A stretch of DNA of 64,000 nt. It comes from Desulfobacteraceae bacterium (GTDB taxonomy: Bacteria > Desulfobacterota > Desulfobacteria > Desulfobacterales > JAABSP01). The position numbers were made by a program, and so were the translations under genes. The stretch is taken from positions 6,206-70,205 of the forward strand of contig JAABSP010000022.1 in assembly GCA_011390345.1 (NCBI GenBank), given 5' to 3'. The notes under the pieces were generated by a model. It saw nothing but the letters and a program-made list of their open reading frames with translations. It had not been told where the DNA came from and did not search any database. This document shows, piece by piece, positions 1 through 64,000 of the stretch (position 1 is the first letter of the stretch; the number at the start of each line of letters is the position of its first letter).

Positions 1-957
<957 letters not shown>

Positions 958-1093
958 TTAAAAAGGCTTCGCCGCCCGGCATTGCAGCGAAAAATCACAC
1001 TGAATGAAATTCATTAGACTATTTCAATCTTTTGGATTTGTAAAGGAAAAAATGAAATTCTTCGTTCGGATACCGCGTCGGGGTCTTTGGATT

Positions 1094-1342
1094 TCAATCC
1101 AAGAGAGAAGAAGTCTTCCTTGATTTTCCCCTGGTGCCGGGCCATCCGATCTTTCGCGCCAAGGGCTCATCTCTTCTTTCGGCAATCGCCGCAAGATCTT
1201 CAAGATCTTCGATCAGTTCCTGAAAATCCGATATTGAAAGAATCACAGCCTTTTTGTTGCCGTTTTCATCTGTTATGTAATCGGGATGCAAATCATCTAA
1301 ATCCAACATTTCGATAACTTGATCGTTATAGATTTCAAGCAA
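1094..1342 (-). CDS. Small antitoxin-like protein (Phd/YefM- or RelB-like core)
   Basis: The core …DYITDENGNKKAVILSISDFQELIEDLEDLAAIAERRDEP resembles type II antitoxin N-domains. It overlaps the upstream HicB-like gene by 8 nt. The C-terminal 20 aa look atypical, and an alternative start exists at Met12 (1309). Confidence 0.45.
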   Translation of the reverse strand: MLEIYNDQVIEMLDLDDLHPDYITDENGNKKAVILSISDFQELIEDLEDLAAIAERRDEPLARKIGWPGTRGKSRKTSSLLD

Positions 1343-1553
1343 TTTGATAAATCACAGGCCGATAATGGGCTTCCGGAATCTGTTTTCCATTGGCCTTAGC
1401 CGCTTCCAGCCATGCTTCCTTTGCTTTCAACACTTCAAGCAATGCCGTCTCCGGAGATTCTCCAAACGCAGAACAGTACTTCAGATCTGGAATATCCGCG
1501 ATATATCCTTCATCTTCTTCGCTGTAAAAAATATTGATATGATAATTTTTCAT
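1335..1553 (-). CDS. HicB-family (UPF0150) antitoxin-like protein
   Basis: MKNYHINIFYSEEDEGYIADIPDLKYCSAFGESPETALLEVLKAKEAWLEAAKANGKQIPEA matches the HicB N-domain pattern. I trimmed the ORF 1335..1655 to the internal ATG at 1553. Confidence 0.6.
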   Translation of the reverse strand: MKNYHINIFYSEEDEGYIADIPDLKYCSAFGESPETALLEVLKAKEAWLEAAKANGKQIPEAHYRPVIYQIA

Positions 1554-1749
1554 AATATGCAATGGTATAAAATTATGGCACTTTGTCAAGAAATAGATTT
1601 GTAAGAAAATTTCTGACAACAAGATCAGAAATCGTCTAATTGACGAAGATTCCAAAAGCCGATACCCTCCGAATCAGCATCAGAGATTGTAATCAGTTCC
1701 AGTAACCCGAAACACAGACCGAAAACCCAAAACAGCAAAAGGAGATGGA

Positions 1750-2700
1750 ATGAGAAAACTCGTTCTAACAGCAACACTGGCGATCTTCATGGCATTTCCC
1801 CTGACCGCGACGGCAAAGATGTACAAGTTCTCCGGAGGCCCCTCGGGCGGAACTTTCCAGTATTATGCCAGCGCGATCGCAACCCTTTCCAAGAAAAAGG
1901 TCGAGGGCATCAAGGTTCTGGCAAGCTCTTCGGGCGGCTCCATCGAGAACATCCGGCTGGCCAACACCGGCAAAGCCAACTTTGCGGTTGCCTATTCGGG
2001 CCATGTCTTTCAGGCCAGAAACGGCAAACTGAAAAACGATGACCGGAAGTACGAAGATGTCATGGCGATGGCCTACTTCTACGGCGCACCCGCTCAGCTC
2101 GTTGTCCGGGCCAAGTCCGGGATCACCAAGACCAAGGAGCTGGCTGGAAAGCGTGTCGGCGTCGGCAATGCCGGTTCCGGGGCTGCGGCCAACTGCGAAC
2201 TCTTCTTCACCGAGATGGGGATATGGGATGATGTCGAGGCCAACTTTCTCGGCTACCGACAGGCCGCGGACGCTTTCAAGAACAAGCAGCTCGACGCGTT
2301 CTGGGTCTTCGTCGGTTTTCCCAATGCTTCGGTGATCGAGGCCGCACTCCAAAACGACATCGCGCTCATCGACACCTATAAGGATGCCGAAGAGATCAAC
2401 CTCTTCGAGAAATACCCCTACTTCGAGAAGGTCGTGATCCCGGCCGGCACCTACAAGGGTGTGGAGGAACCCACACACACTTTCCAGGATTCCGCGCTCT
2501 GGGTCGCAAACGCCAAAGTTTCCGCAGACGATGTCTATAAGCTGCTGGATGCGGTCTTCAGCCCCGAAGGACTGGAGTATATGATAAGCGTACATAAGTC
2601 GGCAAAGGCCATGAGCATCGAGGAGGGAACCAAGGGGATCAAGACCCCGCTCCATCCGGGTGCTGAGAAGTTCTGGAAGGAAAAAGGGGTGATAGAGTAA
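1750..2700 (+). CDS. TAXI-family TRAP-type solute-binding protein (lipoprotein/secreted)
   Basis: It has a signal peptide (MRKLVLTATLAIFMAFPLTATA), the motif SGGPSGGTFQYYASAIA and a C-terminal …PLHPGAEKFWKEKG typical of TAXI receptors. No TRAP membrane subunit lies next to it. Confidence 0.85.
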   Translation: MRKLVLTATLAIFMAFPLTATAKMYKFSGGPSGGTFQYYASAIATLSKKKVEGIKVLASSSGGSIENIRLANTGKANFAVAYSGHVFQARNGKLKNDDRKYEDVMAMAYFYGAPAQLVVRAKSGITKTKELAGKRVGVGNAGSGAAANCELFFTEMGIWDDVEANFLGYRQAADAFKNKQLDAFWVFVGFPNASVIEAALQNDIALIDTYKDAEEINLFEKYPYFEKVVIPAGTYKGVEEPTHTFQDSALWVANAKVSADDVYKLLDAVFSPEGLEYMISVHKSAKAMSIEEGTKGIKTPLHPGAEKFWKEKGVIE

Positions 2701-2787
2701 ATTATACCCCATCTTTCTGCTGTACAAGTCGAATAATCACTGGCTGCTGACATCGTCAAGGCCATGATCCTGATGATCTGAAAAAAG

Positions 2788-2819
2788 CACGCCCGGAGAG
2801 ATTTCTCCGGGCGTGTTTC
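2788..2819 (+). terminator. Rho-independent terminator hairpin, possibly bidirectional
   Basis: cacgcccggaga-gatt-tctccgggcgtg forms a perfect 12-bp stem. An A-run precedes it and tttca follows it. Confidence 0.6.
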
Positions 2820-2831
2820 ATATGGGCGATT

Positions 2832-5303
2832 ATGAAACTCCGATTCATTCTGCTGATTCTCTCCCTGCTTGCCTTCGGGTCCGCTGCGGCCGGCGGCTTT
2901 CTCTATTATACCGCGCTACAGGAGGCTGCGGTCAATGAGGCCGAGGTGCAGGCCGTCTCCCGGGTGGAGATGATCCAGAAGAACCTTACCTCCTTTCTTT
3001 CGGAAAATCTCCGGCCCGTGAGGGCTCTGGCCGGGATGTCCGATCTGCGGGATGCCCTTCTCCACCCGGATACCCGCAACCTTGCCGAGGCCAACCTCCT
3101 GCTGGACCATTTCAACTATACCCTCGGCACCGATGTCTGCTATCTCATGGATAGGGAGGGAAACACCGTGGCCGCGAGCAACCGGCTCACCCCGGAGAGC
3201 TTTGTCGGGTACAATTTCAACTTCCGGCCCTATTTCCGACAGGCGATCCACGGGGTTCCGGCAACCTATATGGCCGTCGGCTCCACCTCGGGAAAGCGGG
3301 GGGTCTATTCCAGCTATCCGGTCTACGGACCCGACCGGGATCATCCCATCGGCGTGGCCGTGATCAAAGCCTCCATCGATCGCATCGAAAAAGAGATCGT
3401 CACCCATGAGGGAGAGATCGTTCTGGTAACTTCCCCGGAAGGGGTGATCTTCATCTCCAGCAGAGAGGATTGGCGGTTTCAACTGATCCGGCGGATCAAT
3501 TCCGATGCGGTTGCCGGAATCGCGGCATCCCTCCAGTTTGGCCAGGGCCCCTGGGAGTGGGTGGGGCTTATCATCGAACATGACGGGACCGCGGTGGACC
3601 GACAGAGGAACCGGTATCAGATTCATCAAGCCGCTATTCCCAATGATCCGGGCTGGCAGGTGGTGCATCTGAGAAGCCTCAAGGTGATCTCCGGCAGGAT
3701 TACAGGGCCGTTGATCCGGGTTTCGGGGCTGATCGTCCTTTTTTTGTGCGCGATCATCGGCCTTGCGGTCTTTTTCCTCTACCGGAAGGCGAGCCGGGAG
3801 ATCCTGCGCCGCAGATCCGTGGAAAAGGCGCTTCGGGAGAGCGATGAGCGGTATCGGGCCATCTACAACAACACCCCGGCCATGCTCCACTCGGTGGACC
3901 GGCGCGCGCGGCTGGTGAGCGTGAGCGATCACTGGCTCTCGGTACTCGGCTATGGACGGGAAGAGGTTATCGGACGGCCTCTGGCCGATTTTCTCACCCC
4001 GCCTTCCGCAAGATTTCTGGAGGAGACGGTGATGCCGGCCTTTCTCCGGGACGGCTTCTGCACCGATATTCCGTACAGGTATGTCAAAAAGGACGGGGGC
4101 GTCGTGGATGTGCTTCTTTCCGCGATCGGGGAGCGGGACGAATCAGGACGGGTGATCCGGTCCCTGGCCGTTTCCATCGATATGACCGATCGGAACCGGG
4201 CCGAAGATGCCCTTAAATCGGCCAAGGAGGAGCTGAGCCGCTATTCGCGGGATCTGGAGCGTCAGGTGCGGGTCCGGACCGAGGAGATCTCGGGGATCCT
4301 GAGCTATACGCCGGATGTGATCTACATCAAGGACCGGGAGGGCCGGTATCTTATGGTCAACCCCCGGTTTGCCGAGATTTTCGGGGTCCGGAGAGAGGAG
4401 ATCCGGGGAAAGCAGGACATCGAGGTGCTGCCGGATGCCGTAGCCCATCAGTTTCGGAAGAGCGATGCAAAGGCACTCGCGGAGCAGCGGCCCCAGCAGA
4501 CAGAGGAGCGGATTCCCCATGATGACGGGGTGCATACCTATCTGGCGGTCAAGTTTCCCATCTACGACGGCGCGGGAGAGACCAGCGCGGTGGGCGGCAT
4601 CCTGACGGATATCACCGCGGCCAAAAAGGCGAGAGACCAGCTCAGAAGGCTGTCGGCCGGTATCATGGAGGGGCAGGAGAAGGAGCGGGCCGCGATCGCC
4701 AGGGAACTGCACGATCAGCTCGGCCAGATTCTGACGGCCCTGCGGATGGAGGGGGTCTGGCTGGCCAACAGGTTGAAGGAGGCTGATCCGCCGGCCGCGG
4801 ACCGGGCACGAGCCTTGTGCGATCTGATTGATACCTCCATCGAGGAGGTGCGGGGGATGGCTCACCGGCTGCGGCCCAATGTCCTGGATGATCTGGGGCT
4901 GGTCGATGCGCTGGACTGGTTTGTAAACGATTTCGAGCGGCGCACCGGGATTCCCTGTCGCTTTGAGCATGTCAAAGTTCAGGAACTGGATGATCCGCTG
5001 TCGACTGCGGCATATCGGATTGTTCAGGAGTCTTTGACCAATGTGCTGCGCCACTCCTTTGCAAATGAAGTCGATGTTACGCTGGATCTGCAGGAGGGGG
5101 TGCTGATGCTGACAGTGAGCGATAATGGGCGGGGGTTCAACACCTTGGACTTGACAGAGTCGGAAGGGCTGGGGATTGCAGGAATGCGGGAACGGGCGGG
5201 TCTGGTTGGTGGTGTGCTGGAGGTCTGCTCTTCGCCGGATATGGGGACCCAGGTCTTTTTACGGGCGCCGGTCAATGGAAAGCGGAAGGGGGCGGTGAGT
5301 TGA
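2832..5303 (+). CDS. Membrane sensor histidine kinase (periplasmic Cache-like domain, PAS domains, HisKA_3 and HATPase; NarX/LiaS class)
   Basis: An N-terminal TM helix and a second TM (LIVLFLCAIIGLAVFFLY) flank a sensing domain of about 280 aa. PAS regions follow. The H-box ERAAIARELHDQLGQILTAL is HisKA_3 type, and the G-boxes are DNGRGF and GLGIAGMRERA. Confidence 0.85.
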   Translation: MKLRFILLILSLLAFGSAAAGGFLYYTALQEAAVNEAEVQAVSRVEMIQKNLTSFLSENLRPVRALAGMSDLRDALLHPDTRNLAEANLLLDHFNYTLGTDVCYLMDREGNTVAASNRLTPESFVGYNFNFRPYFRQAIHGVPATYMAVGSTSGKRGVYSSYPVYGPDRDHPIGVAVIKASIDRIEKEIVTHEGEIVLVTSPEGVIFISSREDWRFQLIRRINSDAVAGIAASLQFGQGPWEWVGLIIEHDGTAVDRQRNRYQIHQAAIPNDPGWQVVHLRSLKVISGRITGPLIRVSGLIVLFLCAIIGLAVFFLYRKASREILRRRSVEKALRESDERYRAIYNNTPAMLHSVDRRARLVSVSDHWLSVLGYGREEVIGRPLADFLTPPSARFLEETVMPAFLRDGFCTDIPYRYVKKDGGVVDVLLSAIGERDESGRVIRSLAVSIDMTDRNRAEDALKSAKEELSRYSRDLERQVRVRTEEISGILSYTPDVIYIKDREGRYLMVNPRFAEIFGVRREEIRGKQDIEVLPDAVAHQFRKSDAKALAEQRPQQTEERIPHDDGVHTYLAVKFPIYDGAGETSAVGGILTDITAAKKARDQLRRLSAGIMEGQEKERAAIARELHDQLGQILTALRMEGVWLANRLKEADPPAADRARALCDLIDTSIEEVRGMAHRLRPNVLDDLGLVDALDWFVNDFERRTGIPCRFEHVKVQELDDPLSTAAYRIVQESLTNVLRHSFANEVDVTLDLQEGVLMLTVSDNGRGFNTLDLTESEGLGIAGMRERAGLVGGVLEVCSSPDMGTQVFLRAPVNGKRKGAVS

Positions 5304-5395
5304 TTAGGGGGGCTTAAAAAGGACCAAAGGGACATAAATGACCGGGAAAGGACCGGGAGGAGAGGAATGCCTTGCCCAGTCCTTTGGAAGGTCGA

Positions 5396-7051
5396 TTAAA
5401 CATATTCCTGGTAGATTGGCTCCCACATCAGAGAGCGAAGATGGCTTTTCATGTCTTTGGGGAGGTCGCTCTTGGCCAGCCCCCTTTCATGGGCCAGTTG
5501 TGCCACCGCAGATGCGATCTCGGCTGATATCTCCCGAATCCGGTTGAGCCTCGGATAGAGGCTTCCGGTTGACAGCTCCGCATCGGTCACCTGCTGCGCC
5601 AGCACCCGGGCGGCTGTCAGAAACATCTCGTCGGTTACACGGGCGGCCTTGCTTCCGGCAACTCCCAGTCCGATGCCGGGAAAAATGTAGGCATTGTTTC
5701 CCTGGCCCGGGGTGAAGGTTCTGCCGTTCATCTTCACCGGGCCAAAGGGGCTGCCGCTGGCAAAGATCGCACGGCCTTCGGTCCCTTTGTAGGCCGCTTC
5801 TGCTGTACACTCCGCATTGTCGGTGGGGTTGGAGAGGGCAAAGATGATCGGGCTCTTATTGATCTTTCCCATCTCCTGAATAATCTCGGATGTAAAGGCG
5901 TTCTGCTGGCCCGAAACGCCGATGATGACACCGGGCTTTAAAGCCTTTACCGCAGAGAGGAGATCCGGCAGGTACTCATGGTCGTGTGCATAGGGCAGTT
6001 TGTGCTCCGCGAGATTTTCCCGGCGGCTGCAGACCAGCCCTTTGGAATCGATGAACCAGAGGCGCTGTCGGGCCTCCGAAGCCGAGATGCCCTCGTCTGC
6101 CATGGCCGAAACGATTAGATTGCCGATGCCGGCCCCGGCCTCTCCCGCGCCCAGAAAGAGGATCTTCTGATCCTTCAGTTTTCCGCGGGTGACCCGCATG
6201 GCCGAAAAAAGGCCGGCCAGGGCAACCGCAGCGGTTCCCTGGATGTCGTCGTTGAAGGTGCATATCCGGTCCTTGTATCGGTTCAGCAGCCGAAAGGCAT
6301 TTGTGTTTCCGAAATCCTCGAACTGGATCAGGCAGCGGGGGAAATTGTCCCCTACCGCGACGATGAATTCCTCCAGCAGTTCATCATAGGCATCTCCGCG
6401 GATCCGTTCGTGCTGTAAGCCGAAATAGAGCGGATCTTTCTGCAGGGCGGTGTTGTTCGTTCCCACATCGATGGTGACGGGAAGGCACCAGGAGGGATGA
6501 ATTCCGGCACAGGCCGTATAGAGGACCAGCTTTCCGATGGGAATCCCCATGCCGGCCACGCCGAGATCCCCCAGCCCAAGAATCCGCTCCCCGTCCGTGA
6601 CCACGATGACCCGGACGTTCCGGTTGGGCCAGTTCCGGAGGTTGTCCCTGAAATGCCCCTTGTTCGTTGCGGAGATGAAGATGCCGCTGGGCCGGCGATA
6701 GATGTGGACATACTCCTGGCACGCCTTTCCCACGGTCGGAGTATAGAGGATCGGCATCATCTCCTCCAGGTTTTCCAGAAGAACCCGATAGAAGAGGGTC
6801 CGGTTCCGGTCCTTCAGGGCCGCCAGAAAGATGTACCGCTCGATGTCCGATGTCTTTCTCCCGTAGTTGCCCAGCACCCGCCGGACCTGCTCCTCCATTG
6901 TGTTGACCCGGGGCGGCAGCAGACCCCGAAGGCCGTATGCGATCCGCTCGGCTTCGGTAAACGCGGTCCCCTTGTTGAGGCCGGGATCGTTGATCAGTTG
7001 AAGGCCCGTGGGCAGGCCCACGTTATAGGCGATGTTCGTGGCTTCATTCAT
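5396..7051 (-). CDS. maeA: NAD(P)-dependent malic enzyme
   Basis: MNEATNIAYNVGLPTGLQLINDPGLNKGTAFTEAER…VVTDGERILGLGDLG…FNDDIQGTAAV…LFLGAGEAGAGIG… are classic malic enzyme motifs. I trimmed the ORF 5396..7333 to the ATG at 7051. Confidence 0.9.
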   Translation of the reverse strand: MNEATNIAYNVGLPTGLQLINDPGLNKGTAFTEAERIAYGLRGLLPPRVNTMEEQVRRVLGNYGRKTSDIERYIFLAALKDRNRTLFYRVLLENLEEMMPILYTPTVGKACQEYVHIYRRPSGIFISATNKGHFRDNLRNWPNRNVRVIVVTDGERILGLGDLGVAGMGIPIGKLVLYTACAGIHPSWCLPVTIDVGTNNTALQKDPLYFGLQHERIRGDAYDELLEEFIVAVGDNFPRCLIQFEDFGNTNAFRLLNRYKDRICTFNDDIQGTAAVALAGLFSAMRVTRGKLKDQKILFLGAGEAGAGIGNLIVSAMADEGISASEARQRLWFIDSKGLVCSRRENLAEHKLPYAHDHEYLPDLLSAVKALKPGVIIGVSGQQNAFTSEIIQEMGKINKSPIIFALSNPTDNAECTAEAAYKGTEGRAIFASGSPFGPVKMNGRTFTPGQGNNAYIFPGIGLGVAGSKAARVTDEMFLTAARVLAQQVTDAELSTGSLYPRLNRIREISAEIASAVAQLAHERGLAKSDLPKDMKSHLRSLMWEPIYQEYV

Positions 7052-7201
7052 TCCTTCGGTTCTCCCTTTCAATTGGTGATTGGCGGAGGTATCTCTTTCT
7101 TTGAAAGAAAAAAGAGGTCCAAGGTATTGAATAGCCGGGCCCAATGGATCTGTAAATTCGTAAATTTCTGATTTTTCTGTAGGAAATTTTCTTACATCTC
7201 C

Positions 7202-7321
7202 CCGGATCTGCAGAAGGATCTGTTGATACCGGCGGTCCGCGATAGAGGGAGGGGGTTCGATTCTTCGGACTTGACAGAATCGGAAGGGTTGGGTATTGCG
7301 GGAATGCTGCTTTTTTTTTAA
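7202..7321 (+). pseudogene. Relic of a histidine-kinase 3' end (HATPase G2 region)
   Basis: It translates to PDLQKDLLIPAVRDRGRGFDSSDLTESEGLGIAGMLLFF*. It is collinear without gaps with 5082..5187 of the intact kinase (LDLQEGVLMLTVSDNGRGFNTLDLTESEGLGIAGMRERA). A second matching patch is 7337-7372 versus 5271-5303. Confidence 0.6.
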
Positions 7322-7371
7322 AGCGCAGATCATCAGATCAATGGAAAGGGAAAACGAAAGGGGGCTGTTGG

Positions 7372-8010
7372 ATGATCCGGGTGCTTCTGGCCGATGATCA
7401 CAGCATCGTGCGGGGGGGGCTTGTCCGCATCGTGGAGGAGAGCGGGGACATGACGGTTGCGGCCGAGGCTGCGGACGGCAGGGAGGCGATCCGGAAGGCC
7501 GGGGAGAGCCGCCCCGATGTCGCGGTCATCGACATCTCGATGCCGGGGCCCGATGGCCTTGAAGTGTTGAGCCAGCTCAGGGCCTATTATCCGGAAATCC
7601 CTGTGCTGATGCTCACCATGCATGGAGAGGAGCAGTATGTGGTCAAAGCGCTCGAGGCCGGCGCGATGGGGTACGTCACCAAGAAGGCCGCGCCCGAGCA
7701 GCTCGTTACGGCCATCCGCAAGGTTCATTCCGGGTCGAGATATCTCACCCCCGAAATTTCCGAGATGCTGGCAGACCGCTTGGCCCGGGGCGCGAAGGGC
7801 GGATCGCTTCTCGATACCCTCTCCGCAAGGGAGCTGCAGGTGTTAAAACTTTTGGCCCAGGGCAACACCAACCGGGAGATCGCCAGCATGTACAACATCA
7901 GCATCAAGACTGTGGACACCTACCGTTTTCGGCTGCTGAAGAAGCTGAATCTGCGGAACAACGCGGAAATATCCCGCTTTGCCATCCAGAATCGCCTGAT
8001 CGAAGCATAG
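7372..8010 (+). CDS. NarL/FixJ-family response regulator (REC plus LuxR-type HTH)
   Basis: MIRVLLADDHSIVRGGL…DVAVIDISMPGPDG… forms the receiver domain. LSARELQVLKLLAQGNTNREIASMYNISIKTVDTYR is the LuxR-type HTH. Confidence 0.9.
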   Translation: MIRVLLADDHSIVRGGLVRIVEESGDMTVAAEAADGREAIRKAGESRPDVAVIDISMPGPDGLEVLSQLRAYYPEIPVLMLTMHGEEQYVVKALEAGAMGYVTKKAAPEQLVTAIRKVHSGSRYLTPEISEMLADRLARGAKGGSLLDTLSARELQVLKLLAQGNTNREIASMYNISIKTVDTYRFRLLKKLNLRNNAEISRFAIQNRLIEA

Positions 8011-8045
8011 CCTGTTCTGATCCCCTACGACAACGGGAAAACGCC

Positions 8046-9536
8046 ATGAGTGAAGCAGATTGCCATTCCAATTTAGATTTCAGCCAGATCGACTTCCTGA
8101 CGATCCTTTCGGAACTGGACGAGGGCGTCATCATCACGGACGCGGACGGCCGGATTCGGTTCTACAACCGGGCACAGGCCGCAATCGACGGCCTTGAACC
8201 GGAGCAGGTGATCGGCAGGCACATCTCCGAGATCTACCGGCTCAACGAGAACAACAGCATGCTCCTCCGGTGCATCCGCAACCGCGCGGCCATCGTCAAC
8301 CAGCTCTTCTACTACCGCATCCGCAAAGGAAAGCTCCTTCACGCGATCCACAGCGTCTATCCTCTGGAGACGGAAGCCGCGGTCAAGGGCGCTATCTGCT
8401 TTATCCGCAACGGGGATGTGGTGGAAAAGATCATCAATGAATCGGCCGCGCTCATCGACGAGTGCAACATCAACCCGGAAAACGGCACAACCTTCAACTT
8501 CTCCGACATCATCGGCGGCTATCCGGAACTGCTCGAATGCTTGAACCGCGCCAGAAACGCCGCACGCACCAAATCCCCCATCATGATCTGCGGCGAGACC
8601 GGAACCGGCAAAGAGATGATCGCTCAGGCCATCCACAACTATGGCCCCCGCAGGCCCAAGCCCTTTGTCGCGGTCAACTGCGCGGCCATTCCCGACACCC
8701 TTCAGGAGAGCATCCTCTTCGGCACTGCAAAGGGCGCGTTTACGGGCGCAATGGACAAAAAGGGGCTATTTGAAGAGGCAAAGGGCGGCACCCTCTATCT
8801 CGACGAGATCGATTCCATGCCCAAAATCCTCCAAGCAAAGCTGCTGCGGGTCCTGCAGGAGAAGAAGATCCGCAGGATCGGCTCCTCCGGCGAAACCCCC
8901 ATCGATGTGCGGATCATCAGCTCTGTCAACAAACTCTACAAAAGCCCGATTCCCGAAGAAACCTTCCGAAGAGATCTCTTCTACCGGCTCAGCGTGGTCC
9001 GGCTGGAGATCCCGCCCCTGCGGATACGAAAGGCCGACATCGACGCGCTGGCCCGCCATTTCATCAACAAGAACAACTACGAGATGGATGCTCATGTGGA
9101 ATCGGTAGCGCCTGACGTGCTGGAGCTTTTTCTCACGGCAGACTGGCCCGGAAACATTCGGGAGCTGGCCCATGTGATCGAGGGAGCGATCAATGTCATG
9201 GGAGAGGCGCAGGTGATCGGGCACGAGCATCTTCCGGATTATTTCACAGGGGAAAGCGCTGTTGTATGGGGGAATGGGGCAGGGGAGCCCGAATCTCATT
9301 TTGAAAGGGGGGCATTGGAATCGGAGGAGGCCTATCCCGGGCCGGATATGGGAAATGGCGCAAGCCTTTCTTTTCTGCAGGCCGAAAGGGAGAAGGGGCT
9401 GATTCGGAATGCCATCGCAGAAGCCGGGGGAAATATCGCGCGCGCGGCCCGGGGGTTGAATATCTCCCGCCAATTGCTCCACTACAAGCTGAAGAAGTAC
9501 AGGATCGATCCGGCCGAGTTCAAAAAGAATTCCTGA
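8046..9536 (+). CDS. Sigma-54-dependent transcriptional activator (PAS, AAA+ and Fis-type HTH)
   Basis: Walker A is GETGTGKE. The GAFTGA motif sits in GTAKGAFTGAMDKKGLFE. The C-terminal HTH is ARAARGLNISRQLLHYKLKKY. Confidence 0.9.
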   Translation: MSEADCHSNLDFSQIDFLTILSELDEGVIITDADGRIRFYNRAQAAIDGLEPEQVIGRHISEIYRLNENNSMLLRCIRNRAAIVNQLFYYRIRKGKLLHAIHSVYPLETEAAVKGAICFIRNGDVVEKIINESAALIDECNINPENGTTFNFSDIIGGYPELLECLNRARNAARTKSPIMICGETGTGKEMIAQAIHNYGPRRPKPFVAVNCAAIPDTLQESILFGTAKGAFTGAMDKKGLFEEAKGGTLYLDEIDSMPKILQAKLLRVLQEKKIRRIGSSGETPIDVRIISSVNKLYKSPIPEETFRRDLFYRLSVVRLEIPPLRIRKADIDALARHFINKNNYEMDAHVESVAPDVLELFLTADWPGNIRELAHVIEGAINVMGEAQVIGHEHLPDYFTGESAVVWGNGAGEPESHFERGALESEEAYPGPDMGNGASLSFLQAEREKGLIRNAIAEAGGNIARAARGLNISRQLLHYKLKKYRIDPAEFKKNS

Positions 9537-9550
9537 TCCCAAAAGAGCCA

Positions 9551-9591
9551 GACCTCTTTTCCCGCCGGCAAAATCCCGGGGAAAAGAGGTC
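9551..9591. terminator. Hairpin between convergent genes (bidirectional terminator candidate)
   Basis: gacctcttttccc … ggggaaaagaggtc forms a 13-bp stem around a loop of about 14 nt. It lies between the stop codons at 9536 (+) and 9606 (-). Confidence 0.5.
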
Positions 9592-9605
9592 CGGATTCTT
9601 CCGGG

Positions 9606-11138
9606 TCAGGCCGCTATGGTGAATCGCTTCTCCGAATCGGTCCCAGCCGTCTCCTTCTCCTCCGCAGCCAGAATCTGCCGCTCCCATGCCGCCATATCAT
9701 TGACATGGCGAAGGTTATGGTCCGTGCTCCTCGGATTTCCCCGGAGGGCCATCTCCCGAACGGCCCCGACCGCGTCCGGATCTTCCGGCAGCCAGAGGTG
9801 CGGAACCGGAAGGGATTTTTCCGTGTCGGCCGCATTTTTTCGTACCCATGCTTCCCGCTTGCAGTCCTCCATGAACTTTTCAAGGCTGAAGAAGGTGAGG
9901 TTGCCCATCGCGCCCAGCGCGTGGCGGACCATATGCACCCCGTATCTCCGCAACCGGCTGCGGCTGATCTCCGACTCCTGGATCGCGGCATCGAGATCGT
10001 CGGCAAGGCTGGTGCTGCCGCCGGACTGAGCCGAGGGAAAGCCTGTGACCCATCGGTTGAGGCGGGCAAGAGCTGCGTTGATCATCGGCTGCAGCGGCGA
10101 GCTGTAGGAGAGATCATGGGATGTGTCCATGATGCCGGGAATCCCGCCATGCACGCAGACGATCCCCGGATTGACCGTCTGGGCCAGCACCATCATGAAG
10201 AGCACCTGGGCATGGATGAGGGTGAGCAGGGCTTCGGGGCTGTTGGGGCCTGATGCTCCGGCAATTGTCAGATCCAGCAGCAGGAGTTGACTGCCGTTGG
10301 ATGCGCTCCGGATAAATGAGGGAACCATGCTGTTCATGGGGGTGAGGCTCGTCATCAGGGATGTGCCGTCGAGCCAGTCGGGCCGGGCCGCCAGGTGCGC
10401 GGCCTCATGATCTGCCATCTTCTTTGTGCAGGCCATCTTGAGGCCGGGGAATGTCCGATCCATCCCGAGGACGCACTCGTAATCGCTCATGCTCCGATCG
10501 GTCTGCACCGGCAGGCTGAAGATGCGGACGGCATCGGAATATTCTGATGCGGCCTGCAGGATCTCGTTGAACTCCTCTGCCGATGCGGCCCGCAGTGTAT
10601 CATCTCCCTCTCTTTTGAGAAACGGCGGGGTGGCTCCGGTGCCGAAGCTGTTCGGCCCGCACTCCCCGGGAAATGTCCGGGGCACGGTATCGAGGCATCG
10701 TTTTACATAATCGGGCTTCAGGGGCACGAACACGGCCCCGTCATTGTCGAAATCGACGGCATCGGCCGTCAGCAGGATCTCCATGATCTCCGGGCTGTCG
10801 GCAAGGTTCATCCCGACGGTCGAGAGGATCTGCCGTCCATTCCGGTCGATCCGTTCGTAGAGGGCCTTTTCGGCCATGAGCCCGCTGATTCTTGCCATAT
10901 GGTCCTGGATGATTTCCGCTGCAATCAGCCGATGATGTTCGTTTGCGGCCATAAGATCCCGATAGATGCGTCCGGCCGATTCGAAATCAAACGCGCGTTC
11001 ATGTGCGATGGCCGATTTTAAGATTCCCTGCACGATATGGCTCGCTCGGATCGACTGCTGATCATCTGCTGCTCTTCCGATTTCCAAGTTCCTGCCGATA
11101 ATATTGGCGGTTTCTCCCGCGATATTCATGGATTGCAT
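9606..11138 (-). CDS. MttB-superfamily (trimethylamine methyltransferase-like) protein, non-pyrrolysine type
   Basis: At 510 aa with no in-frame amber, it has an MttB-like layout. The features are …ILSTVGMNLADSPEIMEILLTADAV… near the N-terminus and …GAMGNLTFFSLEKFMEDCK… near the C-terminus. I recognised the family by eye only. Confidence 0.6.
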   Translation of the reverse strand: MQSMNIAGETANIIGRNLEIGRAADDQQSIRASHIVQGILKSAIAHERAFDFESAGRIYRDLMAANEHHRLIAAEIIQDHMARISGLMAEKALYERIDRNGRQILSTVGMNLADSPEIMEILLTADAVDFDNDGAVFVPLKPDYVKRCLDTVPRTFPGECGPNSFGTGATPPFLKREGDDTLRAASAEEFNEILQAASEYSDAVRIFSLPVQTDRSMSDYECVLGMDRTFPGLKMACTKKMADHEAAHLAARPDWLDGTSLMTSLTPMNSMVPSFIRSASNGSQLLLLDLTIAGASGPNSPEALLTLIHAQVLFMMVLAQTVNPGIVCVHGGIPGIMDTSHDLSYSSPLQPMINAALARLNRWVTGFPSAQSGGSTSLADDLDAAIQESEISRSRLRRYGVHMVRHALGAMGNLTFFSLEKFMEDCKREAWVRKNAADTEKSLPVPHLWLPEDPDAVGAVREMALRGNPRSTDHNLRHVNDMAAWERQILAAEEKETAGTDSEKRFTIAA

Positions 11139-11216
11139 TTTATGTTCCTCCTCATTTCTTTTGACAAATGGGTCATGGTTCGGTACATCCGTACATCCGT
11201 TCTATGCGCGGCATAT

Positions 11217-11233
11217 TGCACAGGAAATGCCAG
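11217..11233 (-). promoter_or_regulatory. Sigma-54 (-24/-12) promoter candidate for the MttB-like gene
   Basis: The minus strand reads cTGGCATttcctGTGCA with correct GG-N10-GC spacing. It lies about 80 nt upstream of the ATG at 11138. Confidence 0.5.
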
Positions 11234-11432
11234 GATCTGGAAAAAGGGAAAGGGGGATGGCATTAGCTGGAATTACAGATGGTTCAATTTTTTAGAAGCC
11301 AAAGCAGGGGCCGGAGAAGGAATGAGGCGGTGAAAAATCTTTTTGCCTTTTGGACGGAAAGCAAAAGGTTTGGCGGTTTTCGTCAAAATTTTTTTCCCTT
11401 CGGGCCGATCTTCAGAACGGATAGGTGCTGAA

Positions 11433-13208
11433 ATGGCTATTCCGATCATCACCGCAATTCTGGTATTGATGATTCTGCTGCTGATCACCGAATGGCTGCC
11501 GGTGGATGTGACCGCGGTCGGTATCATGGTGCTGCTGATGGTAACGGAGATTCTGCCGCCCAGGCTGGCGGTGGCCGGTTTCTCCCATCCCGCGGTGATC
11601 ACGGTGGGGGCCATGTTCGTCATCAGCAAGGCCATGATCCGCACCGGCGCGGTCGAGTTCATCGGCCGGTATGTCACGCGCCTGGCCAAGGGGAGTATGA
11701 CCCTGGCGCTGGGGGTGATTCTTCTCACGGTGGGGGTGGCGTCTGCCTTCATCAACAATACGCCGGTGGTGCTCCTCTTCATCCCGGTGATCATGATCAT
11801 GTGCTGCGAGTTCAACCTCAGCCCCTCCAAGTTCCTGATCCCCGTCTCCTACGCCTCGATTCTGGCCGGGACCTGCACCCTCATCGGTACCTCCACCAAC
11901 ATCATCGTCAGCGACCTGAGCCTTGCCGCGGGATATGGAGCCATCGGGATGTTCGAGCTGGGCCGTCTGGGGGTTCCGGTTGCCGTGGCCGGAATCATAT
12001 TTCTGCTGATAGCGGCCCCGCGGCTGATGCCCTCGCTCTTCAACCCTACCTGCCAGTTCGGCGAGGGGGAGCAGCGCCGCTATCTGGCCGAGCTGAAGAT
12101 CCCCCGGGGCAGCCCTCTGGTCGGGGAAGATCCGGTTGCGTTTTTTGCCGAACGCCATCCGGATCTGGGGGTGCTGGAGCTGATCCGCCACTCCATCATC
12201 TACCATCCGGAGCGGGACCCGGTGGAGATGGCTCCGGACGACCGGCTGCTGGTAAAGGGTTCGGTCAATGCACTTGTCGCGGTGCTGCAGGATGGGAATG
12301 TGGTCCTGCCCAGTTCCGAGCAGGATCTCTCCTTCAGCGTGGCCAGAGATGCCCCCGTGGTGGTGGAGATGATCATCACCCCGGAATCGAACCTGCTGGG
12401 CCGGCGCCTGGTGGAGACGGAGCTGATTCAGGACCCGGCCATCCATTTCATCGCGATCCGGCGCAGGGACCTCCACTATACTGAGCGGGAGATCCAGGAG
12501 ATCCGCCTGCGCATAGGCGACATCGTGCTGGTCTGGTGCGGCACGGCAAAGCTTATTGCGATGCGGGCCGCGCGGGAGTACATCATCATCGAAGACATCT
12601 CCGAGGAGATCGTGCTCAAGCGCAAGGCGTGGCTGTCGCTGCTGATCTTCGGGGGGCTCATCATTGGGGCAACGTCAGGGCTGGCCGATATCATGACCTG
12701 TGCCCTGACTGCGGCCTTTCTGATGATCCTGGCCGGCTGCATTCAGCCCCGGGACGCATATCAGGCACTGCAAAGGGATGTGCTGCTGCTGATCGTGGGG
12801 ACCATCGCGCTGGGGGAGGCCATGCAGATTACTGGGGCCAGCCGGGTTTATGCGGAGGCGTTTCTGGGGCTCTTTGCGGGCTATTCTCCCCGGGTCGTGC
12901 TGGGAGGGCTGCTGCTGCTGACGAGCGTCTGCACTCAGGTTCTCAGCAACAACGCGACTGCGGTGCTGCTCTTTCCAATCGCGATCTCGACCGCGGCCAG
13001 TCTGGGGGCAGATGCCCGGCCCTTCATCATCGCGGTCTGTTTCGGGGCCAGCGCCTGTTTTGCCAGCCCCATGGGATATCAGACGAATCTTCTGGTCTAT
13101 GGGCCCGGCGGGTATCGGTTTTCCGATTATCTGACACTGGGGATTCCGCTGAACCTGCTGGTGCTGGCTGCGGGGGCGGTTTTTATTCCCTGGTTCTGGC
13201 CTTTTTAA
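11433..13208 (+). CDS. SLC13/DASS-family permease with two central TrkA-C (RCK_C) domains
   Basis: MAIPIITAILVLMILLLITEWLPVDVTAVGIM… and multiple TM segments flank two RCK_C-like inserts (…LAELKIPRGSPLVGED… and …EMIITPESNLLGRRLVE…). I chose the ATG at 11433 within ORF 11343..13208. Confidence 0.8.
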   Translation: MAIPIITAILVLMILLLITEWLPVDVTAVGIMVLLMVTEILPPRLAVAGFSHPAVITVGAMFVISKAMIRTGAVEFIGRYVTRLAKGSMTLALGVILLTVGVASAFINNTPVVLLFIPVIMIMCCEFNLSPSKFLIPVSYASILAGTCTLIGTSTNIIVSDLSLAAGYGAIGMFELGRLGVPVAVAGIIFLLIAAPRLMPSLFNPTCQFGEGEQRRYLAELKIPRGSPLVGEDPVAFFAERHPDLGVLELIRHSIIYHPERDPVEMAPDDRLLVKGSVNALVAVLQDGNVVLPSSEQDLSFSVARDAPVVVEMIITPESNLLGRRLVETELIQDPAIHFIAIRRRDLHYTEREIQEIRLRIGDIVLVWCGTAKLIAMRAAREYIIIEDISEEIVLKRKAWLSLLIFGGLIIGATSGLADIMTCALTAAFLMILAGCIQPRDAYQALQRDVLLLIVGTIALGEAMQITGASRVYAEAFLGLFAGYSPRVVLGGLLLLTSVCTQVLSNNATAVLLFPIAISTAASLGADARPFIIAVCFGASACFASPMGYQTNLLVYGPGGYRFSDYLTLGIPLNLLVLAAGAVFIPWFWPF

Positions 13209-13229
13209 CAGGGAAATGGGAGCGTTTCG

Positions 13230-13400
13230 ATGAAGATGAAGGTTGATATGTCGCCCCAAGCCATTACCATGCGCCTCAAAAAGGCTAGCGAGCTTCGGCG
13301 GTTGTGCATTGCGCTGGGAGGGGAGCGGTTGAAGGAGCGATTGCAGAAGGATAGTATCAGGGAAGAATGGGCAGAGGAAGAGCAGAGGTTGAGGAAATAA
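13230..13400 (+). CDS. Small 56-aa basic/acidic helical protein (hypothetical)
   Basis: My own translation gives MKMKVDMSPQAITMRLKKASELRRLCIALGGERLKERLQKDSIREEWAEEEQRLRK*. It is below the ORF-track size cutoff. Coding status is uncertain. Confidence 0.3.
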   Translation: MKMKVDMSPQAITMRLKKASELRRLCIALGGERLKERLQKDSIREEWAEEEQRLRK

Positions 13401-13546
13401 TATCGGTCAGCACTTATCGTCCGCCGGTGATCTGTATGGGAAGCTGGTATTATTGAGAGGTGTGCAATGTCGTGAGCATAAAGGAATTGAATATTCAATC
13501 CATAGCAATTCCAAAATTTTAGTAGAGGGGGAAAAGGAGTTATTAT

Positions 13547-13876
13547 ATGAAGAAGACGGTCTGGATTTCATACGATTTGGGTGTAAAAGGAGACTATGAG
13601 GGGCTGTTTTCCTGGTTGGACGACCATGACGCAAAAGAGTGCGGCAACAGCATAGCGGTGCTGGAATACGATTATACTGACAGTTTTGTGGAGGAACTAC
13701 AGGAGGATCTGTCTCGAAATGTAAATTTTGCAAAGCATGATCGGATCTATGTCATTCTGCGGGAAGGAGAGAAGATGAGGGGCAGGTTTTTGTTCGGAAA
13801 GCGTAAGGCGGCTCCGTGGTCGGGTTATGGTCATCAGGAACCGCAGATAAATGAGGAAGTGCAGTTGCATGGCTAA
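13547..13876 (+). CDS. Hypothetical protein (109 aa) in the AT-richer islet
   Basis: It is an intact ORF with a GGAG-containing upstream region. It reads MKKTVWISYDLGVKGDYEGLFSWLDDHDAKECGNS… I recognised no family. Confidence 0.5.
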   Translation: MKKTVWISYDLGVKGDYEGLFSWLDDHDAKECGNSIAVLEYDYTDSFVEELQEDLSRNVNFAKHDRIYVILREGEKMRGRFLFGKRKAAPWSGYGHQEPQINEEVQLHG

Positions 13877-14060
13877 GAATCTCCTGCTGGATAGGATTTT
13901 CGAAAATCAAACGCCGTGGCTGTCTCTCAGCCTGGTTGATGAAGTTATCAGGAGCGCCCTTTTGGACACGGATGTCAAAATTGATGCCATGATTACATTT
14001 AATCCTCGTGATTTTTATGATATATGTTCCGATAGACGTATTGAATTGATCGGTGGTTGA
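13869..14060 (+). pseudogene. Short PIN-like C-terminal remnant (63 codons)
   Basis: …VKIDAMITFNPRDFYDICS… resembles the C-terminal (T/N)xNxxDF segment of PIN/VapC toxins. The ORF is far too short for a full PIN domain. It overlaps the preceding ORF by 8 nt. Confidence 0.3.
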
Positions 14061-14244
14061 CAAAAAAGGATGAAAACTCGAAAAGCCTGCGATGTTGATG
14101 CATAATCAGACCTTGTCATATACCATTGAAGAGCACAAGCATCGGTTTTCTGCCTGGGCTGCTGGGAGAGCGACAAATGTCAATGGCTGCCGTTTCCCGG
14201 TTGTGCAGGCGAAAGAAATCCTTGAATAGGAATGGGAGAAGATC

Positions 14245-14604
14245 ATGGATGAAATAACAACGGTTGAGATTCCAAAAGAGATTGAAAAAAATTTTGAAAT
14301 TCTTGCAAAAGAAACACACATGCCGAAAATGTATCATATTGAGAAGGCATTGAAAATCTACCTGAAGCAGTTTGATAAATTGGGCTCGGAAATCGTTTTA
14401 TCGGATGATGATCCGGAGCCGGATCTGAATAAAATCGATGTCATGGTTGAGACGAGGCCGATTTATCAGTATCGATTGCGGAAATCCAAGGCGGAGAGCG
14501 AAAAAAAAGAGCACCTCGACTCCCCTTTTCTTTCTTCATCTCCTGTGGATTTGGGATATACGGACGCATCGATGCTGGATCAAATCATTGCCGGAGATGA
14601 CTGA
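14245..14604 (+). CDS. vapB: Ribbon-helix-helix (CopG/VapB-like) antitoxin
   Basis: The N-terminal pattern ITTVEIPKEIEKNFEILAKETHMPKMYHIEKALKIYL fits a beta strand followed by two helices. Its stop overlaps the ATG of the PIN gene (TGATG at 14602-14606). Confidence 0.65.
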   Translation: MDEITTVEIPKEIEKNFEILAKETHMPKMYHIEKALKIYLKQFDKLGSEIVLSDDDPEPDLNKIDVMVETRPIYQYRLRKSKAESEKKEHLDSPFLSSSPVDLGYTDASMLDQIIAGDD

Positions 14605-15005
14605 TGGAGTTCTTTGCCGATACCTCATTTCTGGTCGCCCTTTACAATAAAAAAGATAAAAACCATTTGCAGGCAAAGAGGCTCTTTTCAGAACTTGAGA
14701 GCCAATCACGGTATGTCATATCCGATTATATTTTTGATGAAATCCTCACCGTTGTCCTTGTGAGATCCGGAAAATATCTATCTGTGCAGGCGGGGGAAAA
14801 AATACTGGCAGATGACAGAATTCATATTGTACAGGTGGATGAAGCGGTTTTCGAAAAATCCTGGCTTGTTTACCGGATATTCAAAGACAAGAGATGGAGT
14901 TTTACGGATTGTACATCGTATGTTTTGATGAAGAATTTATCGATTCATGCAGGAGTTTCCTTTGATGAACATTTTAAACAGTTTGGTTTTGAGGTGCTTC
15001 CATAG
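14604..15005 (+). CDS. vapC: PIN-domain toxin (VapC family)
   Basis: MEFFADTSFLVALYNKKDKNH… carries the first acidic residue. …ISDYIFDEILT… and …WSFTDCTSYVLMKNLSIHAGVSFDEHF carry the remaining acidic PIN residues. Confidence 0.8.
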   Translation: MEFFADTSFLVALYNKKDKNHLQAKRLFSELESQSRYVISDYIFDEILTVVLVRSGKYLSVQAGEKILADDRIHIVQVDEAVFEKSWLVYRIFKDKRWSFTDCTSYVLMKNLSIHAGVSFDEHFKQFGFEVLP

Positions 15006-15371
15006 TTTGTTTTGGATATAATCTTTTGATTTTTATAGAAATTAAAAGGAGGTATATATGCTGCGCTTATTGCAAAGAATATGCTGGAATAATAGAGGAT
15101 GGCAATTTCCTTCCGGTTCAACTGAAGAAGGTGGATTTCCAGGTGAAAGAGGGTTTGGTCATGAGGAATGGAATTTTCAACTTTCTGACACATGGAATGG
15201 TTTTATTTTTCCATACACATATAGTGTAGCACAACGAGCTGACGGAGAAAATTTACCCGTTATTTTGTCCACTGGAGGCAAAATAAGTGCCAACTTCCAT
15301 TTGCGGTCATAGGTTTTTGAGGAGCCCCGGTATCCGTGCCGCATGGAAAATTCTATCCCATTGCGACCGAT

Positions 15372-15428
15372 CCGGGGCTCCTTCATCAAACCGGGGCTCC
15401 TTCATCAAACCGGGGCTCCTTCATCAAA
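15372..15428. repeat. Perfect 3 x 19-bp tandem repeat (ccggggctccttcatcaaa)
   Basis: Three head-to-tail identical copies are read directly from the sequence. They lie 10 nt outside the stop codon of the DUF4340 gene, at the right edge of the AT-richer islet. Confidence 0.95.
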
Positions 15429-15437
15429 TAAGAGCGG

Positions 15438-16679
15438 CTATTGGGCCAGCGCCTCCTCCTCGATCTCCTGTGCCGGCGCTGCCATTTCCGGGGCCGTTTC
15501 CTTCTCCTCGAAGAAGTTTTCGATATCCGCTGCCAGATTCTCCTTCCGCCATTCGGGAATGACAAAGGTCCATTTGGAGAGCTTCTCGTTCAGCTCCGAC
15601 ATCTCCTTTTTCAGCTCGGCATCCTTCTCCTGCTTCTCCGCGATGGCCTTTTCCCGCTCCGCCTCCGCCTTCTCTTGGGCCTCCGCTTCGTCCCCATCGG
15701 CCGAAGACGGTTCAGCGTCTGTCTCGACTTCCGTGTCCGGCCGCGCCTCGAAATCGGCCGCCACCTTCACATAATAGGATTCCCCGTCAGCGTCATCGCC
15801 TGGGGCCGCTCCCGGATATACCCGATAGATCCGCCCATCGAACATCCGATAGACAAATACCTCATCGAATCCGAGCTTCTCGGCCGGGGTTTCCGGATCG
15901 GCCACATCTTCGATCATAAATGAGGCGATCGAACTGAAGAGGGAATTGACCTTCGACTTTACGATCTCCCGATCCGCATAGGCTTGGGGAAGATCGACGA
16001 ATTCCGGATCTTTCCCCTTTTCCGGCCGCTTCAGGGTATAGACCGCATCCCCGCCCTCGCCCGTTTTCAGCGTCACCGTCTCCACCTCGTTTGCGGGCGC
16101 CTCGAAGAGCGACTTGTTCAGCCAATCGGCCGGATCGGTCTCCATGAGCCGAAAGCTCTGGTCCACAAGATAGACGCTCTCGCCGCGGGCCGGCATCACA
16201 TAATGCCCCCCGGCCCCCGCGCCGCCATCATCTCTGGCACTTCCCACCAGAAGATCGGCAAGAACCTTCTCCTCGCTGTTCTTGAAGGTGATCCGCGTCG
16301 CCTTTGCATCTGCAGAGGGCGCATCACTGTCGGGCGGATAGAGGGTGAGCCGTTTACGCACATCGTCGGTTGCGGCAAAGCTTCTGCCCACGGAGGCATC
16401 CCGGATCTTTTTGGCCAGATCGGTGATCTTCCCGAAATCGGCCGGATAGCCGTACCGGTCCGACACGCCCCAGACCGATTCCCCCTTCTGCAGGGTCACG
16501 GACCCATCCGGTGCTTGAATGGTCATGACCGTCACATCATTGACCGGAAAATCCGGGATCAGCTTCTCCCCCATCTCGGTCTTTGCCGTTTTCGGGGGCT
16601 CTGTTTTGAAGACGAACCAGGTGATGCCGGCAAGGATTCCACAGATGGCCAGCAGAAGAATAAGGGTTTTCGATTTCAT
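15438..16679 (-). CDS. DUF4340-like protein, last gene of the GldG-type ABC operon
   Basis: It has an N-terminal TM anchor (MKSKTLILLLAICGILAGITWFVF) and an acidic C-terminal low-complexity tail. Its position directly after a GldG-like gene is the usual DUF4340 context. Confidence 0.7.
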   Translation of the reverse strand: MKSKTLILLLAICGILAGITWFVFKTEPPKTAKTEMGEKLIPDFPVNDVTVMTIQAPDGSVTLQKGESVWGVSDRYGYPADFGKITDLAKKIRDASVGRSFAATDDVRKRLTLYPPDSDAPSADAKATRITFKNSEEKVLADLLVGSARDDGGAGAGGHYVMPARGESVYLVDQSFRLMETDPADWLNKSLFEAPANEVETVTLKTGEGGDAVYTLKRPEKGKDPEFVDLPQAYADREIVKSKVNSLFSSIASFMIEDVADPETPAEKLGFDEVFVYRMFDGRIYRVYPGAAPGDDADGESYYVKVAADFEARPDTEVETDAEPSSADGDEAEAQEKAEAEREKAIAEKQEKDAELKKEMSELNEKLSKWTFVIPEWRKENLAADIENFFEEKETAPEMAAPAQEIEEEALAQ

Positions 16680-16697
16680 CTTGCACAGACTCCTTTC

Positions 16698-18629
16698 TTA
16701 TACTACAGACTCTCCGTGGTTTTTTTGGCTTTTCGAGCGCCGATAAAGGGCATATCCGATGCCGGCCAGAGAGACCAGAAGGGGCATAAGAACGATATTG
16801 ATGGCCTTGACCTTGGTCTCCAGCGCTTCGATGTCCGAGCGGAGGTTCCGGCGGACGATCTTCAGCTCCTGATTGATCCGCTGCTTCTCCTCCCGGAACT
16901 TCTCGATCTCGGCCTGCTGCTTTTCGCTTATGATGAACTCCTGGGAGGGGTCCTTCTGGCCCTCCAGGGTCTGCAGCTTCTGGTTGGTCTCATCCATCTT
17001 CTTCTCCAACTCCTGCTCTTTGGCCAGCCATCTGTCCTGGGCCTTTCTCTCCAGCTCCTCCACCTTGGTGAATGGCCGCTCGAATTTGCCCCGGGAGCGG
17101 ATGGTAATCAGGGCATCGGAGCCGGTGAGCATCTCGGTGGTGTTGAGCAGCAGGTTCAGGTTGTCGTTGAAGACCCTCGCGACCTCGAAGCCGAGGAAGT
17201 TCTGCCGGCTCACATAGTAGCCGTCAAAGAGCATGTCGGCATCCGCGACCACGATGATGGTAGCGGGCCCCGTTGCTGCGGTCAGCCCTTTGGCTTCATC
17301 CGCATCGGCTTTTTCCGGTTCTTCTCCCGATTTTTCTGGAGCCGAAGATGGCCCCGCTTCGGGCTTTCCGTCCGGAAATCCGGTGGAAAATTCGCCTCTT
17401 ACCCGGACCGCAAGGTCATAGGTATCCACGGTGGGGGAGAAGTCCTTGCGGATCTGTGCGCTGCCGAACTGGGCCCGGAACCCATCGACGAGTGCGGAAT
17501 CCGCAGTCGATGTGATCAGCCGGGTATATTCGTAGCTGCTCCCCTCGATCTGGGAGATGGTTCCGGCCACCGGCATCAGGATGCTCTCCAGGTTGGCCGT
17601 CACGATCTCCTCGTCATTGATGGCCGCATCAGGAATGCTGAGCCATAAGGGATTCTCCTCGACCTGGTTGTTCTGATTCCGCAGGCGGGTGGTGTAGTTG
17701 ATATCGGCAAGCACCTTGTTGGAGGCCATCTCAAGGCCCCAGGCCTTCAACAGCTTTTCGGGAACCGAAGAGCGGTCCATGCCCATACCGGCTGCGGAGT
17801 CATCCGAGATGCAGAACGCGTCCGCGAAGAGGATCACGTTCTTTCCCGAAAGCACATGCTGGTCCACCGCATACTGAAGGGTCTCGGACATCTCCTTGGG
17901 GTGGAGCAGGATCAGCAGGTCGATCTTTTCGTCAATGGATTCGGCCGTGGCCGGGATCTCCTCCACTTCATAGGTCTTCTGCAGCTCGTTGATGAAGACC
18001 CACGGCTCCTGCTGGGGCCCCTGCTGCATCATCCCCATGGGAGGGCCGCTGCCGAAGACGGGCAGGGCGCTGATCACGCCGATTTTCGGCTTCTCCGGGG
18101 TCTGGAGCCGGGAGATGATTCTCGTGATGTCATACTCCAGATGCTCCTCTCTGGAGGGGTCGATGGTCGGAATCACCTCTTCCTGGTCCGCCGCGGCCGC
18201 AACCAGGCCGAAGTATATTTTCTCTCCGGTGGGCAGGTTGACCCCCCGAACCCCGTACTTTTGGGCCCACTCCTCCTCCTCGGAGTCGGGTTGCGGGTCG
18301 ATCACCTCCACCCGGATCTTTCCGTCGCTGTAGTATTCGTACTCCTTTAAAAAGTCGATCATCCGACCGGCGTAGGTCTTGATGTAGAGCGGGGTGTTGA
18401 CGTTGTCTCTGGTGTAGAAGACCTTCAACGTCACATCCTGCTCCAGGTTCGACAGGATCTTGTGGGAGCCTTCGGAGAGGGAGTAGAGTTTGTCTGCGGT
18501 CGCGTCCCAGCGCAGGTTGGCCCGGGAGAGGATCGCATTTGCAAAGACAAGTATCAACAGGACCGCGATCACCCCGCCGAGGGAATAGACGGACCTGCTT
18601 ATGCCAAAGCCGTTTTTCTTTTCAGACAT
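16698..18629 (-). CDS. GldG-family ABC-transporter auxiliary protein
   Basis: At 643 aa it has an N-terminal TM, a large periplasmic region, a coiled-coil segment (…QELEKKMDETNQKLQTLEGQK…) and a C-terminal TM. It follows the ABC-2 permease. Confidence 0.75.
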   Translation of the reverse strand: MSEKKNGFGISRSVYSLGGVIAVLLILVFANAILSRANLRWDATADKLYSLSEGSHKILSNLEQDVTLKVFYTRDNVNTPLYIKTYAGRMIDFLKEYEYYSDGKIRVEVIDPQPDSEEEEWAQKYGVRGVNLPTGEKIYFGLVAAAADQEEVIPTIDPSREEHLEYDITRIISRLQTPEKPKIGVISALPVFGSGPPMGMMQQGPQQEPWVFINELQKTYEVEEIPATAESIDEKIDLLILLHPKEMSETLQYAVDQHVLSGKNVILFADAFCISDDSAAGMGMDRSSVPEKLLKAWGLEMASNKVLADINYTTRLRNQNNQVEENPLWLSIPDAAINDEEIVTANLESILMPVAGTISQIEGSSYEYTRLITSTADSALVDGFRAQFGSAQIRKDFSPTVDTYDLAVRVRGEFSTGFPDGKPEAGPSSAPEKSGEEPEKADADEAKGLTAATGPATIIVVADADMLFDGYYVSRQNFLGFEVARVFNDNLNLLLNTTEMLTGSDALITIRSRGKFERPFTKVEELERKAQDRWLAKEQELEKKMDETNQKLQTLEGQKDPSQEFIISEKQQAEIEKFREEKQRINQELKIVRRNLRSDIEALETKVKAINIVLMPLLVSLAGIGYALYRRSKSQKNHGESVV

Positions 18630-18659
18630 CGGTAGCTGTACCTCCGTATAAATTGGCTA

Positions 18660-19409
18660 TCAGGTTCTTCGGTTTTGGATGATCACGCCATTGACGAACA
18701 GCATGAAGGCGATCACCGACAGGTAATAGAAAAGATCCCTCAGATCGAGCACGCCCCGCTCGATGGAGAGGAAATGGGTCAAAAAACTTGAGTTGGAGAC
18801 GATGTTCACCAGCCATACCGGAGCCCAGCCCGAAAGCATACGGATCACCGGCGGATATCCGGCAAGGATGAAGAATAGGCAGATCACGATGGCCACGATG
18901 AAGCTCACCACCTGGCTGCGGGTGATGGCCGATGTCATGGAGCCGACGCTCAAAAACGCGCCGGCCATGAGAAAGCTGCCGATATAGGCGCACAAGGTCG
19001 CGCCCAGATCCGGATTGCCGAGATAGGAGACGGTGATGACCATGGGAAAGGTGAGGGCAAGGGCCGTTCCCACGAAGATCCAGGCCGCGAGGAATTTGCC
19101 CAGAATCGCCTCCCAGACCGTCACCGGAAAGGTCAGGATAAGCTCGATGGTTCCCATCCGCCGCTCCTCGGCCCATAGGCGCATGGCCACAGCCGGGATG
19201 AGAAACATGAAGACCCAGGGGTGCCACTGGAAAAAGGCCCTCAGGTCAGCCTGCCCCAGCTCGAAAAAGTTGCTGATGTAGAAGGTGAAAAACCCTAAAA
19301 GCAGCAGAAAGATCACGATGAATACATAGGCCACGGCCGATCCGAAGTAGCCGAACAGCTCCCGCTTGAAGATGGCCGTGACGTTTGCGAGGGATTCGTT
19401 TGTCCTCAT
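18660..19409 (-). CDS. ABC-2 type transporter permease (GldF-like)
   Basis: It is a 249-aa polytopic membrane protein located between the ATPase and the GldG-like gene. Confidence 0.8.
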   Translation of the reverse strand: MRTNESLANVTAIFKRELFGYFGSAVAYVFIVIFLLLLGFFTFYISNFFELGQADLRAFFQWHPWVFMFLIPAVAMRLWAEERRMGTIELILTFPVTVWEAILGKFLAAWIFVGTALALTFPMVITVSYLGNPDLGATLCAYIGSFLMAGAFLSVGSMTSAITRSQVVSFIVAIVICLFFILAGYPPVIRMLSGWAPVWLVNIVSNSSFLTHFLSIERGVLDLRDLFYYLSVIAFMLFVNGVIIQNRRT

Positions 19410-19442
19410 GTGGTCCTCTTCTTTCGTCTTTATAATGTCGGT

Positions 19443-20378
19443 TTATGCGGTGGTGATGCTGCGGAAAACCTCGTCGAGCCGGCCCTGCTCCACAAAGAAG
19501 GAGACGGTCTCGTACCGCTTGTCGGAAAGGGCCGCCATGATGCTGTCCACGGCCTGGGGGCCCGGCGTCACCGGATAGATCCTGGCCCAGAAGATCCCGT
19601 CGGCCGTGTCCACGATTTTGACGGTTCTGACCGTATCCAGCCCTGAAAGATCCGAGACAAAGCTGTCCGTATCGGCCCCTTTCACGGAGAGGGAGACGGC
19701 CCCGTGCAGCTCGGATCGCCCTTTGAGTTCTGCCGGGGTCTCGTCCGCGACGATCCTGCCTTTGGCGATGATCACGGCCCGGGTGCAGACCGCCTCCATC
19801 TCGTCGAGGATGTGGGTGGAGAGGATGATCGCCTTTTTGGCGCTCATCTCCCGGATCATGAGCCGCACCTCATGCTTCTGGTTCGGGTCCAGCCCGTCCG
19901 TGGGTTCGTCTAAAATGAGATACTCGGGGTCGTGGAGGATGCTCTGGGCAAAGCAGACCCGCTGTTTGAAGCCCTTTGACAAGGTGTTGATGGTCTGGTG
20001 GGTCACTTCTTTTAGAAAACACTTTTCAAGGGTCTCTTCGATCCGGTTTTTCCGTGCTTGGCCCGAAAAGCCCCGGATCTGCGCGCAGAAGTCGAGGTAT
20101 GCCCGGACCGTCATGTCCGGATAGACCGGCGCGTTCTCCGGGAGGTAGCCGATCTTTTTCCGGGCGTTCAGCGAATCTTTCAGGATGTCGCTGCCGCCGA
20201 TGATCGCGGTTCCCGAAGATGGGGGAATGAAGCCGGTGATCATCCGCATGGTGGTCGATTTCCCCGCGGCATTGGGGCCCAAAAAGCCGAGGATCTCCCC
20301 CTTTTCGACCGCAAAAGAGATGTCGTTTACGGCCCTCTTTGCTCCGAAATGTTTACTCAAGTGATTGACTTCGATCAT
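19443..20378 (-). CDS. ABC transporter ATP-binding protein (GldA-like)
   Basis: Walker A is GPNAAGKST, the signature is LSKGFKQR and Walker B is LILDEPTDGLD. Confidence 0.9.
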   Translation of the reverse strand: MIEVNHLSKHFGAKRAVNDISFAVEKGEILGFLGPNAAGKSTTMRMITGFIPPSSGTAIIGGSDILKDSLNARKKIGYLPENAPVYPDMTVRAYLDFCAQIRGFSGQARKNRIEETLEKCFLKEVTHQTINTLSKGFKQRVCFAQSILHDPEYLILDEPTDGLDPNQKHEVRLMIREMSAKKAIILSTHILDEMEAVCTRAVIIAKGRIVADETPAELKGRSELHGAVSLSVKGADTDSFVSDLSGLDTVRTVKIVDTADGIFWARIYPVTPGPQAVDSIMAALSDKRYETVSFFVEQGRLDEVFRSITTA

Positions 20379-20768
20379 AAAATAGACGCTCCGTTCTCTT
20401 CGGTTAATGAATGCAGGGATCGTACATTAAAAAATCATTTCAATTTTATCCAGGAATTCTTTATTGTCAAGAGTCCTTTTTCCGGATTTGGCAATCACAT
20501 CTGGAGATCGTTGAGATGGCCCCCTGAATTTCCTCCCTTTTATACCGCTTATACCGCCTCTTCGAGCTGATCGGTTGCCATTTCATGGACATGCTCCCCT
20601 TTTTTGGTTGTTCTGGGCACTGGTTCAGTTAAATGAGACAGCCCTGTTAATCTGCTAGCAGTATAACTCTTCCGGCCATCTCCAGCAGGAATTGGGACTT
20701 AGAAGGGAGCATACCTTGAACTTTCTCTTGAAGAAGAGGGGGTGATCGTGACTTGACAAAATCCATAA

Positions 20769-20948
20769 TACCGTTGGCGCCCTTTTTTGCCAGATCCCAA
20801 AGATGATGATGTGCTTGAATTGGCTGTTGCCTCAAATGTAAATATCATTACGACTTTCAATATCAAAGATTTTAAAGGTAGTAAAAAATTTGGTGTAAAA
20901 ATTATATCTCCTAAACAACTATTGGAGGAAATAGAATGGGAACTTTAA
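20769..20948 (+). pseudogene. C-terminal fragment of a PIN-family toxin gene
   Basis: The frame is open from the stop at 20766-68 and has no start codon. It reads …PDPKDDDVLELAVASNVNIITTFNIKDFKGSKKFGVKIISPKQLLEEIEWEL*, which matches only the C-terminal half of PIN toxins. Confidence 0.5.
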
Positions 20949-21019
20949 GCCTTCGGTTACCCGAATCCATTCATCGCCATATCCGGGCCGATTATGATTG
21001 GAAGGAAAGGGGAATCGTT

Positions 21020-21124
21020 ATGAAGGCCAGAAAACTGCCCATCGGCATTTCCGGCTTTGAAAAACTGATCGGGGAGGGATACTACTACATCGACAAAACC
21101 CCTTTCATCAAAAATGCAATCTGA
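21020..21124 (+). pseudogene. N-terminal fragment (34 codons) of a predicted AAA-ATPase / PD-(D/E)XK family gene
   Basis: MKARKLPIGISGFEKLIGEGYYYIDKTPFIKN is the characteristic N-terminus of this protein family of about 500 aa, and here it stops after 34 codons. Just upstream, MGTLSLRLPESIHRHIR looks like the first 17 aa of an antitoxin. Confidence 0.5.
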
Positions 21125-21208
21125 ATCAAGGCCGATCTGGGGCCGCCTGTCCTATTTTGCCCCACCCGACGCAATCTTCCGGTTTTATAGTGATCCCAAT
21201 AAATTGAA

Positions 21209-21231
21209 TCCCATTCGGTCTCTGAATGGGA
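21209..21231. promoter_or_regulatory. Perfect 8-bp inverted repeat, candidate enhancer (UAS) for the sigma-54 promoter
   Basis: tcccattc-ggtctct-gaatggga lies about 150-170 bp upstream of the -24/-12 element at 21381. Confidence 0.3.
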
Positions 21232-21380
21232 GGCAAATCTTCCGGGACAATCTCTTTCCGTCATTCCTTATTTTCAGCCTTTTCTCTTCTTTATCTCAAA
21301 AAATTTCCCACATAAGCCTTTAAATATATAACAAATTATAAATCCAGACCGCCACGGATATCCTTCTTGTCAGAAATACA

Positions 21381-21395
21381 GGCACATCCTTTGCA
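21381..21395 (+). promoter_or_regulatory. Sigma-54 (-24/-12) promoter candidate at the head of the DUF362/mft/lar/aor block
   Basis: aGGCACatcctTTGCAt has exact GG-N10-GC spacing and one mismatch to TGGCAC-N5-TTGCA. It lies about 120 nt upstream of the first DUF362 start. Confidence 0.55.
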
Positions 21396-21516
21396 TATAG
21401 CCTCCACTTTGAGAACCAAAGGGAAAGGAGGGATGCAGAAACCGCAGAACATGGAAGTTTTGCACAGGCAAAGGGCGATTGATTTTTGAAATCGGAGAAT
21501 GAAAGGAGGAGACCCG

Positions 21517-23016
21517 GTGGCTGATTACAAATGCGAACCCACCAAGTGGGTCGAGATGTCCCAGCCCGTCGACGGCGGCAGGGACACTTATCAGACAAAG
21601 AGCTGGCATCCGCCCAAGGAGAACTGGGGGCCTTTCACCACATCGGGCACAGCCCCGGTATGGTTTGCGGAGGCCAATGCCACCAACTGGACCGAGTCGA
21701 TGATCTGCAAGGCCAAGGATCTGTTCTACGAGGCCAAGCTGAATGAGTGCTTCGACAAAGGAGACGAGGTCGCTATCAAGATCCACTACGGCGAATGGAA
21801 CCGGACCGCGATCCTGCGGCCCGAATACATCGCGGCCATCGTGGAGGAGGTCAAAGCCTGCGGCGGCAACCCCTATGTGGTCAACGACACGACGTTGTCC
21901 TACCACATCTTCAATTCCATGGCCTATTCCCACTATCAGAAGGCCGGCGCGACCCGCCACGGGTACACCGACGCGACCTTCGGATGTCCGGTGGTCGTGG
22001 CCGACGGTTTTGCAGGTGAGGATGATTATCGGGTGGACATTCCCGACGGATTGATCCTCAAGGAGACCTACATCGGCCGGGCCGTCGCGGAGGCAGACGC
22101 GATGATCGTGCTGGCCCACGCCCGGGGGCACGCCATCACCATGTACGGCGGCGCGCTGAAGCAGCTCGGGATCGGGTGCCAGTCCAAGCGGGGCAAGTAC
22201 ATCACTCACCTGGCCCACTGGGGCGATCCCCATGATGCGATCGGCTGGCCCAAGTTTACGGACCAGTGTCCGGGCAAGGCGTGCAAGTTCCATCAGATGT
22301 GCGATGACTCCTGTCCCAGAGGCGCACATCATGTGGTGGAGCACGGCAAGGTCTGGGACCCCTCCAAGTGCCGTCTCTGCTACTCCTGTCAGGTGACCTG
22401 CATCTTTTCGGGCATGACCGGCATCACCTTTGAGGAGAACTACTTCCCCAATGCGATGATCGCACATGCGGATGCGGCCCTGGGCGCGCTCAAGTGCTTC
22501 GAGAAGGGGAAGGTCGGCTACATCAACCATGCCATTGACGTGGTTCCGGAGTGCGACTGCTTCCCGTGGGCCGGTCTTGCCATCTGCGCGGATGTGGGGC
22601 TTTTTGCCGGCAAGGATCTGGTGGCCGTGGAGATGGCGACTCTGGATGCCATCGACAAGATGGCCATCAGCCCGGGATCGGTGGCCGAGGAGAAGGGGTG
22701 CAAGCCCGGCGACGACAAGTTCCAGATGGTCAACGGCTTCAGCCCGAGGATCACCATGGCCGCGGCCGAAAAGATCGGACTGGGCGGCCAGAAGTATGAG
22801 CTGATCAACTACGAGCCGGTGCTCTCCCCGGAGAGCGCGGCCCGCTGGCAGGTCCGGGGCGCAGGCGGCGAAAAGGGCAAGGCGACTACGCTGCGACTGA
22901 GAGAGACGTTCCATCGGAATGATCTCGCCACCGAAGTGCAGCCCTTCAGGCGGACCGATTACAACAAGGAGTGGGTCTTCAGCGAGTGGAAGAAGTACGA
23001 TCCCTTCAGCAAATAG
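21517..23016 (+). CDS. DUF362-family protein with Cys-rich (ferredoxin-like) insert
   Basis: …GDEVAIKIHYGEWNRTAILRPEYIAAIVEEVKACGGNPYVVNDT… and …INHAIDVVPECDCFPWAG… fit DUF362. The Cys-rich insert is CPGKACKFHQMCDDSCPRG…CRLCYSCQVTC. I prefer the GTG at 21517, with AGGAGG 6 nt upstream, over the ATG at 21499. Confidence 0.75.
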   Translation: MADYKCEPTKWVEMSQPVDGGRDTYQTKSWHPPKENWGPFTTSGTAPVWFAEANATNWTESMICKAKDLFYEAKLNECFDKGDEVAIKIHYGEWNRTAILRPEYIAAIVEEVKACGGNPYVVNDTTLSYHIFNSMAYSHYQKAGATRHGYTDATFGCPVVVADGFAGEDDYRVDIPDGLILKETYIGRAVAEADAMIVLAHARGHAITMYGGALKQLGIGCQSKRGKYITHLAHWGDPHDAIGWPKFTDQCPGKACKFHQMCDDSCPRGAHHVVEHGKVWDPSKCRLCYSCQVTCIFSGMTGITFEENYFPNAMIAHADAALGALKCFEKGKVGYINHAIDVVPECDCFPWAGLAICADVGLFAGKDLVAVEMATLDAIDKMAISPGSVAEEKGCKPGDDKFQMVNGFSPRITMAAAEKIGLGGQKYELINYEPVLSPESAARWQVRGAGGEKGKATTLRLRETFHRNDLATEVQPFRRTDYNKEWVFSEWKKYDPFSK

Positions 23017-23136
23017 ACCCGGCAGGTGAGTTGTAGCTGATTGCAGGAGAAAAGCCGGGGGAGGCAATCTGCCTTCTCCGGCCCCTTTCCCGAGCATAAA
23101 AACCGAATTAAGATCGCAATCGGGAGACAGAGATCC

Positions 23137-24072
23137 ATGAGCGAAGTAGTATGGGTGGATACCCGGCAGATGAGCTTTGAAAATTCGATCCGTCACAAGC
23201 TTCTCCGCCTGTCCGAGGCCGCAGGGATCATCGAGGATCTTTTGGAATCGATGCAGGTGGCGGTGAAGATCAACACCGCGGAAGAGGGGTATGAGTATGG
23301 CCTTCGGCCCAACTTCATCCAGGTCTTTACTGAGGTCATGGAGGAGAAGACCCTCAAATGCCCCCTGATCTGTGACGGACAGCGTCTGGTGGACTACTGG
23401 CGAAAGGCCCGGGGGAATACCTTTCTGAAGACGGCCGGGGCCAGGGGATACAGCAAAGAGACTCTGGGAGGGCTTTTTCTCCTAAACGGCGGATTTTCGG
23501 GCGATGAGGGGGATCTTTATCCCTGCGGCTCGACCGAATCGGAGCTGGGCGGGGTCGAAGTGGGGGCCGCGGTCTGCCGGGCCGATGCGCTACGGGTGCT
23601 CTCCCATGTGACTTTGCACCCGCTCTTTGGAATAAATGGTGCGCTGTTGAACAGCGGGTTTGAATGTCTGTCGGGCAGGGCAAGGACCCGGGTGCTGCAG
23701 GGGTTGAGCCCTTATATCTTCAACGGCAGCCGGCCCGGAAGGGATCAGGTGAATGGATTTCAGCGGCGGGCTCTGGAGAGCTGTTTCGGGGTTCGGACCG
23801 CTGTTGAAGAGCGAATCTTTTACGTCAACTATCTCTGGGATGTTACGCCCCAGCCCGAATATTATCCTTTCAGCGAGGGGCCGGTGGCGGAGAATATCGG
23901 CTTTCTCGCCTCCAATGACCCGGTGGCCCTGGACGGCGCCACTTGGGCACTGATAACAAAACAGAATCCCGCAATCGAGGAGATGGTCGGTGTCGATGTT
24001 CCCGGTCTGATCCGAACAGCGGCCGATATGGGGCTGGGCAGTGCGGAATGGTCGATCCGGCAGATCTCCTGA
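23137..24072 (+). CDS. Second DUF362-family protein (no Fe-S insert)
   Basis: …MQVAVKINTAEEGYEYGLRPNFIQVFTEVMEE… and …ASNDPVALDGATWALI… are DUF362-like. I used the ATG at 23137 within ORF 23041..24072. Confidence 0.7.
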   Translation: MSEVVWVDTRQMSFENSIRHKLLRLSEAAGIIEDLLESMQVAVKINTAEEGYEYGLRPNFIQVFTEVMEEKTLKCPLICDGQRLVDYWRKARGNTFLKTAGARGYSKETLGGLFLLNGGFSGDEGDLYPCGSTESELGGVEVGAAVCRADALRVLSHVTLHPLFGINGALLNSGFECLSGRARTRVLQGLSPYIFNGSRPGRDQVNGFQRRALESCFGVRTAVEERIFYVNYLWDVTPQPEYYPFSEGPVAENIGFLASNDPVALDGATWALITKQNPAIEEMVGVDVPGLIRTAADMGLGSAEWSIRQIS

Positions 24073-24121
24073 CCCCGTCAATTTTCAGATGCAAACAGAT
24101 TTTTTCTAAGGAGGAGCCGAA

Positions 24122-25129
24122 ATGACGATGAACCGAAGCGAGTTCGTCGATCGCCAGAAACAGCAATTGATGAATGAGGGGGCCATCGCGGATGCCCTTC
24201 AGTATGTCCGGTACAAGATCGCGATCCTCTCCGGAAAGGGCGGCGTGGGAAAGACCGCGGCCACGGTGAACCTCGCGGCCGCACTGCAGAAGGCCGGGAA
24301 CCGGGTGGGGATCTTTGACGCGGATCTCCACGGCCCCAGCATTCCCAAGATGCTCGGGATCAAAAAGGAGCAGGCAAGGCTCAACGGCGCGTTCTGGCTC
24401 GATCCTGTGGTCACGGCAACTGGAATCAAGGCGCTCTCGGTTGCCCTCTTCTGGCCCGGGGAGATGACCCCGGTGATGTGGCGGGGCCAGACCAAGAGCC
24501 GCACCATTCGCCAACTCCTTTCTGCGGCCAAATGGGGGGGGCTCGACTATCTGCTGGTCGATCTTCCTCCGGGAACCGGGGATGAGCCTATCGCGATTTT
24601 AAAGTCGATCCCGGATCTGGACGGCGTCATCATCGTCACCACGCCCCAGGAGGTCTCCACCATGGTCTGCTCCAAGGCCATCAACGCCTCCGTCACACTG
24701 GGGGCCAAGGTGCTGGGCCTCATTGAGAACATGAGCCACTACACATGCAGTTGCGGTGATACGGTCTATCTCTTCGGTAGAGACAAGGGGAAACAGCTTG
24801 CGCGGATGATGGAGATCCCGTTTCTGGGGTCAGTCCCCATCGACCCGCAATTCTCCGAGGCGGCCGATACCGGGGTTCCGGTGGTCGATCTCCATCCCCA
24901 AAGCCTGACGGCCACTTCCTTTACCAGAATCGCGGATACCCTGAGCAGCCAACTCCCCCCAAAGGCGGTCAAGGAGGCCCCGCCCGAAGAGCACAAGCCC
25001 TGCCCCGGAGCCAGCCATCATCACGGCCACGGAGAGGGAAGTCACTGCAGCCACGGCCATATCCATGCCAGGCCCAAGGAGGAGGACGGGTGCGGGTGCG
25101 GACATGGCCATGAGCATCATCGGCATTGA
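24122..25129 (+). CDS. Mrp/NBP35(ApbC)-family P-loop ATPase with a C-terminal His/Cys-rich tail
   Basis: The deviant Walker A is ILSGKGGVGKT, followed by DLPPGTGDE and MSHYTCSCGD. The tail reads CPGASHHHGHGEGSHCSHGHIHARPKEEDGCGCGHGHEHHRH. Confidence 0.85.
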   Translation: MTMNRSEFVDRQKQQLMNEGAIADALQYVRYKIAILSGKGGVGKTAATVNLAAALQKAGNRVGIFDADLHGPSIPKMLGIKKEQARLNGAFWLDPVVTATGIKALSVALFWPGEMTPVMWRGQTKSRTIRQLLSAAKWGGLDYLLVDLPPGTGDEPIAILKSIPDLDGVIIVTTPQEVSTMVCSKAINASVTLGAKVLGLIENMSHYTCSCGDTVYLFGRDKGKQLARMMEIPFLGSVPIDPQFSEAADTGVPVVDLHPQSLTATSFTRIADTLSSQLPPKAVKEAPPEEHKPCPGASHHHGHGEGSHCSHGHIHARPKEEDGCGCGHGHEHHRH

Positions 25130-25212
25130 GGTTGGTGGCTGGTGAATAGTGGCTGGTGGCTGGTGGTTGGTGACTGGTGGCTGGTGGTTGGTGACTGGTG
25201 GCTGGTGGTGAA
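25130..25212. repeat. G/T-rich tandem repeat (about 21-bp unit ggttggtgactggtggctggt)
   Basis: Two perfect 21-bp copies plus degenerate flanking copies start immediately after the Mrp stop codon. Confidence 0.85.
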
Positions 25213-25287
25213 TTGATAAAATCCGAAACTGCTGTTTTTTATAGTTTTGCTTTGATTATCCATTTTGAAGAATAAGGAGGAACCAAA

Positions 25288-25614
25288 TTGAGCGATCAGA
25301 AGATGGGAACCCATTATGTGAGAGAGGTGTGTGAGATTTTCAGAAATGTGGCGGCAAAGAGCCCCTTTCCCGATGTCCAGGAGCGGCTGAACAAGATCGC
25401 AGACGAGCTGGAGCCGATCGCGACCAAGCTCTACTTCAAGACCCAGAAGGGAACCGAGGACATGAAGGAGCTGGCTGAGCAGGCACAGGATCTCGACGCG
25501 AAGCTCTCCGCATGCAAGGAGTCCGGAGAGGCCGATGCGGTCTGCAATCCCTTCTTCGTGGAGCTGGAGAAGATCATCAAGCACGTCAAGACCATGAAGG
25601 TACGGATGACCTGA
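25288..25614 (+). CDS. Hypothetical helical protein (108 aa)
   Basis: It is an ORF with AAGGAGG 7 nt upstream of a TTG start. I recognised no family. Confidence 0.5.
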   Translation: MSDQKMGTHYVREVCEIFRNVAAKSPFPDVQERLNKIADELEPIATKLYFKTQKGTEDMKELAEQAQDLDAKLSACKESGEADAVCNPFFVELEKIIKHVKTMKVRMT

Positions 25615-25626
25615 AGGAGATCTTCA

Positions 25627-26055
25627 ATGGAACAGCATGCGACGGCGCAGGAGCCGGCGGAACAGTGTCCGGAAGCTGTAGAGAATGGCGCAGGGATCAC
25701 CGAAGAGATGAGCCGGGAGATGGTCGAGGATATTACCCGGCTCGGCATTCGCACCGCGGTGCTGCTCAGAGGGGTGATGCTTCAGAAGGTGGATCGGGAG
25801 ACCCTCCGGTGGGGGCTGGACGAGCTGGGGGTGGATGATCTGATGGCGCGGTATATCGGCCCGCTGCTGAATGTACCGGATCATGTGCAACTGCTGAACC
25901 TGCTCTACCTCGTCTACGGCCTCCACGGACAGATCGACTATCAGATCCGGGAGTACGGGCTCGACTCTTTGAAGGATGACCTTCAGGAGATCAATTTCAG
26001 CCTGCAGCAGATCGGCGAGCAGTTCCGGCTCGAAGAGTTGAAGGTGGCGATTTAA
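25627..26055 (+). CDS. Hypothetical protein (142 aa)
   Basis: It is an intact ORF 12 nt after the previous stop. I recognised no family. Confidence 0.5.
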   Translation: MEQHATAQEPAEQCPEAVENGAGITEEMSREMVEDITRLGIRTAVLLRGVMLQKVDRETLRWGLDELGVDDLMARYIGPLLNVPDHVQLLNLLYLVYGLHGQIDYQIREYGLDSLKDDLQEINFSLQQIGEQFRLEELKVAI

Positions 26056-26094
26056 GAGATATTTGGGTAAAGGATTAGGAAAAGGAGCAAAAGG

Positions 26095-26907
26095 ATGAAA
26101 CTGAAAGAGAAGGTGGCCATCGTCACCGGCGGGGCAAGGGGCAACGGATTTGCCGCGGCAAAGTGCATGGCCCAAGAGGGTGCGCATATCGTCATCGCGG
26201 ATATCTGCGAGGATATGGAGACGATTCCGTATAAGATGACCACCGCAGAGGGGATGGAAAAGGCGGTGGGAGAGATCCAGTCCCTGGGCGTGAAGGCGCT
26301 TGGAATCAAGTGCGACGTGCGCAAGGCGGCCGATGTGGAGCAGATGGTGGAAAAGGTGATCGCCGAGTTCGGGAAGATCGACATCCTGGTCAACAACGCA
26401 GGCAACACCTCTATGGTCGCGATCGCGGATATGGACGAGAAGACCTGGGATGAGGTGCTCGACACTCATCTCAAAGGGATGTACCTCTGCTGCCGGTATG
26501 CGCTGCCCCATATGATCAACGCCCATTCCGGATGCATCATCAGCATCTCCTCGGTGGGAGGGCAGCGGGGATTCGGCATGGGAGGCCACTACTGTGCAGC
26601 CAAGCACGGGATCATCGGCCTGAACAAATCGATCGCGATGGAGGTGGCCGATCACAATATTCGCGCCAATGTGGTCTGTCCGGGAACGGTCTGGACAGAC
26701 ATGATGAAGGGGATCGCGTCCTATTTTGGAATGGACGACGAGGCCGAGGCCAAAGAGCAGTTCTTCGCGGGACACATGATCAAAGATCCCGAGGTCGCGC
26801 CGGAGGACATCGGCCGGGCCGTCTGCTGGCTGGCCACCGACGACACGCGGTGCATCACCGGAAACATGATCACCGTGGACGGCGGCTGGACTGCGCAGGC
26901 CCCATAA
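26095..26907 (+). CDS. SDR-family oxidoreductase of the mycofactocin-coupled type
   Basis: TGGARGNG is the Rossmann motif. The characteristic insertion IVIADICEDMETIPYKMTTAEGMEKAV resembles the DIC…VPYPMATPEDL insert of mycofactocin-associated SDRs. The catalytic motif is YCAAK. The gene lies immediately upstream of mftA. Confidence 0.8.
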   Translation: MKLKEKVAIVTGGARGNGFAAAKCMAQEGAHIVIADICEDMETIPYKMTTAEGMEKAVGEIQSLGVKALGIKCDVRKAADVEQMVEKVIAEFGKIDILVNNAGNTSMVAIADMDEKTWDEVLDTHLKGMYLCCRYALPHMINAHSGCIISISSVGGQRGFGMGGHYCAAKHGIIGLNKSIAMEVADHNIRANVVCPGTVWTDMMKGIASYFGMDDEAEAKEQFFAGHMIKDPEVAPEDIGRAVCWLATDDTRCITGNMITVDGGWTAQAP

Positions 26908-26949
26908 ACCCTCAATCTTTAATTTATCGGAAAGGAGGAAGAGAGACGT

Positions 26950-27090
26950 ATGGAAAAAGAGGCGAGAGAGAAGAACCTGCAGGAGAAGGAGACGGAGCAG
27001 CGTCCCCAGGATACCGTAGAGATTCCGGCCATCCTCGAGGAGGTCAATATCGAGGAGCTTGCTGTGGACGGTATCTGCGGCATCTACTAA
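26950..27090 (+). CDS. mftA: Mycofactocin-type precursor peptide (46 aa), not in the ORF track
   Basis: My own translation gives MEKEAREKNLQEKETEQRPQDTVEIPAILEEVNIEELAVDGICGIY*. AGGAGG lies 11 nt upstream. The C-terminus parallels the canonical MftA …IDGMCGVY. mftB and mftC follow directly. Confidence 0.8.
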   Translation: MEKEAREKNLQEKETEQRPQDTVEIPAILEEVNIEELAVDGICGIY

Positions 27091-27132
27091 GGAAGAAAGA
27101 CCAGACCGAAAACTTCTTCTGTGCCAAAAGGT

Positions 27133-27160
27133 TTCCGGCCTCCTTTCGGGGAGGTCGGAA
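27133..27160 (+). terminator. Stable hairpin just after the precursor gene (attenuator or RNA-stabiliser candidate)
   Basis: ttccggcctcc-tttcgg-ggaggtcggaa forms an 11-bp stem with one G-U pair. No strong T-run follows, so read-through into mftB is likely. Confidence 0.45.
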
Positions 27161-27230
27161 GCCTTCGCTTTCAAAATGGCATGGGGCCATGATGGAGGCA
27201 TGACCATATCGGAGATTCAAGGAGAGAGGA

Positions 27231-27512
27231 ATGCGATCCAATACGGTTTACCACCTGAAGACCGGGGTGCAGGTCCGGCCCGAGGTCTTCGGACTCCTCT
27301 TCTACAACTATCGGGGGCCCAGGCTCTATTTCGTGCCGTCCAAGGATCTGATCCCGTCGGAATTCTTCGGGGGAAAGGAGACCGTGGGGGATCTCGTGAC
27401 GGGCATCTGCAAACGGATGCCGTGGCCCGGGGATGTTGTGGGAAAAAAGATCCAGGAGATTCTGGACATGCTGGAAGGAAGGGAGCTGATCTATGGGGAA
27501 TCAGTATGTTGA
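27231..27512 (+). CDS. mftB: Mycofactocin biosynthesis chaperone MftB (PqqD-like RRE)
   Basis: …VQVRPEVFGLLFYNYRGPRLYFV… parallels the mycobacterial MftB segment VRPEPFGALLYHFGTRKLSFL. The size is 93 aa. Confidence 0.8.
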   Translation: MRSNTVYHLKTGVQVRPEVFGLLFYNYRGPRLYFVPSKDLIPSEFFGGKETVGDLVTGICKRMPWPGDVVGKKIQEILDMLEGRELIYGESVC

Positions 27513-28575
27513 TATGGGGCTTTCGGCCCCGGTAAACGTCACCTGGGAGGTCACCTTCGGCTGCAATCTCTCCTGTGTCCACTGCCTCTCCGATTCGGGA
27601 AGGCGGCGCGAAGGAGAGCTGACCACAGAGCAGTGCCGGGCGGTGATCGACGATCTTTCCCGAAACCATGTCTTTCAGCTCAACATCGGCGGGGGCGAGC
27701 CCTTCTCCCGCCCCGATTTTCTCGATCTGATGGATTACGCGCACGACCGGGGGATCGTCACCTGCATCAGCACCAACGGAACTTTGATCGACGAGAAGAT
27801 CGCCCGGGGTCTCGATCACCGGCTCGTTTACATCCAGGTGAGTCTGGACGGGGCAACCCCGGAATCCAACGATGCGATCCGGGGGAAGGGGAGTTTTGCC
27901 AGCGTGATGCGGGCATTGGAGCATCTTAAGGGGAGGGGGATCGAGGTGAGCATCAACTGTGTGCTGACCCGGCTCAGCTTTCCGGAGCTGGATAAACTCC
28001 ACGATCTGGCCGCGCATTACGGGGCAAAGCTGCGGGTTTCAAGGTTCCGGCCTTCGGGAAGGGGCAAGGATTCCTGGTCCGATCTCAACCTCTCCAGGGA
28101 TCAGATGGTATCCTTTTCCGAATGGCTCAACAGCCATCTTGGGGTTTCCACGGGAGATTCCTTCTTTTCCGTCTCAAGTGAGGAGCGAAGGTCATTGGGG
28201 CTCAACATGTGCGGCGCGTGCAAGCTCACCTGCTGCGTATCCCCCCAGGGGGAGGTCTACCCTTGCGCATTTTTGCAGGATGCCGATTTTCTTTCGGGAA
28301 GGGTTCCGGAGGACGACTTTGCCCGGATCTGGCGGGAGTCGCGCGTATTCCACTCCTTTCGGGAACTGGAGATCAAATCCTGCGAGAGCTGCCACCGGTT
28401 CGATCTCTGTCACGGAGGGTGTCCCGCGATCGCCTACCATACCCAGCGAAAGCTCGGTGTTCCGGACCCGGGATGTCTGGTAAACTGCGTAACGGTTAAA
28501 TCGATGAACACATTGGGAAATGAGTTGAAGAAAAAAGCAGGCGACGATATTCGTCCTGCGGCCGGATACGCATAG
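27493..28575 (+). CDS. mftC: Mycofactocin radical SAM maturase MftC (rSAM plus SPASM)
   Basis: GLSAPVNVTWEVTFGCNLSCVHCLSDSGRRREGELTTEQC…NIGGGEPFSRPDF is very close to the MftC N-terminal region. The SPASM cysteines are CGACKLTCCVSPQGEVYPC…C..C…CHGGC. An alternative start is the ATG at 27514. Confidence 0.9.
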   Translation: MGNQYVDMGLSAPVNVTWEVTFGCNLSCVHCLSDSGRRREGELTTEQCRAVIDDLSRNHVFQLNIGGGEPFSRPDFLDLMDYAHDRGIVTCISTNGTLIDEKIARGLDHRLVYIQVSLDGATPESNDAIRGKGSFASVMRALEHLKGRGIEVSINCVLTRLSFPELDKLHDLAAHYGAKLRVSRFRPSGRGKDSWSDLNLSRDQMVSFSEWLNSHLGVSTGDSFFSVSSEERRSLGLNMCGACKLTCCVSPQGEVYPCAFLQDADFLSGRVPEDDFARIWRESRVFHSFRELEIKSCESCHRFDLCHGGCPAIAYHTQRKLGVPDPGCLVNCVTVKSMNTLGNELKKKAGDDIRPAAGYA

Positions 28576-28577
28576 AG

Positions 28578-30101
28578 ATGCGTGCAGGAATTCTCAGCGG
28601 AGAGCTGACCCTCTCCCCCGGGGTCTCCCTTTTCCAGGGGCCCGACGCGGGGGTGCTGCTCCAGTCCGATCCGATGCGGGCTATCAAGGTCAACGCTGCG
28701 GCCGCGGGGATTCTTGCCCGCTGTCGAAAGGGATGGCGTATCGACGAAAACGCGGACGATCCGCTGCTGAACGCGGCGCTGCCCATGCTCGACCTTTTCA
28801 TTCAGGCCGGCATTCTTCAATGGAGCCCGCCCTCCGAGGGATTCACCCCCTTTGTCAGCATCGTGGTTCCGGTCTTCAACAGGGCTTCGGAGATCGAGGC
28901 CTGCATCCGCTCCCTGCTCGATCTCGATTATCCGGAGGATCTGCGGGAGATCATCGTGGTGGACGATGCTTCGGTCGATTCGACCCCGGATATGGTTTCG
29001 AAGTATCCGGTGCAATTGTTGAGAATGGCGGAAAACCGGGGCCAGTCGGCCGCGCGGAACCGGGGGGTGGAAGCGGCAAGAGGGGAGATCATCGCGTTCA
29101 CCGACAGCGACTGCATCGCAGATCCGAACTGGCTCAAAGATATTCTGCCCTTTTTTCGGGATGAACGGATCGCACTTGCCGGTGGCCTGGTGGATGCCTA
29201 TTACAAAAAGAGCTTTCTGGACCGGTACGAGGCGGCCCAATCCCCCCTCAACATGGGGGAAAAGCCGCTGATCGGTGCCGGAGACCGCTCCGTCTTCTAT
29301 GTCCCGACCTGCAACATCCTTTTCAGAAAGTCGGCCTATGGGGAGATCGGGGGCCTGAACGAGTCGATCCGGGTTGGGGAGGATGTGGATCTCTCCTGGC
29401 GCCTGCTGGCCCGGGGCCACCGGCTCCTCTATCTGCCCAGGGGCCGGGTACTTCACAAACACCGTTCCCGCTTCAAAGATGCCTTCTGCCGCCGCTTCGA
29501 CTACGGCACTTCCGAGCCGGCCCTCTATCTTGCGCATCAGCGGACCATCAAGCGGTTTCCGAGACAGCAGGGGGGTCTGCCATTCTTTGCTCTCTGCGGC
29601 ATGGGCTGTTTGACACTTCCCTGGCTCTTCTTTCCCGGGGCCGGACTGATTCTGCTGGGAGAGGCGCTTTACAAGCGGCGCCAGGCGTCAAAGATGCTGG
29701 ACGCGCCCCTCGCGTTTTACCCCATCTTCAAAGCAGTCCTCCGAAGCCGGTTTACCCTGACCCATTATCTCGCGCTTCACCTGACCCGCTACTATCTGCT
29801 GCCCATGATCGCGCTGGGGCTGATATTTCCGAAAACGATTCCAATACTTTCAGGGCTTGCATTTTTCCCCGCACTTGTGCTCTATTATCGGAAACGGCCG
29901 GATCTCAACTTTCCCCTCTTTGCCCTTTTTTTTCTGACGGAACAGGCATTTTATCAGGCCGGTGTGATGCGGGGATGTTTCAAGACCAGGTGCTTCAGAC
30001 CCTATCGGATCACCTTTTCCGGCGCGGGTTTTCTGAAGAAGAGCCCGGAAAAATGGCGAAAGATATGGCCATTTCGAAAAAAGATGGGGGAGAGCGTTTG
30101 A
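28578..30101 (+). CDS. mftF: Mycofactocin-system glycosyltransferase MftF (GT2 with C-terminal membrane region)
   Basis: The GT2 core is VSIVVPVFNRASEIEACIRSLL…IIVVDDASVDST…ENRGQSAARNRG…FTDSDC…GEDVDLSWR. It has an N-terminal PqqD-like region and C-terminal TM helices, and it sits right after mftC. Confidence 0.8.
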   Translation: MRAGILSGELTLSPGVSLFQGPDAGVLLQSDPMRAIKVNAAAAGILARCRKGWRIDENADDPLLNAALPMLDLFIQAGILQWSPPSEGFTPFVSIVVPVFNRASEIEACIRSLLDLDYPEDLREIIVVDDASVDSTPDMVSKYPVQLLRMAENRGQSAARNRGVEAARGEIIAFTDSDCIADPNWLKDILPFFRDERIALAGGLVDAYYKKSFLDRYEAAQSPLNMGEKPLIGAGDRSVFYVPTCNILFRKSAYGEIGGLNESIRVGEDVDLSWRLLARGHRLLYLPRGRVLHKHRSRFKDAFCRRFDYGTSEPALYLAHQRTIKRFPRQQGGLPFFALCGMGCLTLPWLFFPGAGLILLGEALYKRRQASKMLDAPLAFYPIFKAVLRSRFTLTHYLALHLTRYYLLPMIALGLIFPKTIPILSGLAFFPALVLYYRKRPDLNFPLFALFFLTEQAFYQAGVMRGCFKTRCFRPYRITFSGAGFLKKSPEKWRKIWPFRKKMGESV

Positions 30102-30108
30102 ACGGAAG

Positions 30109-30206
30109 TTTGAATACAACTTTGAATACAACAGGGGAAATGGGCGCGGATCGCGGCATGGATCACAGCACGGATCGGAAAACGGATCGGAAAACGGATC
30201 ACAGCA
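30109..30206. repeat. Phased 12-bp repeats between mftF and larE (2 x tttgaatacaac, then five GGATC cores exactly 12 bp apart)
   Basis: The GGATC cores start at 30148, 30160, 30172, 30184 and 30196. The units are arranged A-B-B-A (ggatcacagca / cggatcggaaaa x2 / cggatcacagca) and end at the larE ATG. Confidence 0.9.
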
Positions 30207-31039
30207 TGAACCGCAAATACGAGGCGCTCAAAGAAATCCTGCGGCAGATGGATCGGGTCCTGCTTGCCTTTTCCGGCGGGGTGGACAGCGCGTTTCTGCT
30301 GCGGGTCGCATCTGAAGAATTGAACGGAAATCTTCTTGCAGTGACAGCCATTTCAGAGACCACCCCCGCACATGAGCAGGAGGAGGCCGTTCGAATTGCA
30401 GCACTCTGCAACGCTCAGCACCTGACGGTGGAGACCCATGAGCTGAATGACCCCGAGTTCACATCGAACCCGGAAGAGAAGTGCTACATCTGCAAAAAGT
30501 ACCGCTTCGGCCTGCTGGCGGATCTGGCGGTGGAGAAGGGGTATCCGGTCGTGATCGACGGCACCAACGCGGATGACAGCAAGGATTTCCGGCCCGGGAT
30601 GCGGGCTCTTCGGGAACTCTCGGTGCGAAGCCCCCTGGCCGAGGCCGGGCTGACCAAATCCGAGATCCGGGCACTTTCAAAACAGCTCGACCTGCCCACA
30701 TGGGACAAGCCGGCCTATGCCTGTCTGGCCACCCGCATCCCCTGCGGCAGTTCCATCACCGGGGAAAGGCTTTCCCGGATCGACAGAGCCGAAGACTTTT
30801 TAAGGGGGTTGGGCGTCAAAGGTCAGGTGCGGGTTCGGGATTACGGGGAGATGTGCCGCATCGAAAGCGCGTCCGACATGATCCAGACGATCGCGGCCCC
30901 CGAAATCCGGGAGCAGATCGTGAACCATTTTTCAAAAATCGGATATAAGTTCGTGACCATCGACCTTGCCGGATACCGGATGGGAAGCGTGGTGCGGCAG
31001 TCTGCGCCGGAACAGAATGGATCGAAACAAGGCCGATAA
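30206..31039 (+). CDS. larE: LarE, ATP-dependent sulfur transferase of nickel-pincer nucleotide (NPN) cofactor synthesis
   Basis: The PP-loop is LLAFSGGVDSAFLL. The Cys set (CYICKK, …YACLATRIPCGS) is of the type reported for Fe-S-binding LarE homologues. I chose the ATG at 30206 so the N-terminus matches LarE spacing before SGGxDS. Confidence 0.85.
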   Translation: MNRKYEALKEILRQMDRVLLAFSGGVDSAFLLRVASEELNGNLLAVTAISETTPAHEQEEAVRIAALCNAQHLTVETHELNDPEFTSNPEEKCYICKKYRFGLLADLAVEKGYPVVIDGTNADDSKDFRPGMRALRELSVRSPLAEAGLTKSEIRALSKQLDLPTWDKPAYACLATRIPCGSSITGERLSRIDRAEDFLRGLGVKGQVRVRDYGEMCRIESASDMIQTIAAPEIREQIVNHFSKIGYKFVTIDLAGYRMGSVVRQSAPEQNGSKQGR

Positions 31040-31115
31040 ACCGGGGCCGATAAACCGGAGCGGATAAATAAAGACCGATAAATAAATGCGGAAAAATGCG
31101 GTTAAATAAGGAGAA

Positions 31116-31919
31116 GTGATGGACAGCCAATATCTGAAGGGCCTGCTGGAGCAGGTGAAGAGCGGCCGTATGAATACGGACGCGGCCATGGAAGCCTTGA
31201 AGGATCTCCCCTTCGAGGATCTCGGATATGCCAAGGTGGACAACCACCGGTGCGTGCGAAACGGTGTGCCCGAGGTGATCTACTGCGAAGGAAAGACCGT
31301 CTCCCAGATCAAAGGGATCATCGCCCGGATCGCGCGGCACAATTCCAATATACTGGCCACCCGCGCGGACCCGGAGGTCTATGAGGGCATCCGGGAGGAG
31401 ATCGAAGACTGCGTTTACCATGAGATGGCCCGGATCGTTGTGGTGAAGCCGAAGGAAGTCGAGAGCATCGGCAATATCGCGGTGGTCTCTGCGGGAACCT
31501 CGGACATCCCGGTGGCCGAAGAGGCCGCAATCACAGCCCAGACTTTGGGCAATCACGTCAACCGGATCTATGATGTGGGCGTCGCGGGTATCCATCGGAT
31601 TCTCCATGCCAGAAAGGATCTTTTTCAGGCCAATGTGGCCGTGGTGGTAGCGGGGATGGAGGGGGCACTGGCCAGCGTCGTGGGCGGACTCGTCTCCTGC
31701 CCGGTCATCGGGGTTCCCACCAGCATCGGATACGGGGCCAGCTTCGGCGGGATCTCGGCCCTGCTGACCATGCTCAACTCCTGTGCATCCGGGGTCTCTG
31801 TGGTCAACATCGACAACGGCTTCGGCGCAGGATATCAGGCGAGCCTCATCAACCGGACCGCCCTGAAATCCCTGCCCAAATCGGACACCGAACCGGTCTC
31901 CCTTGCAAAGGTCTGCTGA
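31116..31919 (+). CDS. larB: LarB, NaAD carboxylase/hydrolase (PurE-like)
   Basis: …LPFEDLGYAKVDNHRCVRNGVPEVIYCEGKT… and …VVSAGTSDIPVAEEA…VAGMEGALASVVGG… are typical LarB segments. Confidence 0.9.
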   Translation: MMDSQYLKGLLEQVKSGRMNTDAAMEALKDLPFEDLGYAKVDNHRCVRNGVPEVIYCEGKTVSQIKGIIARIARHNSNILATRADPEVYEGIREEIEDCVYHEMARIVVVKPKEVESIGNIAVVSAGTSDIPVAEEAAITAQTLGNHVNRIYDVGVAGIHRILHARKDLFQANVAVVVAGMEGALASVVGGLVSCPVIGVPTSIGYGASFGGISALLTMLNSCASGVSVVNIDNGFGAGYQASLINRTALKSLPKSDTEPVSLAKVC

Positions 31920-31923
31920 AAAG

Positions 31924-33123
31924 ATGAAAATCGCCTATTTCGACTGTTTTGCCGGGGCCAGCGGCGACATGATTCTCGGCGCGCTGCTGGATGCGGGTCT
32001 GGAACTGGAAAGCCTGAAAAATGAGGTTGCAAAGATAGGCCTCGACCGGTATGATCTCGGAGTGGAACCCGTGGTGAAACGGGGGATCGGCGGGACCAAA
32101 GCCATCGTCTCCGTGGACGAGGATCATCATGGCCACCACCATCGCCACCTGCGCCATATCGAGGAGATCATCAACGGCAGCACCCTCGATGACCGGGTCA
32201 AGGAAAAAAGCCTTGCCATCTTCCGCCGCCTTGCCGAGGCCGAAGCCAATGTCCATCGCACCTCTGTCGAGAGTGTCCATTTTCATGAAGTGGGCGCGAT
32301 GGATGCTATCCTCGATGTGGTCGGATCTGTGATCGGCTTTCATCTGCTGGGGATCGAAAGGATCTACTGCTCGCCGTTCCATGTGGGATGCGGGACCATT
32401 CATTGTGCCCATGGTCTGCTTCCGGTTCCTGCCCCGGCAACCGCAGCGCTGACGGTCGGGTTTCCGGTCTATTCTAACGGCGTAAAGGGGGAACTGCTCA
32501 CGCCCACGGGCGCGGCCATATTGACGACTCTGGCCCAGGGTTTTGGGCCCATGCCGGCCATGACCGCGGAACAAATCGGCTACGGCGCAGGGACAGCAGA
32601 TCCCGAGGAGATTCCCAACCTGCTGCGGGTGACCATCGGGGAGAACGCTTCAAGTGATGGGCTGGACCAATATGAGGCCGAATCCATCTGCGTTCTGGAG
32701 ACCAATATCGACGACATGAACCCCCAGCTTTATGAAAATCTGATCGAGAAGGTACTGGCCGCGGGCGCGGTCGATGTCTCTCTTGCCCCGGTTCAGATGA
32801 AGAAGAACAGGCCCGGCACAATGGTGACGGTCCTCTGTTCCCACGACCGTCTTGCAACCCTTTCCGATCTGCTGCTGAGGGAGACGACATCCATCGGACT
32901 TCGCTGGCGGACCGATTCGAGGATCATGGCCCGGCGGACCTTCCGGGAAATCGACACCCCCTACGGCCCCATAAAGGTGAAGGTGGCCCAAAAAGGGGAG
33001 GAGATCATCAATATAATGCCCGAATATGAAGACTGCAGACGACTGGCCGCGGAAAAGGGGGTTCCCCTGAAAACCGTGATCGAGGCCGCTGCTGTTGCTG
33101 CAAAGTCGGATTTGGAGCCATAA
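31924..33123 (+). CDS. larC: LarC, nickel insertase for the NPN cofactor
   Basis: MKIAYFDCFAGASGDMILGALLDAG… is typical LarC. It has the His-rich region DEDHHGHHHRHLRH, followed by …HFHEVGAMDAILDVVG… and …MKKNRPG…. Confidence 0.9.
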   Translation: MKIAYFDCFAGASGDMILGALLDAGLELESLKNEVAKIGLDRYDLGVEPVVKRGIGGTKAIVSVDEDHHGHHHRHLRHIEEIINGSTLDDRVKEKSLAIFRRLAEAEANVHRTSVESVHFHEVGAMDAILDVVGSVIGFHLLGIERIYCSPFHVGCGTIHCAHGLLPVPAPATAALTVGFPVYSNGVKGELLTPTGAAILTTLAQGFGPMPAMTAEQIGYGAGTADPEEIPNLLRVTIGENASSDGLDQYEAESICVLETNIDDMNPQLYENLIEKVLAAGAVDVSLAPVQMKKNRPGTMVTVLCSHDRLATLSDLLLRETTSIGLRWRTDSRIMARRTFREIDTPYGPIKVKVAQKGEEIINIMPEYEDCRRLAAEKGVPLKTVIEAAAVAAKSDLEP

Positions 33124-33160
33124 GCAAAGAGGTTTAACCCAGAAAAAAAAGGGAGGAAAA

Positions 33161-34897
33161 ATGGACAAGATTCTTCGCATCAACATGGGACCGGACGGCG
33201 CACCGAGCGTAAAGGAAGAGGGCTTGGGAGACTACGCCGGACTCGGCGGAAGGGGCATGACATCGTCCGTGATCGGCAAAGAGGTGCCGGCGGACAGTCA
33301 CCCCCTCGGCGCAGAGAACAAGCTGGTCATCTCCCCGGGGCTGCTCTCCGGAACGGCCGCGGCTATGTCGGGCCGGATCTCGGTCGGCTGCAAAAGCCCC
33401 CTCACCGGAACCATCAAGGAGTCCAACGCGGGGGGTCAGGCCGCGCAGGTCATGGCCCGCCTAGGATATGCGGCCATCATTCTGGAGGGAAAGCCGAAAG
33501 CCGACACGCTCTACAAACTGATCATCAACAAGGACGGGGTGAAGCTGGAAGAAGACAACAGCCTGAAACTCCTAAACAACTATGAACTGGTGGATAAGCT
33601 CAAGGAGGCCTACGGCGAGAAGATCACCTGCATGACCATCGGATCTGCCGGAGAGCGGAAGCTCGGTTCGGCCACCATCGCGGTCACCGATATGGAGGTT
33701 CGCCCCACCCGCCACTGCGGCCGGGGCGGCACAGGAGCTGTGATGGGCGCCAAGGGCCTCAAGGCGATCATCTTCGACGACTCCGGCATGAAGATGCGCG
33801 CCCCCAAGGACCCCGAGGCATTCAAGGCCGCGAACAAGCGTTTCGTCGAGGGTCTGCGGAAGCACCCGGTCACGGGCGAAGGGCTTCCGGCCTACGGAAC
33901 CAACGTGCTGACCAACGTCCTCTCCGAGGCCGGCGGCTACCCCACCAACAACTTCAGCAAGGGAACCTTCGAAGGCGCATCAAAGATTTCCGGCGAGGCC
34001 CAGGCCGAGCTGGAGACCCAGAGGGGCGGTTCGGCCACCCACGGGTGCCATCGGGGATGCATCATCCGCTGCTCCGGAACCTTCAATGACAAGAACGGCC
34101 GATTCCTGACCAAGCAGCCCGAGTACGAGACCGTATGGGCCCACGGCGGCAACTGCGGGATCGACGATCTCGACGCGATCGCCATGATGGACCGGCTCGA
34201 CGATGATTACGGTCTGGACACAATCGAGATGGGCGCGAGCGTGGCTGTTGCAATGGATGCCGGGATCGCAAAGTTCGGCGACGCGGAGGCCGCGATCAAC
34301 CTCGTCAAGGAGGTGGGCAAAGGCACGGAGCTGGGCCGGATTCTCGGCAGCGGCGCGGCCGTGACGGGCCGGGTCTTCGGCGTGGAGCGGATTCCGGTGG
34401 TCAAGGGGCAGGCCATGCCGGCCTACGACCCCAGAGCTGTGCAGGGCATCGGCGTCACCTACGCCACCTCCACGATGGGCGCAGACCATACGGCCGGCTA
34501 CGCGGTGGCCACCAACATCCTCAAGGTCGGCGGCGATGTGGACCCCCTGAAGCCCGAAGGACAGGTGGAGCTTTCCAGAAACCTGCAGGTCGCGACGGCC
34601 GCGGTCGATGCCACCGGGATGTGCCTCTTCATCGCGTTTGCTGTCCTGGATCAGCCCGACACCTTCCAGGCCCTGATCGATATGCTCAATGCCTTCTACG
34701 GCCTCGAGATGACCGCAGACGACGTGAGCGAGCTGGGGAAGAAGATTCTGAAAGAGGAGCGGGAGTTCAACAAAAGGGCCGGCTTCACCGCAGAGCATGA
34801 CCGGCTGCCGCGCTTCTTCATTACCGAGCCTGTTGCGCCGCACAACGTCACGTTCCAGGTCTCGGACAAGGAACTCGACAACCTCTTCAACTGGTAA
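33161..34897 (+). CDS. aor: Aldehyde:ferredoxin oxidoreductase (tungsten/pterin AOR family)
   Basis: MDKILRINMGPDG…GLGGRGMTSSVI…, …GRGGTGAVMGAKGLKAI…, …CHRGCIIRC… and …CLFIAF… are AOR-family features. GGGAGG lies 6-7 nt upstream of the ATG at 33161. Confidence 0.9.
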   Translation: MDKILRINMGPDGAPSVKEEGLGDYAGLGGRGMTSSVIGKEVPADSHPLGAENKLVISPGLLSGTAAAMSGRISVGCKSPLTGTIKESNAGGQAAQVMARLGYAAIILEGKPKADTLYKLIINKDGVKLEEDNSLKLLNNYELVDKLKEAYGEKITCMTIGSAGERKLGSATIAVTDMEVRPTRHCGRGGTGAVMGAKGLKAIIFDDSGMKMRAPKDPEAFKAANKRFVEGLRKHPVTGEGLPAYGTNVLTNVLSEAGGYPTNNFSKGTFEGASKISGEAQAELETQRGGSATHGCHRGCIIRCSGTFNDKNGRFLTKQPEYETVWAHGGNCGIDDLDAIAMMDRLDDDYGLDTIEMGASVAVAMDAGIAKFGDAEAAINLVKEVGKGTELGRILGSGAAVTGRVFGVERIPVVKGQAMPAYDPRAVQGIGVTYATSTMGADHTAGYAVATNILKVGGDVDPLKPEGQVELSRNLQVATAAVDATGMCLFIAFAVLDQPDTFQALIDMLNAFYGLEMTADDVSELGKKILKEEREFNKRAGFTAEHDRLPRFFITEPVAPHNVTFQVSDKELDNLFNW

Positions 34898-34997
34898 GAA
34901 GCAACCGAAAGGGGAGGGCAGGGGGGCGTCCAATGAATGCCCGCTCCCTCCCAAAATCCAGAAGATGATCCCTCAGAAGAAAAGGCGCTTGCTATAG

Positions 34998-35528
34998 ATG
35001 GAACCATTTGTGCTGACCCTTGAATCGACAGACTCCCCTTTTATCTTTTCCCTGCTCCAGGAAGGGGTGACGGTCCGGGTGCGGGCCGGCTGTTCGGTAA
35101 AGGATATTCTCTGCAACGATCTCCATATCGCGCCCGAATATGTGGAAGAGCGGATCAAGACGGTCTTTTTGAACAACAGGCCCGTGGACGATTATGAAAA
35201 TGCGCTGGTGCGGGAAGGGGACCGGCTGGCCCTTTCCGCGGCAATGCCGGGCCTGGTGGGGGCTACGCTCCGCCGGGGCGGAGTCCTATCGGCCTTTCGA
35301 AGCTCCATCACTCACCTTTCGGAGGAGCAGTGCGAATCCTTTGCCCAAGGGGAGGTGACCATCAAACTCTTCAACCTTCTGGTGCGGGAAATGGCAGCGC
35401 CGCTCCTGACGCATGGAATCATTGTGGAGGGGGAAAGACTTTGCAGGATGGCGAGCGATCTGAATATCGATACGGGAGAGCCTCTGGATGCCCTGGGGCC
35501 GGACCATCGGGTCCTGATTCGATTGTAG
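34998..35528 (+). CDS. Hypothetical protein with a possible N-terminal beta-grasp (ThiS/MoaD-like) domain
   Basis: …VTVRVRAGCSVKDILCNDLHIAPEYVEERIKTVFLNNRPVDDYENALVREGDRLALSAAMPG… resembles a ThiS/MoaD fold pattern, and a tail of about 80 aa follows. This assignment is weak. Confidence 0.35.
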   Translation: MEPFVLTLESTDSPFIFSLLQEGVTVRVRAGCSVKDILCNDLHIAPEYVEERIKTVFLNNRPVDDYENALVREGDRLALSAAMPGLVGATLRRGGVLSAFRSSITHLSEEQCESFAQGEVTIKLFNLLVREMAAPLLTHGIIVEGERLCRMASDLNIDTGEPLDALGPDHRVLIRL

Positions 35529-35608
35529 CGGAAGGGATAGCTTCTTCGGGCTTCAGGGCTGCCACCCTTTGGGGGAAATCACCTTTCTCCCGATCCCAGG
35601 GCCGGCAG

Positions 35609-36733
35609 ATGGCGCGGAACCTGGCCCAAAGGCTGGGGGGCACTCCCTCGGCCTGCTGGCTCTTCTGCTCCCCCGAGGCCGGGCTGGCAGAACTGCTCAA
35701 GGGGGTTCGGGAGGCCGCGGGCACCGATACGATCATCGGCTGCACCACCGACGGCGAGGTCTGTGAAGCCGGCTTCTGCACCAAATCGGCCGTCCTCGGC
35801 GGGATTCTCACCGACAGGATCGAATTCTCGGTTGTTGCCGTGGAGGGCATCGGCCGGGACCCAGAGGGGGCCGGCCGGGATCTGGCTCAAAAGCTTCCGC
35901 AGGGGACGAAATATCTCCAGCTCTTCTCCGACGGTCTGACCGGCAACGGCAACGCGATGCTTAGGGGGGTCGCATCCCATCTGGGAAATTCGGTTCCGGT
36001 GGGCGGCGGCACGGCCGGGGATGCGGGCAGGTTCCATCGCACCTGGCAGTTTATCGGAGACCGCCTTCTCACCGATGCCGCGGTCGCGATCGGCTTTTCC
36101 GGCGATTTCCGGCTCGGCACGGGCGTGGAGAGCGGCTGGATGCCCATTGGCCTTCCCAAGCGGGTGACCCGCGCTTCGGGCAATATCCTCTACGAGCTGA
36201 ACGGCGAACGGGCCCTCCGGGTCTATGAGCGGTTTCTGGGCAAACATGCCAGCCGCCTCCCCGGCGTTGGGGTGGAGTATCCCCTGCTGATCGTAGGCAA
36301 CTATGCCGGGTTTTCGGATGAGTCGGTCCGTCTGCTGCGAGCGACCATGGCCGTAGATCGGAAGAACGGTTCCATCCGATTTGCAGGCGACATCCCCGAG
36401 GGCGCGATGGTCTGCCTCACCTGCGGGGACAGGGCATCGGTGCTCAGGGCCGTGAGCAGCGCCGCAAGGCATGCTTTGGAAGATTTCAAAACAGATGCCG
36501 GCGACGGTTCCGAGGCCCTCTCCCCCGGCATCGTCTTCTCCTACTCCTGCATGGCCCGAAAGATCGTATTGGGCCGCAACACAAAAGAGGAACTCTCCCT
36601 GATCCGGCAGGCTGTCGGAACCCAGGTCCCGGTCATCGGATTCTATTCCTACGGAGAGTACTGCCGCACCCGCCGCGGAGGCCCAAGCCTTTTGCACAAC
36701 GAAACCGCCACTATCTCGGTTCTGGGAATATAA
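35609..36733 (+). CDS. FIST-domain sensor protein
   Basis: …CWLFCSPEAG…IIGCTTDGE…, …VPVGGGTAGD… and …VIGFYSYGE… follow the FIST_N/FIST_C pattern. The start is uncertain, so I used the first ATG after the previous gene. Confidence 0.7.
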   Translation: MARNLAQRLGGTPSACWLFCSPEAGLAELLKGVREAAGTDTIIGCTTDGEVCEAGFCTKSAVLGGILTDRIEFSVVAVEGIGRDPEGAGRDLAQKLPQGTKYLQLFSDGLTGNGNAMLRGVASHLGNSVPVGGGTAGDAGRFHRTWQFIGDRLLTDAAVAIGFSGDFRLGTGVESGWMPIGLPKRVTRASGNILYELNGERALRVYERFLGKHASRLPGVGVEYPLLIVGNYAGFSDESVRLLRATMAVDRKNGSIRFAGDIPEGAMVCLTCGDRASVLRAVSSAARHALEDFKTDAGDGSEALSPGIVFSYSCMARKIVLGRNTKEELSLIRQAVGTQVPVIGFYSYGEYCRTRRGGPSLLHNETATISVLGI

Positions 36734-36738
36734 GCCCT

Positions 36739-38772
36739 TTGCATTCCACAGACGACCCTGCCCAGTTGATCCGGGAGCTGGAGCGCCTCCTGGAGGTCTC
36801 GGAGCGGAAATCGGACATCCTCACGAATCTCCTTATGGAGGCCACTGCCGAGTTCGAGCAGGCCCTGGAGCGGGTCTCGGTCTCCGAGGCCAACTTCCGG
36901 GCCATCTTCGAGAACGCGCCCGAGGCCATCTACATCATCGACATCGAGACCCACGGCCTGCTCGACTGCAACCCCTTTTTGGCCAGATGGCTCGGCTATT
37001 CCCGGGAGGAGCTGCTCTCCATGCGGGTGGAGGATATCCTGGAGCCGGGCGCCAAAGGGGTTGGGGAGAACATTCGCAAAGTTGTGGATGATGGGCTGGT
37101 CTATATCCTGGAGCGGAGTTTTCGGAAAAAGAGCGGAAGGCTGGTGGAGGCCGAAGTCACCGGAACCCTGGTGAAGTATGAGGGGAAAGAGTGCTTTGTG
37201 GCCCTGGTGCGCGACATCACCGAAAGAAAGCAGATCGAGGCTTTGGGCCGGTACAAGGAACTCTTTGAAAACGTCAGCGACCCGGTCTTCATCAATGATG
37301 CGGAAGGCAATTTTTTAGAGGTCAATGATGTGGCCTGCGGCCGGCTCGGATACCCGAGAAAGAGGCTTCTGGAGATGAACATCCGGGATTTCCGGATTCC
37401 GGGGAGGGAGTCGATCTTTGTGGAAGGAAACGGCCGGCGTTTCGGCAACGGAAAGACCCTCCAGATGGATCTCATGACCCGGCAGGGGGAGGATGTCCCC
37501 TTCGAGATCCACGCGAGGCCCGTCAGCTTTCGGGGAAGCCCGGCCGTGCTCAGTGTGGCCCGGGATCTGACCATCCGGAAGAAGATGGAGGAGGTGCTGA
37601 TCAAGTCGGAGCGGCTCAAGGCTCTGGGGGAGATGGCCGGCGGGGTTGCGCACAATTTCAACAACCTTCTCCAGATGATCATGGGCGCGGGCGAGGCTGC
37701 TCTGGAAAAGCTCCGCTCCGGGCAGATCCGGGACAGCAGCGAAGCCATTGAAAACATCATCAACGCCTCCCGCCGGGGCACGGATATGGTCCGGCGGATC
37801 CGGGATTTCACTGTCTCCGGCATCGAGAACAGGCCTGAAGAGTATCGGATCTTCGATATCGGTGAGCTGATGGCTGAGGCCGTGGAGATCACAAAGCCTC
37901 TTTGGAAGAACATGGCCGACGGCGTAAAATATCGGCTCAACTATTTCCGGGGGCCCGGCTGCTTTGTCCGGTCCAATCCGTCGGAGCTGTACGAGGTGCT
38001 GGTCAATCTCATCAAAAACGGGCTGGAGGCGATGCCGGCCGGTGGACGACTCACCCTCTTCTCCTGGCTGGAGGGGGGGATGGTTCACCTCTCGATTAAA
38101 GATCAGGGGGAGGGCATTCCAAAGGAGAACCTCCAGCGGATCTTCGAGCCCTTCTTCACCACAAAGGGGCTCAGGAGCAGCGGCCTGGGGCTGGCCTCCA
38201 GCTACGGGATTGTAAAGAAGTATGACGGCGATATCGTGGTGGAGAGCGAGCCGGGAAAGGGCACGACCTTTACCCTGCTGCTGCCGCTGACCCAAAAGAT
38301 GGGCGCAGCCAGCGAGTCAAAGCCGGAGACGGGCCGTTCATCCCGCAATTCCCATATCCGGTTTCTCCTCATCGACGACGAGATCAACATCCTCCGGGCC
38401 ATGGAGATGTATTTCGAAGACTCGGAGATCGAGGTCATCTCTGCTAACAGCGGGCAAAAGGGAATGGAAGTGGTGGAAAAGGGGGATGTCGATCTGATCC
38501 TCTGCGATCTGGGGATGGACGACATGAATGGCCTGGAGATGGGAAAGCGGGTGCTGACCTTCTGCCTGGAGAGAAATCTGCCCAAGATCCCGTTTCTCCT
38601 CTATACCGGCATGATCCGGCAGCTCGACCTCAAGCGTCTGGAGGCGTCCGGGGTGGATCGGGTGGTGAGCAAGCCGATCTCCTATGAAGAACTTAAGGAG
38701 ATTATCTTTGGGACGGTTTCCCCTGCTTCATGTTCCCCATTCCGGAGAAGCGATAGACAAGGTGGCCGATGA
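36739..38772 (+). CDS. Hybrid sensor histidine kinase (2 x PAS, HisKA, HATPase, REC)
   Basis: The start is TTG. PAS segments are followed by the H-box GGVAHNFNNLLQMI, the G-boxes DQGEGI and GLGLASSYGIV, and a receiver (RFLLIDDE…DLILCDLGMDDMNG). Confidence 0.85.
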   Translation: MHSTDDPAQLIRELERLLEVSERKSDILTNLLMEATAEFEQALERVSVSEANFRAIFENAPEAIYIIDIETHGLLDCNPFLARWLGYSREELLSMRVEDILEPGAKGVGENIRKVVDDGLVYILERSFRKKSGRLVEAEVTGTLVKYEGKECFVALVRDITERKQIEALGRYKELFENVSDPVFINDAEGNFLEVNDVACGRLGYPRKRLLEMNIRDFRIPGRESIFVEGNGRRFGNGKTLQMDLMTRQGEDVPFEIHARPVSFRGSPAVLSVARDLTIRKKMEEVLIKSERLKALGEMAGGVAHNFNNLLQMIMGAGEAALEKLRSGQIRDSSEAIENIINASRRGTDMVRRIRDFTVSGIENRPEEYRIFDIGELMAEAVEITKPLWKNMADGVKYRLNYFRGPGCFVRSNPSELYEVLVNLIKNGLEAMPAGGRLTLFSWLEGGMVHLSIKDQGEGIPKENLQRIFEPFFTTKGLRSSGLGLASSYGIVKKYDGDIVVESEPGKGTTFTLLLPLTQKMGAASESKPETGRSSRNSHIRFLLIDDEINILRAMEMYFEDSEIEVISANSGQKGMEVVEKGDVDLILCDLGMDDMNGLEMGKRVLTFCLERNLPKIPFLLYTGMIRQLDLKRLEASGVDRVVSKPISYEELKEIIFGTVSPASCSPFRRSDRQGGR

Positions 38773-38793
38773 TGACTACATCGAATTCGTTCT

Positions 38794-41700
38794 TCAATTG
38801 AAGAGCCCCAACTGCACCTGGTCGGAACCTTTTTCTCCATCCTTGGCGCCGCCCCAGTCGGGCCGCTCGATGGTCAGCAGGCGCTGCTCGATATCCGCGA
38901 CAAAGGGGGAAATTTCTCCGGAAAGCTCCTTTCCGTAGAAGAAGCGTTTTCTGGCCCGGGTGAGATAGAGCCGCTCCTTTGCCCGGGTCATGCCCACATA
39001 GAAGAGGCGCCGCTCTTCGTCTGCATCCGATGGCCTTTTTCCCTCCCGCTCGAAGGGGATCAGCCCCTTTTCACATCCTGCGACAAAGACTACCGGAAAC
39101 TCCAGACCCTTTGCGCCGTGAAAGGTCATGAGCGCCACCTTCTGGGCATCCTTTTCATAGGTGTCCGGATCGGTCTGCAGGGAGAGCGCTGCAAAGAAAT
39201 CGGAGGGGATTTCAGAATGGGCTTGGGCCGTTTTCCGCAGGCGGTTCAGTGCCTCTTCCCGGCGTTGATCTCCCTCGATGGCCAGATGAAGCCCGGTGCT
39301 TTCCAGCAGCAGTTCGATTTTCTCCGGGAGGGATTTTTCCGAAGTCGTCTCCTTCAATTCGGAAATCCGGTCGATCAGCTCCGTGAGTCGGCGCTGCTCC
39401 TTTGTGGAGAGGGCGCGGATCGGAAAGGCGCGGACATGGGCAAATGCCTCTGAAAGCGGCATGATGGGATCGCTGTAATACCAGTTCCGGAATTCGGCAG
39501 CCAGTTTACTGCCCAAAGAGATGCCTGTGGTTTTGGCAATCTTTTCCAGATCATGGAATCCGGCCCGATCCTCGACCAGCTTCAGCCATCCGATCAGCTC
39601 AAAAATTCCCTTTTGGCCCCAGAGGGAGGTTCTGGCCGCGACCTGGCAGGGGATGCCCGCGCGGTCGAAGGTCTCTTGGACCGTCTTCATCTGTACATGG
39701 GTGCGGAAGAGAACCGCAAAATCGGAGAAGGCATACTCCTTTTCATGGCTCTGGGCCTTTCCGAAGTCATAGGAGTGGAAGCTCGCGCCGCCGACCATCC
39801 GCTCGATAATCTTTCCGATGGCCACGGCTTCGGCCTTTTCCGTTGGCAGTTCCAGTACCGTGAGGGTTTCGATCCCTTCTATTCCCGAATAGACCCGCGC
39901 CTCTCCGGAATGGAAGGTGGTGCTTTGGATGACCTGATGGGAGGCTTGGAGGATCGTCTCCGCGGAGCGGTAGTTCCGGCGGAGGCGGATGGTTCGGGCG
40001 TCGGGATAATCTTCTGTGAATCTGCGGAAATAGGCCACATCGGACCCTCTGAACCCGTAGATGGCCTGATCCGGATCACCGATGACAAAGAGGCGGCCTC
40101 CTTTGGGAGAGAGGAGACGGACCAGACGGTATTGGCCGTAATTGAGGTCCTGATACTCGTCGATGAAGATCCGCTCCAGCCGTTCCCGGTATTTCAAAAG
40201 GAGCTGCGGGTCATTCTCCAGCCGCTGAACCGCGGTATAGATGAGGTCTTCGAAATCAAACCGCCCGGCCTGTTCCAGGAGGGTCTGATAGATCTCATAA
40301 TGCTTTGGGAAATCTGCAAGCGCCTCTTCATCGAAGATATTTTCAAAGAGTTCCCTGCGGGAAAGTACATCCGGCGGGGGCAGCAGGTTCTGTTTGGCGA
40401 TTCCGATGCCGAGGAGCAATCTTTCGGGCCGAATCTGGTCGGCCTTTTCACCGGCCTTGTACTGGCGGATCGCCTCTCCGGCAAAATGGAGCTGCTCCTC
40501 CTCGTCGATGATGGTGATCTCCTTTCCCGATGCTTCACTCTCCTGCAGCAGCTTCAGGCAGAAGGCATGGAAGGTGGAGACCGTCGGCAGGGGAGAATCT
40601 TTCCCGATCATCTCCTGCAGACGGGTTCGCATCTCCTCTGCGGCCTTGTTGGTGAAGGTGACGGCCAGGATCGACTCCGGGGCTGCTTTCTCTTCCTCTA
40701 TCAGATGGGCGATGCGGTGGGTGAGGGTTCGGGTTTTGCCGGCCCCAGGGCCTGCGATCACCAGAAGGGGACCGTCGCCCTCCATGACCGCCCCCTCCTG
40801 TTCCGGGTTCAAGGACGGTACAGCAGGGGCGGAGATTCCATCTTCCATTTCCGATTCCGGCTTTGTTCCGGATGGCTTTGCCGCTTCCTTTGGCCGGGGA
40901 GTAGCGGAGGATTTGGGTCTCTTTTCCGGTTCGAGAGGCTTGGGCATGGGAAAGAGCGCCTGCTGCCCCAGAAGGTTTTCCATCTCCTCCTTTTCATAGA
41001 GGGTGATCCGGCCGTATTCCCCGTCATATCCCGGCAGGAGGTGAACTTCTTGTGCCCGCATCCGCCGGATCGCCTCTCCGAGCAGGGGAACGCCGCCGGT
41101 TTCAATGGCCTCGATCGGATGATCCAGGAGGATGGGAAGCTCGGGCCCCAGGAGATTGACGAGCCCGTCATAGGCCGTTCCCACCTTTTTCGTCTTCACC
41201 CCGACGCGGAGCAGTTCGGAAAGGATTTCGGCAAGAGGGATAATGTGGCGGCAGGGGAGGGCGCTTTCCGGTTTCTCCTCTTCGGGTCTGTCCGCCAGTG
41301 TCTCCACCCGGTAGAGGACTCCGATGGTGAGGGGCTTTCCGCATTCGGGGCAGGTTCCGCCTCTTTCGATGGTCTCTTTGGGATGGAGCCGGACGCGGCA
41401 TTTCCGGTGGCCGTCGTAGTGATACTTTCCCTCCTGTGGATAGAGGTCCAGGGTCCCCCGACATTTATCCGGATCACCGCTCTTCAGCGCATCCCGGAGC
41501 GCGGGATAGGAGAGGTCTGTATTGAAAAGATTGGCGTTCCGGCCCAGGTTCATGGGAGAATGGGCATCCGAGTTGGAGACCAGGGTAAAATTGTCCAGCA
41601 TGGAGACCCGCCAGTTCATGGGCGGGTCCGAGGAGAGGCCCGTTTCGACAGCAAAGATCTCCGGCGTCAGCTCTTCAAAGCACTCCTCGATGCTGTCGAA

Positions 41701-42234
41701 GCCCGATTTGGAGCCGAGCACCGAAAACCAGGGGGTCCAGATATGCGCGGGAATGAGCATCCCCTCACCCGAGCATTCCAGCAGGATCTCGAAGAGTCGC
41801 TTTGCATCCAGCCCCAAAATAGGGCGGCCGTCCGAACGGATGTTGCCGATGGCGTCGAGCTTATCCGAGAATTTTTGGGCAGCGGCAAGATCGGGCAGGA
41901 AGATGACCTGATGGTTCTTTCGGGTGCGGCCCTCCTTTTTATAGATGTTGCTGATCTCGCACTGGAGGATGAAGCGCACTTCTCCTCTGCAGGATGGGGG
42001 GACCTTTTTGTCGCACTCCCGGGCGATCTCCGGCTTCAGACGGAAGATGCCCGGTTCTGCCGGGGCCAGCTTCTCCCGGATCTCGGCAAGCCATCGGGGA
42101 TGGGTGAAATCCCCGGTTCCCACAAGGGTGATGCCCTTGATCTGTGCTGCGATATAAAGATTTTCAAGATCCAGGTTCTTTGCGGTGGCCCTTGAAAAAG
42201 AGGAATGGACATGGAGGTCGGCTGCGTATCTCAT
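38794..42234 (-). CDS. Fusion protein: N-terminal EndoQ-like PHP nuclease with zinc finger, plus C-terminal UvrD/PcrA-type helicase
   Basis: The N-terminus reads MRYAADLHVHSSFSRATAKNL…TGDFTHP…CPECGKPLTIGVLYRVE, an EndoQ-like PHP domain with a Zn ribbon. The C-terminus carries LNPEQEGAV…VIAGPGAGKTRTL…, IFIDEYQD and later UvrD motifs. I chose the ATG at 42234. Confidence 0.8.
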   Translation of the reverse strand: MRYAADLHVHSSFSRATAKNLDLENLYIAAQIKGITLVGTGDFTHPRWLAEIREKLAPAEPGIFRLKPEIARECDKKVPPSCRGEVRFILQCEISNIYKKEGRTRKNHQVIFLPDLAAAQKFSDKLDAIGNIRSDGRPILGLDAKRLFEILLECSGEGMLIPAHIWTPWFSVLGSKSGFDSIEECFEELTPEIFAVETGLSSDPPMNWRVSMLDNFTLVSNSDAHSPMNLGRNANLFNTDLSYPALRDALKSGDPDKCRGTLDLYPQEGKYHYDGHRKCRVRLHPKETIERGGTCPECGKPLTIGVLYRVETLADRPEEEKPESALPCRHIIPLAEILSELLRVGVKTKKVGTAYDGLVNLLGPELPILLDHPIEAIETGGVPLLGEAIRRMRAQEVHLLPGYDGEYGRITLYEKEEMENLLGQQALFPMPKPLEPEKRPKSSATPRPKEAAKPSGTKPESEMEDGISAPAVPSLNPEQEGAVMEGDGPLLVIAGPGAGKTRTLTHRIAHLIEEEKAAPESILAVTFTNKAAEEMRTRLQEMIGKDSPLPTVSTFHAFCLKLLQESEASGKEITIIDEEEQLHFAGEAIRQYKAGEKADQIRPERLLLGIGIAKQNLLPPPDVLSRRELFENIFDEEALADFPKHYEIYQTLLEQAGRFDFEDLIYTAVQRLENDPQLLLKYRERLERIFIDEYQDLNYGQYRLVRLLSPKGGRLFVIGDPDQAIYGFRGSDVAYFRRFTEDYPDARTIRLRRNYRSAETILQASHQVIQSTTFHSGEARVYSGIEGIETLTVLELPTEKAEAVAIGKIIERMVGGASFHSYDFGKAQSHEKEYAFSDFAVLFRTHVQMKTVQETFDRAGIPCQVAARTSLWGQKGIFELIGWLKLVEDRAGFHDLEKIAKTTGISLGSKLAAEFRNWYYSDPIMPLSEAFAHVRAFPIRALSTKEQRRLTELIDRISELKETTSEKSLPEKIELLLESTGLHLAIEGDQRREEALNRLRKTAQAHSEIPSDFFAALSLQTDPDTYEKDAQKVALMTFHGAKGLEFPVVFVAGCEKGLIPFEREGKRPSDADEERRLFYVGMTRAKERLYLTRARKRFFYGKELSGEISPFVADIEQRLLTIERPDWGGAKDGEKGSDQVQLGLFN

Positions 42235-42319
42235 AATGGCCGGATTTAAGCACAAAAGAGCGGCAAAGACAAGCATTATGCCAATCCTTGACACCCGCGC
42301 TTTTTCCCTATACCCTATT

Positions 42320-42394
42320 TCGATAGATTGGGTCTTGATAGATTGGGTTTCGATAGTCTGCGTTTTGATAGTTTGGGCATTGATAGCTCTGGAT
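42320..42394. repeat. Five phased 15-bp tandem repeats (YYGATAGNYTGSGNN)
   Basis: The units are tcgatagattgggtc, ttgatagattgggtt, tcgatagtctgcgtt, ttgatagtttgggca and ttgatagctctggat. The GATAG cores fall at 42322, 42337, 42352, 42367 and 42382. The array lies in the divergent region between the helicase and purB. Confidence 0.9.
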
Positions 42395-42491
42395 GGACCG
42401 GCAGGATCATCGGTAAGGCTTCTCACCTGCATGGAAAGAGGGAAGGGGCTTTTTTTTGAAATGACAAAACTATGATATGAGGATCGAGATC

Positions 42492-43844
42492 ATGGAGCTT
42501 TCCCCCCTGACCGCGATCTCGCCGGTGGACGGACGGTACCGGCGGGCATCGGAAAAACTGGCAGAATATTTTTCAGAGGCTGCGCTGATCAAGTACCGTG
42601 TGCTGGTGGAGATCGAGGTCTTCATCGGGATGTGCAACATCAAGCTTCCCCAGCTTCAGAAGTTCGACAAGAAGATGAAAGATCCCCTGCGGGACATCTA
42701 CCGGAACTTCACCATAGATGATGCCGCGCGGGTCAAGGCGATCGAGAAGACCACAAACCACGATGTCAAGGCCGTGGAATACTTTTTAAAGGAGAAGTTC
42801 GACGCGTTGGGTCTTTCGGATCTCAAGGAGTTCATCCACTTCGGGCTCACCTCCCAGGACATCAACAACACCGCGGTTCCCTGCGCGATGAAGGATGCCT
42901 GGCTCGATCTGCTGCTACCTGCGCTGGAAGAGCTGATCGGGAAACTGGGGACATTGGCGGCCCAATGGAGGAAGGTTCCCATGCTGGCGCGAACCCACGG
43001 GCAGCCTGCCTCCCCCACGACCCTGGGCAAGGAGTTTTTCGTCTTTGTGGAGCGGCTGATGACCCAGAAGGCGCTTCTGGAGACGGTTCCCTTTTCCGCG
43101 AAGTTCGGCGGGGCCACCGGGAATTTCAACGCGCACCATGCAGCCTATCCCGAGATTGACTGGAACGGATTTGCCGACAACCTTGTCAACAGCGTGCTGG
43201 GGCTAAACCGCTCCCGGGTGACGACCCAGATCGAGCACTATGACAACCTGGCTGCCTTCTGCGACGCGTTCCGCCGGATCAACACCATCCTCATCGACCT
43301 GGACCGGGATATCTGGACATATATCTCCATGGATTATTTCAAGCAGAAGATCGAGGAAGGGGAGGTGGGCTCTTCGGCCATGCCGCACAAGGTCAATCCC
43401 ATCGACTTCGAGAACTCCGAGGGCAACCTGGGCGTGGCCAATGCGCTCTTTGCCCATCTTGCGGAGAAGCTGCCCATATCGCGGCTTCAGCGGGATCTGA
43501 CCGATTCCACGGTGACGAGAAACATCGGCGTGCCCCTGGCCCACAGCCTGATCGGGTGGAAGTCCCTGATGAGGGGGCTGGAGAAGCTGATATTGAACCA
43601 GGAGAAGCTGAATGCGGATCTGGAGGAGAACTGGGCCGTGGTGGCCGAGGGGATTCAGACCATCCTGAGAAGAGAGGAGTATCCCGAGCCCTACGAGGCA
43701 TTGAAGAGACTGACCCGGACCCATGAGCGGATCGACCGGGAGGCCATTGCCGCTTTTATCGAAGGTCTCGATGTGGCAGAATCGGTCAAAGAGGAATTGC
43801 GGAAGCTGACGCCGCAGACCTATACGGGGATTATTGATTTTTAG
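42492..43844 (+). CDS. purB: Adenylosuccinate lyase
   Basis: MELSPLTAISPVDGRYRRASEKL… parallels E. coli PurB (MELSSLTAVSPVDGRY). The signature is …GSSAMPHKVNPIDFEN…. Confidence 0.92.
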   Translation: MELSPLTAISPVDGRYRRASEKLAEYFSEAALIKYRVLVEIEVFIGMCNIKLPQLQKFDKKMKDPLRDIYRNFTIDDAARVKAIEKTTNHDVKAVEYFLKEKFDALGLSDLKEFIHFGLTSQDINNTAVPCAMKDAWLDLLLPALEELIGKLGTLAAQWRKVPMLARTHGQPASPTTLGKEFFVFVERLMTQKALLETVPFSAKFGGATGNFNAHHAAYPEIDWNGFADNLVNSVLGLNRSRVTTQIEHYDNLAAFCDAFRRINTILIDLDRDIWTYISMDYFKQKIEEGEVGSSAMPHKVNPIDFENSEGNLGVANALFAHLAEKLPISRLQRDLTDSTVTRNIGVPLAHSLIGWKSLMRGLEKLILNQEKLNADLEENWAVVAEGIQTILRREEYPEPYEALKRLTRTHERIDREAIAAFIEGLDVAESVKEELRKLTPQTYTGIIDF

Positions 43845-43891
43845 GCGAATTTTGGGAATGAACATCCCGGCAAAGGTCTTGGGGTTTCAGC

Positions 43892-43927
43892 CTCCACTAT
43901 ATCCACTCTGTCCACTTCGTCCTTTTT
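43892..43927. repeat. Four 9-bp tandem units (ctccactat atccactct gtccacttc gtccttttt)
   Basis: Read directly from the sequence. It lies about 50 nt upstream of the ATPase-nuclease start. A related array occurs at 56399-56437. Confidence 0.6.
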
Positions 43928-43975
43928 TTAAGGGGGGATTTTGATTTCAGAAAATCGCCTTAGAAAGTCCCTTTG

Positions 43976-45772
43976 ATGGCCTTTCCCGACTCGCCCTGGA
44001 TCGTAAAACCTCTGGTTCCGGAGCCGGTCTATACGGACCGGGCCGAATACCTGGAGGATTTTTACGCATGGGCCATCGCAGGGGCAAAGCGGCGCACCAT
44101 GTCCACGGTGATGCTGGGAAAGCGCCGCATGGGAAAGACCGAGATCTTCAAGCGGGTGGTCAACCGTCTCTTCTTCGAGCAGGACCCCAAAAGCCCGGAA
44201 GCGGTGGTTCCGGTCTACTTCAGCTTTCCCGATTCCGGCATCGACCGGGAGACCTTCGCCAGGAAGTATATCGAGAACTTCCTCCGCTACTATGCGGCCT
44301 TCTATCTCCGCAGGCCCGACATCGTCCGGCGGGAGATGGAAACCGATCTTCTGCTCTCGATCATCGAGGAGAACCGGGATGGTTTTCCCCATTCCGACGG
44401 CCTGGAGACGGCACTGATGAAGCACAGGACGGTGATGGAGGGCAAGAGCGTCATTCCGCACCAGACTGCGCTGGAGTGCCCCCGGCGGGTTGCGGATATC
44501 GAGGATTCGACCATCGCGGTCTTTCTGGACGAGTTCCAGAACACCCGGCTGCCCCAGTACGATTTCGACATCGTCGGCTTCATGCAGGAGGCCGTGGAAT
44601 CACCGACATGCCCCCACTTCGTTACCGGATCTGCCATGAGCATCCTCTCCCGGGAGATCATCGGCCGCGGCGCTCTCTTCGGAAGGTTCCGGGGAAAGGA
44701 GATCCGGCCCATGTCTCTCTATTGGGGAAAGGAACTGGCCCTGAATGCGGCCGCGTATCTCGATGCAGCGGTTTCGGAGCCGATGGCCCCGGTGATTGCA
44801 CAGAGATGCGGCGGCAACCCTTTTTATATCACGGCAGTGATTCAGCAGGCCGTGGAACTGAATCGGAGTATCGTTTCCGAAGCCGATCTCAATCACATTC
44901 TTGCGGTGGATCTCTCCTCCGGCTTTATCTGGGGGGAACTCAACGACCAGGTGATGCGCTGGATCGAACGGATCAACGAGCACGGGATCACCAAATGGGC
45001 CCTCTACCTCTCCGCTCTGGATGAGAATACGGACGAAGCCCATCAGTGCCGCCTCGATGTGGACCGAATTCAGAAGGAGATCGAACGCCGGGAAGGGCGA
45101 AAAGTAACCTTGGAGACCATCCGGGATGTGCTCATCAAGCTCTCCCGGGGAGATCTGATCGAATATCTGGAGCTGGGGGACGGATTCCGGCGGGTAGATG
45201 ATCCGATTCTTCTGGAATTTTTGAGGATATGGGGAAAAATCGAGGTCGAGGGGCACGACCGGAATCAGGTCGGCTATGATCTGGAGGCCCGGTATCGGAA
45301 GATGGACCGGCGGTTTGCCGAGTATAAAGGTTATCTTGCGGAAGTCCACATGAGCCAGGTGCTGCTGAACGGGCAGGGCCGGACCCTGCCCGGCGGTTAC
45401 TTCCATTCCGAAGCGGACATCCGGATGCCGCAGCGCTTCGTATATGTAGAAAACCGGAAGCGGCTCGGCTCGGGAAGCGGTCGGGAGATCGACGTGATCG
45501 GCGCTTCGGCAGAGACGGTCTGGGTCTGTCAGAGCAAATGGGTCCAAGAGAGGCGGATCGGGATTGCGGATGTAAAGGCTCTGATGGCCCAAGGAGATGC
45601 GGTGAACGCGGATATGGACCCGAACGGCCTTCAGCTCTGGATTTTCGCGCATGACGGACTGACCGCTGACGCGGCGGAATTTGCCCGCGAAAACGGGATT
45701 TTCTGGTCATCCCGGAACGATTTCGACGGACTGCTCCGGCATCTGGGGCTTCGGCCGCTGCCGGATCTTTAA
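43976..45772 (+). CDS. P-loop ATPase (archaeal-ATPase/DUF234-like) with a C-terminal Mrr-like PD-(D/E)xK nuclease domain
   Basis: Walker A is LGKRRMGKTEIF and Walker B is IAVFLDEFQ. The C-terminal motif is SGREIDVIG…VWVCQSKW…, followed by an Mrr_cat-like tail (…WIFAHDGLTADAAEFARENGIFW). Confidence 0.7.
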   Translation: MAFPDSPWIVKPLVPEPVYTDRAEYLEDFYAWAIAGAKRRTMSTVMLGKRRMGKTEIFKRVVNRLFFEQDPKSPEAVVPVYFSFPDSGIDRETFARKYIENFLRYYAAFYLRRPDIVRREMETDLLLSIIEENRDGFPHSDGLETALMKHRTVMEGKSVIPHQTALECPRRVADIEDSTIAVFLDEFQNTRLPQYDFDIVGFMQEAVESPTCPHFVTGSAMSILSREIIGRGALFGRFRGKEIRPMSLYWGKELALNAAAYLDAAVSEPMAPVIAQRCGGNPFYITAVIQQAVELNRSIVSEADLNHILAVDLSSGFIWGELNDQVMRWIERINEHGITKWALYLSALDENTDEAHQCRLDVDRIQKEIERREGRKVTLETIRDVLIKLSRGDLIEYLELGDGFRRVDDPILLEFLRIWGKIEVEGHDRNQVGYDLEARYRKMDRRFAEYKGYLAEVHMSQVLLNGQGRTLPGGYFHSEADIRMPQRFVYVENRKRLGSGSGREIDVIGASAETVWVCQSKWVQERRIGIADVKALMAQGDAVNADMDPNGLQLWIFAHDGLTADAAEFARENGIFWSSRNDFDGLLRHLGLRPLPDL

Positions 45773-45834
45773 AATTTTTCCTGCCGGTTTTTCAAATCCT
45801 ATTTAAAATCAATATTCATAACGATTGAAAGCAG

Positions 45835-47711
<1,877 letters not shown>

Positions 47712-47724
<13 letters not shown>

Positions 47725-47753
47725 AAATAGATGGAGCTGGTATAAAAATATAT
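47712..47753. repeat. 21-bp tandem duplication spanning the parE stop codon
   Basis: ggagctggtataaaaata occurs twice, at 47712-47729 and 47733-47750. The second copy creates the mini-ORF ATG GAG CTG GTA TAA, ending 7 nt before the parC ATG. Confidence 0.85.
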
Positions 47754-50070
47754 GACCGAGACCACAATGAGCATCGAAGGGGTGGAGGAGCTGCCCCTCA
47801 GAGATTATACTGAAAAGGCGTATCTCGAATACGCGATGTATGTGATTTTAGACCGGGCCCTGCCCCACATCGGCGACGGCCTGAAGCCGGTGCAGCGCCG
47901 GATCGTCTACGCGATGTCGGAGCTGGGGCTCAAGGCCGCGACCAAATACAAGAAATCGGCCAGAACCGTGGGCGATGTCCTCGGCAAATTCCACCCCCAC
48001 GGGGATACGGCCTGCTACGAGGCGATGGTGCTGATGGCCCAGCCCTTCTCCTACCGGTATCCGCTGGTGGACGGGCAGGGAAACTGGGGATCGGCCGACG
48101 ACCCGAAATCCTTTGCGGCCATGCGCTACACCGAATCCCGCCTCTCTCCGTATGCCGATACCCTGCTTTCGGAGCTTGGGCAGGGAACCGCGGAGTGGAT
48201 TCCCAACTTCGACGGAACCCTGAACGAGCCGAAAATCCTCCCCGCGCGGCTGCCCAACGTGCTGCTGAACGGCGCAGCCGGGATCGCGGTCGGCATGGCC
48301 ACCGATATCCCGCCCCACAACCTCCGGGAGGTGACGGATGCCTGCATCCATCTGCTGGAGAACCCGGAGGCCACTGTCCAGGATCTCTGCAAGTTTATCC
48401 TGGGGCCCGACTATCCGACCGGGGCCGAGATCATCACGCCAAAGGAGGAGCTGATCAAAATCTATGAGAACGGCTCCGGAACCGTTCGGATGCGGGCCGT
48501 CTTCCACCGGGAGAACGGGGATATCGTGGTGACCGCACTCCCCTACCAGGCCTCCGGCGGGAAGGTGCTGGAGCAGATCGCAGCCCAGATGCAGGCCAAG
48601 AAGCTGCCGCTGGTGGCCGACCTCCGGGATGAATCGGATCATGAGGCCCCGACGCGCTTTGTCATAGTTCCCAAATCGAACCGGGTCGATGCCGATGCAT
48701 TGATGGCGCATCTTTTTGCAACCACGGATCTGGAGCGGACCTACCGGGTCAACATGAACCTGATCGGCCTGAACGGAAAGCCCGGGGTGAAGAACCTGAA
48801 GGCGCTCCTTTCGGAATGGCTCCAATTCCGGGTGGAGACGGTGCGGAAGCGGCTGCAGCATCGTCTGGACAAGGTAATAGACCGGCTCCATATCTTAGAT
48901 GGCCTTCTGATCGCGTTTTTGAACATCGATGAGGTGATCGCGATCATCCGCAAGGAGGAGAAGCCGAAACCCGTGCTGATGAAGCGCTTCGATCTCACCC
49001 CGGCACAGGCCGAGGCGATCCTGGAGCTGAAGCTGCGCCATCTGGCAAAGCTGGAGGAGATGAAGATCAAAGGGGAGCAGGATGGGCTGGCAAAGGAGCG
49101 GGAGCATCTGGAGAAGATCCTCGGCTCCGAGGCGAAGCTGAAAGCCCAGGTCAAGCGGGAGCTGAAGGCCGACGCGAAGACCTACGGCGATGATCGTCGC
49201 TCTCCCATTGTGGAGCGGGAGGAGGCCCAGGCCCTGCGCCATGCTGACATTCAGCCGAGCGAGCCGGTAACGGTGGTGCTATCGGCAAAGGGGTGGGTCC
49301 GGGCCGCCAAGGGCCATGAGATCGACCCGGAAGGATTGAACTACAAGGCCGGGGATAAATTCCTGGACGCGGCACACGGAGAGAGCAATCAGCAGGCCGT
49401 CTTTCTCGACTCCACAGGCCGGAGCTACTCTCTGCCCGCGCACACCTTTCCCTCTGCAAGAGGGCAGGGAGAGCCCCTGAGCGGACGGTTGCAGCCGCCC
49501 CCGGAAGCCGAATTCACCAAGGTGCTGATGGGAAAGCCCGATGAGAAGCTGATCCTTGCCGGCGACGCGGGATACGGTTTTATCATAAAGCTTTCCGATC
49601 TGTACGCGAAAAACCGGGCAGGCAAGGCGGTGCTGACCCTTCCGCCCAACTCGAACCCGATGCCGCCGCTGCGGATCGATGATCCGAAAGCGTTCCATCT
49701 CTGCGCGGTGACCAACGAGGGGAGGATGCTCCTCTTTCCGGCCCATCAGCTTCCGGAGATGGCAAAGGGGAAGGGGAATCAGATCCTCTCCATTCCGGCA
49801 AAGCGGGCAAAGGCGAGGGAGGAGTTCCTGACGATTCTGATCACTGTTCCCAATGGAGTTGCCGAGCGGGGAGGGCAGGTGATCGTCCGGGTCGGAAAGC
49901 GGCACATGGGCCTGCGATGGGAGGAGCTTGCCCCCTATCTCTCGGAGCGGGGGCGGCGGGGAAAGCTTCTGCCCAGAGGGTTTCGGAGCGTGGATGCCAT
50001 CGAGATCGAGCTGCCGCCGAAGGCGGTGGAAGTGGAAGCGGAGGCCGATTCGCCGGAAGGGGAAAGCTGA
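47752..50070 (+). CDS. parC: DNA topoisomerase IV subunit A
   Basis: …[34 protein letters not shown]…[18 protein letters not shown]… is the ParC/GyrA family N-terminus. The gene sits directly after parE. Confidence 0.9.
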
Positions 50071-50077
50071 GGCTGAT

Positions 50078-50110
50078 ACGGGCGCGCCCTTGCTTTTAGG
50101 ACGCGCCCGT
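50078..50110. terminator. Hairpin between convergent parC and tkt
   Basis: acgggcgcg … cgcgcccgt forms a 9-bp GC-rich stem with a 15-nt loop. Confidence 0.4.
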
Positions 50111-50127
50111 CTTCTTGAAGAAAAATT

Positions 50128-52146
50128 CTACTTCTTCAGCATCTCCTTTGCCTTGGCCACCACATTCTCCGTCGTAAACCCGAACCGCCGCATCACCTCC
50201 GCGCCGGGCGCGGACGCGCCGAAGCCGGAGATGCCGATGATATCCCCCTGGGTTCCCAGGTACTTGAACCAGCCGATGGGGTGGCTCGCCTCCACGGCCA
50301 GCCGTACCGGGATATCCGGGGGAAAGACCTCGTCCTTGTAGGACTGGGGCGTCTTGTCGAAAAGCTCCCAGCAGGGCATGCTCACCACCCGGGCCGCGAT
50401 CCCTTCGCCGGCCAGTCTCTCCGCGGCCTCCAGGGTGATATGGATTTCGGAGCCGGTGGAGACCAGCACCATATCCGGCTTCCGGTCAGGCTCGGAAAGA
50501 ATGTAGGCGCCCTTCAAAAGGCCCTCGGCCGATGCATACTTCTTCCGATCCAGGACCGGCAGCTTCTGGCGGCTCAGGATCAGGGCCACGGGGCCGTCGA
50601 TGTTTTCCATGGTCGCCTTCCATGCAGCCACGGTTTCGGCCGCGTCGGCCGGCCGAATTACCGCCAGCCCTTTGAACATCCGCAGGCTCGGGATGTGCTC
50701 CACCGGCTGATGGGTGGGGCCGTCTTCCCCTACTGCGAGGCTGTCATGGGTGAGGACATAGATCACCGGCAGCTCCATGAGCGCAGCCAGACGGATGCCG
50801 GGCCGCATATAGTCGGCAAAGACGAGAAACGTCCCGGCATATGGCCGAAGCCCCTTGTGCAGGGCCATGCCCGACAGGATTGCAGTCATCGCGTGTTCCC
50901 GGACCCCGAACCGGAGGTTGCGGCCGTCGTATCGCCCCTTTTGAAAATCGGACGCGCCGTCGATGAGGGTCTTGTTGGAGGAGGCGAGGTCCGCGGAGCC
51001 GCCGATCAGCTCCGGGATCTTCTTTGCCAGTGCGTTGAGCACCTTTCCGGATGCTGCACGGGTGGCGATGGGATTTCCGTCTGCAAAATCGGGCAGATCC
51101 GCATCCCATCCCTCGGGCAGCCGGTTTTCGATGGCCATATTCCATGCCGCGGCCAGATCGGGATCGGCATTTTTATAGGCTTCGAAACGCCCCTCCCACA
51201 CCTTCTGGGCATCTTTCCCTCTCTCCTGACATTTTCGGAATTCGGCCAGCACCTCGTCCGAAACATGGAACTCCCGGTCCTCACAGACGAGAAACGCCTT
51301 TGCCAGCCGGACCTCCTCGGCCCCCAGCGGCGCGCCGTGGGCCTCGCAGCACCCCTGCTTGTTGGGGCAGCCGTAGGCGATATGGGTGCGCAGTTGAATG
51401 ATGGAGGGCTTTTCGGTCTCGGCCTTTGCCGCTTCGATGGCCCCTGCGATGGCCTCCAGGTCGTTGCCGTCTTCCACTTTCTGCACATGCCAGCCGCATG
51501 ACTCGAACCGTTTCCCCACATCCTCGGTAAAGGTGATGTCCGTATCCCCTTCGATGGTGATCCGGTTGTCGTCGTAGATGCAGATGAGCCGGGAGAGCCC
51601 CAGATGGCCTGCCAGAGAAGCCGCCTCGTAGGAGATCCCCTCCATGAGGTCCCCGTCGCCGCACATGACATAGGTGTAGTGATCGACGATCTCACCACCG
51701 GCTCTGTTGAAGCGGGCCGCGAGATGGCGCTCGGCCATAGCCATGCCGACCGCGTTGGCAATCCCCTGACCCAGGGGCCCCGTGGTGGTCTCCACCCCCG
51801 CGGTGACGCCGTATTCCGGATGCCCCGGGGTCCTGCTTCCCCACTGGCGGAAGTTCTTGATATCCTCCAGGGTCAGGTCGTAGCCGGTCAGGTAGAGAAG
51901 GCTGTAGAGCAGCGAAGATGCATGTCCTCCGGAGAGGATGAACCGATCCCGGTCGGGCCAGGCCGGATCGAGGGGATTGTGCTTCAGAAATTGGGTCCAG
52001 AGGACATATCCGGCAGGGGCGAGCCCCAAAGGCGCGCCCGGATGTCCGGAATTGGCCTTTTCGATGGCATCCATGCAGAGGCCGCGGATGGTGTTGACAC
52101 ATGCGGTTTCAAAGGTAGCCCGGCTTTCGGGCGACTGCTTACTCAT
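50128..52146 (-). CDS. tkt: Transketolase
   Basis: [41 protein letters not shown]…[10 protein letters not shown]…[15 protein letters not shown] are transketolase motifs. I used the ATG at 52146. Confidence 0.92.
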
Positions 52147-52205
52147 GGTTGGATTTCTCCTCAAAATAAAAAAATTTAACGGGACAAAATTTTAACAAAC
52201 TATGA

Positions 52206-53078
52206 TTAAAGCGCTCGGAGCCATTCCGGCTTGAGCGCGATCCTTCCGGAAAGAGCTTCGTCGATCATGGAGAGGGTCTTCTCTTTCTCCTTGGGCATTC
52301 TGGCTTTGATGGGCAGATAATTGGAGGCGTGGTTCGCGTGGAAGAGGCCTGCCGAAAGATCGGTGTGTGCGATCATGGTGCGCAGTTCTTTGAGCATCTC
52401 CGTGGGACCCAGCAGTTGAAAATCCCCCCGCTCGTAGTCGGTATGCATGGAAGTGCCCGGAATCAGCATCAGACTGAGCGCCCCCACATAATCGGGATCG
52501 ATGGCCGATATGACCCGGCCCGTCTCCTTTGCGTGGATCTCGGAGCGCTCGGGCCCTGCAATCCCCAAAAGAACCGTCACCGAGAGCCTGATCCCGGCCT
52601 GGACCACTCTTTGGCCCATTCGGATCATCTTCTCCGAGTTCGCGCCCTTGTTGATGGCCTTCAGGGTCTCGTCATCGCCGGTCTCCAGCCCCATATAGAC
52701 GATCCCGATGCCCAGCTCCTTCAACTCCTTCAGCTCCTCGACCGTCTTCATGCCGATGCTTTTTGTGTTGCCGTAGGTTCCGACCCGGGTGACCCAGGGG
52801 AGCTGGTCCCGGATCTCCTCTAAAATCCGCACCAGCCGCTTCTGGGGGATGATGAGTGCGTCCCCGTCACAGAGGAAAACCCGGCGCTGGCGCTTGAAAT
52901 GTTTGGCCGCGTATGCGATATCTGCCATAATGATCTCATCCGGTTTGATGGTGAACCGCTTGTCCGGATAAGTGCCGCAGAACGCACATTTGTTGTGGGA
53001 ACAGCCCAGTGTCACCTGGAGCAGAATACTGTTGGCCTCGCTGGGAGGCCGGATGATGGTGCCTTCGTAATGCATCAT
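52206..53078 (-). CDS. Radical SAM protein (function unknown)
   Basis: It has a CSHNKCAFC (CxxxCxxC) cluster motif near the N-terminus and a TIM-barrel-like pattern. The size is 290 aa. Confidence 0.8.
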   Translation of the reverse strand: MMHYEGTIIRPPSEANSILLQVTLGCSHNKCAFCGTYPDKRFTIKPDEIIMADIAYAAKHFKRQRRVFLCDGDALIIPQKRLVRILEEIRDQLPWVTRVGTYGNTKSIGMKTVEELKELKELGIGIVYMGLETGDDETLKAINKGANSEKMIRMGQRVVQAGIRLSVTVLLGIAGPERSEIHAKETGRVISAIDPDYVGALSLMLIPGTSMHTDYERGDFQLLGPTEMLKELRTMIAHTDLSAGLFHANHASNYLPIKARMPKEKEKTLSMIDEALSGRIALKPEWLRAL

Positions 53079-53207
53079 TTTCTCCTGAAAAATCAGTCCG
53101 ACCGGAATTTTTTTCCCTGTCGGGCGAAAGGTTTACCGCGATATCCTTCTACAATCAACCCTTAAATCAAACCCTGAATCAAAAAAGTTAAGACAAGGGC
53201 AGACGGG

Positions 53208-56200
53208 ATGCAAGAGGTGAATATGAGCAATGAACCGAATGGCTTAGGCGACAGCTTTGATCTCTCCTTTAAAATCTACTATGAACTGATGGCCAACCGG
53301 GTGAGCGAGATCCTGCTGGTCTCCAGCCCCTACGACGCGTTTATCATGGAAGAGGACGGCCGCCTGGCCGAGCGGATCATCCATGAATACCGGGGGCTCA
53401 ACCTCACCCGTCCCCCGCGGCTCACCTGGGTCTCCACCACAAAGGATGCCTTCGAGGCCCTCTCCCGGAAGAAGTTCGACCTGGTACTCACCATGCCGCG
53501 GATCGACGACATGGACCCCTACACCTTCGGCGCGAAGGTAAAGGAGCGGTTCTTCAACCTGCCCATCTTCATGCTGGCGCACTCCACCGACAACATCCGG
53601 ATCGATGTGGATGACCTCAATCGACGAGGCATCGACAAGGTCTTTGTCTGGATGGGAAACACTGACCTGCTGCTGGCGATCATCAAGAGCGTGGAGGACC
53701 AGATGAACGCCTTCCATGACACGGAAAACGCGATGGTCCGGGTGGTCATCCTGGTGGAGGACAACGCGGCCTATTACTCCTCGATGCTGCCGCTGCTCTA
53801 CAAGGAGATCGTCACCCAGACCAATGCGGTGATGGAGGAATCCCTAAACGAAGAGCATCGAATCCTGAGAATGAGAGCCCGGCCCAAGATCCTCACGGCC
53901 GAGACCTTTGAAGAGGCCAAAACCCTCTACAACCGTTACCGGCCCTATCTGTTGAGCGTCTTCTCCGATGTCCGGTTTCCCCGGGGCGGAAAGGTGGACC
54001 CGGACGCGGGATTCAACCTGCTGCGGAAGATCAAGGAGAAAGATCCGGAAATGCCGCTGCTGATGCTCAGCGCGGAGGAATCGAATCAGGAGAGGGCTCT
54101 CGATATCCCCGCAATCTTTTTGAACAAGAACTCCCCGGCTCTGCACGAAGGAATTCACAGCTTTTTCATGGAATATCTGGGCTTTGGGGACTTCGTCTTC
54201 CGCCTTTCGGACGGCAAGGAAGTGGCCCGGGCATCCACCATCCGGGAGATCGAAAGGCTGCTGCCGACGATTCCCGATGATTCCATCCTCTACCATGCAG
54301 TGCGGAACCACTTCTCCAGTTGGCTCATGGCCCGCTCCGAGGTCCAGCTCGCGTCCCGCCTCCGGCCTGTCAAGACGAGCAATTTCAAAAACGCGCAGGA
54401 GATCAAAGAGTATCTGGTGGAACGGATACTGGAACGGCGCAAGGGCCGGCAGCGGGGCGTGATTGCCGATTTCACCCCGGATGCGTTCGACCCGGAGGTC
54501 GATTTCATGAAGATCGGCAAAGGTTCCCTCGGGGGCAAGGCCCGGGGCCTGGCCTTCATGACCCATCAGTTCCGGCGGAACCAGAACCTCCAGGAAAAAT
54601 ACGACAACGTCATCATCACCATTCCCAAGACCGTGGTGCTCTCCACCGAGGGATTCGACGCGGTGGTCAACGACAACAAACTTAAGGAGCTGATCGTCTG
54701 CGGCTGTACGGACCAGCATGTGATCGATCTCTTCTACGAGGCCCGGTTCCCGGGCTGGCTCCGGAAGACCCTGAAAAGCTATCTATCAGGCGTCGGCTAT
54801 CCCATTGCGGTGAGATCTTCCAGCCTCATGGAAGATGCCCAGTACCAGGCCCGGGCCGGGGTCTACAGCACCTATATGCTGCCCAACAACCATCCGGACC
54901 CGGAGGTCCGCCTCCTTCACCTGATGCGGGCCATCCGCCTTGTCTATGCTTCAACCTATCTGGAGAAATCCCGCTCCTTTTCAAAGACGAGCCGACAGCG
55001 CACCGAGGAGGAGAAGATGGCAGTGGTCATCCAGCAGCTCACGGGCCAGCGCCACGGCGATTATTTCTACCCGGCTCTCTCCGGCGTGGCCCAGTCCTAT
55101 AACTTCTATCCCATCTCCCACATGAAGGCCGAAGAGGGGATCGTCCACCTCGCATTCGGCCTCGGCAGAACCGTGGTGGAGGGGGAAACCTCCCTCCGCT
55201 TCTCCCCCAGCTATCCGGAATTCCTCGCCCAGTTCTCATCGGTGGAGGAGACGTTGAAAAACGCGCAGCGACACTTCTACTGCCTGAAGATGACCGATCT
55301 TCCCGAAGACCTCAACCCCGCAGTCCAGCAGACCCTTGCCCGCGTTGAAATCAACACCCCGTCCGTGAAAAACCATTTCCCGGTCCAGTACCTCTCCAGC
55401 ATCTACGACCAGCAGGACAACCGGCTCCGGGATTCCGGATTCGGCTCCGGCTATCGGGTGCTCACCTTTGCTAGCCTTTTGAAATACCGCTCCTTTCCTC
55501 TGGCCGAGATCATCTCGGACATCCTCCGGATGGGCCGCCAGGGAATGGGATGCCCTGTGGAGATCGAGTTTGCCATGAACCTGCCCCCGGAAAAGGGAGA
55601 GAAGGCCGAATTCAGCCTCCTCCAGATCCGCCCCATGGCCTTAAGCCCCCGAAATATGGAGGTGGAGATCGAAGCATCGGAGATCGAGGGGGCCCGCTGT
55701 TATTCGGAAAACGCGATGGGCAACGGCGTCTTTAAGAATATCGAGGATATCGTTTTCGTGAAGCGGGAAAGTTTCGACCCTTCAAAAACAGTGGAACAGG
55801 CCCGGGAGATCGGCCGCCTCAACAGCAAACTGGCCCGGGAAAACCGGAGATACCTTCTCATTGGGCCCGGCCGCTGGGGATCGGCCGACCCATGGCTCGG
55901 GATACCGGTCACCTGGAAGGATATCTCCGGCGTCGGAGCCATCATCGAGGCCGCGATCGAAAGCCTCAGGGCCGACCCCTCCCAGGGCTCCCATTTCTTT
56001 CACAACATCACCTCCCTGGGGATCAGCTACATCACCGTGGTGGACAAGGGAAAAAGTTTCATCGACTGGGATTGGCTCGAAACCCTTCCCCCTAAAGAAG
56101 AGACGACCTACCTGCGCCACATACAACTCGAAAAGCCCCTGACCATCAAGATCGACGGCAAAAGGAGCAGGGCCCTTATTTCTGATTGGGTTTCTGATCG

Positions 56201-56213
56201 GGTTTCCGATTGA
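53208..56213 (+). CDS. PEP/pyruvate-binding (PPDK_N ATP-grasp) domain protein with N-terminal receiver-like domains
   Basis: The central region reads …IGKGSLGGKARGLAFM…IAVRSSSLMEDAQYQARAGVYSTY…VEIEFAM…, matching PPDK_N. The N-terminal REC-like domain has DLVLTMPRID, with Thr where the phospho-Asp is expected. Confidence 0.75.
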   Translation: MQEVNMSNEPNGLGDSFDLSFKIYYELMANRVSEILLVSSPYDAFIMEEDGRLAERIIHEYRGLNLTRPPRLTWVSTTKDAFEALSRKKFDLVLTMPRIDDMDPYTFGAKVKERFFNLPIFMLAHSTDNIRIDVDDLNRRGIDKVFVWMGNTDLLLAIIKSVEDQMNAFHDTENAMVRVVILVEDNAAYYSSMLPLLYKEIVTQTNAVMEESLNEEHRILRMRARPKILTAETFEEAKTLYNRYRPYLLSVFSDVRFPRGGKVDPDAGFNLLRKIKEKDPEMPLLMLSAEESNQERALDIPAIFLNKNSPALHEGIHSFFMEYLGFGDFVFRLSDGKEVARASTIREIERLLPTIPDDSILYHAVRNHFSSWLMARSEVQLASRLRPVKTSNFKNAQEIKEYLVERILERRKGRQRGVIADFTPDAFDPEVDFMKIGKGSLGGKARGLAFMTHQFRRNQNLQEKYDNVIITIPKTVVLSTEGFDAVVNDNKLKELIVCGCTDQHVIDLFYEARFPGWLRKTLKSYLSGVGYPIAVRSSSLMEDAQYQARAGVYSTYMLPNNHPDPEVRLLHLMRAIRLVYASTYLEKSRSFSKTSRQRTEEEKMAVVIQQLTGQRHGDYFYPALSGVAQSYNFYPISHMKAEEGIVHLAFGLGRTVVEGETSLRFSPSYPEFLAQFSSVEETLKNAQRHFYCLKMTDLPEDLNPAVQQTLARVEINTPSVKNHFPVQYLSSIYDQQDNRLRDSGFGSGYRVLTFASLLKYRSFPLAEIISDILRMGRQGMGCPVEIEFAMNLPPEKGEKAEFSLLQIRPMALSPRNMEVEIEASEIEGARCYSENAMGNGVFKNIEDIVFVKRESFDPSKTVEQAREIGRLNSKLARENRRYLLIGPGRWGSADPWLGIPVTWKDISGVGAIIEAAIESLRADPSQGSHFFHNITSLGISYITVVDKGKSFIDWDWLETLPPKEETTYLRHIQLEKPLTIKIDGKRSRALISDWVSDRVSD

Positions 56214-56266
56214 CCGGTTAGGGCGATTTTTTGGATTCAAAATTTCACTTAAAGGAACGAAAAAAT

Positions 56267-56300
56267 GGACGGAGTGGAGTTGAACTCCTACGTCCTTTTT
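56267..56300 (+). terminator. Imperfect hairpin plus T5, candidate terminator after the PPDK_N-domain gene
   Basis: ggacggagtggagt-tgaa-ctcctacgtcc is followed by ttttt. The stem has a mismatch and a bulge. Confidence 0.35.
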
Positions 56301-56398
56301 CCATGTTCATTTCCAAAATTTACCTTAAAATCCCTTGACATCCGGTGCCTGATCTGCACAAAAGAAAGGTTTGCCGTTTCATCGGCGCGGCAGGAATC

Positions 56399-56437
56399 GT
56401 CCATACAAATGTCCACTACGTCCATTTTGTCCACTCA
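56399..56437. repeat. 9-bp periodic GTCCAYT units (gtccatacaaat gtccactac gtccatttt gtccactca)
   Basis: Read directly from the sequence. It lies about 42 nt upstream of the serC ATG and is related to the array at 43892-43927. Confidence 0.6.
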
Positions 56438-56478
56438 ATTGAATCATAAAAACGACTTTAACAGAGGAGAAAACAGAC

Positions 56479-57567
56479 ATGGCAAAAGATAGAATCAACA
56501 ACTTCAACGCGGGCCCCGCCGCACTCCCCCTGCCGGTCCTGGAGGAAATCCAGGAATCCTTTTTAAACTTCAAAGATACCGGCATGTCCATCACCGAGAT
56601 CAGCCACCGCTCCGCGCCATTCGACGCGGTCATAGACGATGCCGCGGCCCGGGCCAAGCGCCTGTTGGACCTCGATGACGACTACAATGTCCTCTTTGTT
56701 CAGGGCGGCGCAAGCCTCCAGTTTGCCATGATCCCCATGAACCTCCTCCGGGCCGGCGAAACCGCAGACTACGTCAACACCGGAACCTGGTCCACCAAAG
56801 CCATCAAAGAGGCCGAGATCCAGGGGGTGAAGTACAATGTGGCCGCATCCTCCGAGGATCGGAATTTCTGCTACATCCCCAAAGAGTTCTCCTTCACTCC
56901 GAATGCGGCCTACGTCCACATCACCTCCAACAACACCATCAAGGGAACCCAGTGGGCCGGATACCCTGACACCAAAGGCGTCCCCCTCATCGCGGACATG
57001 TCCTCCGACATCCTCTGCCGAAAGATGGACCTAAAGCCCTTCGGCCTGATATACGCAGGCGCCCAGAAGAACATCGGCCCTGCCGGCGTCTGCATGGTCA
57101 TCATCCGCAAAGAGATGCTGGACCGGGTCCCCAAGACCATCCCCACCATGCTCCGGTACACCACCTATTCGGAGAAGAACTCCATGTACAACACCCCGCC
57201 CTGCTTTGCAGTCTATACGGTGCAGCTCGTGCTGAAATGGCTGGAGGAGACTGTCGGGGGCCTTTTGGAAATGGAGAAGATCAACCGGGAGAAGGCAGCG
57301 ACCCTCTATGATCTTTTTGACAACACCGAATTCTACAGCGGAACCGCAGACAAAGAGAGCCGCTCCCTCATGAACGTCACCTTCCGGCTGCCGAACGAGG
57401 ATCTGGAGAAGAAATTCGTGGCCCATGCCCTGGAAAACGGCTTTGGCGGCCTCAAGGGACACCGCTCCGTGGGCGGATGCCGCGCATCCATTTATAACGC
57501 CACTACAAAAAAAGCTGTCGCCGAGCTGGTCGATTTCATGAAGACCTTTGAAAAGCGGAACGGATAG
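56479..57567 (+). CDS. serC: Phosphoserine aminotransferase
   Basis: MAKDRINNFNAGPAALPLPVLEEIQ…SITEISHRS…LFVQGGASLQFAMIP… is typical SerC. Confidence 0.92.
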   Translation: MAKDRINNFNAGPAALPLPVLEEIQESFLNFKDTGMSITEISHRSAPFDAVIDDAAARAKRLLDLDDDYNVLFVQGGASLQFAMIPMNLLRAGETADYVNTGTWSTKAIKEAEIQGVKYNVAASSEDRNFCYIPKEFSFTPNAAYVHITSNNTIKGTQWAGYPDTKGVPLIADMSSDILCRKMDLKPFGLIYAGAQKNIGPAGVCMVIIRKEMLDRVPKTIPTMLRYTTYSEKNSMYNTPPCFAVYTVQLVLKWLEETVGGLLEMEKINREKAATLYDLFDNTEFYSGTADKESRSLMNVTFRLPNEDLEKKFVAHALENGFGGLKGHRSVGGCRASIYNATTKKAVAELVDFMKTFEKRNG

Positions 57568-57659
57568 CGGCCTGATATTGAAATCCTTCCCTGAATCGCT
57601 TATAATGGTTCTGTGTAATTTCTTTCAAACTCAAAAGCAGTACAGGGGAGGATTTTTCA

Positions 57660-58133
57660 ATGGAAAAAGAGATGAAGCTCAAGGTCGGCGATCCGGCCCC
57701 GGATTTTGCCATCCCGAACCAGAACGGAGAGACGGTAGCGTTAAAGGATCTTAAGGGAAAGAAGGTGCTGCTCTCCTTTCACCCCCTTGCCTTCACCCCC
57801 ATCTGCGAGATTCAGATGAAGGGCCTGGAGGCCAAGAACGCGGTCTTCGAGGAATTGAACACCACGGCCCTGGGAATCAGCGTCGATTCCGGGCCGGCCA
57901 AAAAGGCATGGGGAAAGGAGATCGGCGTAGAAAAGACCCCGCTGATAGCCGACTTCTGGCCTCACGGCGATGTGGCAAAGAAATATGACATCTTCATAGA
58001 GGAGAAGGGGATTTCCGGAAGGGGCAACATCCTCATCGACGAGAAGGGAAAGATCGAGTGGATCAAGGTCTATCCGCTGAAGAACCTGCCCGATATCGAA
58101 GAGGTCATCTCGGTGATCCGGGGCGAAAAGTGA
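57660..58133 (+). CDS. Peroxiredoxin (AhpC/TSA-Bcp type)
   Basis: VGDPAPDFAIPNQNGETVALKDLKGKKVLLSFHPLAFTPICEIQ contains the peroxidatic Cys motif. Confidence 0.85.
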   Translation: MEKEMKLKVGDPAPDFAIPNQNGETVALKDLKGKKVLLSFHPLAFTPICEIQMKGLEAKNAVFEELNTTALGISVDSGPAKKAWGKEIGVEKTPLIADFWPHGDVAKKYDIFIEEKGISGRGNILIDEKGKIEWIKVYPLKNLPDIEEVISVIRGEK

Positions 58134-58171
58134 TCCGGTCCTGATCTATCCCAAAGCCGGATCATCCCGGC

Positions 58172-58768
58172 TCATATCGGTTTACGGCCCGCTATCCATG
58201 CCCGGAAGCGGGCCTTTTTTTCGATCGTTGCAGTCAGCCCCGCCTTTTCAATCATCCCCGCGATGGCAGAAGGCCGGTGAAAATGGCTGCGCATCCCAAA
58301 AAGGCGCTCTAAAACGGCAACGCCTTTCACCGGCACAAGATCGATATCCGGCTCTTCGACAATCAGCCTTCCGCCCGGGCATAGTACCCTTGCAATCTCA
58401 AAGAGGGCCCCCTGCTGGTTTTTGAAATGGTGCAGCGCATCCACCACCATCACCCCGTCAAAGGTCTCTTTTCCAAAGGGAAGAAGTTCGGCCTCTCCGT
58501 TGATTCGGATGATCCGGGATATCCGGTCGAGCTGCAGCAGCATCTTCAGGGAAGGGTCCAGCAGCACGGCCCCCTGATCGAAGAGCGGACCCAACTGTTT
58601 TGCCACCCGACCGGTTCCGCCGCCGGCATCCAGAAGCCGTCCTTTCCGTCCCCCCCTTTCCGAGATATGAAAAAGATCCTCCCACAAACGAACATCCGGT
58701 CTTCCCATTGAAAGATCGTAGATCGGCGCCAGCCAGTCAAAATGGCAATTGGTAGAGAACCGTTTCAA
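58172..58768 (-). CDS. Class I SAM-dependent methyltransferase
   Basis: Motif I is RLLDAGGGTGRVAKQL. The later motif is DGVMVVDALHHF. Confidence 0.8.
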   Translation of the reverse strand: MKRFSTNCHFDWLAPIYDLSMGRPDVRLWEDLFHISERGGRKGRLLDAGGGTGRVAKQLGPLFDQGAVLLDPSLKMLLQLDRISRIIRINGEAELLPFGKETFDGVMVVDALHHFKNQQGALFEIARVLCPGGRLIVEEPDIDLVPVKGVAVLERLFGMRSHFHRPSAIAGMIEKAGLTATIEKKARFRAWIAGRKPI

Positions 58769-60066
58769 TGGAAATCCTCTGGCAGCATCTCCTCCCCGGG
58801 CTTTTTGGGAAGCTGGATATAAAAGGTGGTTCCCTGCCCGGCCGCAGACCGAATCTCAATCGCGCCGTGCAGCTTTCCCACCGCCTTTTTCACGATGGAG
58901 AGGCCGATCCCGGTTCCCTCATACTCCTCTTTGGTATGGAGCCGTCCGAACATCCGAAATATCTGATCGTGGTACTGGACATCGATGCCGATCCCGTTGT
59001 CCCGGACAAAGAACTCGTAATCTCTCCCCAGATCCCGCCACCCCAGCTCCACCTGGCGGGGATCGGAATGGTTGAACTTGAACCCGTTGATGATGAGGTT
59101 CTGAAAGACCTGCCGCAGCAGCACCGGCTTTGCCACAATGGTGGGCCATCGGTCCGGAAGGATCATCTCCACATCCGGAGGCGGCTGAATCGACTTTATC
59201 AGATCGTCCATGAATTCTTTCATGAAAATATCATCGACCGTATCCTGATGGCTGTCCATTCTCGACATGGCCAGCAGATCCCGGATCAGCATATCAGCCT
59301 CCTCCACCGCATGGGAGAGGCCCCCGAGATACTCCTGCTGCTGATCTTCGAGCCGATCTTTCAGATCCTCTTTTAAAAAAGAGATATAGTTCCGGATCGC
59401 GCGCATGGGGGCCCGCAGATCATGGGAGACCACATAGGCATACTCTGAAAGAGAGGCATTGGCCGCCTCCAGCTCCTCAGCCTTCTCCTGGATTTTCCGG
59501 TGTGCAATGTCCAAGGCGAGCCGGGCCTCCTTTTCATCGGTAAAATCCATGAGGGAAGCCCGGCAGAGTGGGGTCCTGTTCACCTTGTCATGGAAGAGAT
59601 ATCCGAGGATCTTTCCATAGAAATCATCACCTTCAAACCGTTTGAAGAGAATCTCCGCGGCATGGTTTCCGCTGCCGGAGAAGATATTCTGCCGGTGGCG
59701 AAAGAAGGTCTCATGGTATTCGGGGCGGATAAAGAGAGTGAGGGGCTTGTTCAGGATGTGCTTCCGGGTATAGCCCAGCATTCTGGCAAGGGTGAGGTTG
59801 GCCTCGACGATCACCCCGTTTTCATCCACAGTGAAATAGCCCACGGGCGCGAAATCATACAGCTCAGCAAACCGGTCCCGGGACCGCTCCAGGGCCTCCT
59901 GGGCCGCTCGCAGCTCCTCGTTCTGGATCTCCAGCTCCACCTGATGCACCAGAAGCTCATGAATCAGCTCCTCCGAATTTTTCGAGGACATGGCCCTTTT
60001 TAGTTCTAAGTTCTTCCAGAGCCGTTTTTCCGCCTTTTTCCTCAGCTCTTCGGATCGGCTATTCAA
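58765..60066 (-). CDS. PAS-domain sensor histidine kinase (cytoplasmic)
   Basis: It has a coiled-coil LVHQVELEIQNEELRAAQEALE, a PAS domain, the H-box VVSHDLRAPMRAI, and DNGIGI and GTGIGLSIVKK. It overlaps the CheB/CheR gene end by 8 nt. Confidence 0.85.
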   Translation of the reverse strand: MNSRSEELRKKAEKRLWKNLELKRAMSSKNSEELIHELLVHQVELEIQNEELRAAQEALERSRDRFAELYDFAPVGYFTVDENGVIVEANLTLARMLGYTRKHILNKPLTLFIRPEYHETFFRHRQNIFSGSGNHAAEILFKRFEGDDFYGKILGYLFHDKVNRTPLCRASLMDFTDEKEARLALDIAHRKIQEKAEELEAANASLSEYAYVVSHDLRAPMRAIRNYISFLKEDLKDRLEDQQQEYLGGLSHAVEEADMLIRDLLAMSRMDSHQDTVDDIFMKEFMDDLIKSIQPPPDVEMILPDRWPTIVAKPVLLRQVFQNLIINGFKFNHSDPRQVELGWRDLGRDYEFFVRDNGIGIDVQYHDQIFRMFGRLHTKEEYEGTGIGLSIVKKAVGKLHGAIEIRSAAGQGTTFYIQLPKKPGEEMLPEDFH

Positions 60067-63000
60067 AAGGGTCCTTCCTTTCCGCCCTCAGCATCTGCAG
60101 AACCCCTTCCAGTTCCGGATGTTTTGGAGCCATACTCTCCAAACGATTTAGCGCACCGCCCACCCGCTTTTCCAGATCTCTATACCGCTTTTCCCAATGG
60201 GTCTTCTCCCTTTTCTGATCCGTAATATCCTCGAAAAAGGAGATAAAATGCCGCTGCCGGGTGCTGAAGACCGTCACCTTGTACCACCTGTCCAACTCTT
60301 CCATATAGGTTTCCAGCGTCACCGGTTCCGCGTCCAAAGCCACCTTACCAAAGGTCTCGAGCCAGGGGATCTTCATCTCTTTGAGCACCGGTTTCATCTC
60401 GCTCATCTTTTTACCGGCCACCATCTCCTTCTTCACATTGAAAAGTTTCTGGAACCGTTCGTTGACATCGATGCAGACGACATCTTCCGGGTTCCCCTCT
60501 TGGTCCAGCAGGATACGGTGGTAGGCGATCTCATGGGGGATGTTTTCGAAAAATCCCCGATAGAGGTTTTCGCTCTCCTGAAAGGATTTCTGGGTCTTGA
60601 TCTTATCGGTCACATCGATGAAGGTGATGACAATCCCCTTGATGTAATTGTCCTTGGTCCGATAGGGGTTGATCCGCAGCAGAAACCATTCCATCTCCTG
60701 TCCCTGCACCTCCTTTTCGATGGGGACCAGGGTTTTTAAAACCCTGTTGACATCTGCGATAAAATCTTCATTGATGATTTTGTGGGTGATGTGGTTGATG
60801 GGCCTGCCCAGATCCATCTCCATGAGGTTGACGGTCCGGGTGATCGCGGGGGTGAATTTGCGCACCAGCAGATCCTTGTCCAGAAAGATGGTCCCGATAT
60901 CGGTGCTGGCCAGCAGGTTGTCCATGTCGTCATTGAGTTCGATCAGCTCCTGGATCTTGGCCTGATACTCTGCATTGACAGTGATCAGTTCCTCGTTGAC
61001 CGACTGCAGCTCCTCGTTGGTGCTCTGCAGCTCTTCGTTGGACGACATCAGCTCTTCATTGGTGGCCTGGAGTTCCTCGTTGGTGGTCTCCAGCTCCTCG
61101 ATGGTGGCCTGGAGGTTCTCCCGGGTATATTGCAGCTCCTGATCCAGATCCTGGATGCGTTCTTCGCTATCCATGGATAGATCATAGGGTCTGGCGGCCT
61201 GGGAGGGAAAGGCATCCTCGATAACTTCTTCAAAGGTGATCAGGGTGAGGCGCTGCTGGTACCGGTTCTTCTTCAGCGGAAGAACCTTCAGATTGAAGAT
61301 CCGGGTCTCCTCCCCGTCTTTCACCTTGATATTGTTGTAGACTACCCCTTCGTTGTCCCGGGCAGCCTTGTGGATCGCCAGGCTGACGGTGGTGGAGAGA
61401 TCCTTCCGCAGCAGGCTGATGAGATCGAAGTTGAACTCGCCCTTGGGGATCTTGAGGAACCGGTTGATATCGCCGAAGACGATCAGGGGCTTGTTGTCTT
61501 CGGTGATCGCGATGGCCGGCGGGGAATAGAGATCAATCATCGCATCCTTGACATCTTCGATGATCTTCTGCCGCATCTTGAAAGGGGGGTCCTCCCGCTG
61601 CACCCGGTTTCTGGAAAAGAGATTGGGCACGCCTCCCAGCCCCTGGATATGGGAGGGCTTATCATCCGAGAGATACCGAAATATCTTGCACCGATGATCG
61701 ATGCTCTTGAAATGGGTGATCATATCCCCGACGGTCTCGCTGGAGCCGAGGAGCATATATCCGTTGGCGTTCAACGAGAACTGAAAAAAGGAGAGCACCT
61801 TCTTCTGCGCGTCCGGGTTCAGGTAGATGAGAAAATTTCTGCAGGAGACAAGATCGATCTTGTTGAAGGGCGGGTCCTTTATGGCATTGTGAACCGCGAA
61901 GATGACCATCTCCCGGATCTCTTTGGAGACCTGGAACCGGTTTCCCATTTTGGTGAAGTACCGGTTGATCATCTCCGGGGGAACGTCTGCCACGATGCTC
62001 TGGGTATAGATCCCCTCGCTGGCCACTGCTATGGCGTGCCGATCCACGTCCGTGGCAAATATCTTCACATCATACTGCTTGTCGATGTTCTCCATGTACT
62101 TCTTCAGGAGCATGGCCAGGCTGTATGCCTCCTCTCCGGTGGAGCAGCCGACTGACCAGAAGCGGATGGAGCCGTTGTAGGGCTTGTCGTTCAAAATGGT
62201 CGGAATCACCTGATCTTCGATGATGTCGAAAACCTCGGTATCCCGGAAAAAGCTGGTGACGCCGATGAGCAGCTCCCGGTGGAGCGCATTGAGTTCCTGG
62301 GGAGAGTCCTTGATGAAATTGGCATAGTTCTCCAGGCTGCCGATCTGGTTGATGCTCATCCGCCGTTCGATGCGCCGGCTGACGGTGGTGAGCTTGTACA
62401 GGGAGAAATCGATCCCGGTGCGCTCTTTCAGCAGCATGAAGAGATTGTTGGTGTAGTCATCTTTTTTGGGAGAGATGATCGGCTTCTCCCCCTTGCCCGA
62501 GGAGAAGGGGTGTTTGATGTACTGCAGCAGCGTCTGAGGCATCTTCTCGGGCGGAAGGATGTAATCGACCAGCCCTGTGGAGATCGCGCTGCTCGGCATC
62601 CCGTCGAACTTGGCGCTAACCGAGTCCTGCACCAGGATCACCCCACCCTTCTCCTTGATGGTGCGGATCCCCCGGGAGCCGTCCGAGCCGGTTCCCGAGA
62701 GGATGATCCCGATCGCGTGCTCCTCATTGTCCTCGGCAAGGGATTTCAAAAAGATGTCGATGGGCAGATTCAGGCCGTGCTGCTCCTGCTCCATCAGCAG
62801 CAGTTTCCCTTTGTAAATGGTCAGATTCTTCTTGGGCGGGATCAGATAGACATTGTCCGGAAGGACTTCGACATTGTTTTCGGCCCGATGGATCTTCATC
62901 TTCGAATGCTTGGAGAGCAGCTCCACCATCAGGCTCTTGTAGTCCGGAGAAAGGTGCTGCACCACCACAAAGGCCATGCCGCTCTTGTCCATCATGTTCT

Positions 63001-63142
63001 TGAAGAACTTCTCCAGGGAATCGAGCCCCCCGGCCGATGCGCCGATGCCTACGATAAAAAAGGGATCTCTTTCCCGCGTCACATCCATTTCGTCCGATTC
63101 CTGTGCCGGATGGTTCTTTGGATTGTTTGTGGCCGTATCCAT
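60059..63142 (-). CDS. CheB-CheR fusion protein with coiled-coil and PAS domains
   Basis: The CheB-like N-terminus is [16 protein letters not shown]…[10 protein letters not shown]. The CheR SAM-binding motif is [19 protein letters not shown]. The coiled-coil is [16 protein letters not shown]…. Confidence 0.85.
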
Positions 63143-63201
63143 TCTCTTCTCCCGAAAAACGGTCTTATCGGTTCATGCTGCGCTTTCTTCAGTACTCTCC
63201 A

Positions 63202-64000
63202 TTACCTTTCCCACAGGACTTTTTCCACGAGTTTCATGGATGACTCATTGATTGGGCCTTTAAATCGGTATTCCAGGGCTCTTTTCAGCATCTCCGGAAG
63301 GATCGCGCGCCTCTTTCCGGCAAGAACCGCAAGCGCGGCAAGGGCTCGATCCGGCTCTTTTATCCCGATTTCTTTGAAATCAATTCGAATCACCTCTCCT
63401 GCACATTCGGGAAGGGTGAGATCTGCTGCAGCAATGACCATTCCATCGGGATTCAATGCATCAAAGACCTTCTTGGCCCGATCCACACCCTCCTGACCCA
63501 CGGCAAGGATGATCTCGGGTTGGTCGATTGCGGTATAGCCGATCCCGGCTTCCGAGAGAATCACCTCGCTGATGGAGGGGCCTCGAAGCACCGTGATGTT
63601 GTACTCGTTCTTCTGGGAGGCGTTTAAGCCCGCAGTCATCCCGGCCATGCAGAGGATCTCTCCTGCGGTGATGATCCGCCCGCCCGCGCCGCCCAGAAGG
63701 AGAATCTCCTGCCGGTTTCGGGAGGGCGGGTCGAATTCGGCTTCGATCTCCGGCCGCGGAGAAGGAGCATCCAGGGATGCGCTCTTTTCCCGATACGCGG
63801 CTCCGTATTCGGGTCGGACGTTCTCCTCGATCTCTCCGGAAAAGGGCGGCATCTCTGAAATGGCCTCTTCGATAGACTTGGGCGTCAGCCGGTTTTTCTT
63901 TGTATAGCGGCCCGGGCAGACCCCGTGGATGTCGAGAAGGGAAAAGCCATTGTATCGGATCGCCCCGGCCATCTTTGCCGAAAGTGTGTTGTCATAGGCC
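63202..64000 (-). CDS. 2-oxoacid:ferredoxin oxidoreductase, fused beta (C-terminal part) and gamma subunits; gene runs off the window end
   Basis: The frame is open to position 64000 (…AYDNTLSAKMAGAIRYNGFSLLDIHGVCPG…, a beta-subunit C-terminus). A gamma-like domain follows (…ILLLGGAGGRIITAGEILCMAGMTAGLNASQKNEYNITVLRGPSISEVILS…). Confidence 0.7.
   Translation of the reverse strand, partial: AYDNTLSAKMAGAIRYNGFSLLDIHGVCPGRYTKKNRLTPKSIEEAISEMPPFSGEIEENVRPEYGAAYREKSASLDAPSPRPEIEAEFDPPSRNRQEILLLGGAGGRIITAGEILCMAGMTAGLNASQKNEYNITVLRGPSISEVILSEAGIGYTAIDQPEIILAVGQEGVDRAKKVFDALNPDGMVIAAADLTLPECAGEVIRIDFKEIGIKEPDRALAALAVLAGKRRAILPEMLKRALEYRFKGPINESSMKLVEKVLWER

Follow-up and report, generated by a model that had tools for sequence, protein, structure and literature searches.

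Gene content and promoter of the block

In the analysed window (the whole 64,000-nucleotide stretch of DNA, from a Desulfobacteraceae bacterium), a block of about 17 kb begins at a sigma-54 element at 21381 and comprises 17 genes, which span 21499-38772 in the list of open reading frames. All 17 lie on the + strand, as expected from a first-pass annotation that had described a co-directional block with short gaps. Gene identities were assigned by Pfam and NCBIfam model searches, which agreed with those proposed previously apart from one beta-grasp-like call. The features are as follows:

21135-21498, + strand: conserved promoter region, sigma-54 element and upstream palindrome
21499-23016, + strand: DUF362a, predicted catalytic subunit (PF04015, 131 bits; Cys-rich insert)
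23137-24072, + strand: DUF362b (PF04015; start placed at M33 by comparison with 120 homologues about 311 aa long)
24122-25129, + strand: Mrp/NBP35-type P-loop ATPase (PF10609, 282 bits)
25133-25209, no strand: intergenic heptamer tandem repeat TGGTGGC, about 11 copies (Tandem Repeats Finder)
25288-25614, + strand: small conserved protein of 108 aa, invariant C-terminus ...KTxxVRMT in the orthologue alignment
25627-26055, + strand: conserved 142-aa protein, part of the DUF362 module core in several lineages
26095-26907, + strand: SDR3, a "mycofactocin-coupled" classical SDR of SDR_subfam_3 (NF040490, 522 bits vs cut-off 385)
26950-27090, + strand: mftA, variant-type mycofactocin precursor ending in ...EELAVDGICGIY (NF040489, 49.5 vs 30)
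27231-27512, + strand: mftB, peptide chaperone (TIGR03967, 45 vs 33)
27493-28575, + strand: mftC, radical SAM/SPASM maturase (TIGR03962, 393 vs 265)
28578-30101, + strand: mftF, glycosyltransferase (TIGR03965, 342 vs 280)
30140-31039, + strand: larE (TIGR00268, 303 vs 150)
31119-31919, + strand: larB (NF033503, 299 vs 175)
31924-33123, + strand: larC (PF01969, 507 bits; TIGR00299 and NF052512 also match)
33161-34897, + strand: AOR, aldehyde:ferredoxin oxidoreductase family (AFOR_N, AFOR_C)
34998-35528, + strand: protein of 176 aa, orthologues of which follow AOR in 4 loci
35609-36733, + strand: FIST-domain sensor protein (FIST, FIST_C)
36739-38772, + strand: PAS-PAS/HisKA hybrid histidine kinase with a receiver domain (Pfam)

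With starts refined against orthologues, intergenic gaps within the block range from -20 to 158 bp, the widest being those before the 108-aa gene (158 bp, AT-rich and containing the tandem repeat, whose length differs in the close relative L113), after mftA (140 bp) and after AOR (100 bp). Neither terminator-like sites (20 vs 18.6 in shuffled sequence) nor sigma-70-like sites (7 vs 6.2) are in excess, the former in line with an earlier remark that the block holds no strong internal terminator.

The sigma-54 -24/-12 element aGGCACatcctTTGCAt is located at 21381-21395, 118 bp upstream of DUF362a, and is the single match to GGYAY-N5-TTGCW on both strands of the whole 64-kb window. A palindrome upstream of it, TCCCATTC-N7-GAATGGGA at 21209-21231, is a possible activator site. 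In L113 (99% identical), homology starts at 21135 and the -24/-12 element is identical. Most Desulfobacterota relatives, as well as loci L022, L030 and L032, have a similar element ahead of DUF362a, and a pair of genes for a histidine kinase and a receiver-sigma-54 activator lies directly upstream in many relatives, including Pelotomaculum; both observations give comparative support to the sigma-54 control suggested before. The same search in a DUF362a subfamily of about 40% identity yielded a single weak match in some 40 loci. We infer that the block may be co-transcribed as one sigma-54-controlled unit.

Mycofactocin, lar and accessory genes

As judged from its sequence, the mycofactocin gene set is of the variant type (MftABC with or without MftF). 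The C-terminus of MftA is invariant across 20 loci and carries GIY in place of GVY, both mftD and mftE are absent from the window and from all related loci, and mftF is optional, since several related loci lack it. The first-pass naming of mftA, mftB, mftC and mftF had overlooked this type. The NAD-binding and catalytic motifs of SDR3 (TGxxxGxG and YxxxK) look intact by eye, and a 76% identical SDR follows the DUF362 module in L027, where there is no mft or lar gene nearby.

LarE is probably of the [4Fe-4S] type, one of two LarE types that exist (PMC11796402), because its sequence contains CxxC and a third Cys; both the LarC1 and LarC2 parts of larC are present. No LarA homologue was detected in the window or in L001-L021, and the remaining parts of these genomes may encode LarA or another NPN (nickel-pincer nucleotide) user. 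The occurrence of larBCE without larA has been reported for about 15% of surveyed genomes (PMC11796402).

AOR is also optional, present in some related loci and missing in others. It had been called a tungsten AOR; the family assignment stands, and the metal is better left out of the name since tungsten and molybdenum cannot be told apart from sequence. The beta-grasp-like label for the 176-aa protein is not retained, as this protein has no Pfam or NCBIfam match and its single-sequence AlphaFold model has a pLDDT of 44. Downstream, the FIST gene is kept in L010, L011, L015-17, L019 and L021, and the hybrid kinase follows it in relatives; the FIST protein falls far short of the cut-off of the NosP model (70 vs 450). 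The 108-aa and 142-aa proteins have no family above threshold in Pfam or NCBIfam (one sub-threshold Pfam match for the former), and tblastn detected homologues of the latter after the Mrp gene in L022, L024, L027, L028, L030 and L031 (Peptococcaceae and other lineages).

The DUF362 proteins and their genomic neighbourhoods

DUF362 and the LarA family DUF2088 belong to a common Pfam clan, CL0471 (PMC11770544). The AlphaFold model of DUF362a (pLDDT 90.4) was compared with the PDB using Foldseek. Each of the 19 best matches is either a LarA-family structure or an uncharacterised structural-genomics entry, with a probability of 1.00 for 18 of the 19; the match that follows them has E = 0.036. Based on two hhalign runs and a phmmer bridge to PDB 2yjg, H211, K221 and H237 of DUF362a align with His174, Lys184 and His200 of LarA, with spacings of 10 and 16 residues identical to those of LarA; these LarA residues comprise the cofactor-tethering Lys, the nickel-binding His and one catalytic His. 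They are conserved in 75/76 (H211), 75/76 (K221) and 76/76 (H237) homologues. The sequence similarity itself is statistically weak (hhalign E 0.007-0.015, probability 3-5%; HMM matches at E 0.01-0.3 against 120 sequences, with shuffled controls also matching), and thus the residue mapping rests on a short, reproducible local alignment together with the fold match. By eye, DUF362a sequences show no obvious counterpart of the second catalytic His of LarA (His108), in a region that lies outside all alignments. An insert at Cys257-Cys301, which resembles RnfB and other ferredoxins at 1e-11, is a genuine two-cluster (2x[4Fe-4S]) ferredoxin domain, and a C352-D-C354 motif is invariant. Taken together, sequence and model are best read as those of a distant LarA relative, that is, a LarA-clan iron-sulfur oxidoreductase.

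DUF362b has no equivalent of Lys221, no CDC motif and, in this clade, no ferredoxin insert, and is by its alignment with DUF362a a degenerate paralogue. It adjoins DUF362a in 15/15 loci of the subfamily with at least 49% identity, and the Mrp gene is likewise adjacent in 15/15 loci. The Mrp ATPase does not reach the cut-offs of the MrpORP and ApbC models. Its C-terminal tail contains 13 His and 4 Cys within the last 44 residues; this His/Cys-rich tail is confined to clade A orthologues, and the CxxC motif varies. The ATPase presumably delivers Fe-S clusters or metal to the DUF362 proteins.

The gene order DUF362a-DUF362b-Mrp-108aa-142aa-SDR3-mftA-B-C-(F)-larE-B-C-(AOR)-(176aa)-FIST-HK, whose absence from relatives would have spoken against a linked block, recurs in 21 genome loci from Desulfobacterota (mftC 72-83% identical) and in about 20 DUF362a-anchored metagenome loci, more than 40 loci of sulfate-reducing Desulfobacterota overall; the block thus behaves as a single conserved unit. 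Many of the loci are not independent, since MAGs of a single order supply most of the evidence. The core (DUF362a, DUF362b, Mrp ATPase and small proteins) occurs beside lar genes in three arrangements: followed at some distance by larE-B-C in Desulfobacterota; followed by an NAD-epimerase-like gene, two small proteins and larB-C-E in Peptococcaceae including Pelotomaculum thermopropionicum SI, where mft is absent; and enclosed by lar genes in L071 (larB-larE-DUF362a-DUF362b-Mrp-2 small proteins-larC). The ORFs scanned in L071 include no LarA, SDR or AKR gene, which leaves the DUF362 proteins as the only candidate NPN acceptor in the surveyed locus. Of the 15 DUF362a-anchored loci that extend 6.5 kb or more downstream, 10 carry lar genes, and there are none within 10 kb of DUF362a in L024, L027, L028, L040, L041, L061 and L063. 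Other combinations include mft without lar (L040), lar without mft (L022, L030 and L071) and SDR alone (L027). In the subfamily of about 40% identity, triads of NAD-epimerase-like, DUF362a and AOR genes occur, with AOR-like genes directly adjoining DUF362a, and lar genes lie within 10 kb in 0/17 informative loci although the same residues are kept. DUF362a thus forms the hub, with lar, mft, SDR and AOR genes joined to it in different lineages.

A candidate user of the nickel-pincer cofactor

The lar genes may be explained by DUF362a rather than by an unseen racemase, because of its LarA-like fold, aligned cofactor ligands and hub position. Judging from sequence and model, DUF362a is probably a user of the nickel cofactor. 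In favour of this reading, adjacency to lar genes has already yielded one new NPN enzyme family, NphT (PMC13524815). We propose that larEBC make NPN for DUF362a, the hub of one sigma-54 redox operon that also includes variant mycofactocin, SDR and AOR, and give this reading as a whole a probability of roughly 55%. Three separate cofactor systems with the DUF362 proteins as bystanders, the earlier picture, do not fit a hub protein that is itself LarA-like.

NPN might instead serve SDR3 or the NAD-epimerase-like protein (NPN or NPAD replacing NAD) or a LarA homologue encoded elsewhere in the genome, with DUF362a and DUF362b acting only in Fe-S electron transfer. Since the NPN-binding AKR NphT (2026, PMC13524815) demonstrates that NAD-type enzymes can use NPN, an SDR or epimerase-like partner could be the true client. 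According to the same study, many larBCE-adjacent proteins bear NAD(P)H oxidoreductase annotations; moreover, an SDR-superfamily gene lies beside DUF362a in most lineages, a true LarA gene is located 8 kb from the module in L024, and DUF362a resembles LarA only weakly in sequence. However, the lar genes of L071 bracket a DUF362a-DUF362b-Mrp unit, SDR3 has canonical NAD-type motifs by eye, scores as a mycofactocin-coupled nicotinoprotein SDR and stands beside modules without nearby lar in L027 and L040, and the LarA fold with its aligned Lys and His residues belongs to DUF362a, not to the SDR, which makes this alternative rather unlikely.

It also appears improbable, to a greater degree, that history alone brought together independent operons (a DUF362 module, SDR plus mft, lar, AOR and a two-component system) which have promoters of their own and no common function, and that common descent within Desulfobacterota accounts for their conservation. 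Gaps of 158, 140 and 100 bp could hold promoters, the presence of mftF, AOR and the 176-aa gene varies, and one order supplies most loci; yet lar-module adjacency recurs in three lar orders while DUF362a is only 50-57% identical between lineages, DUF362a is again beside AOR-family and SDR-superfamily genes at about 40% identity, single-copy lar within 10 kb would occur by chance at about 1e-3 per genome (our own estimate), and promoter- or terminator-like sites are not in excess. Equally doubtful is an ATP-dependent assembly machine, in which DUF362a, DUF362b and Mrp would build or insert a metallocofactor for a partner (the tungstopterin or Fe-S of AOR, or NPN) rather than act on a metabolite. 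A catalytic-like and degenerate pair with an Mrp/NBP35-type ATPase generally resembles scaffold-plus-ATPase systems, the His/Cys-rich Mrp tail recalls nickel chaperones, and AOR, ThiS-like and molybdopterin genes are near in several loci. Against this, AOR is absent from many module loci, the His-rich tail occurs in one clade only, the subfamily of about 40% identity has DUF362a beside AOR and SDR without DUF362b or Mrp, and the conserved catalytic-type His211 with an electron-transfer domain suits an enzyme better than a scaffold.

If DUF362a is the NPN user, LarE, LarB and LarC of the block would synthesise NPN and DUF362a would receive it. By analogy with LarA, the bound NPN may take a hydride from a C-H beside an OH, for example of a 2-hydroxy acid or 2-hydroxy amide; whereas LarA returns the hydride during racemisation, DUF362a would export the electrons via its iron-sulfur clusters to an external acceptor, the reverse direction also being possible. 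DUF362b would be a degenerate partner subunit, and the Mrp ATPase may load iron-sulfur clusters or metal. The hydride sink of the SDR would be the variant mycofactocin made from MftA, MftB and MftC (with or without MftF), and SDR and AOR may catalyse the adjoining conversions of alcohol to aldehyde and of aldehyde to acid. Together these proteins could thus oxidise an alcohol, diol or hydroxy-acid substrate by a route that needs no oxygen; a role in aldehyde, alcohol or hydroxy-acid redox had been suggested in the first-pass annotation and fits the partners that recur across loci (SDR, NAD-epimerase-like proteins, Fe-ADH and AOR). The same annotation knew of no link between mycofactocin and NPN, and the literature searched contained no paper with both "mycofactocin" and "nickel-pincer"; there, DUF362 was tied to the nickel-pincer cofactor nowhere except as an outgroup of LarA trees. 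DUF362a would therefore, if the proposal is true, be a previously unrecognised user of the nickel-pincer cofactor.

Gene content, promoter and conservation of the block

According to our ORF scan, all credible ORFs between 21499 and 38772 lie on the + strand, and the gaps between them range from -20 to 158 bp when refined starts are used. Searches against Pfam and NCBIfam bore out the gene list that the first-pass annotation had drawn up from the sequence alone, apart from its beta-grasp call on the 176-aa protein, for which no family was matched and the single-sequence AlphaFold model was too poor to judge such a fold.

Genes of the block in order, with the evidence for each assignment
21499-23016, +, DUF362a, 505 aa; Pfam PF04015
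23137-24072, +, DUF362b, 311 aa; start M33 at 23137, set from 120 homologues
24122-25129, +, Mrp/NBP35 ATPase; 13 His and 4 Cys in the terminal 44 residues
Following Mrp, +, two small proteins of 108 aa and 142 aa; no family above threshold
Next, +, SDR subfamily 3 (SDR3), 'mycofactocin-coupled'; NF040490, 522 bits against a cut-off of 385
Next, +, mftA, mftB, mftC and mftF; NCBIfam
Next, +, larE, larB and larC; Pfam/NCBIfam
Next, +, AOR-family protein; AFOR_N 192 bits, AFOR_C 281 bits
Next, +, 176-aa protein; no family match
Last (to 38772), +, FIST protein, then PAS hybrid kinase; Pfam

For the small proteins, Pfam searches at E <= 10 returned noise only. The AOR did not reach the NCBIfam equivalog level, and its sequence cannot separate tungsten from molybdenum as the metal. 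The FIST protein and the kinase were considered as a NosP/NahK pair, which was rejected because their scores are far under the cut-offs of the NosP (70 against 450 bits) and NahK/ErcS (86 against 400 bits) models; the resemblance is at the domain level only. Two gaps within the block are repetitive: the 158-bp gap between Mrp and the 108-aa gene holds a tandem repeat at 25133-25209 (the heptamer TGGTGGC about 11 times, or a 21-bp unit 3.7 times), followed by an AT-rich stretch and a strong RBS, and the larE-larB gap has short tandem repeats at 31031-31107. The former gap is about 38 bp shorter in L113, the locus of a 99%-identical relative, implying that copy number varies. Beyond the block, the - strand at 38794-42432 encodes a UvrD-type helicase with an N-terminal extension of about 540 aa that has no assignment, and the + strand at 53208-56213 a 1001-aa protein with a receiver-like region and a PPDK_N (PEP-utilising) domain.

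The sigma-54 -24/-12 element placed at 21381 by the earlier annotation was likewise recovered with correct spacing: the core GGYAY-N5-TTGCW has a single match in the 64-kb window, GGCAC-N5-TTGCA, 118 bp upstream of DUF362a, and promoter-like and terminator-like sites within the block occur at shuffle level. Most Desulfobacterota relatives, Peptococcaceae and one other lineage likewise have sigma-54-type elements ahead of DUF362a; a DUF362a subfamily of about 40% identity, serving as negative control, gave essentially none in the same search. Because homology to L113 begins at 21135 and the upstream contexts of the two genomes differ, the promoter belongs to the conserved block. Many relatives carry a histidine kinase and a receiver-sigma-54 activator directly upstream of DUF362a, and this pair often follows an Fe-ADH. 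That Fe-ADH comes near the cut-off of the ErcA 'regulatory alcohol dehydrogenase' model (486 against 550 bits), a similarity that hints at alcohol sensing. This triad is absent upstream of the block both in the window and in L113, and the activator of the window's block is presumably encoded elsewhere; 8046-9536 encodes the window's sole activator, which is 12 kb off and only 31-36% identical to those adjoining DUF362a in other genomes.

Several observations concern these upstream regions. The set of Fe-ADH, histidine kinase and sigma-54 activator precedes DUF362a in Pelotomaculum and several Desulfobacterota (3597-8052 in locus L022; also L039, L040 and L055), and an IS (DDE transposase) separates the activator from DUF362a in P. 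thermopropionicum. In the window, the region 7372-11138 encodes a LuxR-type response regulator, the PAS-sigma-54 activator, an MttB-like methyltransferase (- strand), a CitMHS transporter and malic enzyme, and the AT-rich region 20380-21135 (GC about 0.49) contains short pieces of genes, among them the N-terminus of a predicted AAA-ATPase at 20936-21124. The perfect palindrome TCCCATTC-N7-GAATGGGA at 21209-21231 is separated by about 150 bp from the -24/-12 element downstream of it, as is usual for an activator site; it was rejected as a conserved activator site, being kept only in L113 and there with 2 mismatches.

In a genome scan anchored on MftC (72-83% identity), 21 loci were recovered, belonging to Desulfobacterales, Desulfomonilaceae and related MAGs. 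As judged by tblastn with all window proteins, nearly all of them share the order DUF362a-DUF362b-Mrp-108 aa-142 aa-SDR3-mftA-B-C-(F)-larE-B-C-(AOR)-(176 aa)-FIST-kinase, with mftF, AOR and the 176-aa gene as optional members. A further 80 loci came from a metagenome scan that took a DUF362a alignment as its anchor and is not biased toward mft or lar. We counted partners in the 15 loci of the subfamily of at least 49% identity that had at least 6.5 kb downstream: DUF362b and Mrp, which together with DUF362a we call the module, were present in 15/15, SDR3 and mftC in 11/15, and lar genes in 10/15. The first-pass annotation had named a lack of conserved synteny as the result that would speak against the block; across these relatives, mostly MAG contigs of one order, that objection falls, since gene order is conserved in the genome loci as well as in the metagenome module counts.

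The Mrp ATPase has a P-loop, and its cluster-bridging motif in the window is C-S-C (CxC). Among its orthologues, clade A shows CxC, CRCC, CGGC or CGDC, and clade B has the canonical CPDC and no His-rich tail. The equivalog cut-offs of ApbC and MrpORP were not reached. MrpORP is the best NCBIfam match, yet at 284 against 450 bits the identification was rejected. Like the Desulfovibrio ORP-complex operons with MrpORP, the block places a Mrp/NBP35 ATPase under sigma-54 control, here putative, in a sulfate reducer, but it is without the MrpORP C-terminal domain and the ORP protein and has other partners.

DUF362a as a predicted relative of LarA

DUF362 has served as the outgroup in a study of the LarA superfamily (PMC11770544) because DUF362 and DUF2088 (LarA, a user of the nickel-pincer nucleotide, NPN) are both in Pfam clan CL0471. 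When an AlphaFold model of DUF362a (76 homologues, pLDDT 90.4) was compared with the PDB using Foldseek, the top 19 matches were all LarA-family or uncharacterised structural-genomics entries, 18 of them at probability 1.00 (TM 0.28-0.44), and the following hit had E = 0.036. On this model, DUF362a is predicted to have a LarA-type fold. In Pfam, DUF362a and DUF362b match PF04015 only and not Lar_N (PF09861) or LarA_C (PF21113); phmmer with DUF362a against PDB sequences found no LarA and nothing relevant, and a DUF362a profile search against the PDB found ferredoxins only, via an insert.

Profile-profile and HMM comparison with LarA gave a reproducible local alignment, the same whether hhalign was run with a single LarA homologue or with a 45-sequence LarA alignment, with weak statistics and with shuffled controls that also scored. 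With LarA numbering anchored by a phmmer bridge to PDB entry 2yjg, residues H211, K221 and H237 of DUF362a align with LarA His174, Lys184 and His200 at identical spacing (10 and 16 residues), and they are conserved in 75/76, 75/76 and 76/76 homologues, respectively. Since the alignment statistics are weak, this mapping is a well-supported lead rather than proof, with K221 and H237 as the predicted counterparts of the NPN-tethering Lys184 and the Ni-binding His200 and H211 as that of the catalytic His174. By eye, no equivalent of LarA His108, the second catalytic His, is evident in DUF362a, where an invariant D169 lies in that region; LarA homologues with a single His exist (PMC12611868). Residues 255-305, inserted 20 residues past H237, form a two-cluster ferredoxin domain (PDB profile matches at 1e-11), C-terminal to which lies an invariant C-D-C motif. 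DUF362b has neither the Lys equivalent nor the CDC motif, and the ferredoxin insert is missing from it in this clade and present in other lineages.

Taken together, DUF362a has in common with LarA racemases and epimerases (DUF2088 plus LarA_C; PDB 5HUQ, 6C1W, 2YJG and 9Q3J) the clan, the predicted fold, a putatively corresponding Lys/His/His set at the same spacing and genes that adjoin larB, larC and larE. It differs from them in its Pfam family, with sequence similarity under normal significance, in the 2x[4Fe-4S] ferredoxin insert and CDC motif that it alone has, in its pairing with a degenerate paralogue and a Mrp ATPase, and in its predicted outcome, namely net oxidation or reduction via Fe-S clusters instead of racemisation. 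Six proteins of about 790 aa (P0066, P0077, P0078, P0081, P0083 and P0086) have an XRE-type HTH and an MLTR_LBD ligand-binding domain fused to a complete DUF362a, and one such fusion gene (10001-12379 in locus L029) adjoins an Fe-ADH; either DUF362a acts as a sensor domain too, or these are fused gene calls.

Neighbourhoods of lar genes and the variant mycofactocin system

LarE (303 vs 150), LarB (299 vs 175), LarC1 (226 vs 90) and LarC2 (151 vs 50) are all above curated cut-offs, and neither the window nor any of the 21 genome loci contains a LarA homologue. LarE (30140-31039) combines a CxxC (EKCYICKK) with the Cys of ACLATR, a three-Cys pattern of the catalytic [4Fe-4S] type and not of the sacrificial single-Cys type. 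Outside the MftC-anchored loci, Pelotomaculum thermopropionicum SI and a second Peptococcaceae contig have the order histidine kinase, sigma-54 activator, DUF362a, DUF362b, Mrp, NAD-epimerase-like protein, two small proteins and larB; the former goes on to larC and larE, the latter stops inside larB, and mft genes are absent from both. A further locus, L071, has the order larB, larE, DUF362a, DUF362b, Mrp, two small proteins and larC. Three lar gene orders thus stand beside the same module, which argues for selection on adjacency beyond inheritance alone, and under such selection the lar genes are best explained as serving DUF362a.

In the literature consulted, the known NPN/NPAD clients are LarA homologues, an ornithine cyclodeaminase and the AKR NphT, the last of which was discovered via lar adjacency in a study whose authors deliberately left out LarA-like proteins (PMC13524815). 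In the light of NphT, the SDR of the block was considered as the NPN client instead, and we keep it as a rival; against it, L071 has lar genes but no SDR, AKR or LarA gene among the ORFs scanned in that locus. DUF362a as a candidate client of the lar genes resembles non-LarA clients such as NphT in being recognised by lar adjacency and a His/Lys motif, whereas theirs are unrelated folds (a TIM barrel in NphT) with no Fe-S domain, and they shuttle hydride between substrates, while DUF362a is proposed to feed clusters.

Many DUF362a loci are without lar genes nearby, and their neighbourhoods vary. Locus L040 (14298-21015) has the module with SDR3 (66% identical), a 70-aa MftA-like, an MftB-like and an MftC-like (55%) protein, followed downstream by an OYE/Pyr_redox_2 flavoprotein and an ETF-QO-like protein, and no lar genes within 10 kb. 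The module is accompanied by SDR3 only, with no mft genes nearby, in L027. In L024, AOR genes lie on either side of it and a LarA gene is found at a distance of 8 kb. The subfamily of about 40% identity (L074, L076, L089, L094, L105 and L077) keeps the H/K/H residues, and its DUF362a genes stand in tight triads with a NAD-epimerase-like and an AOR-like gene; among its 17 informative loci, NAD-epimerase-like genes occur in 11 and AOR-like genes in 6, and DUF362b, Mrp and lar genes were not found nearby.

The MftA of the window ends in ...VDGICGIY and scores below the cut-off of TIGR03969 (22.6 vs 25) and above that of the 'variant-type' model NF040489 (49.5 vs 30); all 20 orthologous precursors end in ...EELAVDGICGIY. 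NCBIfam already models both this 'variant-type mycofactocin precursor' and SDR subfamily 3 (NF040490). MftB (TIGR03967, 45 vs 33), MftC (TIGR03962, 393 vs 265) and MftF (342 vs 280) are above their cut-offs in the window. MftB, MftC and MftF have been described as always co-occurring (Haft 2011, PMC3023750), a rule from which several related loci appear to depart, as no mftF was found in them. In the 140-bp spacer 3' of mftA (27090-27231), there is a weak hairpin at 27143-27161 that could set the precursor-to-enzyme expression ratio.

In the canonical pathway, MftE frees the cyclised dipeptide (AHDP) and MftD forms the keto-amide redox centre (PMC11778925, PMC7491314). The scanned ORFs of the 64-kb window include no FMN_dh or creatininase-family protein corresponding to MftD or MftE, and screening of related loci with the window's own proteins, none of which is an MftD or MftE, revealed no additional conserved gene in the block. 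The Mycobacterium system (mftA-F, MftG and coupled SDR/Zn-ADH/Fe-ADH; PMC3023750) and the block have in common an MftA-like precursor, MftB, MftC, MftF, a coupled SDR and, as predicted for the block, a link to alcohol oxidation. They differ in that the precursor here ends in GIY rather than GVY, that mftD (FMN deaminating oxidase), mftE (peptidase) and mftR are absent from the window, and that its mft genes lie within a predicted DUF362/lar operon with putative sigma-54 control in strict anaerobes.

Proposed redox chemistry and its significance

We propose that LarE, LarB and LarC would make NPN, which would be installed on DUF362a at K221 and H237. DUF362a would then take hydride from a CH-OH substrate in a LarA-like manner, with the electrons leaving via the two clusters and the hydride not being given back; DUF362b may be a structural partner and Mrp a supplier of clusters or metal. 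SDR3 would oxidise an alcohol with variant mycofactocin as the hydride sink, and AOR would oxidise the resulting aldehyde. A route from diol via hydroxy-aldehyde and hydroxy-acid to keto-acid would have each family in its typical chemistry. This mechanism fits the recurrent partners (SDR, epimerase-like, Fe-ADH and AOR) and the alcohol-type regulatory set. We take the AorABC of Aromatoleum aromaticum (W subunit, polyferredoxin and FAD subunit) to resemble the block in bringing together an AOR, a module of ferredoxin type and a cofactor subunit that handles hydride; the block differs in that AOR is an optional member, no FAD subunit is encoded and the ferredoxin module is fused to the domain predicted to be LarA-like.

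MftD belongs to the lactate-dehydrogenase/oxidase flavoenzyme family and requires oxygen. A bolder reading, which we consider unlikely, is that DUF362a is the first NPN enzyme to join hydride abstraction to one-electron Fe-S transfer and that its substrate here is the mycofactocin core. Mycofactocinol is a 2-hydroxy amide and premycofactocin a 2-keto amide (PMC7491314), and this couple can be likened to the 2-hydroxy acid chemistry of LarA because both are of the C(H)OH/C=O type. DUF362a and DUF362b might then be an anaerobic counterpart of MftD (redox-centre formation), of MftG (mycofactocinol re-oxidation, with electrons passing to ferredoxin-type carriers) or of both, and such an activity would explain lar and mft genes in one operon. 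Approximately 25% of mftC genomes are without mftG (PMC11778925), and the question of how mycofactocin is recycled in them would be answered if this reading is true.

Our literature search found no paper joining mycofactocin with nickel-pincer or with lar gene names, and what it returned for DUF362, COG2768 and PF04015 was confined to the outgroup role in LarA trees. The component families are known; the proposed NPN/Fe-S enzyme and the mft-lar coupling are new. About 15% of surveyed genomes make NPN without LarA (PMC11796402). DUF362 proteins with the H-x9-K-x15-H motif and the ferredoxin insert are a third and widespread NPN-client candidate, the two other families in the literature consulted having been reported in or shortly before 2026, and proteins labelled 'DUF362' or 'uncharacterized Fe-S center protein' beside lar genes may be relabelled as candidate NPN enzymes. 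If true, the proposal would give a role to a large domain of unknown function, connect mycofactocin and NPN functionally for the first time, and show how a variant mycofactocin can be formed and recycled in the absence of oxygen, MftD/E and MftG. It would also mean that NPN chemistry goes beyond the shuttling of hydride and includes net redox catalysis connected to Fe-S clusters.

Follow-up and report, generated by a model that had tools for sequence, protein, structure and literature searches.

The mycofactocin cassette and its variant-type precursor

The stretch of Desulfobacteraceae DNA that was analysed (the window, 64 kb) contains five genes arranged back to back on the + strand at positions 26095-30101, encoding a mycofactocin-coupled SDR, MftA, MftB, MftC and MftF. 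All five exceeded the curated NCBIfam cut-offs (Table 1), confirming the identities and order originally predicted. The MftA peptide, MEKEAREKNLQEKETEQRPQDTVEIPAILEEVNIEELAVDGICGIY, matched the variant-type precursor model, while the canonical model TIGR03969 gave only 22.6 bits, below its cut-off of 25. The canonical mycofactocin system of Mycobacterium and other Actinomycetota (MftA-B-C-D-E-F plus MftG, MftR and MftM) has the same ...DGxCGxY core and shares MftB, MftC, MftF and a nicotinoprotein SDR with the window; however, the penultimate residue of the window precursor is Ile rather than Val.

The MftA C-terminus, AVDGICGIY, was invariant in 20 genome loci and was also found in most metagenome members of the clade. 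The invariance of these last nine residues against a variable leader is the pattern expected if what matters is the core dipeptide at the C-terminus and the site recognised by MftC. MftC was 46% identical to characterised-type MftC, and both the C24xxxC28xxC31 motif and the SPASM cysteines were invariant relative to the canonical enzyme. The SDR occupied the same position in related loci, with orthologues 72-82% identical, and the 3' end of mftB overlapped the start of mftC there as in the window. Many of the related loci with a long mftA-mftB spacer had a strong hairpin at the same place as the stem-loop in the window; the hairpin sequences were not conserved. MftF, which had been taken as a fixed part of the cassette, proved to be variable, being present in ~16 and absent from ~14 loci of the clade.

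The region thus encodes an intact mycofactocin system of the variant type modelled by NF040489 and NF040490, in which mftF is optional. No sequence-level difference separates the window MftA and SDR from these two families, whose models name proteins only. The variant itself is not new, as a 'variant-type mycofactocin precursor' and the matching SDR subfamily are both curated entries of NCBIfam. A literature search found no account of the NF040489/NF040490 system, its lack of MftD and MftE or its genomic context.

Table 1. Features of the mycofactocin locus and its flanks, with positions in the window
Feature	Position	Strand	Evidence
DUF362a, LarA-fold, inserted 2x[4Fe-4S]-like Cys domain	21499..23016	+	Pfam PF04015, 130.7 bits
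DUF362b, paralogue without Lys/His cofactor motif	23041..24072	+	Pfam PF04015, 55.5 bits
Mrp/ApbC/NUBPL-type P-loop ATPase	24122..25129	+	PF10609, 281.9 bits; NF041136 MrpORP, 284 bits, below its cut-off
Small protein 'a', ~105 aa, ending ...VKTMKVRMT	25288..25614	+	tblastn homology to counterpart genes
Small protein 'c' (hyp142; orthologues ~120 aa)	25627..26055	+	orthologues 65-73% identical in 9 loci
Mycofactocin-coupled SDR, subfamily 3	26095..26907	+	NF040490 SDR_subfam_3, 522 bits, cut-off 385
mftA, variant-type precursor, 46 aa, ending AVDGICGIY	26950..27090	+	NF040489, 49.5 bits, cut-off 30
17-bp stem-loop directly 3' of mftA	27128..27165	+	RNA fold of 27088-27232, -56.6 kcal/mol, z = -3.95
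mftB, chaperone	27231..27512	+	TIGR03967, 45.1 bits, cut-off 33
mftC, radical SAM/SPASM maturase	27493..28575	+	TIGR03962, 392.8 bits, cut-off 265
mftF, glycosyltransferase, variable component	28578..30101	+	TIGR03965, 341.6 bits, cut-off 280
larE, ATP-dependent sulfur transferase for NPN cofactor, three-Cys type	30140..31039	+	TIGR00268, 303 bits, cut-off 150
larB	31116..31919	+	NF033503, 298.7 bits, cut-off 175
larC (LarC1 and LarC2 domains)	31903..33123	+	TIGR00299, 226 bits; NF052512, 150.6 bits
Aldehyde:ferredoxin oxidoreductase (AOR) family protein	33095..34897	+	PF02730, 191.7 bits; PF01314, 281.2 bits
hyp176, conserved hypothetical	34998..35528	+	orthologues 39-49% identical in L016, L017, L018, L021
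FIST-domain sensor protein	35330..36733	+	PF08495, PF10442; syntenic
PAS hybrid histidine kinase	36739..38772	+	NCBIfam histidine-kinase and PAS matches; syntenic

Absence of MftD and MftE

Unlike the canonical system, the window has no MftD, MftE, MftG, MftR or MftM. Ordinarily, the cofactor is released by MftE and activated by MftD. Essentially all window ORFs of at least 150 aa were scanned with Pfam and NCBIfam models, with no match to Creatininase (PF02633) or FMN_dh (PF01070), and a six-frame tblastn search of the window, seeded with MftD, E, G, R and M proteins of annotated canonical clusters, gave a best E of 0.09. When the MftD and MftE HMMs were run with hmmsearch --max on every stop-to-stop segment of at least 40 aa, only the positive-control loci were matched. 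The original observation that mftD and mftE are missing from the 64 kb was therefore correct.

The survey of related mft loci that had been proposed extended this result. The positive controls were found, but neither the window nor ~355 kb of related loci yielded MftD, E, G, R or M. Loci without MftD and MftE comprised 21 genome loci, Desulfonema limicola and ~13 metagenome loci of the clade, together with ~20 loci of a sister clade of anaerobes; the distances covered were -26/+34 kb in the window and up to +/-10 kb in the relatives, less on short contigs. Among the loci surveyed in metagenomes, the canonical ones with IDGMCGVY carried MftD and MftE, nearly always adjacent, whereas both anaerobe tiers lacked them. 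The absence from the locus is lineage-wide and, set against the presence of both genes in canonical loci, identifies a catalogued but uncharacterised variant. Clusters of mft genes without D and E were already noted in 2011.

One explanation is an ordinary split system, with MftE and MftD (or at least MftE) elsewhere on the chromosome, the DUF362, Lar and AOR genes as mere neighbours and a pathway that is canonical except for Ile in place of Val. Partly split canonical clusters are known, since Thermomicrobium roseum has mftD with no mftE within 17 kb, and Haloterrigena turkmenica has mftE with no mftD nearby; creatininase-family and FMN-dehydrogenase genes are also common in bacteria. Against a split stand the uniform absence from the ~35 clade and ~20 sister-clade loci, compared with the near-constant adjacency in canonical loci, and the position of the cassette, always in the middle of a DUF362/Lar block, an association repeated in a Clostridia locus. 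A split system is accordingly considered unlikely.

The conserved block also contains no peptidase candidate. The lack of both a peptidase and a deaminating oxidase, together with the dispensability of MftF in half of the clade, would fit a product other than a free small-molecule cofactor. The peptide modified by MftC would then either stay intact or be converted to something different from a keto-amide, and would serve as a peptide-bound carrier or as a RiPP of some other kind. This is judged quite improbable, as the neighbouring SDR falls in a subfamily curated as mycofactocin-coupled, the last nine residues of MftA are invariant against a variable leader, and MftC is 46% identical to the characterised type with all cluster ligands kept.

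The DUF362 module and the lar genes

Upstream of the cassette, in every locus with enough flank, lies the gene for DUF362a. Its AF2 model (pLDDT 87) was compared with the PDB by Foldseek, and the top 19 matches were without exception LarA or its homologues (E from 4e-6 to 1.4e-3). Alignment of DUF362a with LarA by hhalign paired H211, K221 and H237 with His174, Lys184 and His200 of LarA without gaps, albeit with weak statistics (E 0.21 and 0.011). By this alignment, K221 and H237, which are invariant in 38 homologues, are the equivalents of the cofactor-tethering Lys and the Ni-binding His of LarA. DUF362 and LarA belong to one Pfam clan (PMC11770544). From its sequence and predicted fold, DUF362a is a candidate nickel-pincer nucleotide (NPN)-binding catalytic subunit.

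DUF362a nevertheless differs from LarA. Its Pfam family is PF04015, a sister of PF09861, and it has no counterpart of the second catalytic residue, His108. Furthermore, it has a 2x[4Fe-4S]-like domain as an insert, the Cys motifs C257..C272 and C291xxC294xxC297xxxC301, and a CxC motif, and it is paired with a paralogue that lacks the Lys and with an ATPase of the Mrp type. Together these differences suggest a redox enzyme and not a racemase.

In the paralogue, DUF362b, which is syntenic in all related loci and likely starts at ATG 23137, Asn replaces the tether Lys; the ferredoxin insert seen in other lineages has been lost in the window's clade. The Mrp-like ATPase, also syntenic, has a His/Cys-rich C-terminal tail (...HHHGHGEGSHCSHGHIH...GCGCGHGHEHHRH). 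Small protein 'a' had no significant Pfam family, its tblastn homologues being in related loci and the Peptococcaceae locus L030. Small protein 'c' matched neither Pfam nor NCBIfam, and distant homologues were found in Pelotomaculum, Peptococcaceae and loci L031 and L112-L114.

Downstream of mftF, LarB, LarC and LarE all exceeded equivalog cut-offs. LarE, which likely starts at ATG 30140 with GGGGAA just before it, has the CxxC plus C motif. Because the window contains no LarA proper, DUF362a is left as the one candidate client nearby for LarB, LarC and LarE. The AOR gene that follows is syntenic in most related loci. The hypothetical protein hyp176 had no family match in Pfam or NCBIfam, and the true start of the FIST-domain protein is probably near 35550.

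Conservation of the gene block

The predicted boundaries, 26095-30101, were too narrow, as the functional unit appears to span ~21499 to ~38772. In Desulfobacterales-type genomes, the mft cassette lies within a block of ~17 same-strand genes, and wherever the flanks were visible it was found between the DUF362a-DUF362b-Mrp module and the lar genes, usually larE-larB-larC. In most cases AOR and the FIST/histidine-kinase sensor come next, but some loci lack them. The order DUF362a-DUF362b-Mrp-small genes-SDR-MftA-B-C-(F)-LarE-LarB-LarC-AOR was found in 21 species-level genomes, and the same order in the complete genome of Desulfonema limicola; larE, larC or AOR was absent in a few genome loci (e.g. 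L011, L012, L015 and L020). The order was kept even where identity fell to ~56% for DUF362a and ~27% for DUF362b. Scans for promoters and terminators yielded no signal above chance; co-transcription is therefore inferred from strand and spacing only.

An independent link between the DUF362 module and mft genes is provided by a Clostridia MAG (L114), with the order DUF362a-DUF362b-Mrp-small c-small a-LarE-MftA(...AIDGICGVY)-SDR-MftB-MftC-OYE. The module was also found without adjacent mft genes, in Pelotomaculum (L026) and in L030, L031, L112 and L113; in other lineages such modules adjoin LarA proper, AORs, aldehyde dehydrogenase or Fe-ADH, and may have a general role in alcohol/aldehyde metabolism.

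These mft-free modules are what would be expected if the cassette and the DUF362/Lar/AOR genes were functionally independent. The DUF362 complex would then be an enzyme that depends on NPN or Fe-S, its substrate being some 2-hydroxy acid or an aldehyde-related compound, while the variant mycofactocin would serve the SDR alone and be matured and recycled by other enzymes. Such independence is considered somewhat doubtful, given that the cassette separates the DUF362 module from larEBC in every clade member with visible flanks and that the genes are interleaved in a different phylum, LarE preceding MftA. Moreover, Pelotomaculum, where the module stands alone, also counts as a mycofactocin organism (PMC3023750). 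The DUF362/lar context of the mft cassette appears to be new.

Comparison with related cofactor systems and proposed pathway

The anaerobe-type clusters of the sister clade (tier 2 of the survey) resemble the window in having MftA-B-C(-F) without MftD and MftE, in adjoining alcohol dehydrogenases and in embedding a redox module of their own; they may be the non-actinobacterial systems of Haft 2011 (Geobacter, Firmicutes). In contrast to the window, their MftA keeps CGVY, their MftC is only 52-58% identical, and their module is flavin-based, consisting of TIGR03997 'mycofactocin system FadH/OYE oxidoreductase 2' and EtfAB/FixCX. No OYE or ETF genes were found in the window. PQQ biosynthesis (PqqA/PqqD/PqqE) similarly converts a ribosomal peptide to a redox cofactor by means of a PqqD-like chaperone and a radical-SAM/SPASM enzyme, and the PqqE model was a weaker match of the window MftC (118.6 bits); however, the core residues, chemistry and accessory enzymes differ.

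LarA-type NPN enzymes act on 2-hydroxy acids by abstracting a hydride from the alpha-carbon, and the mycofactocin redox couple is an alpha-hydroxy-amide/alpha-keto-amide pair. By this chemical logic, which is in part inference, the LarA-like DUF362 proteins may supply the missing redox chemistry of a system without MftD and MftE. The reading that the nickel-pincer module makes or recycles a mycofactocin-type cofactor without O2 explains the data best and is held to be probable, with modest confidence. MftB would present MftA to MftC, which would decarboxylate the C-terminal Tyr and cross-link it to the beta-carbon of Ile (Val in the canonical system), giving an ethyl/methyl analogue of the AHDP lactam. 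Release of the lactam would fall to a peptidase whose gene lies outside the cluster, and the alpha-keto-amide redox centre would be made and/or recycled by an O2-independent enzyme, the leading candidate being the DUF362a/b complex carrying the nickel-pincer cofactor from LarB, LarC and LarE. The mature cofactor would be used by the SDR (alcohol to aldehyde), after which AOR would convert the aldehyde to the acid.

It had originally been suggested that the core is handled differently in this lineage, perhaps by the upstream proteins. This gained real support from the lack of MftD and MftE in every homologous locus examined and from the strict conservation of the two LarA-fold DUF362 proteins, the Mrp-like ATPase and the two small proteins, with larE, larB and larC downstream. 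The OYE/ETF genes at the equivalent place in the sister clade suggest module swapping for one role.

The cassette is a variant-type mycofactocin system

The genes of the cassette were called from a list of ORFs combined with an NCBIfam scan at curated cut-offs. The gene calls of the original prediction, SDR, MftA, MftB, MftC and MftF in that order on the + strand, proved exact, with all five scoring above the NCBIfam cut-offs. Because the matches exceed curated thresholds and the genes form a tight co-directional array, chance ORFs can be ruled out and the five are genuine genes on the sequence evidence. Minus-strand ORFs overlapping the cluster, of which two examples are listed in the table, were rejected as spurious, having no family matches and lying opposite strongly supported genes.

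Features of the window, with model scores and cut-offs
Feature	Position	Strand	Assignment or description
First low-GC island	13200-15450		GC 0.46-0.49
PIN-domain gene	14604-15005		Within first low-GC island
Second low-GC island	20400-21500		GC 0.46-0.49
Minus-strand ORF	21370-23196	-	Spurious
Conserved block	~21499-38772	+	DUF362a to PAS histidine kinase
DUF362a	21499-23016	+	DUF362, PF04015 (Pfam)
DUF362b	23041-24072	+	DUF362, PF04015 (Pfam)
Mrp/ApbC-like ATPase	24122-25129	+	
C-terminal tail of the ATPase	~25010-25129	+	His/Cys-rich
Minus-strand ORF	25624-27207	-	Spurious
SDR	26095-26907	+	NF040490 mycofactocin-coupled SDR subfamily 3 (SDR_subfam_3), 522 bits (cut-off 385)
MftA	26950-27090	+	NF040489 variant-type mycofactocin precursor, 49.5 bits (cut-off 30)
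Stem-loop	27128-27165		Perfect 17-bp stem
MftB	27231-27512	+	TIGR03967, 45.1 bits (cut-off 33)
MftC	27493-28575	+	Radical SAM/SPASM maturase, TIGR03962, 392.8 bits (cut-off 265)
MftF	28578-30101	+	Glycosyltransferase, TIGR03965, 341.6 bits (cut-off 280)
LarE	30140-31039	+	TIGR00268, 303 (cut-off 150)
LarB		+	NF033503, 298.7 (cut-off 175)
LarC		+	TIGR00299, 226 (cut-off 90); NF052512, 150.6 bits (cut-off 50)

The 46-aa MftA peptide (MEKEAREKNLQEKETEQRPQDTVEIPAILEEVNIEELAVDGICGIY) ends in VDGICGIY. Against the canonical precursor model TIGR03969, which has IDGxCGVY at the C-terminus, it scored 22.6 bits, under the cut-off of 25. Both elements that define the variant-type system in NCBIfam, the NF040489 precursor and an adjacent NF040490 SDR, were found, together with MftB, MftC and MftF of the canonical system. 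In an alignment with the four annotated MftC sequences of Thermomicrobium, Mycolicibacterium, Tsukamurella and Haloterrigena, the window MftC was 46% identical and the CxxxCxxC and SPASM auxiliary-cluster cysteines were invariant.

The stem-loop (fold z = -3.95) lies directly 3' of the mftA stop codon, in the 140 nt between mftA and mftB. A strong hairpin of different sequence is found at this position in many relatives whose spacer is long, and none was seen in relatives where mftB follows mftA within about 22 nt. By analogy with other RiPP operons, the hairpin may have a role in setting the precursor:enzyme ratio.

Absence of MftD and MftE from the window and the lineage

What is known of mycofactocin biology comes almost wholly from aerobic mycobacteria, where MftE releases the core, MftD makes the redox centre and MftG carries out re-oxidation. 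In nearly all ORFs of at least 150 aa in the 64 kb and in smaller ORFs within the gaps, Pfam or NCBIfam scans detected neither a domain of the creatininase family nor one of the FMN-dependent alpha-hydroxyacid dehydrogenases. An ORF-independent test used MftD, MftE, MftG, MftR and MftM proteins from annotated, plasmid-borne canonical clusters as seeds. The best E-value for these seeds in six-frame tblastn was 0.09, and hmmsearch --max with the MftD and MftE HMMs against all stop-to-stop segments returned matches in control loci alone (E ~1e-124 to 1e-238). The claim that the 64-kb window lacks mftD and mftE was therefore borne out by all three approaches; MftE (TIGR03964) and MftD (TIGR03966) were likewise absent from all related loci, while the positive controls were detected.

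A genome scan with the window MftC returned 21 species-level genomes at 72-83% identity, all of them Desulfobacterales-type MAGs, and a protein search with the same query added over 120 clusters with an identity of 74% or higher, one of which belongs to the isolate Desulfonema limicola (complete 6.9-Mb genome). The MftA C-terminus AVDGICGIY was invariant in the genome loci that reach the upstream region (20 of 20). None of MftD, E, G, R or M was found in any related genome locus by tblastn and HMM searches, and genes for a creatininase or an FMN dehydrogenase were likewise missing from the D. limicola locus. In a co-occurrence table from 2025, D. limicola is entered as MftC-positive and MftG-negative, with no further comment (PMC11778925 supplement). 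A metagenome scan using a mixed MftC alignment as query returned 80 loci, which were sorted into three tiers.

Tiers of MftC loci from the metagenome scan
Tier	MftC identity to window	MftA C-terminus	Context	MftD/E
1, clade of the window	71-78%	CGIY	As in window	None
2, sister anaerobe clade	52-58%	DG[IV]CGVY	MftB-MftC-OYE-EtfA-FixC-FixX-EtfB-MftF, alcohol dehydrogenases upstream	None in up to 21 kb
3	44-51%	IDGMCGVY	MftD, E, F, R, M, G adjacent	Present

Tier 3 loci from the same scan carry MftD/E, so the survey can detect them where they are present. The survey of mftC neighbourhoods in related taxa, which had been proposed with the original prediction, thus found the same lack in the genome loci, in the D. 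limicola locus and in tier 1. Judged from gene content, the absence characterises the lineage as a whole and sets apart two entire branches of the MftC tree; MftE and/or MftD could be encoded elsewhere in the genome. Two tier 1 loci differed at the MftA C-terminus in the full DUF362/Lar context, L042 with VDGVCGIY (~9195-9222) and L043 with IDGICGVY (~9220-9247), the latter having the canonical Val. The switch between Ile and Val thus does not follow the context in every case.

The existence of the variant as such is already catalogued, since the window locus belongs to the NCBIfam 'variant-type' family; clusters lacking MftD/E were noted in 2011, and an OYE-type partner is already named in TIGRFAMs. 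The lack of MftD/E is thus real yet less singular than it first appeared, and the context is the more interesting. No paper was found on this variant, whether on the system itself, the Ile in its core, the optional nature of MftF or the DUF362/Lar/AOR embedding, nor any joining mycofactocin with nickel-pincer/Lar genes, Desulfonema or Desulfobacterales.

The cassette is embedded in a conserved block with variable MftF

Wherever the flanks of a related locus extend far enough, the gene order was DUF362a-DUF362b-Mrp-like ATPase-small a-small c-SDR3-MftA-MftB-MftC-[MftF]-LarE-LarB-LarC-AOR-hypothetical-FIST sensor-PAS histidine kinase, where DUF362a and DUF362b are paralogues, small a and small c are short conserved genes, LarE/B/C are enzymes of nickel-pincer nucleotide (NPN) biosynthesis and AOR is an aldehyde:ferredoxin oxidoreductase. 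The genes are co-directional, and the order is retained where identity has fallen to ~56% for DUF362a and ~27% for DUF362b; larE, larC, AOR or downstream genes were missing in a few related loci. The borders first assigned to the system (26095-30101) were thus too narrow, the cassette being embedded in this larger block. That the genes form an operon is suggested by strand, spacing and synteny; searches for promoters and terminators over 20.3-39 kb did no better than chance and are uninformative on this point.

MftF was present in ~16 loci of the clade (among them the window, L001-L008, L013, L017 and L020) and missing from ~14 (L009-L012, L014-L016, L018, L019, L021, L029, L036, L042 and L043), in which LarE usually follows directly after MftC. 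Because MftF is missing from about half of the clade loci, glycosylation is not a fixed part of the variant. This contrasts with the 'perfect agreement' in occurrence of MftC, MftF and MftA in a 2011 report.

All three Lar proteins scored above their equivalog cut-offs; LarA proper, the NPN-dependent lactate racemase, was not found in the window. The window LarE has a CxxC and a distant Cys (EKCYICKK ... YACLATR), which we take to be the pattern of the Fe-S-cluster-dependent (non-sacrificial) LarE and which would suit an anaerobe. The tail of the Mrp/ApbC-like ATPase, HHHGHGEGSHCSHGHIH...GCGCGHGHEHHRH, is reminiscent of nickel metallochaperones; this protein could supply DUF362a with Ni or the cofactor instead of Fe-S clusters.

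In a second sub-clade (L005, L007, L011, L013, L017 and L020), an extra small gene of ~96-105 aa lies between small a and small c; its product combines a GGTDC(T/S)G(T/S)CHHRK(P/H)GEFHCH motif with a winged-helix-like C-terminus, and the gene is missing in the window. Some relatives have further radical-SAM/SPASM genes within 10 kb of the block (406-2652 in D. limicola, L029; 19369-20364 in L010), ~27% identical to MftC where measured.

DUF362a is predicted to resemble LarA

The DUF362 family and the LarA N-terminal family are placed in one Pfam clan (CL0471), and DUF362 was used as the outgroup in a 2024 study of the lactate racemase superfamily (PMC11770544). DUF362a matched PF04015 alone, with no match to Pfam Lar_N (PF09861) or LarA_C. 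Searches of PDB sequences with DUF362a, DUF362b and a DUF362a profile gave weak ferredoxin-domain matches and no LarA, so structure prediction was required to reveal the relationship. The AF2 model of DUF362a, built from a 38-sequence alignment of database homologues, had a pLDDT of 87 and a pTM of 0.87. When this model was searched against the PDB with Foldseek, the top 19 matches were all LarA or LarA-homologue nickel-pincer enzymes (E 4e-6 to 1.4e-3, probability 1.00), with unrelated folds beginning at E ~2e-2. DUF362a is accordingly predicted to have the LarA-like two-domain fold.

For profile alignment, the L. plantarum LarA (identical to PDB 5HUQ) was used as reference. With hhalign, a single ungapped block paired DUF362a residues 191-238 with LarA 154-201, and the register was repeated with a two-sequence LarA profile; the alignment E-values, 0.21 and 0.011, were weak. 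Within the block, H211, K221 and H237 were aligned with LarA His174, Lys184 and His200, which are the catalytic residue, the cofactor tether and the nickel ligand, respectively. Across the 38 DUF362a homologues, K221 and H237 were invariant and H211 nearly so. The fold, the register and the invariance combined point to LarA-like cofactor-site residues in DUF362a. The second catalytic His of LarA, His108, had no counterpart in DUF362a and was aligned to 'ADGF'; a single-His LarA-like enzyme is present in the PDB (9q3k).

DUF362a also has an inserted domain in which there are two cysteine motifs of the ferredoxin type as well as a conserved CxC. DUF362b has Asn at the position of the putative cofactor-tethering Lys and also lacks the His; in the sub-clade of the window it has lost a ~47-aa 2x[4Fe-4S] ferredoxin insert that is kept in other lineages (compared: L005, L007, L020, L026, L030 and L031). 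The simplest reading of these sequences is that LarB/C/E supply the nickel-pincer nucleotide to DUF362a, and DUF362a/b would then be an Fe-S-linked redox enzyme and not a racemase.

Relationship between the DUF362/Lar module and mycofactocin

Several loci have the five-gene module with no mft genes beside it, among them one in Pelotomaculum thermopropionicum, one on a Peptococcaceae contig and others on contigs with LarA proper, AORs, an aldehyde dehydrogenase or an Fe-ADH. These occurrences would suit a module that is independent of mycofactocin and merely adjacent to it in the window. We consider independence the less probable reading, since in the clade of the window the cassette always lies between the module and the lar genes, and three further observations point the same way.

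Firstly, Pelotomaculum is itself a mycofactocin organism (PMC3023750). In P. thermopropionicum SI (L026; AP009389.1 2728523-2749866), the genes after DUF362a-DUF362b-Mrp code for an extended SDR, two small proteins, LarB and LarC; no mft gene intervenes, so the mft cluster of this known carrier must be elsewhere. The locus is flanked by an Fe-ADH, a GAF histidine kinase and a sigma54 activator upstream, and by ThiS- and molybdopterin-related genes downstream. Secondly, a Clostridia MAG (L114; JAJZTU010000072.1, 2603-12482) interleaves both gene sets in another order and at much lower identity (MftC 42% identical): sigma54 regulator-DUF362a-DUF362b-Mrp-small c-small a-LarE-MftA(...AIDGICGVY)-SDR-MftB-MftC-OYE-OYE, where the sigma54 genes upstream form a two-component pair.

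Thirdly, the sister tier that lacks MftD/E has a different redox module, OYE with ETF/FixCX, at the equivalent place. The tier 2 examples (L060, L061, L062, L065, L067, L056 and L057) contain, in this order, a Zn-ADH, an Fe-ADH, MftA(CGVY), MftB, MftC, an OYE, EtfA-like and FixC-like proteins, a FixX-like ferredoxin, an EtfB-like protein and MftF. The OYE scored 951 bits (cut-off 793) against TIGR03997, 'mycofactocin system FadH/OYE family oxidoreductase 2'. The window differs in lacking this oxidoreductase: neither TIGR03997 nor TIGR03996 is represented, and no Oxidored_FMN or ETF domain was found in any scanned ORF. In Haloterrigena, ETF/Fix genes adjoin mftF. The swapped modules fit interchangeable electron-transfer or activation units for one cofactor, and functional coupling of the DUF362/Lar module with mycofactocin is on balance the favoured interpretation. 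In L060, a second radical-SAM/SPASM gene was observed after the tier 2 set.

Proposed chemistry and significance

From established MftC chemistry, the window MftC would oxidatively decarboxylate the C-terminal Tyr and join it to the beta-carbon of the preceding Ile. Ile, like Val, has a tertiary beta-carbon, and the reaction would yield the AHDP lactam in an ethyl/methyl analogue form. No hydrolase for release of the lactam is conserved in the block; small a, small c and hyp176 were considered as candidate peptidases and rejected, as none has a hydrolase signature.

In LarA-type enzymes, the nickel-pincer cofactor accepts a hydride that is abstracted from the alpha-carbon of a 2-hydroxy acid, and the mycofactocin redox couple is an alpha-hydroxy-amide/alpha-keto-amide. 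DUF362a is therefore a chemically sensible candidate for generating or recycling the keto-amide centre, from which electrons would exit through its Fe-S clusters; the putative outcome is a free redox-active keto-amide cofactor. Conversion of an alcohol to the aldehyde by the SDR, and of the aldehyde to the acid by the AOR, would complete a catabolic route for which the FIST/histidine-kinase pair may serve as sensor. That an NPN-loaded, Fe-S-wired DUF362a/b acts on the mycofactocin alpha-hydroxy/keto-amide centre in anaerobes, or makes it from the amine, replacing MftD and/or MftG, is a tentative proposal that we rate as rather unlikely. The argument for an O2-independent replacement draws on general family knowledge, with no statement in PMC8406134 that MftD needs O2.

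A large, environmentally abundant group of sulfate-reducer type thus keeps MftA/B/C and a mycofactocin-type SDR without MftD/E/G nearby, with the core changed from Val to Ile and glycosylation optional. The conserved DUF362/LarBCE embedding offers a concrete candidate for the missing chemistry and is, to our knowledge, the first strong genomic hint that DUF362 proteins use the nickel-pincer cofactor. If DUF362a/b does act on mycofactocin as proposed, it would be the first non-racemase nickel-pincer enzyme, would give a function to the large DUF362 family and would link two rare cofactors in one pathway. Desulfonema limicola, which is culturable and has a complete genome, carries the same block.

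Low-GC islands

Two islands of low GC were observed in the window, which elsewhere has a GC of ~0.58. In the first, the PIN-domain gene is preceded by a 119-aa ORF, and the two are probably a VapBC-type toxin-antitoxin pair.

Follow-up and report, generated by a model that had tools for sequence, protein, structure and literature searches.

The window analysed here, the whole 64-kb stretch of DNA, contains one conserved co-directional block of genes that recurs in about 40 Desulfobacterales and Syntrophobacterales genomes and includes a mycofactocin precursor gene, mftA, of only 46 codons. Species-representative genomes (one per species) yielded 47 mftA loci, found with the search pattern EELAVDGI, with the residues CG[IV]Y lying outside the pattern; nearly all come from Desulfobacterales, Desulfobacteraceae, Desulfosarcinaceae, Syntrophobacter-type and Desulfatiglandales metagenome-assembled genomes (MAGs). 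Comparing the window's proteins with these 47 loci by tblastn, we found that 42 (L053 included) share the variant cluster context. The block comprises the following features, given with their model scores and their occurrence across loci.

21381-21395, plus strand: sigma-54-type promoter, GGCAC-N5-TTGCA, some 105 nt ahead of the first DUF362 gene
21499-23016, plus strand: DUF362 protein, ORF of 505 aa (Pfam DUF362, 130.7 bits; 33/33 loci)
23041-24072, plus strand: second DUF362 paralogue, 343 aa (Pfam DUF362, 55.5 bits; 33/33 loci)
24122-25129, plus strand: Mrp/ApbC-type Fe-S cluster carrier ATPase (NF041136, 284 bits, and PRK11670, 195 bits, both below cutoffs; 34/34 loci)
25288-25614 and 25627-26055, plus strand: small conserved ORFs of 108 aa and 142 aa, called as genes on public contigs
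26095-26907, plus strand: mycofactocin-coupled short-chain dehydrogenase (SDR), subfamily 3 (SDR3; NF040490, 522 bits, cutoff 385; upstream of mftA in 38/39 assessable loci)
26933-26938, plus strand: Shine-Dalgarno sequence AGGAGG, read from the sequence, 11 nt from the mftA ATG
26950-27090, plus strand: mftA, variant-type mycofactocin precursor, 46 aa (from translation, NF040489, homologues and synonymous-codon pattern; 42/42 loci with the shared context)
27128-27165, plus strand: 17-bp hairpin in the mftA-mftB spacer (RNA folding)
27231-27512, plus strand: mftB, peptide chaperone (TIGR03967, 45.1 bits, cutoff 33; 39/39 assessable loci)
27493-28575, plus strand: mftC, radical SAM/SPASM maturase (TIGR03962, 392.8 bits, cutoff 265; 38/38 assessable loci)
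28578-30101, plus strand: mftF, glycosyltransferase (TIGR03965, 341.6 bits, cutoff 280; 22/32 assessable loci)
30098-31039, plus strand: larE (TIGR00268, 303 bits, above cutoff; 29/31 loci)
31116-31919, plus strand: larB (NF033503, 298.7 bits, above cutoff; 29/29 loci)
31903-33123, plus strand: larC (TIGR00299, 226 bits, and NF052512, 150.6 bits, above cutoff; 27/27 loci)
33095-34897, plus strand: aldehyde:ferredoxin oxidoreductase (AOR) family, tungsten/molybdenum-pterin enzyme (AFOR_N, 191.7 bits, AFOR_C, 281.2 bits; 16/22 loci)

The sigma-54-type motif is the sole match in the 64-kb window, and in 28 of 31 loci it precedes the orthologue of the first DUF362 gene, compared with a background of 0.04 per 630 nt. 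The true start of the 505-aa DUF362 ORF probably lies later; in-frame TGA codons in two orthologues (L017 and L037), considered as candidate selenocysteine codons, proved to be stop codons located ahead of the actual start. The two small ORFs that follow the Mrp gene (25288-26055) matched no Pfam family, and in nearly all loci the gap between the Mrp and SDR genes holds two or three ORFs of 97-127 aa, with a few reaching about 150 aa. [quoted passage not shown] Downstream of the block lie genes for a 176-aa protein, a FIST/NosP-like protein and a PAS hybrid histidine kinase.

The mftA ORF starts with ATG and encodes MEKEAREKNLQEKETEQRPQDTVEIPAILEEVNIEELAVDGICGIY followed by a stop codon, its last eight residues being VDGICGIY; it is the only ORF in the 64-kb window with an ending of the form DG.CG.Y before the stop. 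This translation is exactly that given in an earlier note on this DNA, which had also described the AGGAGG sequence 11 nt upstream of the start codon and the penultimate Ile, both of which we find in place. The spacer in which mftA sits, stated there to be 324 nt, measures 323 nt (SDR end at 26907, mftB start at 27231). The proposal that the ORF encodes a mycofactocin-type precursor is borne out by NF040489, the 'variant-type mycofactocin precursor' model, which aligned over its full length (model positions 1-23) at 49.5 bits (cutoff 30, E = 3.7e-13), and by the MftB, MftC, MftF and SDR3 neighbours, all above their cutoffs. The canonical MftA model, TIGR03969, against which the note had suggested scoring the peptide, returned 22.6 bits (E = 6.9e-5), just under its cutoff of 25, and the C-terminal Cys-Gly-Val-Tyr reported as invariant for canonical MftA (Haft 2011) reads Cys-Gly-Ile-Tyr here.

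A word-seeded search of 5.8 billion proteins recovered 109 homologues, every one of which has VDGICGIY as its last eight residues, and the longer block IEELAVDGICGIY with which MftA ends is conserved across them. Among the 47 locus sequences, pairwise comparison of the last 13 codons of mftA gave 7199 synonymous and 721 non-synonymous codon differences, a pattern indicating that mftA is under selection at the protein level. Two Desulfobacteraceae MAGs (L008 and L020) supply the closest loci, with neighbouring proteins that share 80-90% identity with those of the window, which assigns the window to this family. Two minus-strand ORFs (25624-27207 and 26919-27083) overlap mftA; since they lie antisense to the SDR gene and mftA, both of which are well supported, they appear to be spurious. 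On this evidence, it is close to certain that the ORF is a real gene and a member of the NF040489 family.

The variant precursor is itself already known, being covered by a curated NCBIfam family and named in public annotation. Many of the homologues are called 'mycofactocin precursor' at JGI, some carry the name 'variant-type mycofactocin precursor' at NCBI (for example, MEJ2637968.1 and MFZ1985570.1), and the identical 46-aa product is annotated as a gene on at least 12 public contigs. The earlier description of the ORF as unlisted applies only to the ORF track that accompanied the sequence, as public gene callers already call the 46-aa product. Taken alone, the peptide adds little, as a further member of a family that annotation pipelines have already named. 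Our literature searches found no paper or experiment on the NF040489 family and no paper containing 'GICGIY'.

To place the Ile-Tyr ending among MftA-like peptides, as the note had also suggested, a profile search was run against 1.84 billion cluster representatives, giving 488 matches at E ≤ 1e-3. The tails of the best 150 matches were distributed as follows.

IDGICGVY: 61 among the best 150
VDGICGIY: 40 among the best 150
VDGICGVY: 38 among the best 150
IDGVCGVY: 4 among the best 150
IDGICGIY: 2 among the best 150
VDGVCGVY: 2 among the best 150

Ile-Tyr therefore ends 42 of 148 of the best MftA-like clusters, a sizeable minority and no rarity. The survey also shows that Ile at position -5 (DGICG) is ordinary outside mycobacteria, leaving the Ile at -2 as the only distinctive residue. 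Of the 42 loci with the shared context, 41 encode Ile-Tyr and 1 encodes Val-Tyr (L047, from a Syntrophobacteraceae genome; its MftC shares 73% identity with that of the window). The presence of Val within the same cluster suggests that position -2 toggles within the clade and that closely related MftC enzymes serve both residues, and this toggle fits an MftC that may accept either one. NF040489 likewise takes a peptide ending in GVY (L044, 47 bits), so Ile-Tyr is not by itself the defining feature of the family. The founding paper called CGVY invariant (Haft 2011, PMC3023750) and a later one termed Val-Tyr 'essential' (PMC10288494); Ile-Tyr is thus at odds with the published descriptions, though the curated databases already include it. 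Literature searches found no test of an Ile-Tyr or Val-to-Ile MftA substrate.

Among the neighbours, MftB aligned to TIGR03967 over residues 5-44 only, that is, its N-terminal half, and has a precomputed Pfam MftB_chaperone match that is marked weak. MftC shows a CxxxCxxC motif within the portion of its N-terminus that was inspected. Ribosome-binding sites are present for both mftA and mftB, and the spacer between the two genes is predicted to fold stably (-56.6 kcal/mol, z = -3.9). Orthologous spacers are unrelated in sequence, and many of them, though not all, contain strong hairpins. Only a part of the hairpin (27143-27161) fits a simple terminator-like pattern, and such consensus matches are no evidence of function. 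Searching the entire window against Rfam with gathering thresholds gave no match, so no riboswitch explains the hairpin. We infer that it may act as a transcript-stabilizing or attenuating element that raises the level of the precursor over that of the enzymes.

In mycobacteria, MftB first binds MftA, after which MftC oxidatively decarboxylates the terminal Tyr and cyclizes it with the penultimate Val; MftE then releases AHDP, a 4,4-dimethyl pyrrolidinone, which MftD oxidatively deaminates to the redox-active keto-amide PMFT, while MftF adds beta-1,4-glucose units to the phenol (PMC7491314). By analogy, MftB of the variant cluster would bind the conserved P-x-I-L-E-E...I-E-E-L leader segment and offer the C terminus to MftC, with the Ile45-Tyr46 dipeptide as the presumed core of the peptide. 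Tyr46 would be oxidatively decarboxylated by MftC, which would link the beta-carbon of Ile45 to the former alpha-carbon of Tyr. Because Ile has a tertiary beta C-H as Val does, the same chemistry would give a 4-ethyl-4-methyl pyrrolidinone instead of the 4,4-dimethyl ring of AHDP; the exchange of Ile-Tyr for Val-Tyr thus predicts a cofactor core heavier by CH2 (+14.016 Da) with one extra, quaternary stereocentre. The core would then be freed by a peptidase and its phenol glycosylated by MftF where this enzyme is present, and the neighbouring SDR, the presumed redox partner of the cofactor, would take the product as electron acceptor.

An ethyl/methyl lactam in place of the gem-dimethyl one, which the earlier note had put forward, would follow soundly from published MftC chemistry (PMC7491314, PMC10288494), and MftC probably carries out this same chemistry on Ile-Tyr. 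Taken as a whole, the statement that a genuine variant-type mftA lies between the SDR gene and mftB-mftC(-mftF) and is processed through the MftC step has, in our estimate, a probability of roughly 0.7. MftC look-alikes can have other chemistry, as exemplified by StsB (PMC10288494). We favour only slightly the further proposition that the pathway ends in a functional redox cofactor resembling mycofactocin.

The reason for this caution is the apparent lack of MftD. Pfam and NCBIfam scans of ORFs selected by hand across the 64-kb window, mostly above about 90-150 aa, gave no match to MftD (TIGR03966/PF01070, FMN_dh) or MftE (creatininase, TIGR03964/PF02633), and neither a TetR protein (MftR) nor a GMC oxidoreductase (MftG) was found among the ORFs scanned in this window. 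In the syntenic loci, the same genes lie so close together that no space is left for MftD or MftE. The small ORFs between the Mrp and SDR genes were considered as a substitute for MftE and rejected: they have no Pfam match, and a Pelotomaculum DUF362/Lar cluster has small ORFs of comparable length in the corresponding place; as that cluster has no adjacent mft genes, the small ORFs probably belong to the DUF362/Lar module, the similarity being one of size and position. Two Actinomycetota loci (L041 and L049), tried as references for canonical MftD and MftE, carry other arrangements (OYE2, ETF, FixC and MftF).

The two absences do not weigh equally. An M. smegmatis delta-mftE mutant still produces mycofactocin (PMC7491314), so the absence of MftE is tolerable, whereas delta-mftD leads to the loss of all mycofactocins and accumulation of the amine AHDP, which is redox-inactive (PMC7491314). 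With MftD missing, the step to the redox-active keto-amide is unaccounted for, and the 'structurally distinct cofactor variant' of the earlier note is not yet secure: MftD is encoded elsewhere in the genome, or it has been replaced, or the product differs. The last of these options would mean that MftA, MftB and MftC do act, with the peptide modified, but that the end product is not a keto-amide of the mycofactocin type; it might remain at the stage of an amine lactam or modified peptide, or unrelated enzymes might endow it with a different redox centre or role. This is what the delta-mftD phenotype would lead one to expect of a cluster in which neither the window nor the syntenic loci revealed MftD or MftE. 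It also sits well with MftF being dispensable in about a third of the loci (no match in 10 of 32 assessable ones), although MftF was universal in the 2011 survey, and with MftD, MftE and MftR having been described as non-universal at that time (Haft 2011). The tightly linked SDR, however, belongs to a curated mycofactocin-coupled subfamily and argues for a cofactor role, the tail and MftC closely resemble those of the canonical system, and MftD could lie elsewhere in the genome. We therefore regard a product other than a mycofactocin-type keto-amide as unlikely, while taking it seriously.

It is far less probable that the peptide gives rise to a secreted or antimicrobial RiPP and not to an intracellular cofactor. 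A small peptide encoded with a radical SAM/SPASM enzyme and an RRE-type partner conforms to the general grammar of RiPPs, and relatives of MftC such as StsB produce sactipeptides (PMC10288494). The conserved block, however, contains no transporter, protease or immunity gene, its neighbours are all oxidoreductases or cofactor-biosynthesis genes, and the single invariant core differs from the variability typical of bacteriocins; moreover, MftC exceeds its equivalog cutoff but reached only 118 bits against the StsB model (cutoff 625). Finally, an open frame that arose by chance in the GC-rich spacer and has a coincidental likeness to MftA is conceivable because short ORFs are plentiful (158 of 30 aa or more overlap the examined 16 kb). 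This reading is refuted by the HMM E-value, by a position and sequence kept in more than 40 genomes and by synonymous codon differences ten times as numerous as non-synonymous ones.

The genuine mftA gene, processed through the MftC step, thus remains our preferred reading, and its setting extends well beyond the mft genes. In Pelotomaculum thermopropionicum, a related module of a DUF362 pair, Mrp and small ORFs stands beside LarB and LarC, with molybdopterin genes nearby; this organism carries a mycofactocin system (Haft 2011), but its mft cluster lies outside the 21 kb examined around the module. One metagenomic contig has relatives of the module flanked by several AOR genes, with LarA 8 kb away and no adjacent mft genes, and more distant relatives of the module stand alone. 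As such relatives occur without adjacent mft genes, SDR3-mftABC(F) appears to have been inserted into a DUF362/Lar/AOR module that existed before it.

The 505-aa DUF362 protein provides a possible link between the two parts. It matches DUF362 (PF04015) and not DUF2088/Lar_N, but DUF362 and DUF2088, the N-terminal family of LarA, share Pfam clan CL0471 (PMC11770544). An AlphaFold (AF2) model of the protein (pLDDT 89.6) was compared with the PDB using Foldseek, and all of the top 19 matches were LarA, a LarA-like NPN enzyme or malate racemase, save for one unnamed structural-genomics entry. These 19 matches had E-values of 2e-6 to 2e-3 and probabilities of 0.96-1.0 with TM-scores of only 0.26-0.44, low values of the kind that a hinged two-domain protein carrying an insertion should give. 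The predicted model accordingly has the two-domain fold of LarA, interrupted by a Cys-rich, ferredoxin-like insertion with a 2x[4Fe-4S]-like Cys motif. The link between DUF362 and LarA arose from fold comparison only: single-sequence and profile searches of the 505-aa protein against the PDB retrieved just the ferredoxin-like segment (AprB, E = 0.011) and no LarA.

In LarA1, His174 is catalytic, Lys184 tethers the NPN and His200 is a Ni ligand. The 505-aa protein has a candidate triad, H211/K221/H237, with the same spacing as H174/K184/H200, taken from LarA alignments (10 residues from H211 to K221 and 16 from K221 to H237). All 50 homologues compared, some with as little as 33% identity, keep K221 and H237, while the conservation of H211 reaches at least 90%; hhalign places K221 on the lysine of the LarA GGxK motif, albeit weakly (E = 0.0098, probability 4%). 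The 343-aa paralogue is without the H..K..H motif and is possibly a non-catalytic partner.

These observations allow a broader, tentative reading: the mft genes would be an insert in an anaerobic operon that unites mycofactocin, NPN and a tungsten/molybdenum pterin, and the 505-aa LarA-fold DUF362 Fe-S protein would be a new NPN-dependent enzyme working with the variant mycofactocin. The DUF362 protein might then replace MftD, oxidizing the amine lactam by hydride abstraction; alternatively, it might re-oxidize mycofactocinol and pass the electrons to Fe-S clusters. In either case, the SDR and AOR could take an alcohol first to the aldehyde and then to the acid. We consider this reading, taken as a whole, doubtful, the coupling of mycofactocin with NPN consisting so far of genomic co-localization and structural resemblance.

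What is new at this locus is the fixed place, as judged from the gene order across loci, of the variant mftA within an operon containing nickel-pincer cofactor genes. Literature searches returned no paper linking mycofactocin with the nickel-pincer cofactor, nor with Desulfobacter*. Many genomes carry LarB, LarC and LarE without LarA. For these, the cluster offers a candidate NPN user, a DUF362 protein with a His-Lys-His triad, and a candidate partner in mycofactocin. The interest of the system lies in the missing MftD and MftE, which leave the key redox-activating step unexplained, together with the conserved coupling to NPN biosynthesis, a LarA-fold Fe-S DUF362 protein and AOR.

Compared with known systems, the peptide and SDR of the window do not differ at sequence level from the NF040489 and NF040490 families. 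With the canonical MftABCDEF systems of M. smegmatis, M. tuberculosis and M. ulcerans, the cluster shares the DG.CG.Y tail, MftB, MftC, MftF and a linked nicotinoprotein-type SDR. It departs from them in ending in CGIY rather than CGVY, in a precursor that scores under the TIGR03969 cutoff, and in its gene content, as MftD, MftE, MftR and MftG were not found in the window and MftF is optional in related loci. It occurs in strict anaerobes, either sulfate reducers or syntrophs, and its genes lie within a DUF362/Lar/AOR operon behind a sigma-54-type promoter.

PQQ biosynthesis (PqqA, PqqD and PqqE) follows a common logic, in which a ribosomal peptide is bound by an RRE-type chaperone and cross-linked by a SPASM radical SAM enzyme to yield a redox cofactor. 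The core residues of PQQ (Glu/Tyr) and its product are different, however, no pqqB, pqqC or pqqF is present here, and MftC scored 118.6 bits against the PqqE model, far under the cutoff of 381. In relation to the LarA/NPN system, the 505-aa DUF362 protein is set apart by its Cys-rich insert and by the triad-less paralogue and Mrp ATPase alongside it; as a putative user of NPN, it has in common with LarA the predicted fold, the spacing of its candidate triad and membership of clan CL0471, in a window whose LarE, LarB and LarC all exceed their equivalog cutoffs.

We propose the 505-aa DUF362 protein as a candidate new nickel-pincer-dependent enzyme. It carries a conserved triad, H211/K221/H237, with spacing equal to that of H174/K184/H200 in the lactate racemase LarA, and its gene shares an operon with larE, larB and larC. 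These three genes directly follow mftF or mftC in 27–29 related genomes, and none of the scanned ORFs of the window was recognised as a LarA (DUF2088) gene. The second DUF362 paralogue is without the Lys/His triad and may be a non-catalytic partner subunit.

21499–23016, forward strand: 505-aa DUF362 protein, folded like LarA, with a ferredoxin-like Cys cluster as an insertion
23041–24072, forward strand: second DUF362 paralogue, always after the first DUF362 gene
30098–33123, forward strand: larE, larB and larC (nickel-pincer cofactor biosynthesis)

A sigma-54-type promoter lies upstream of the operon, its motif, GGCACATCCTTTGCA, having a single match within the whole window. The same motif recurs upstream of the orthologue of the first DUF362 gene in 28 of 31 related loci (background, 0.04). 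The operon may be regulated by a PAS sigma-54 activator and, at the end of the conserved block, a FIST/NosP-like protein with a PAS hybrid histidine kinase, the latter NahK/ErcS-like with a score below the cutoff. The stretch directly upstream of the operon (20380–21340) is AT-rich and holds short gene fragments, among them a 62-aa ORF (20936–21124) whose match to the AAA-ATPase_like family is limited to the first 26 positions; the region has the appearance of degraded or inserted sequence.

8046–9536: PAS sigma-54 activator
21381–21395, forward strand: sigma-54-type promoter, some 105 nt before the first DUF362 gene
35330–38772, forward strand: FIST/NosP-like protein and PAS hybrid histidine kinase

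Two further features lie between the genes of the block. Nearly all related loci have 2–3 ORFs of about 100–125 aa in the Mrp–SDR gap. In the DUF362 clusters of Pelotomaculum (L054) and of a further locus, L057, this position likewise holds small ORFs of comparable size. The mftA–mftB spacer contains a perfect hairpin; many orthologous spacers have a strong hairpin of unrelated sequence, and loci with spacers of 20–26 nt have none there.

25288–26055, forward strand: pair of small ORFs, 108 aa and 142 aa long, in the Mrp–SDR gap, with no Pfam match
27128–27165, forward strand: perfect 17-bp hairpin in the mftA–mftB spacer (spacer z-score −3.9)

The precursor itself varies between loci. In a Syntrophobacteraceae MAG (L047, 10001–10123), a peptide with a Val-Tyr end sits inside a full DUF362/SDR3/mftBC/Lar cluster, so that either Ile or Val can stand at the penultimate position in the variant clade. 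A third arrangement, found in a Desulfocicer MAG (L044, 8749–16665) and in L043 and L050, has no adjacent MftB or MftC. In this arrangement, the MftA-like peptide (tail IEELAVDGICGVY) is flanked by an Fe-dependent alcohol dehydrogenase and a 381-aa radical SAM protein, which is a different protein from MftC; a pair of genes for a 'mycofactocin system FadH/OYE oxidoreductase 2' and one for an ETF alpha subunit lie downstream. The public contig with the identical peptide (L001) differs in length from the window by about 10 nt, somewhere between the 3′ ends of larE and larB (31039–31919), indicating that the two are separate assemblies.

Finally, mftF is missing from about one-third of otherwise identical clusters, and larE or larB comes straight after mftC. 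The site about 1.1 kb after mftC is without mftF in L012, L014, L017, L018, L023, L027 and L030, as well as in L033, L034, L035, L037, L047 and L048; a 2011 survey had given the MftF glycosyltransferase as universal.
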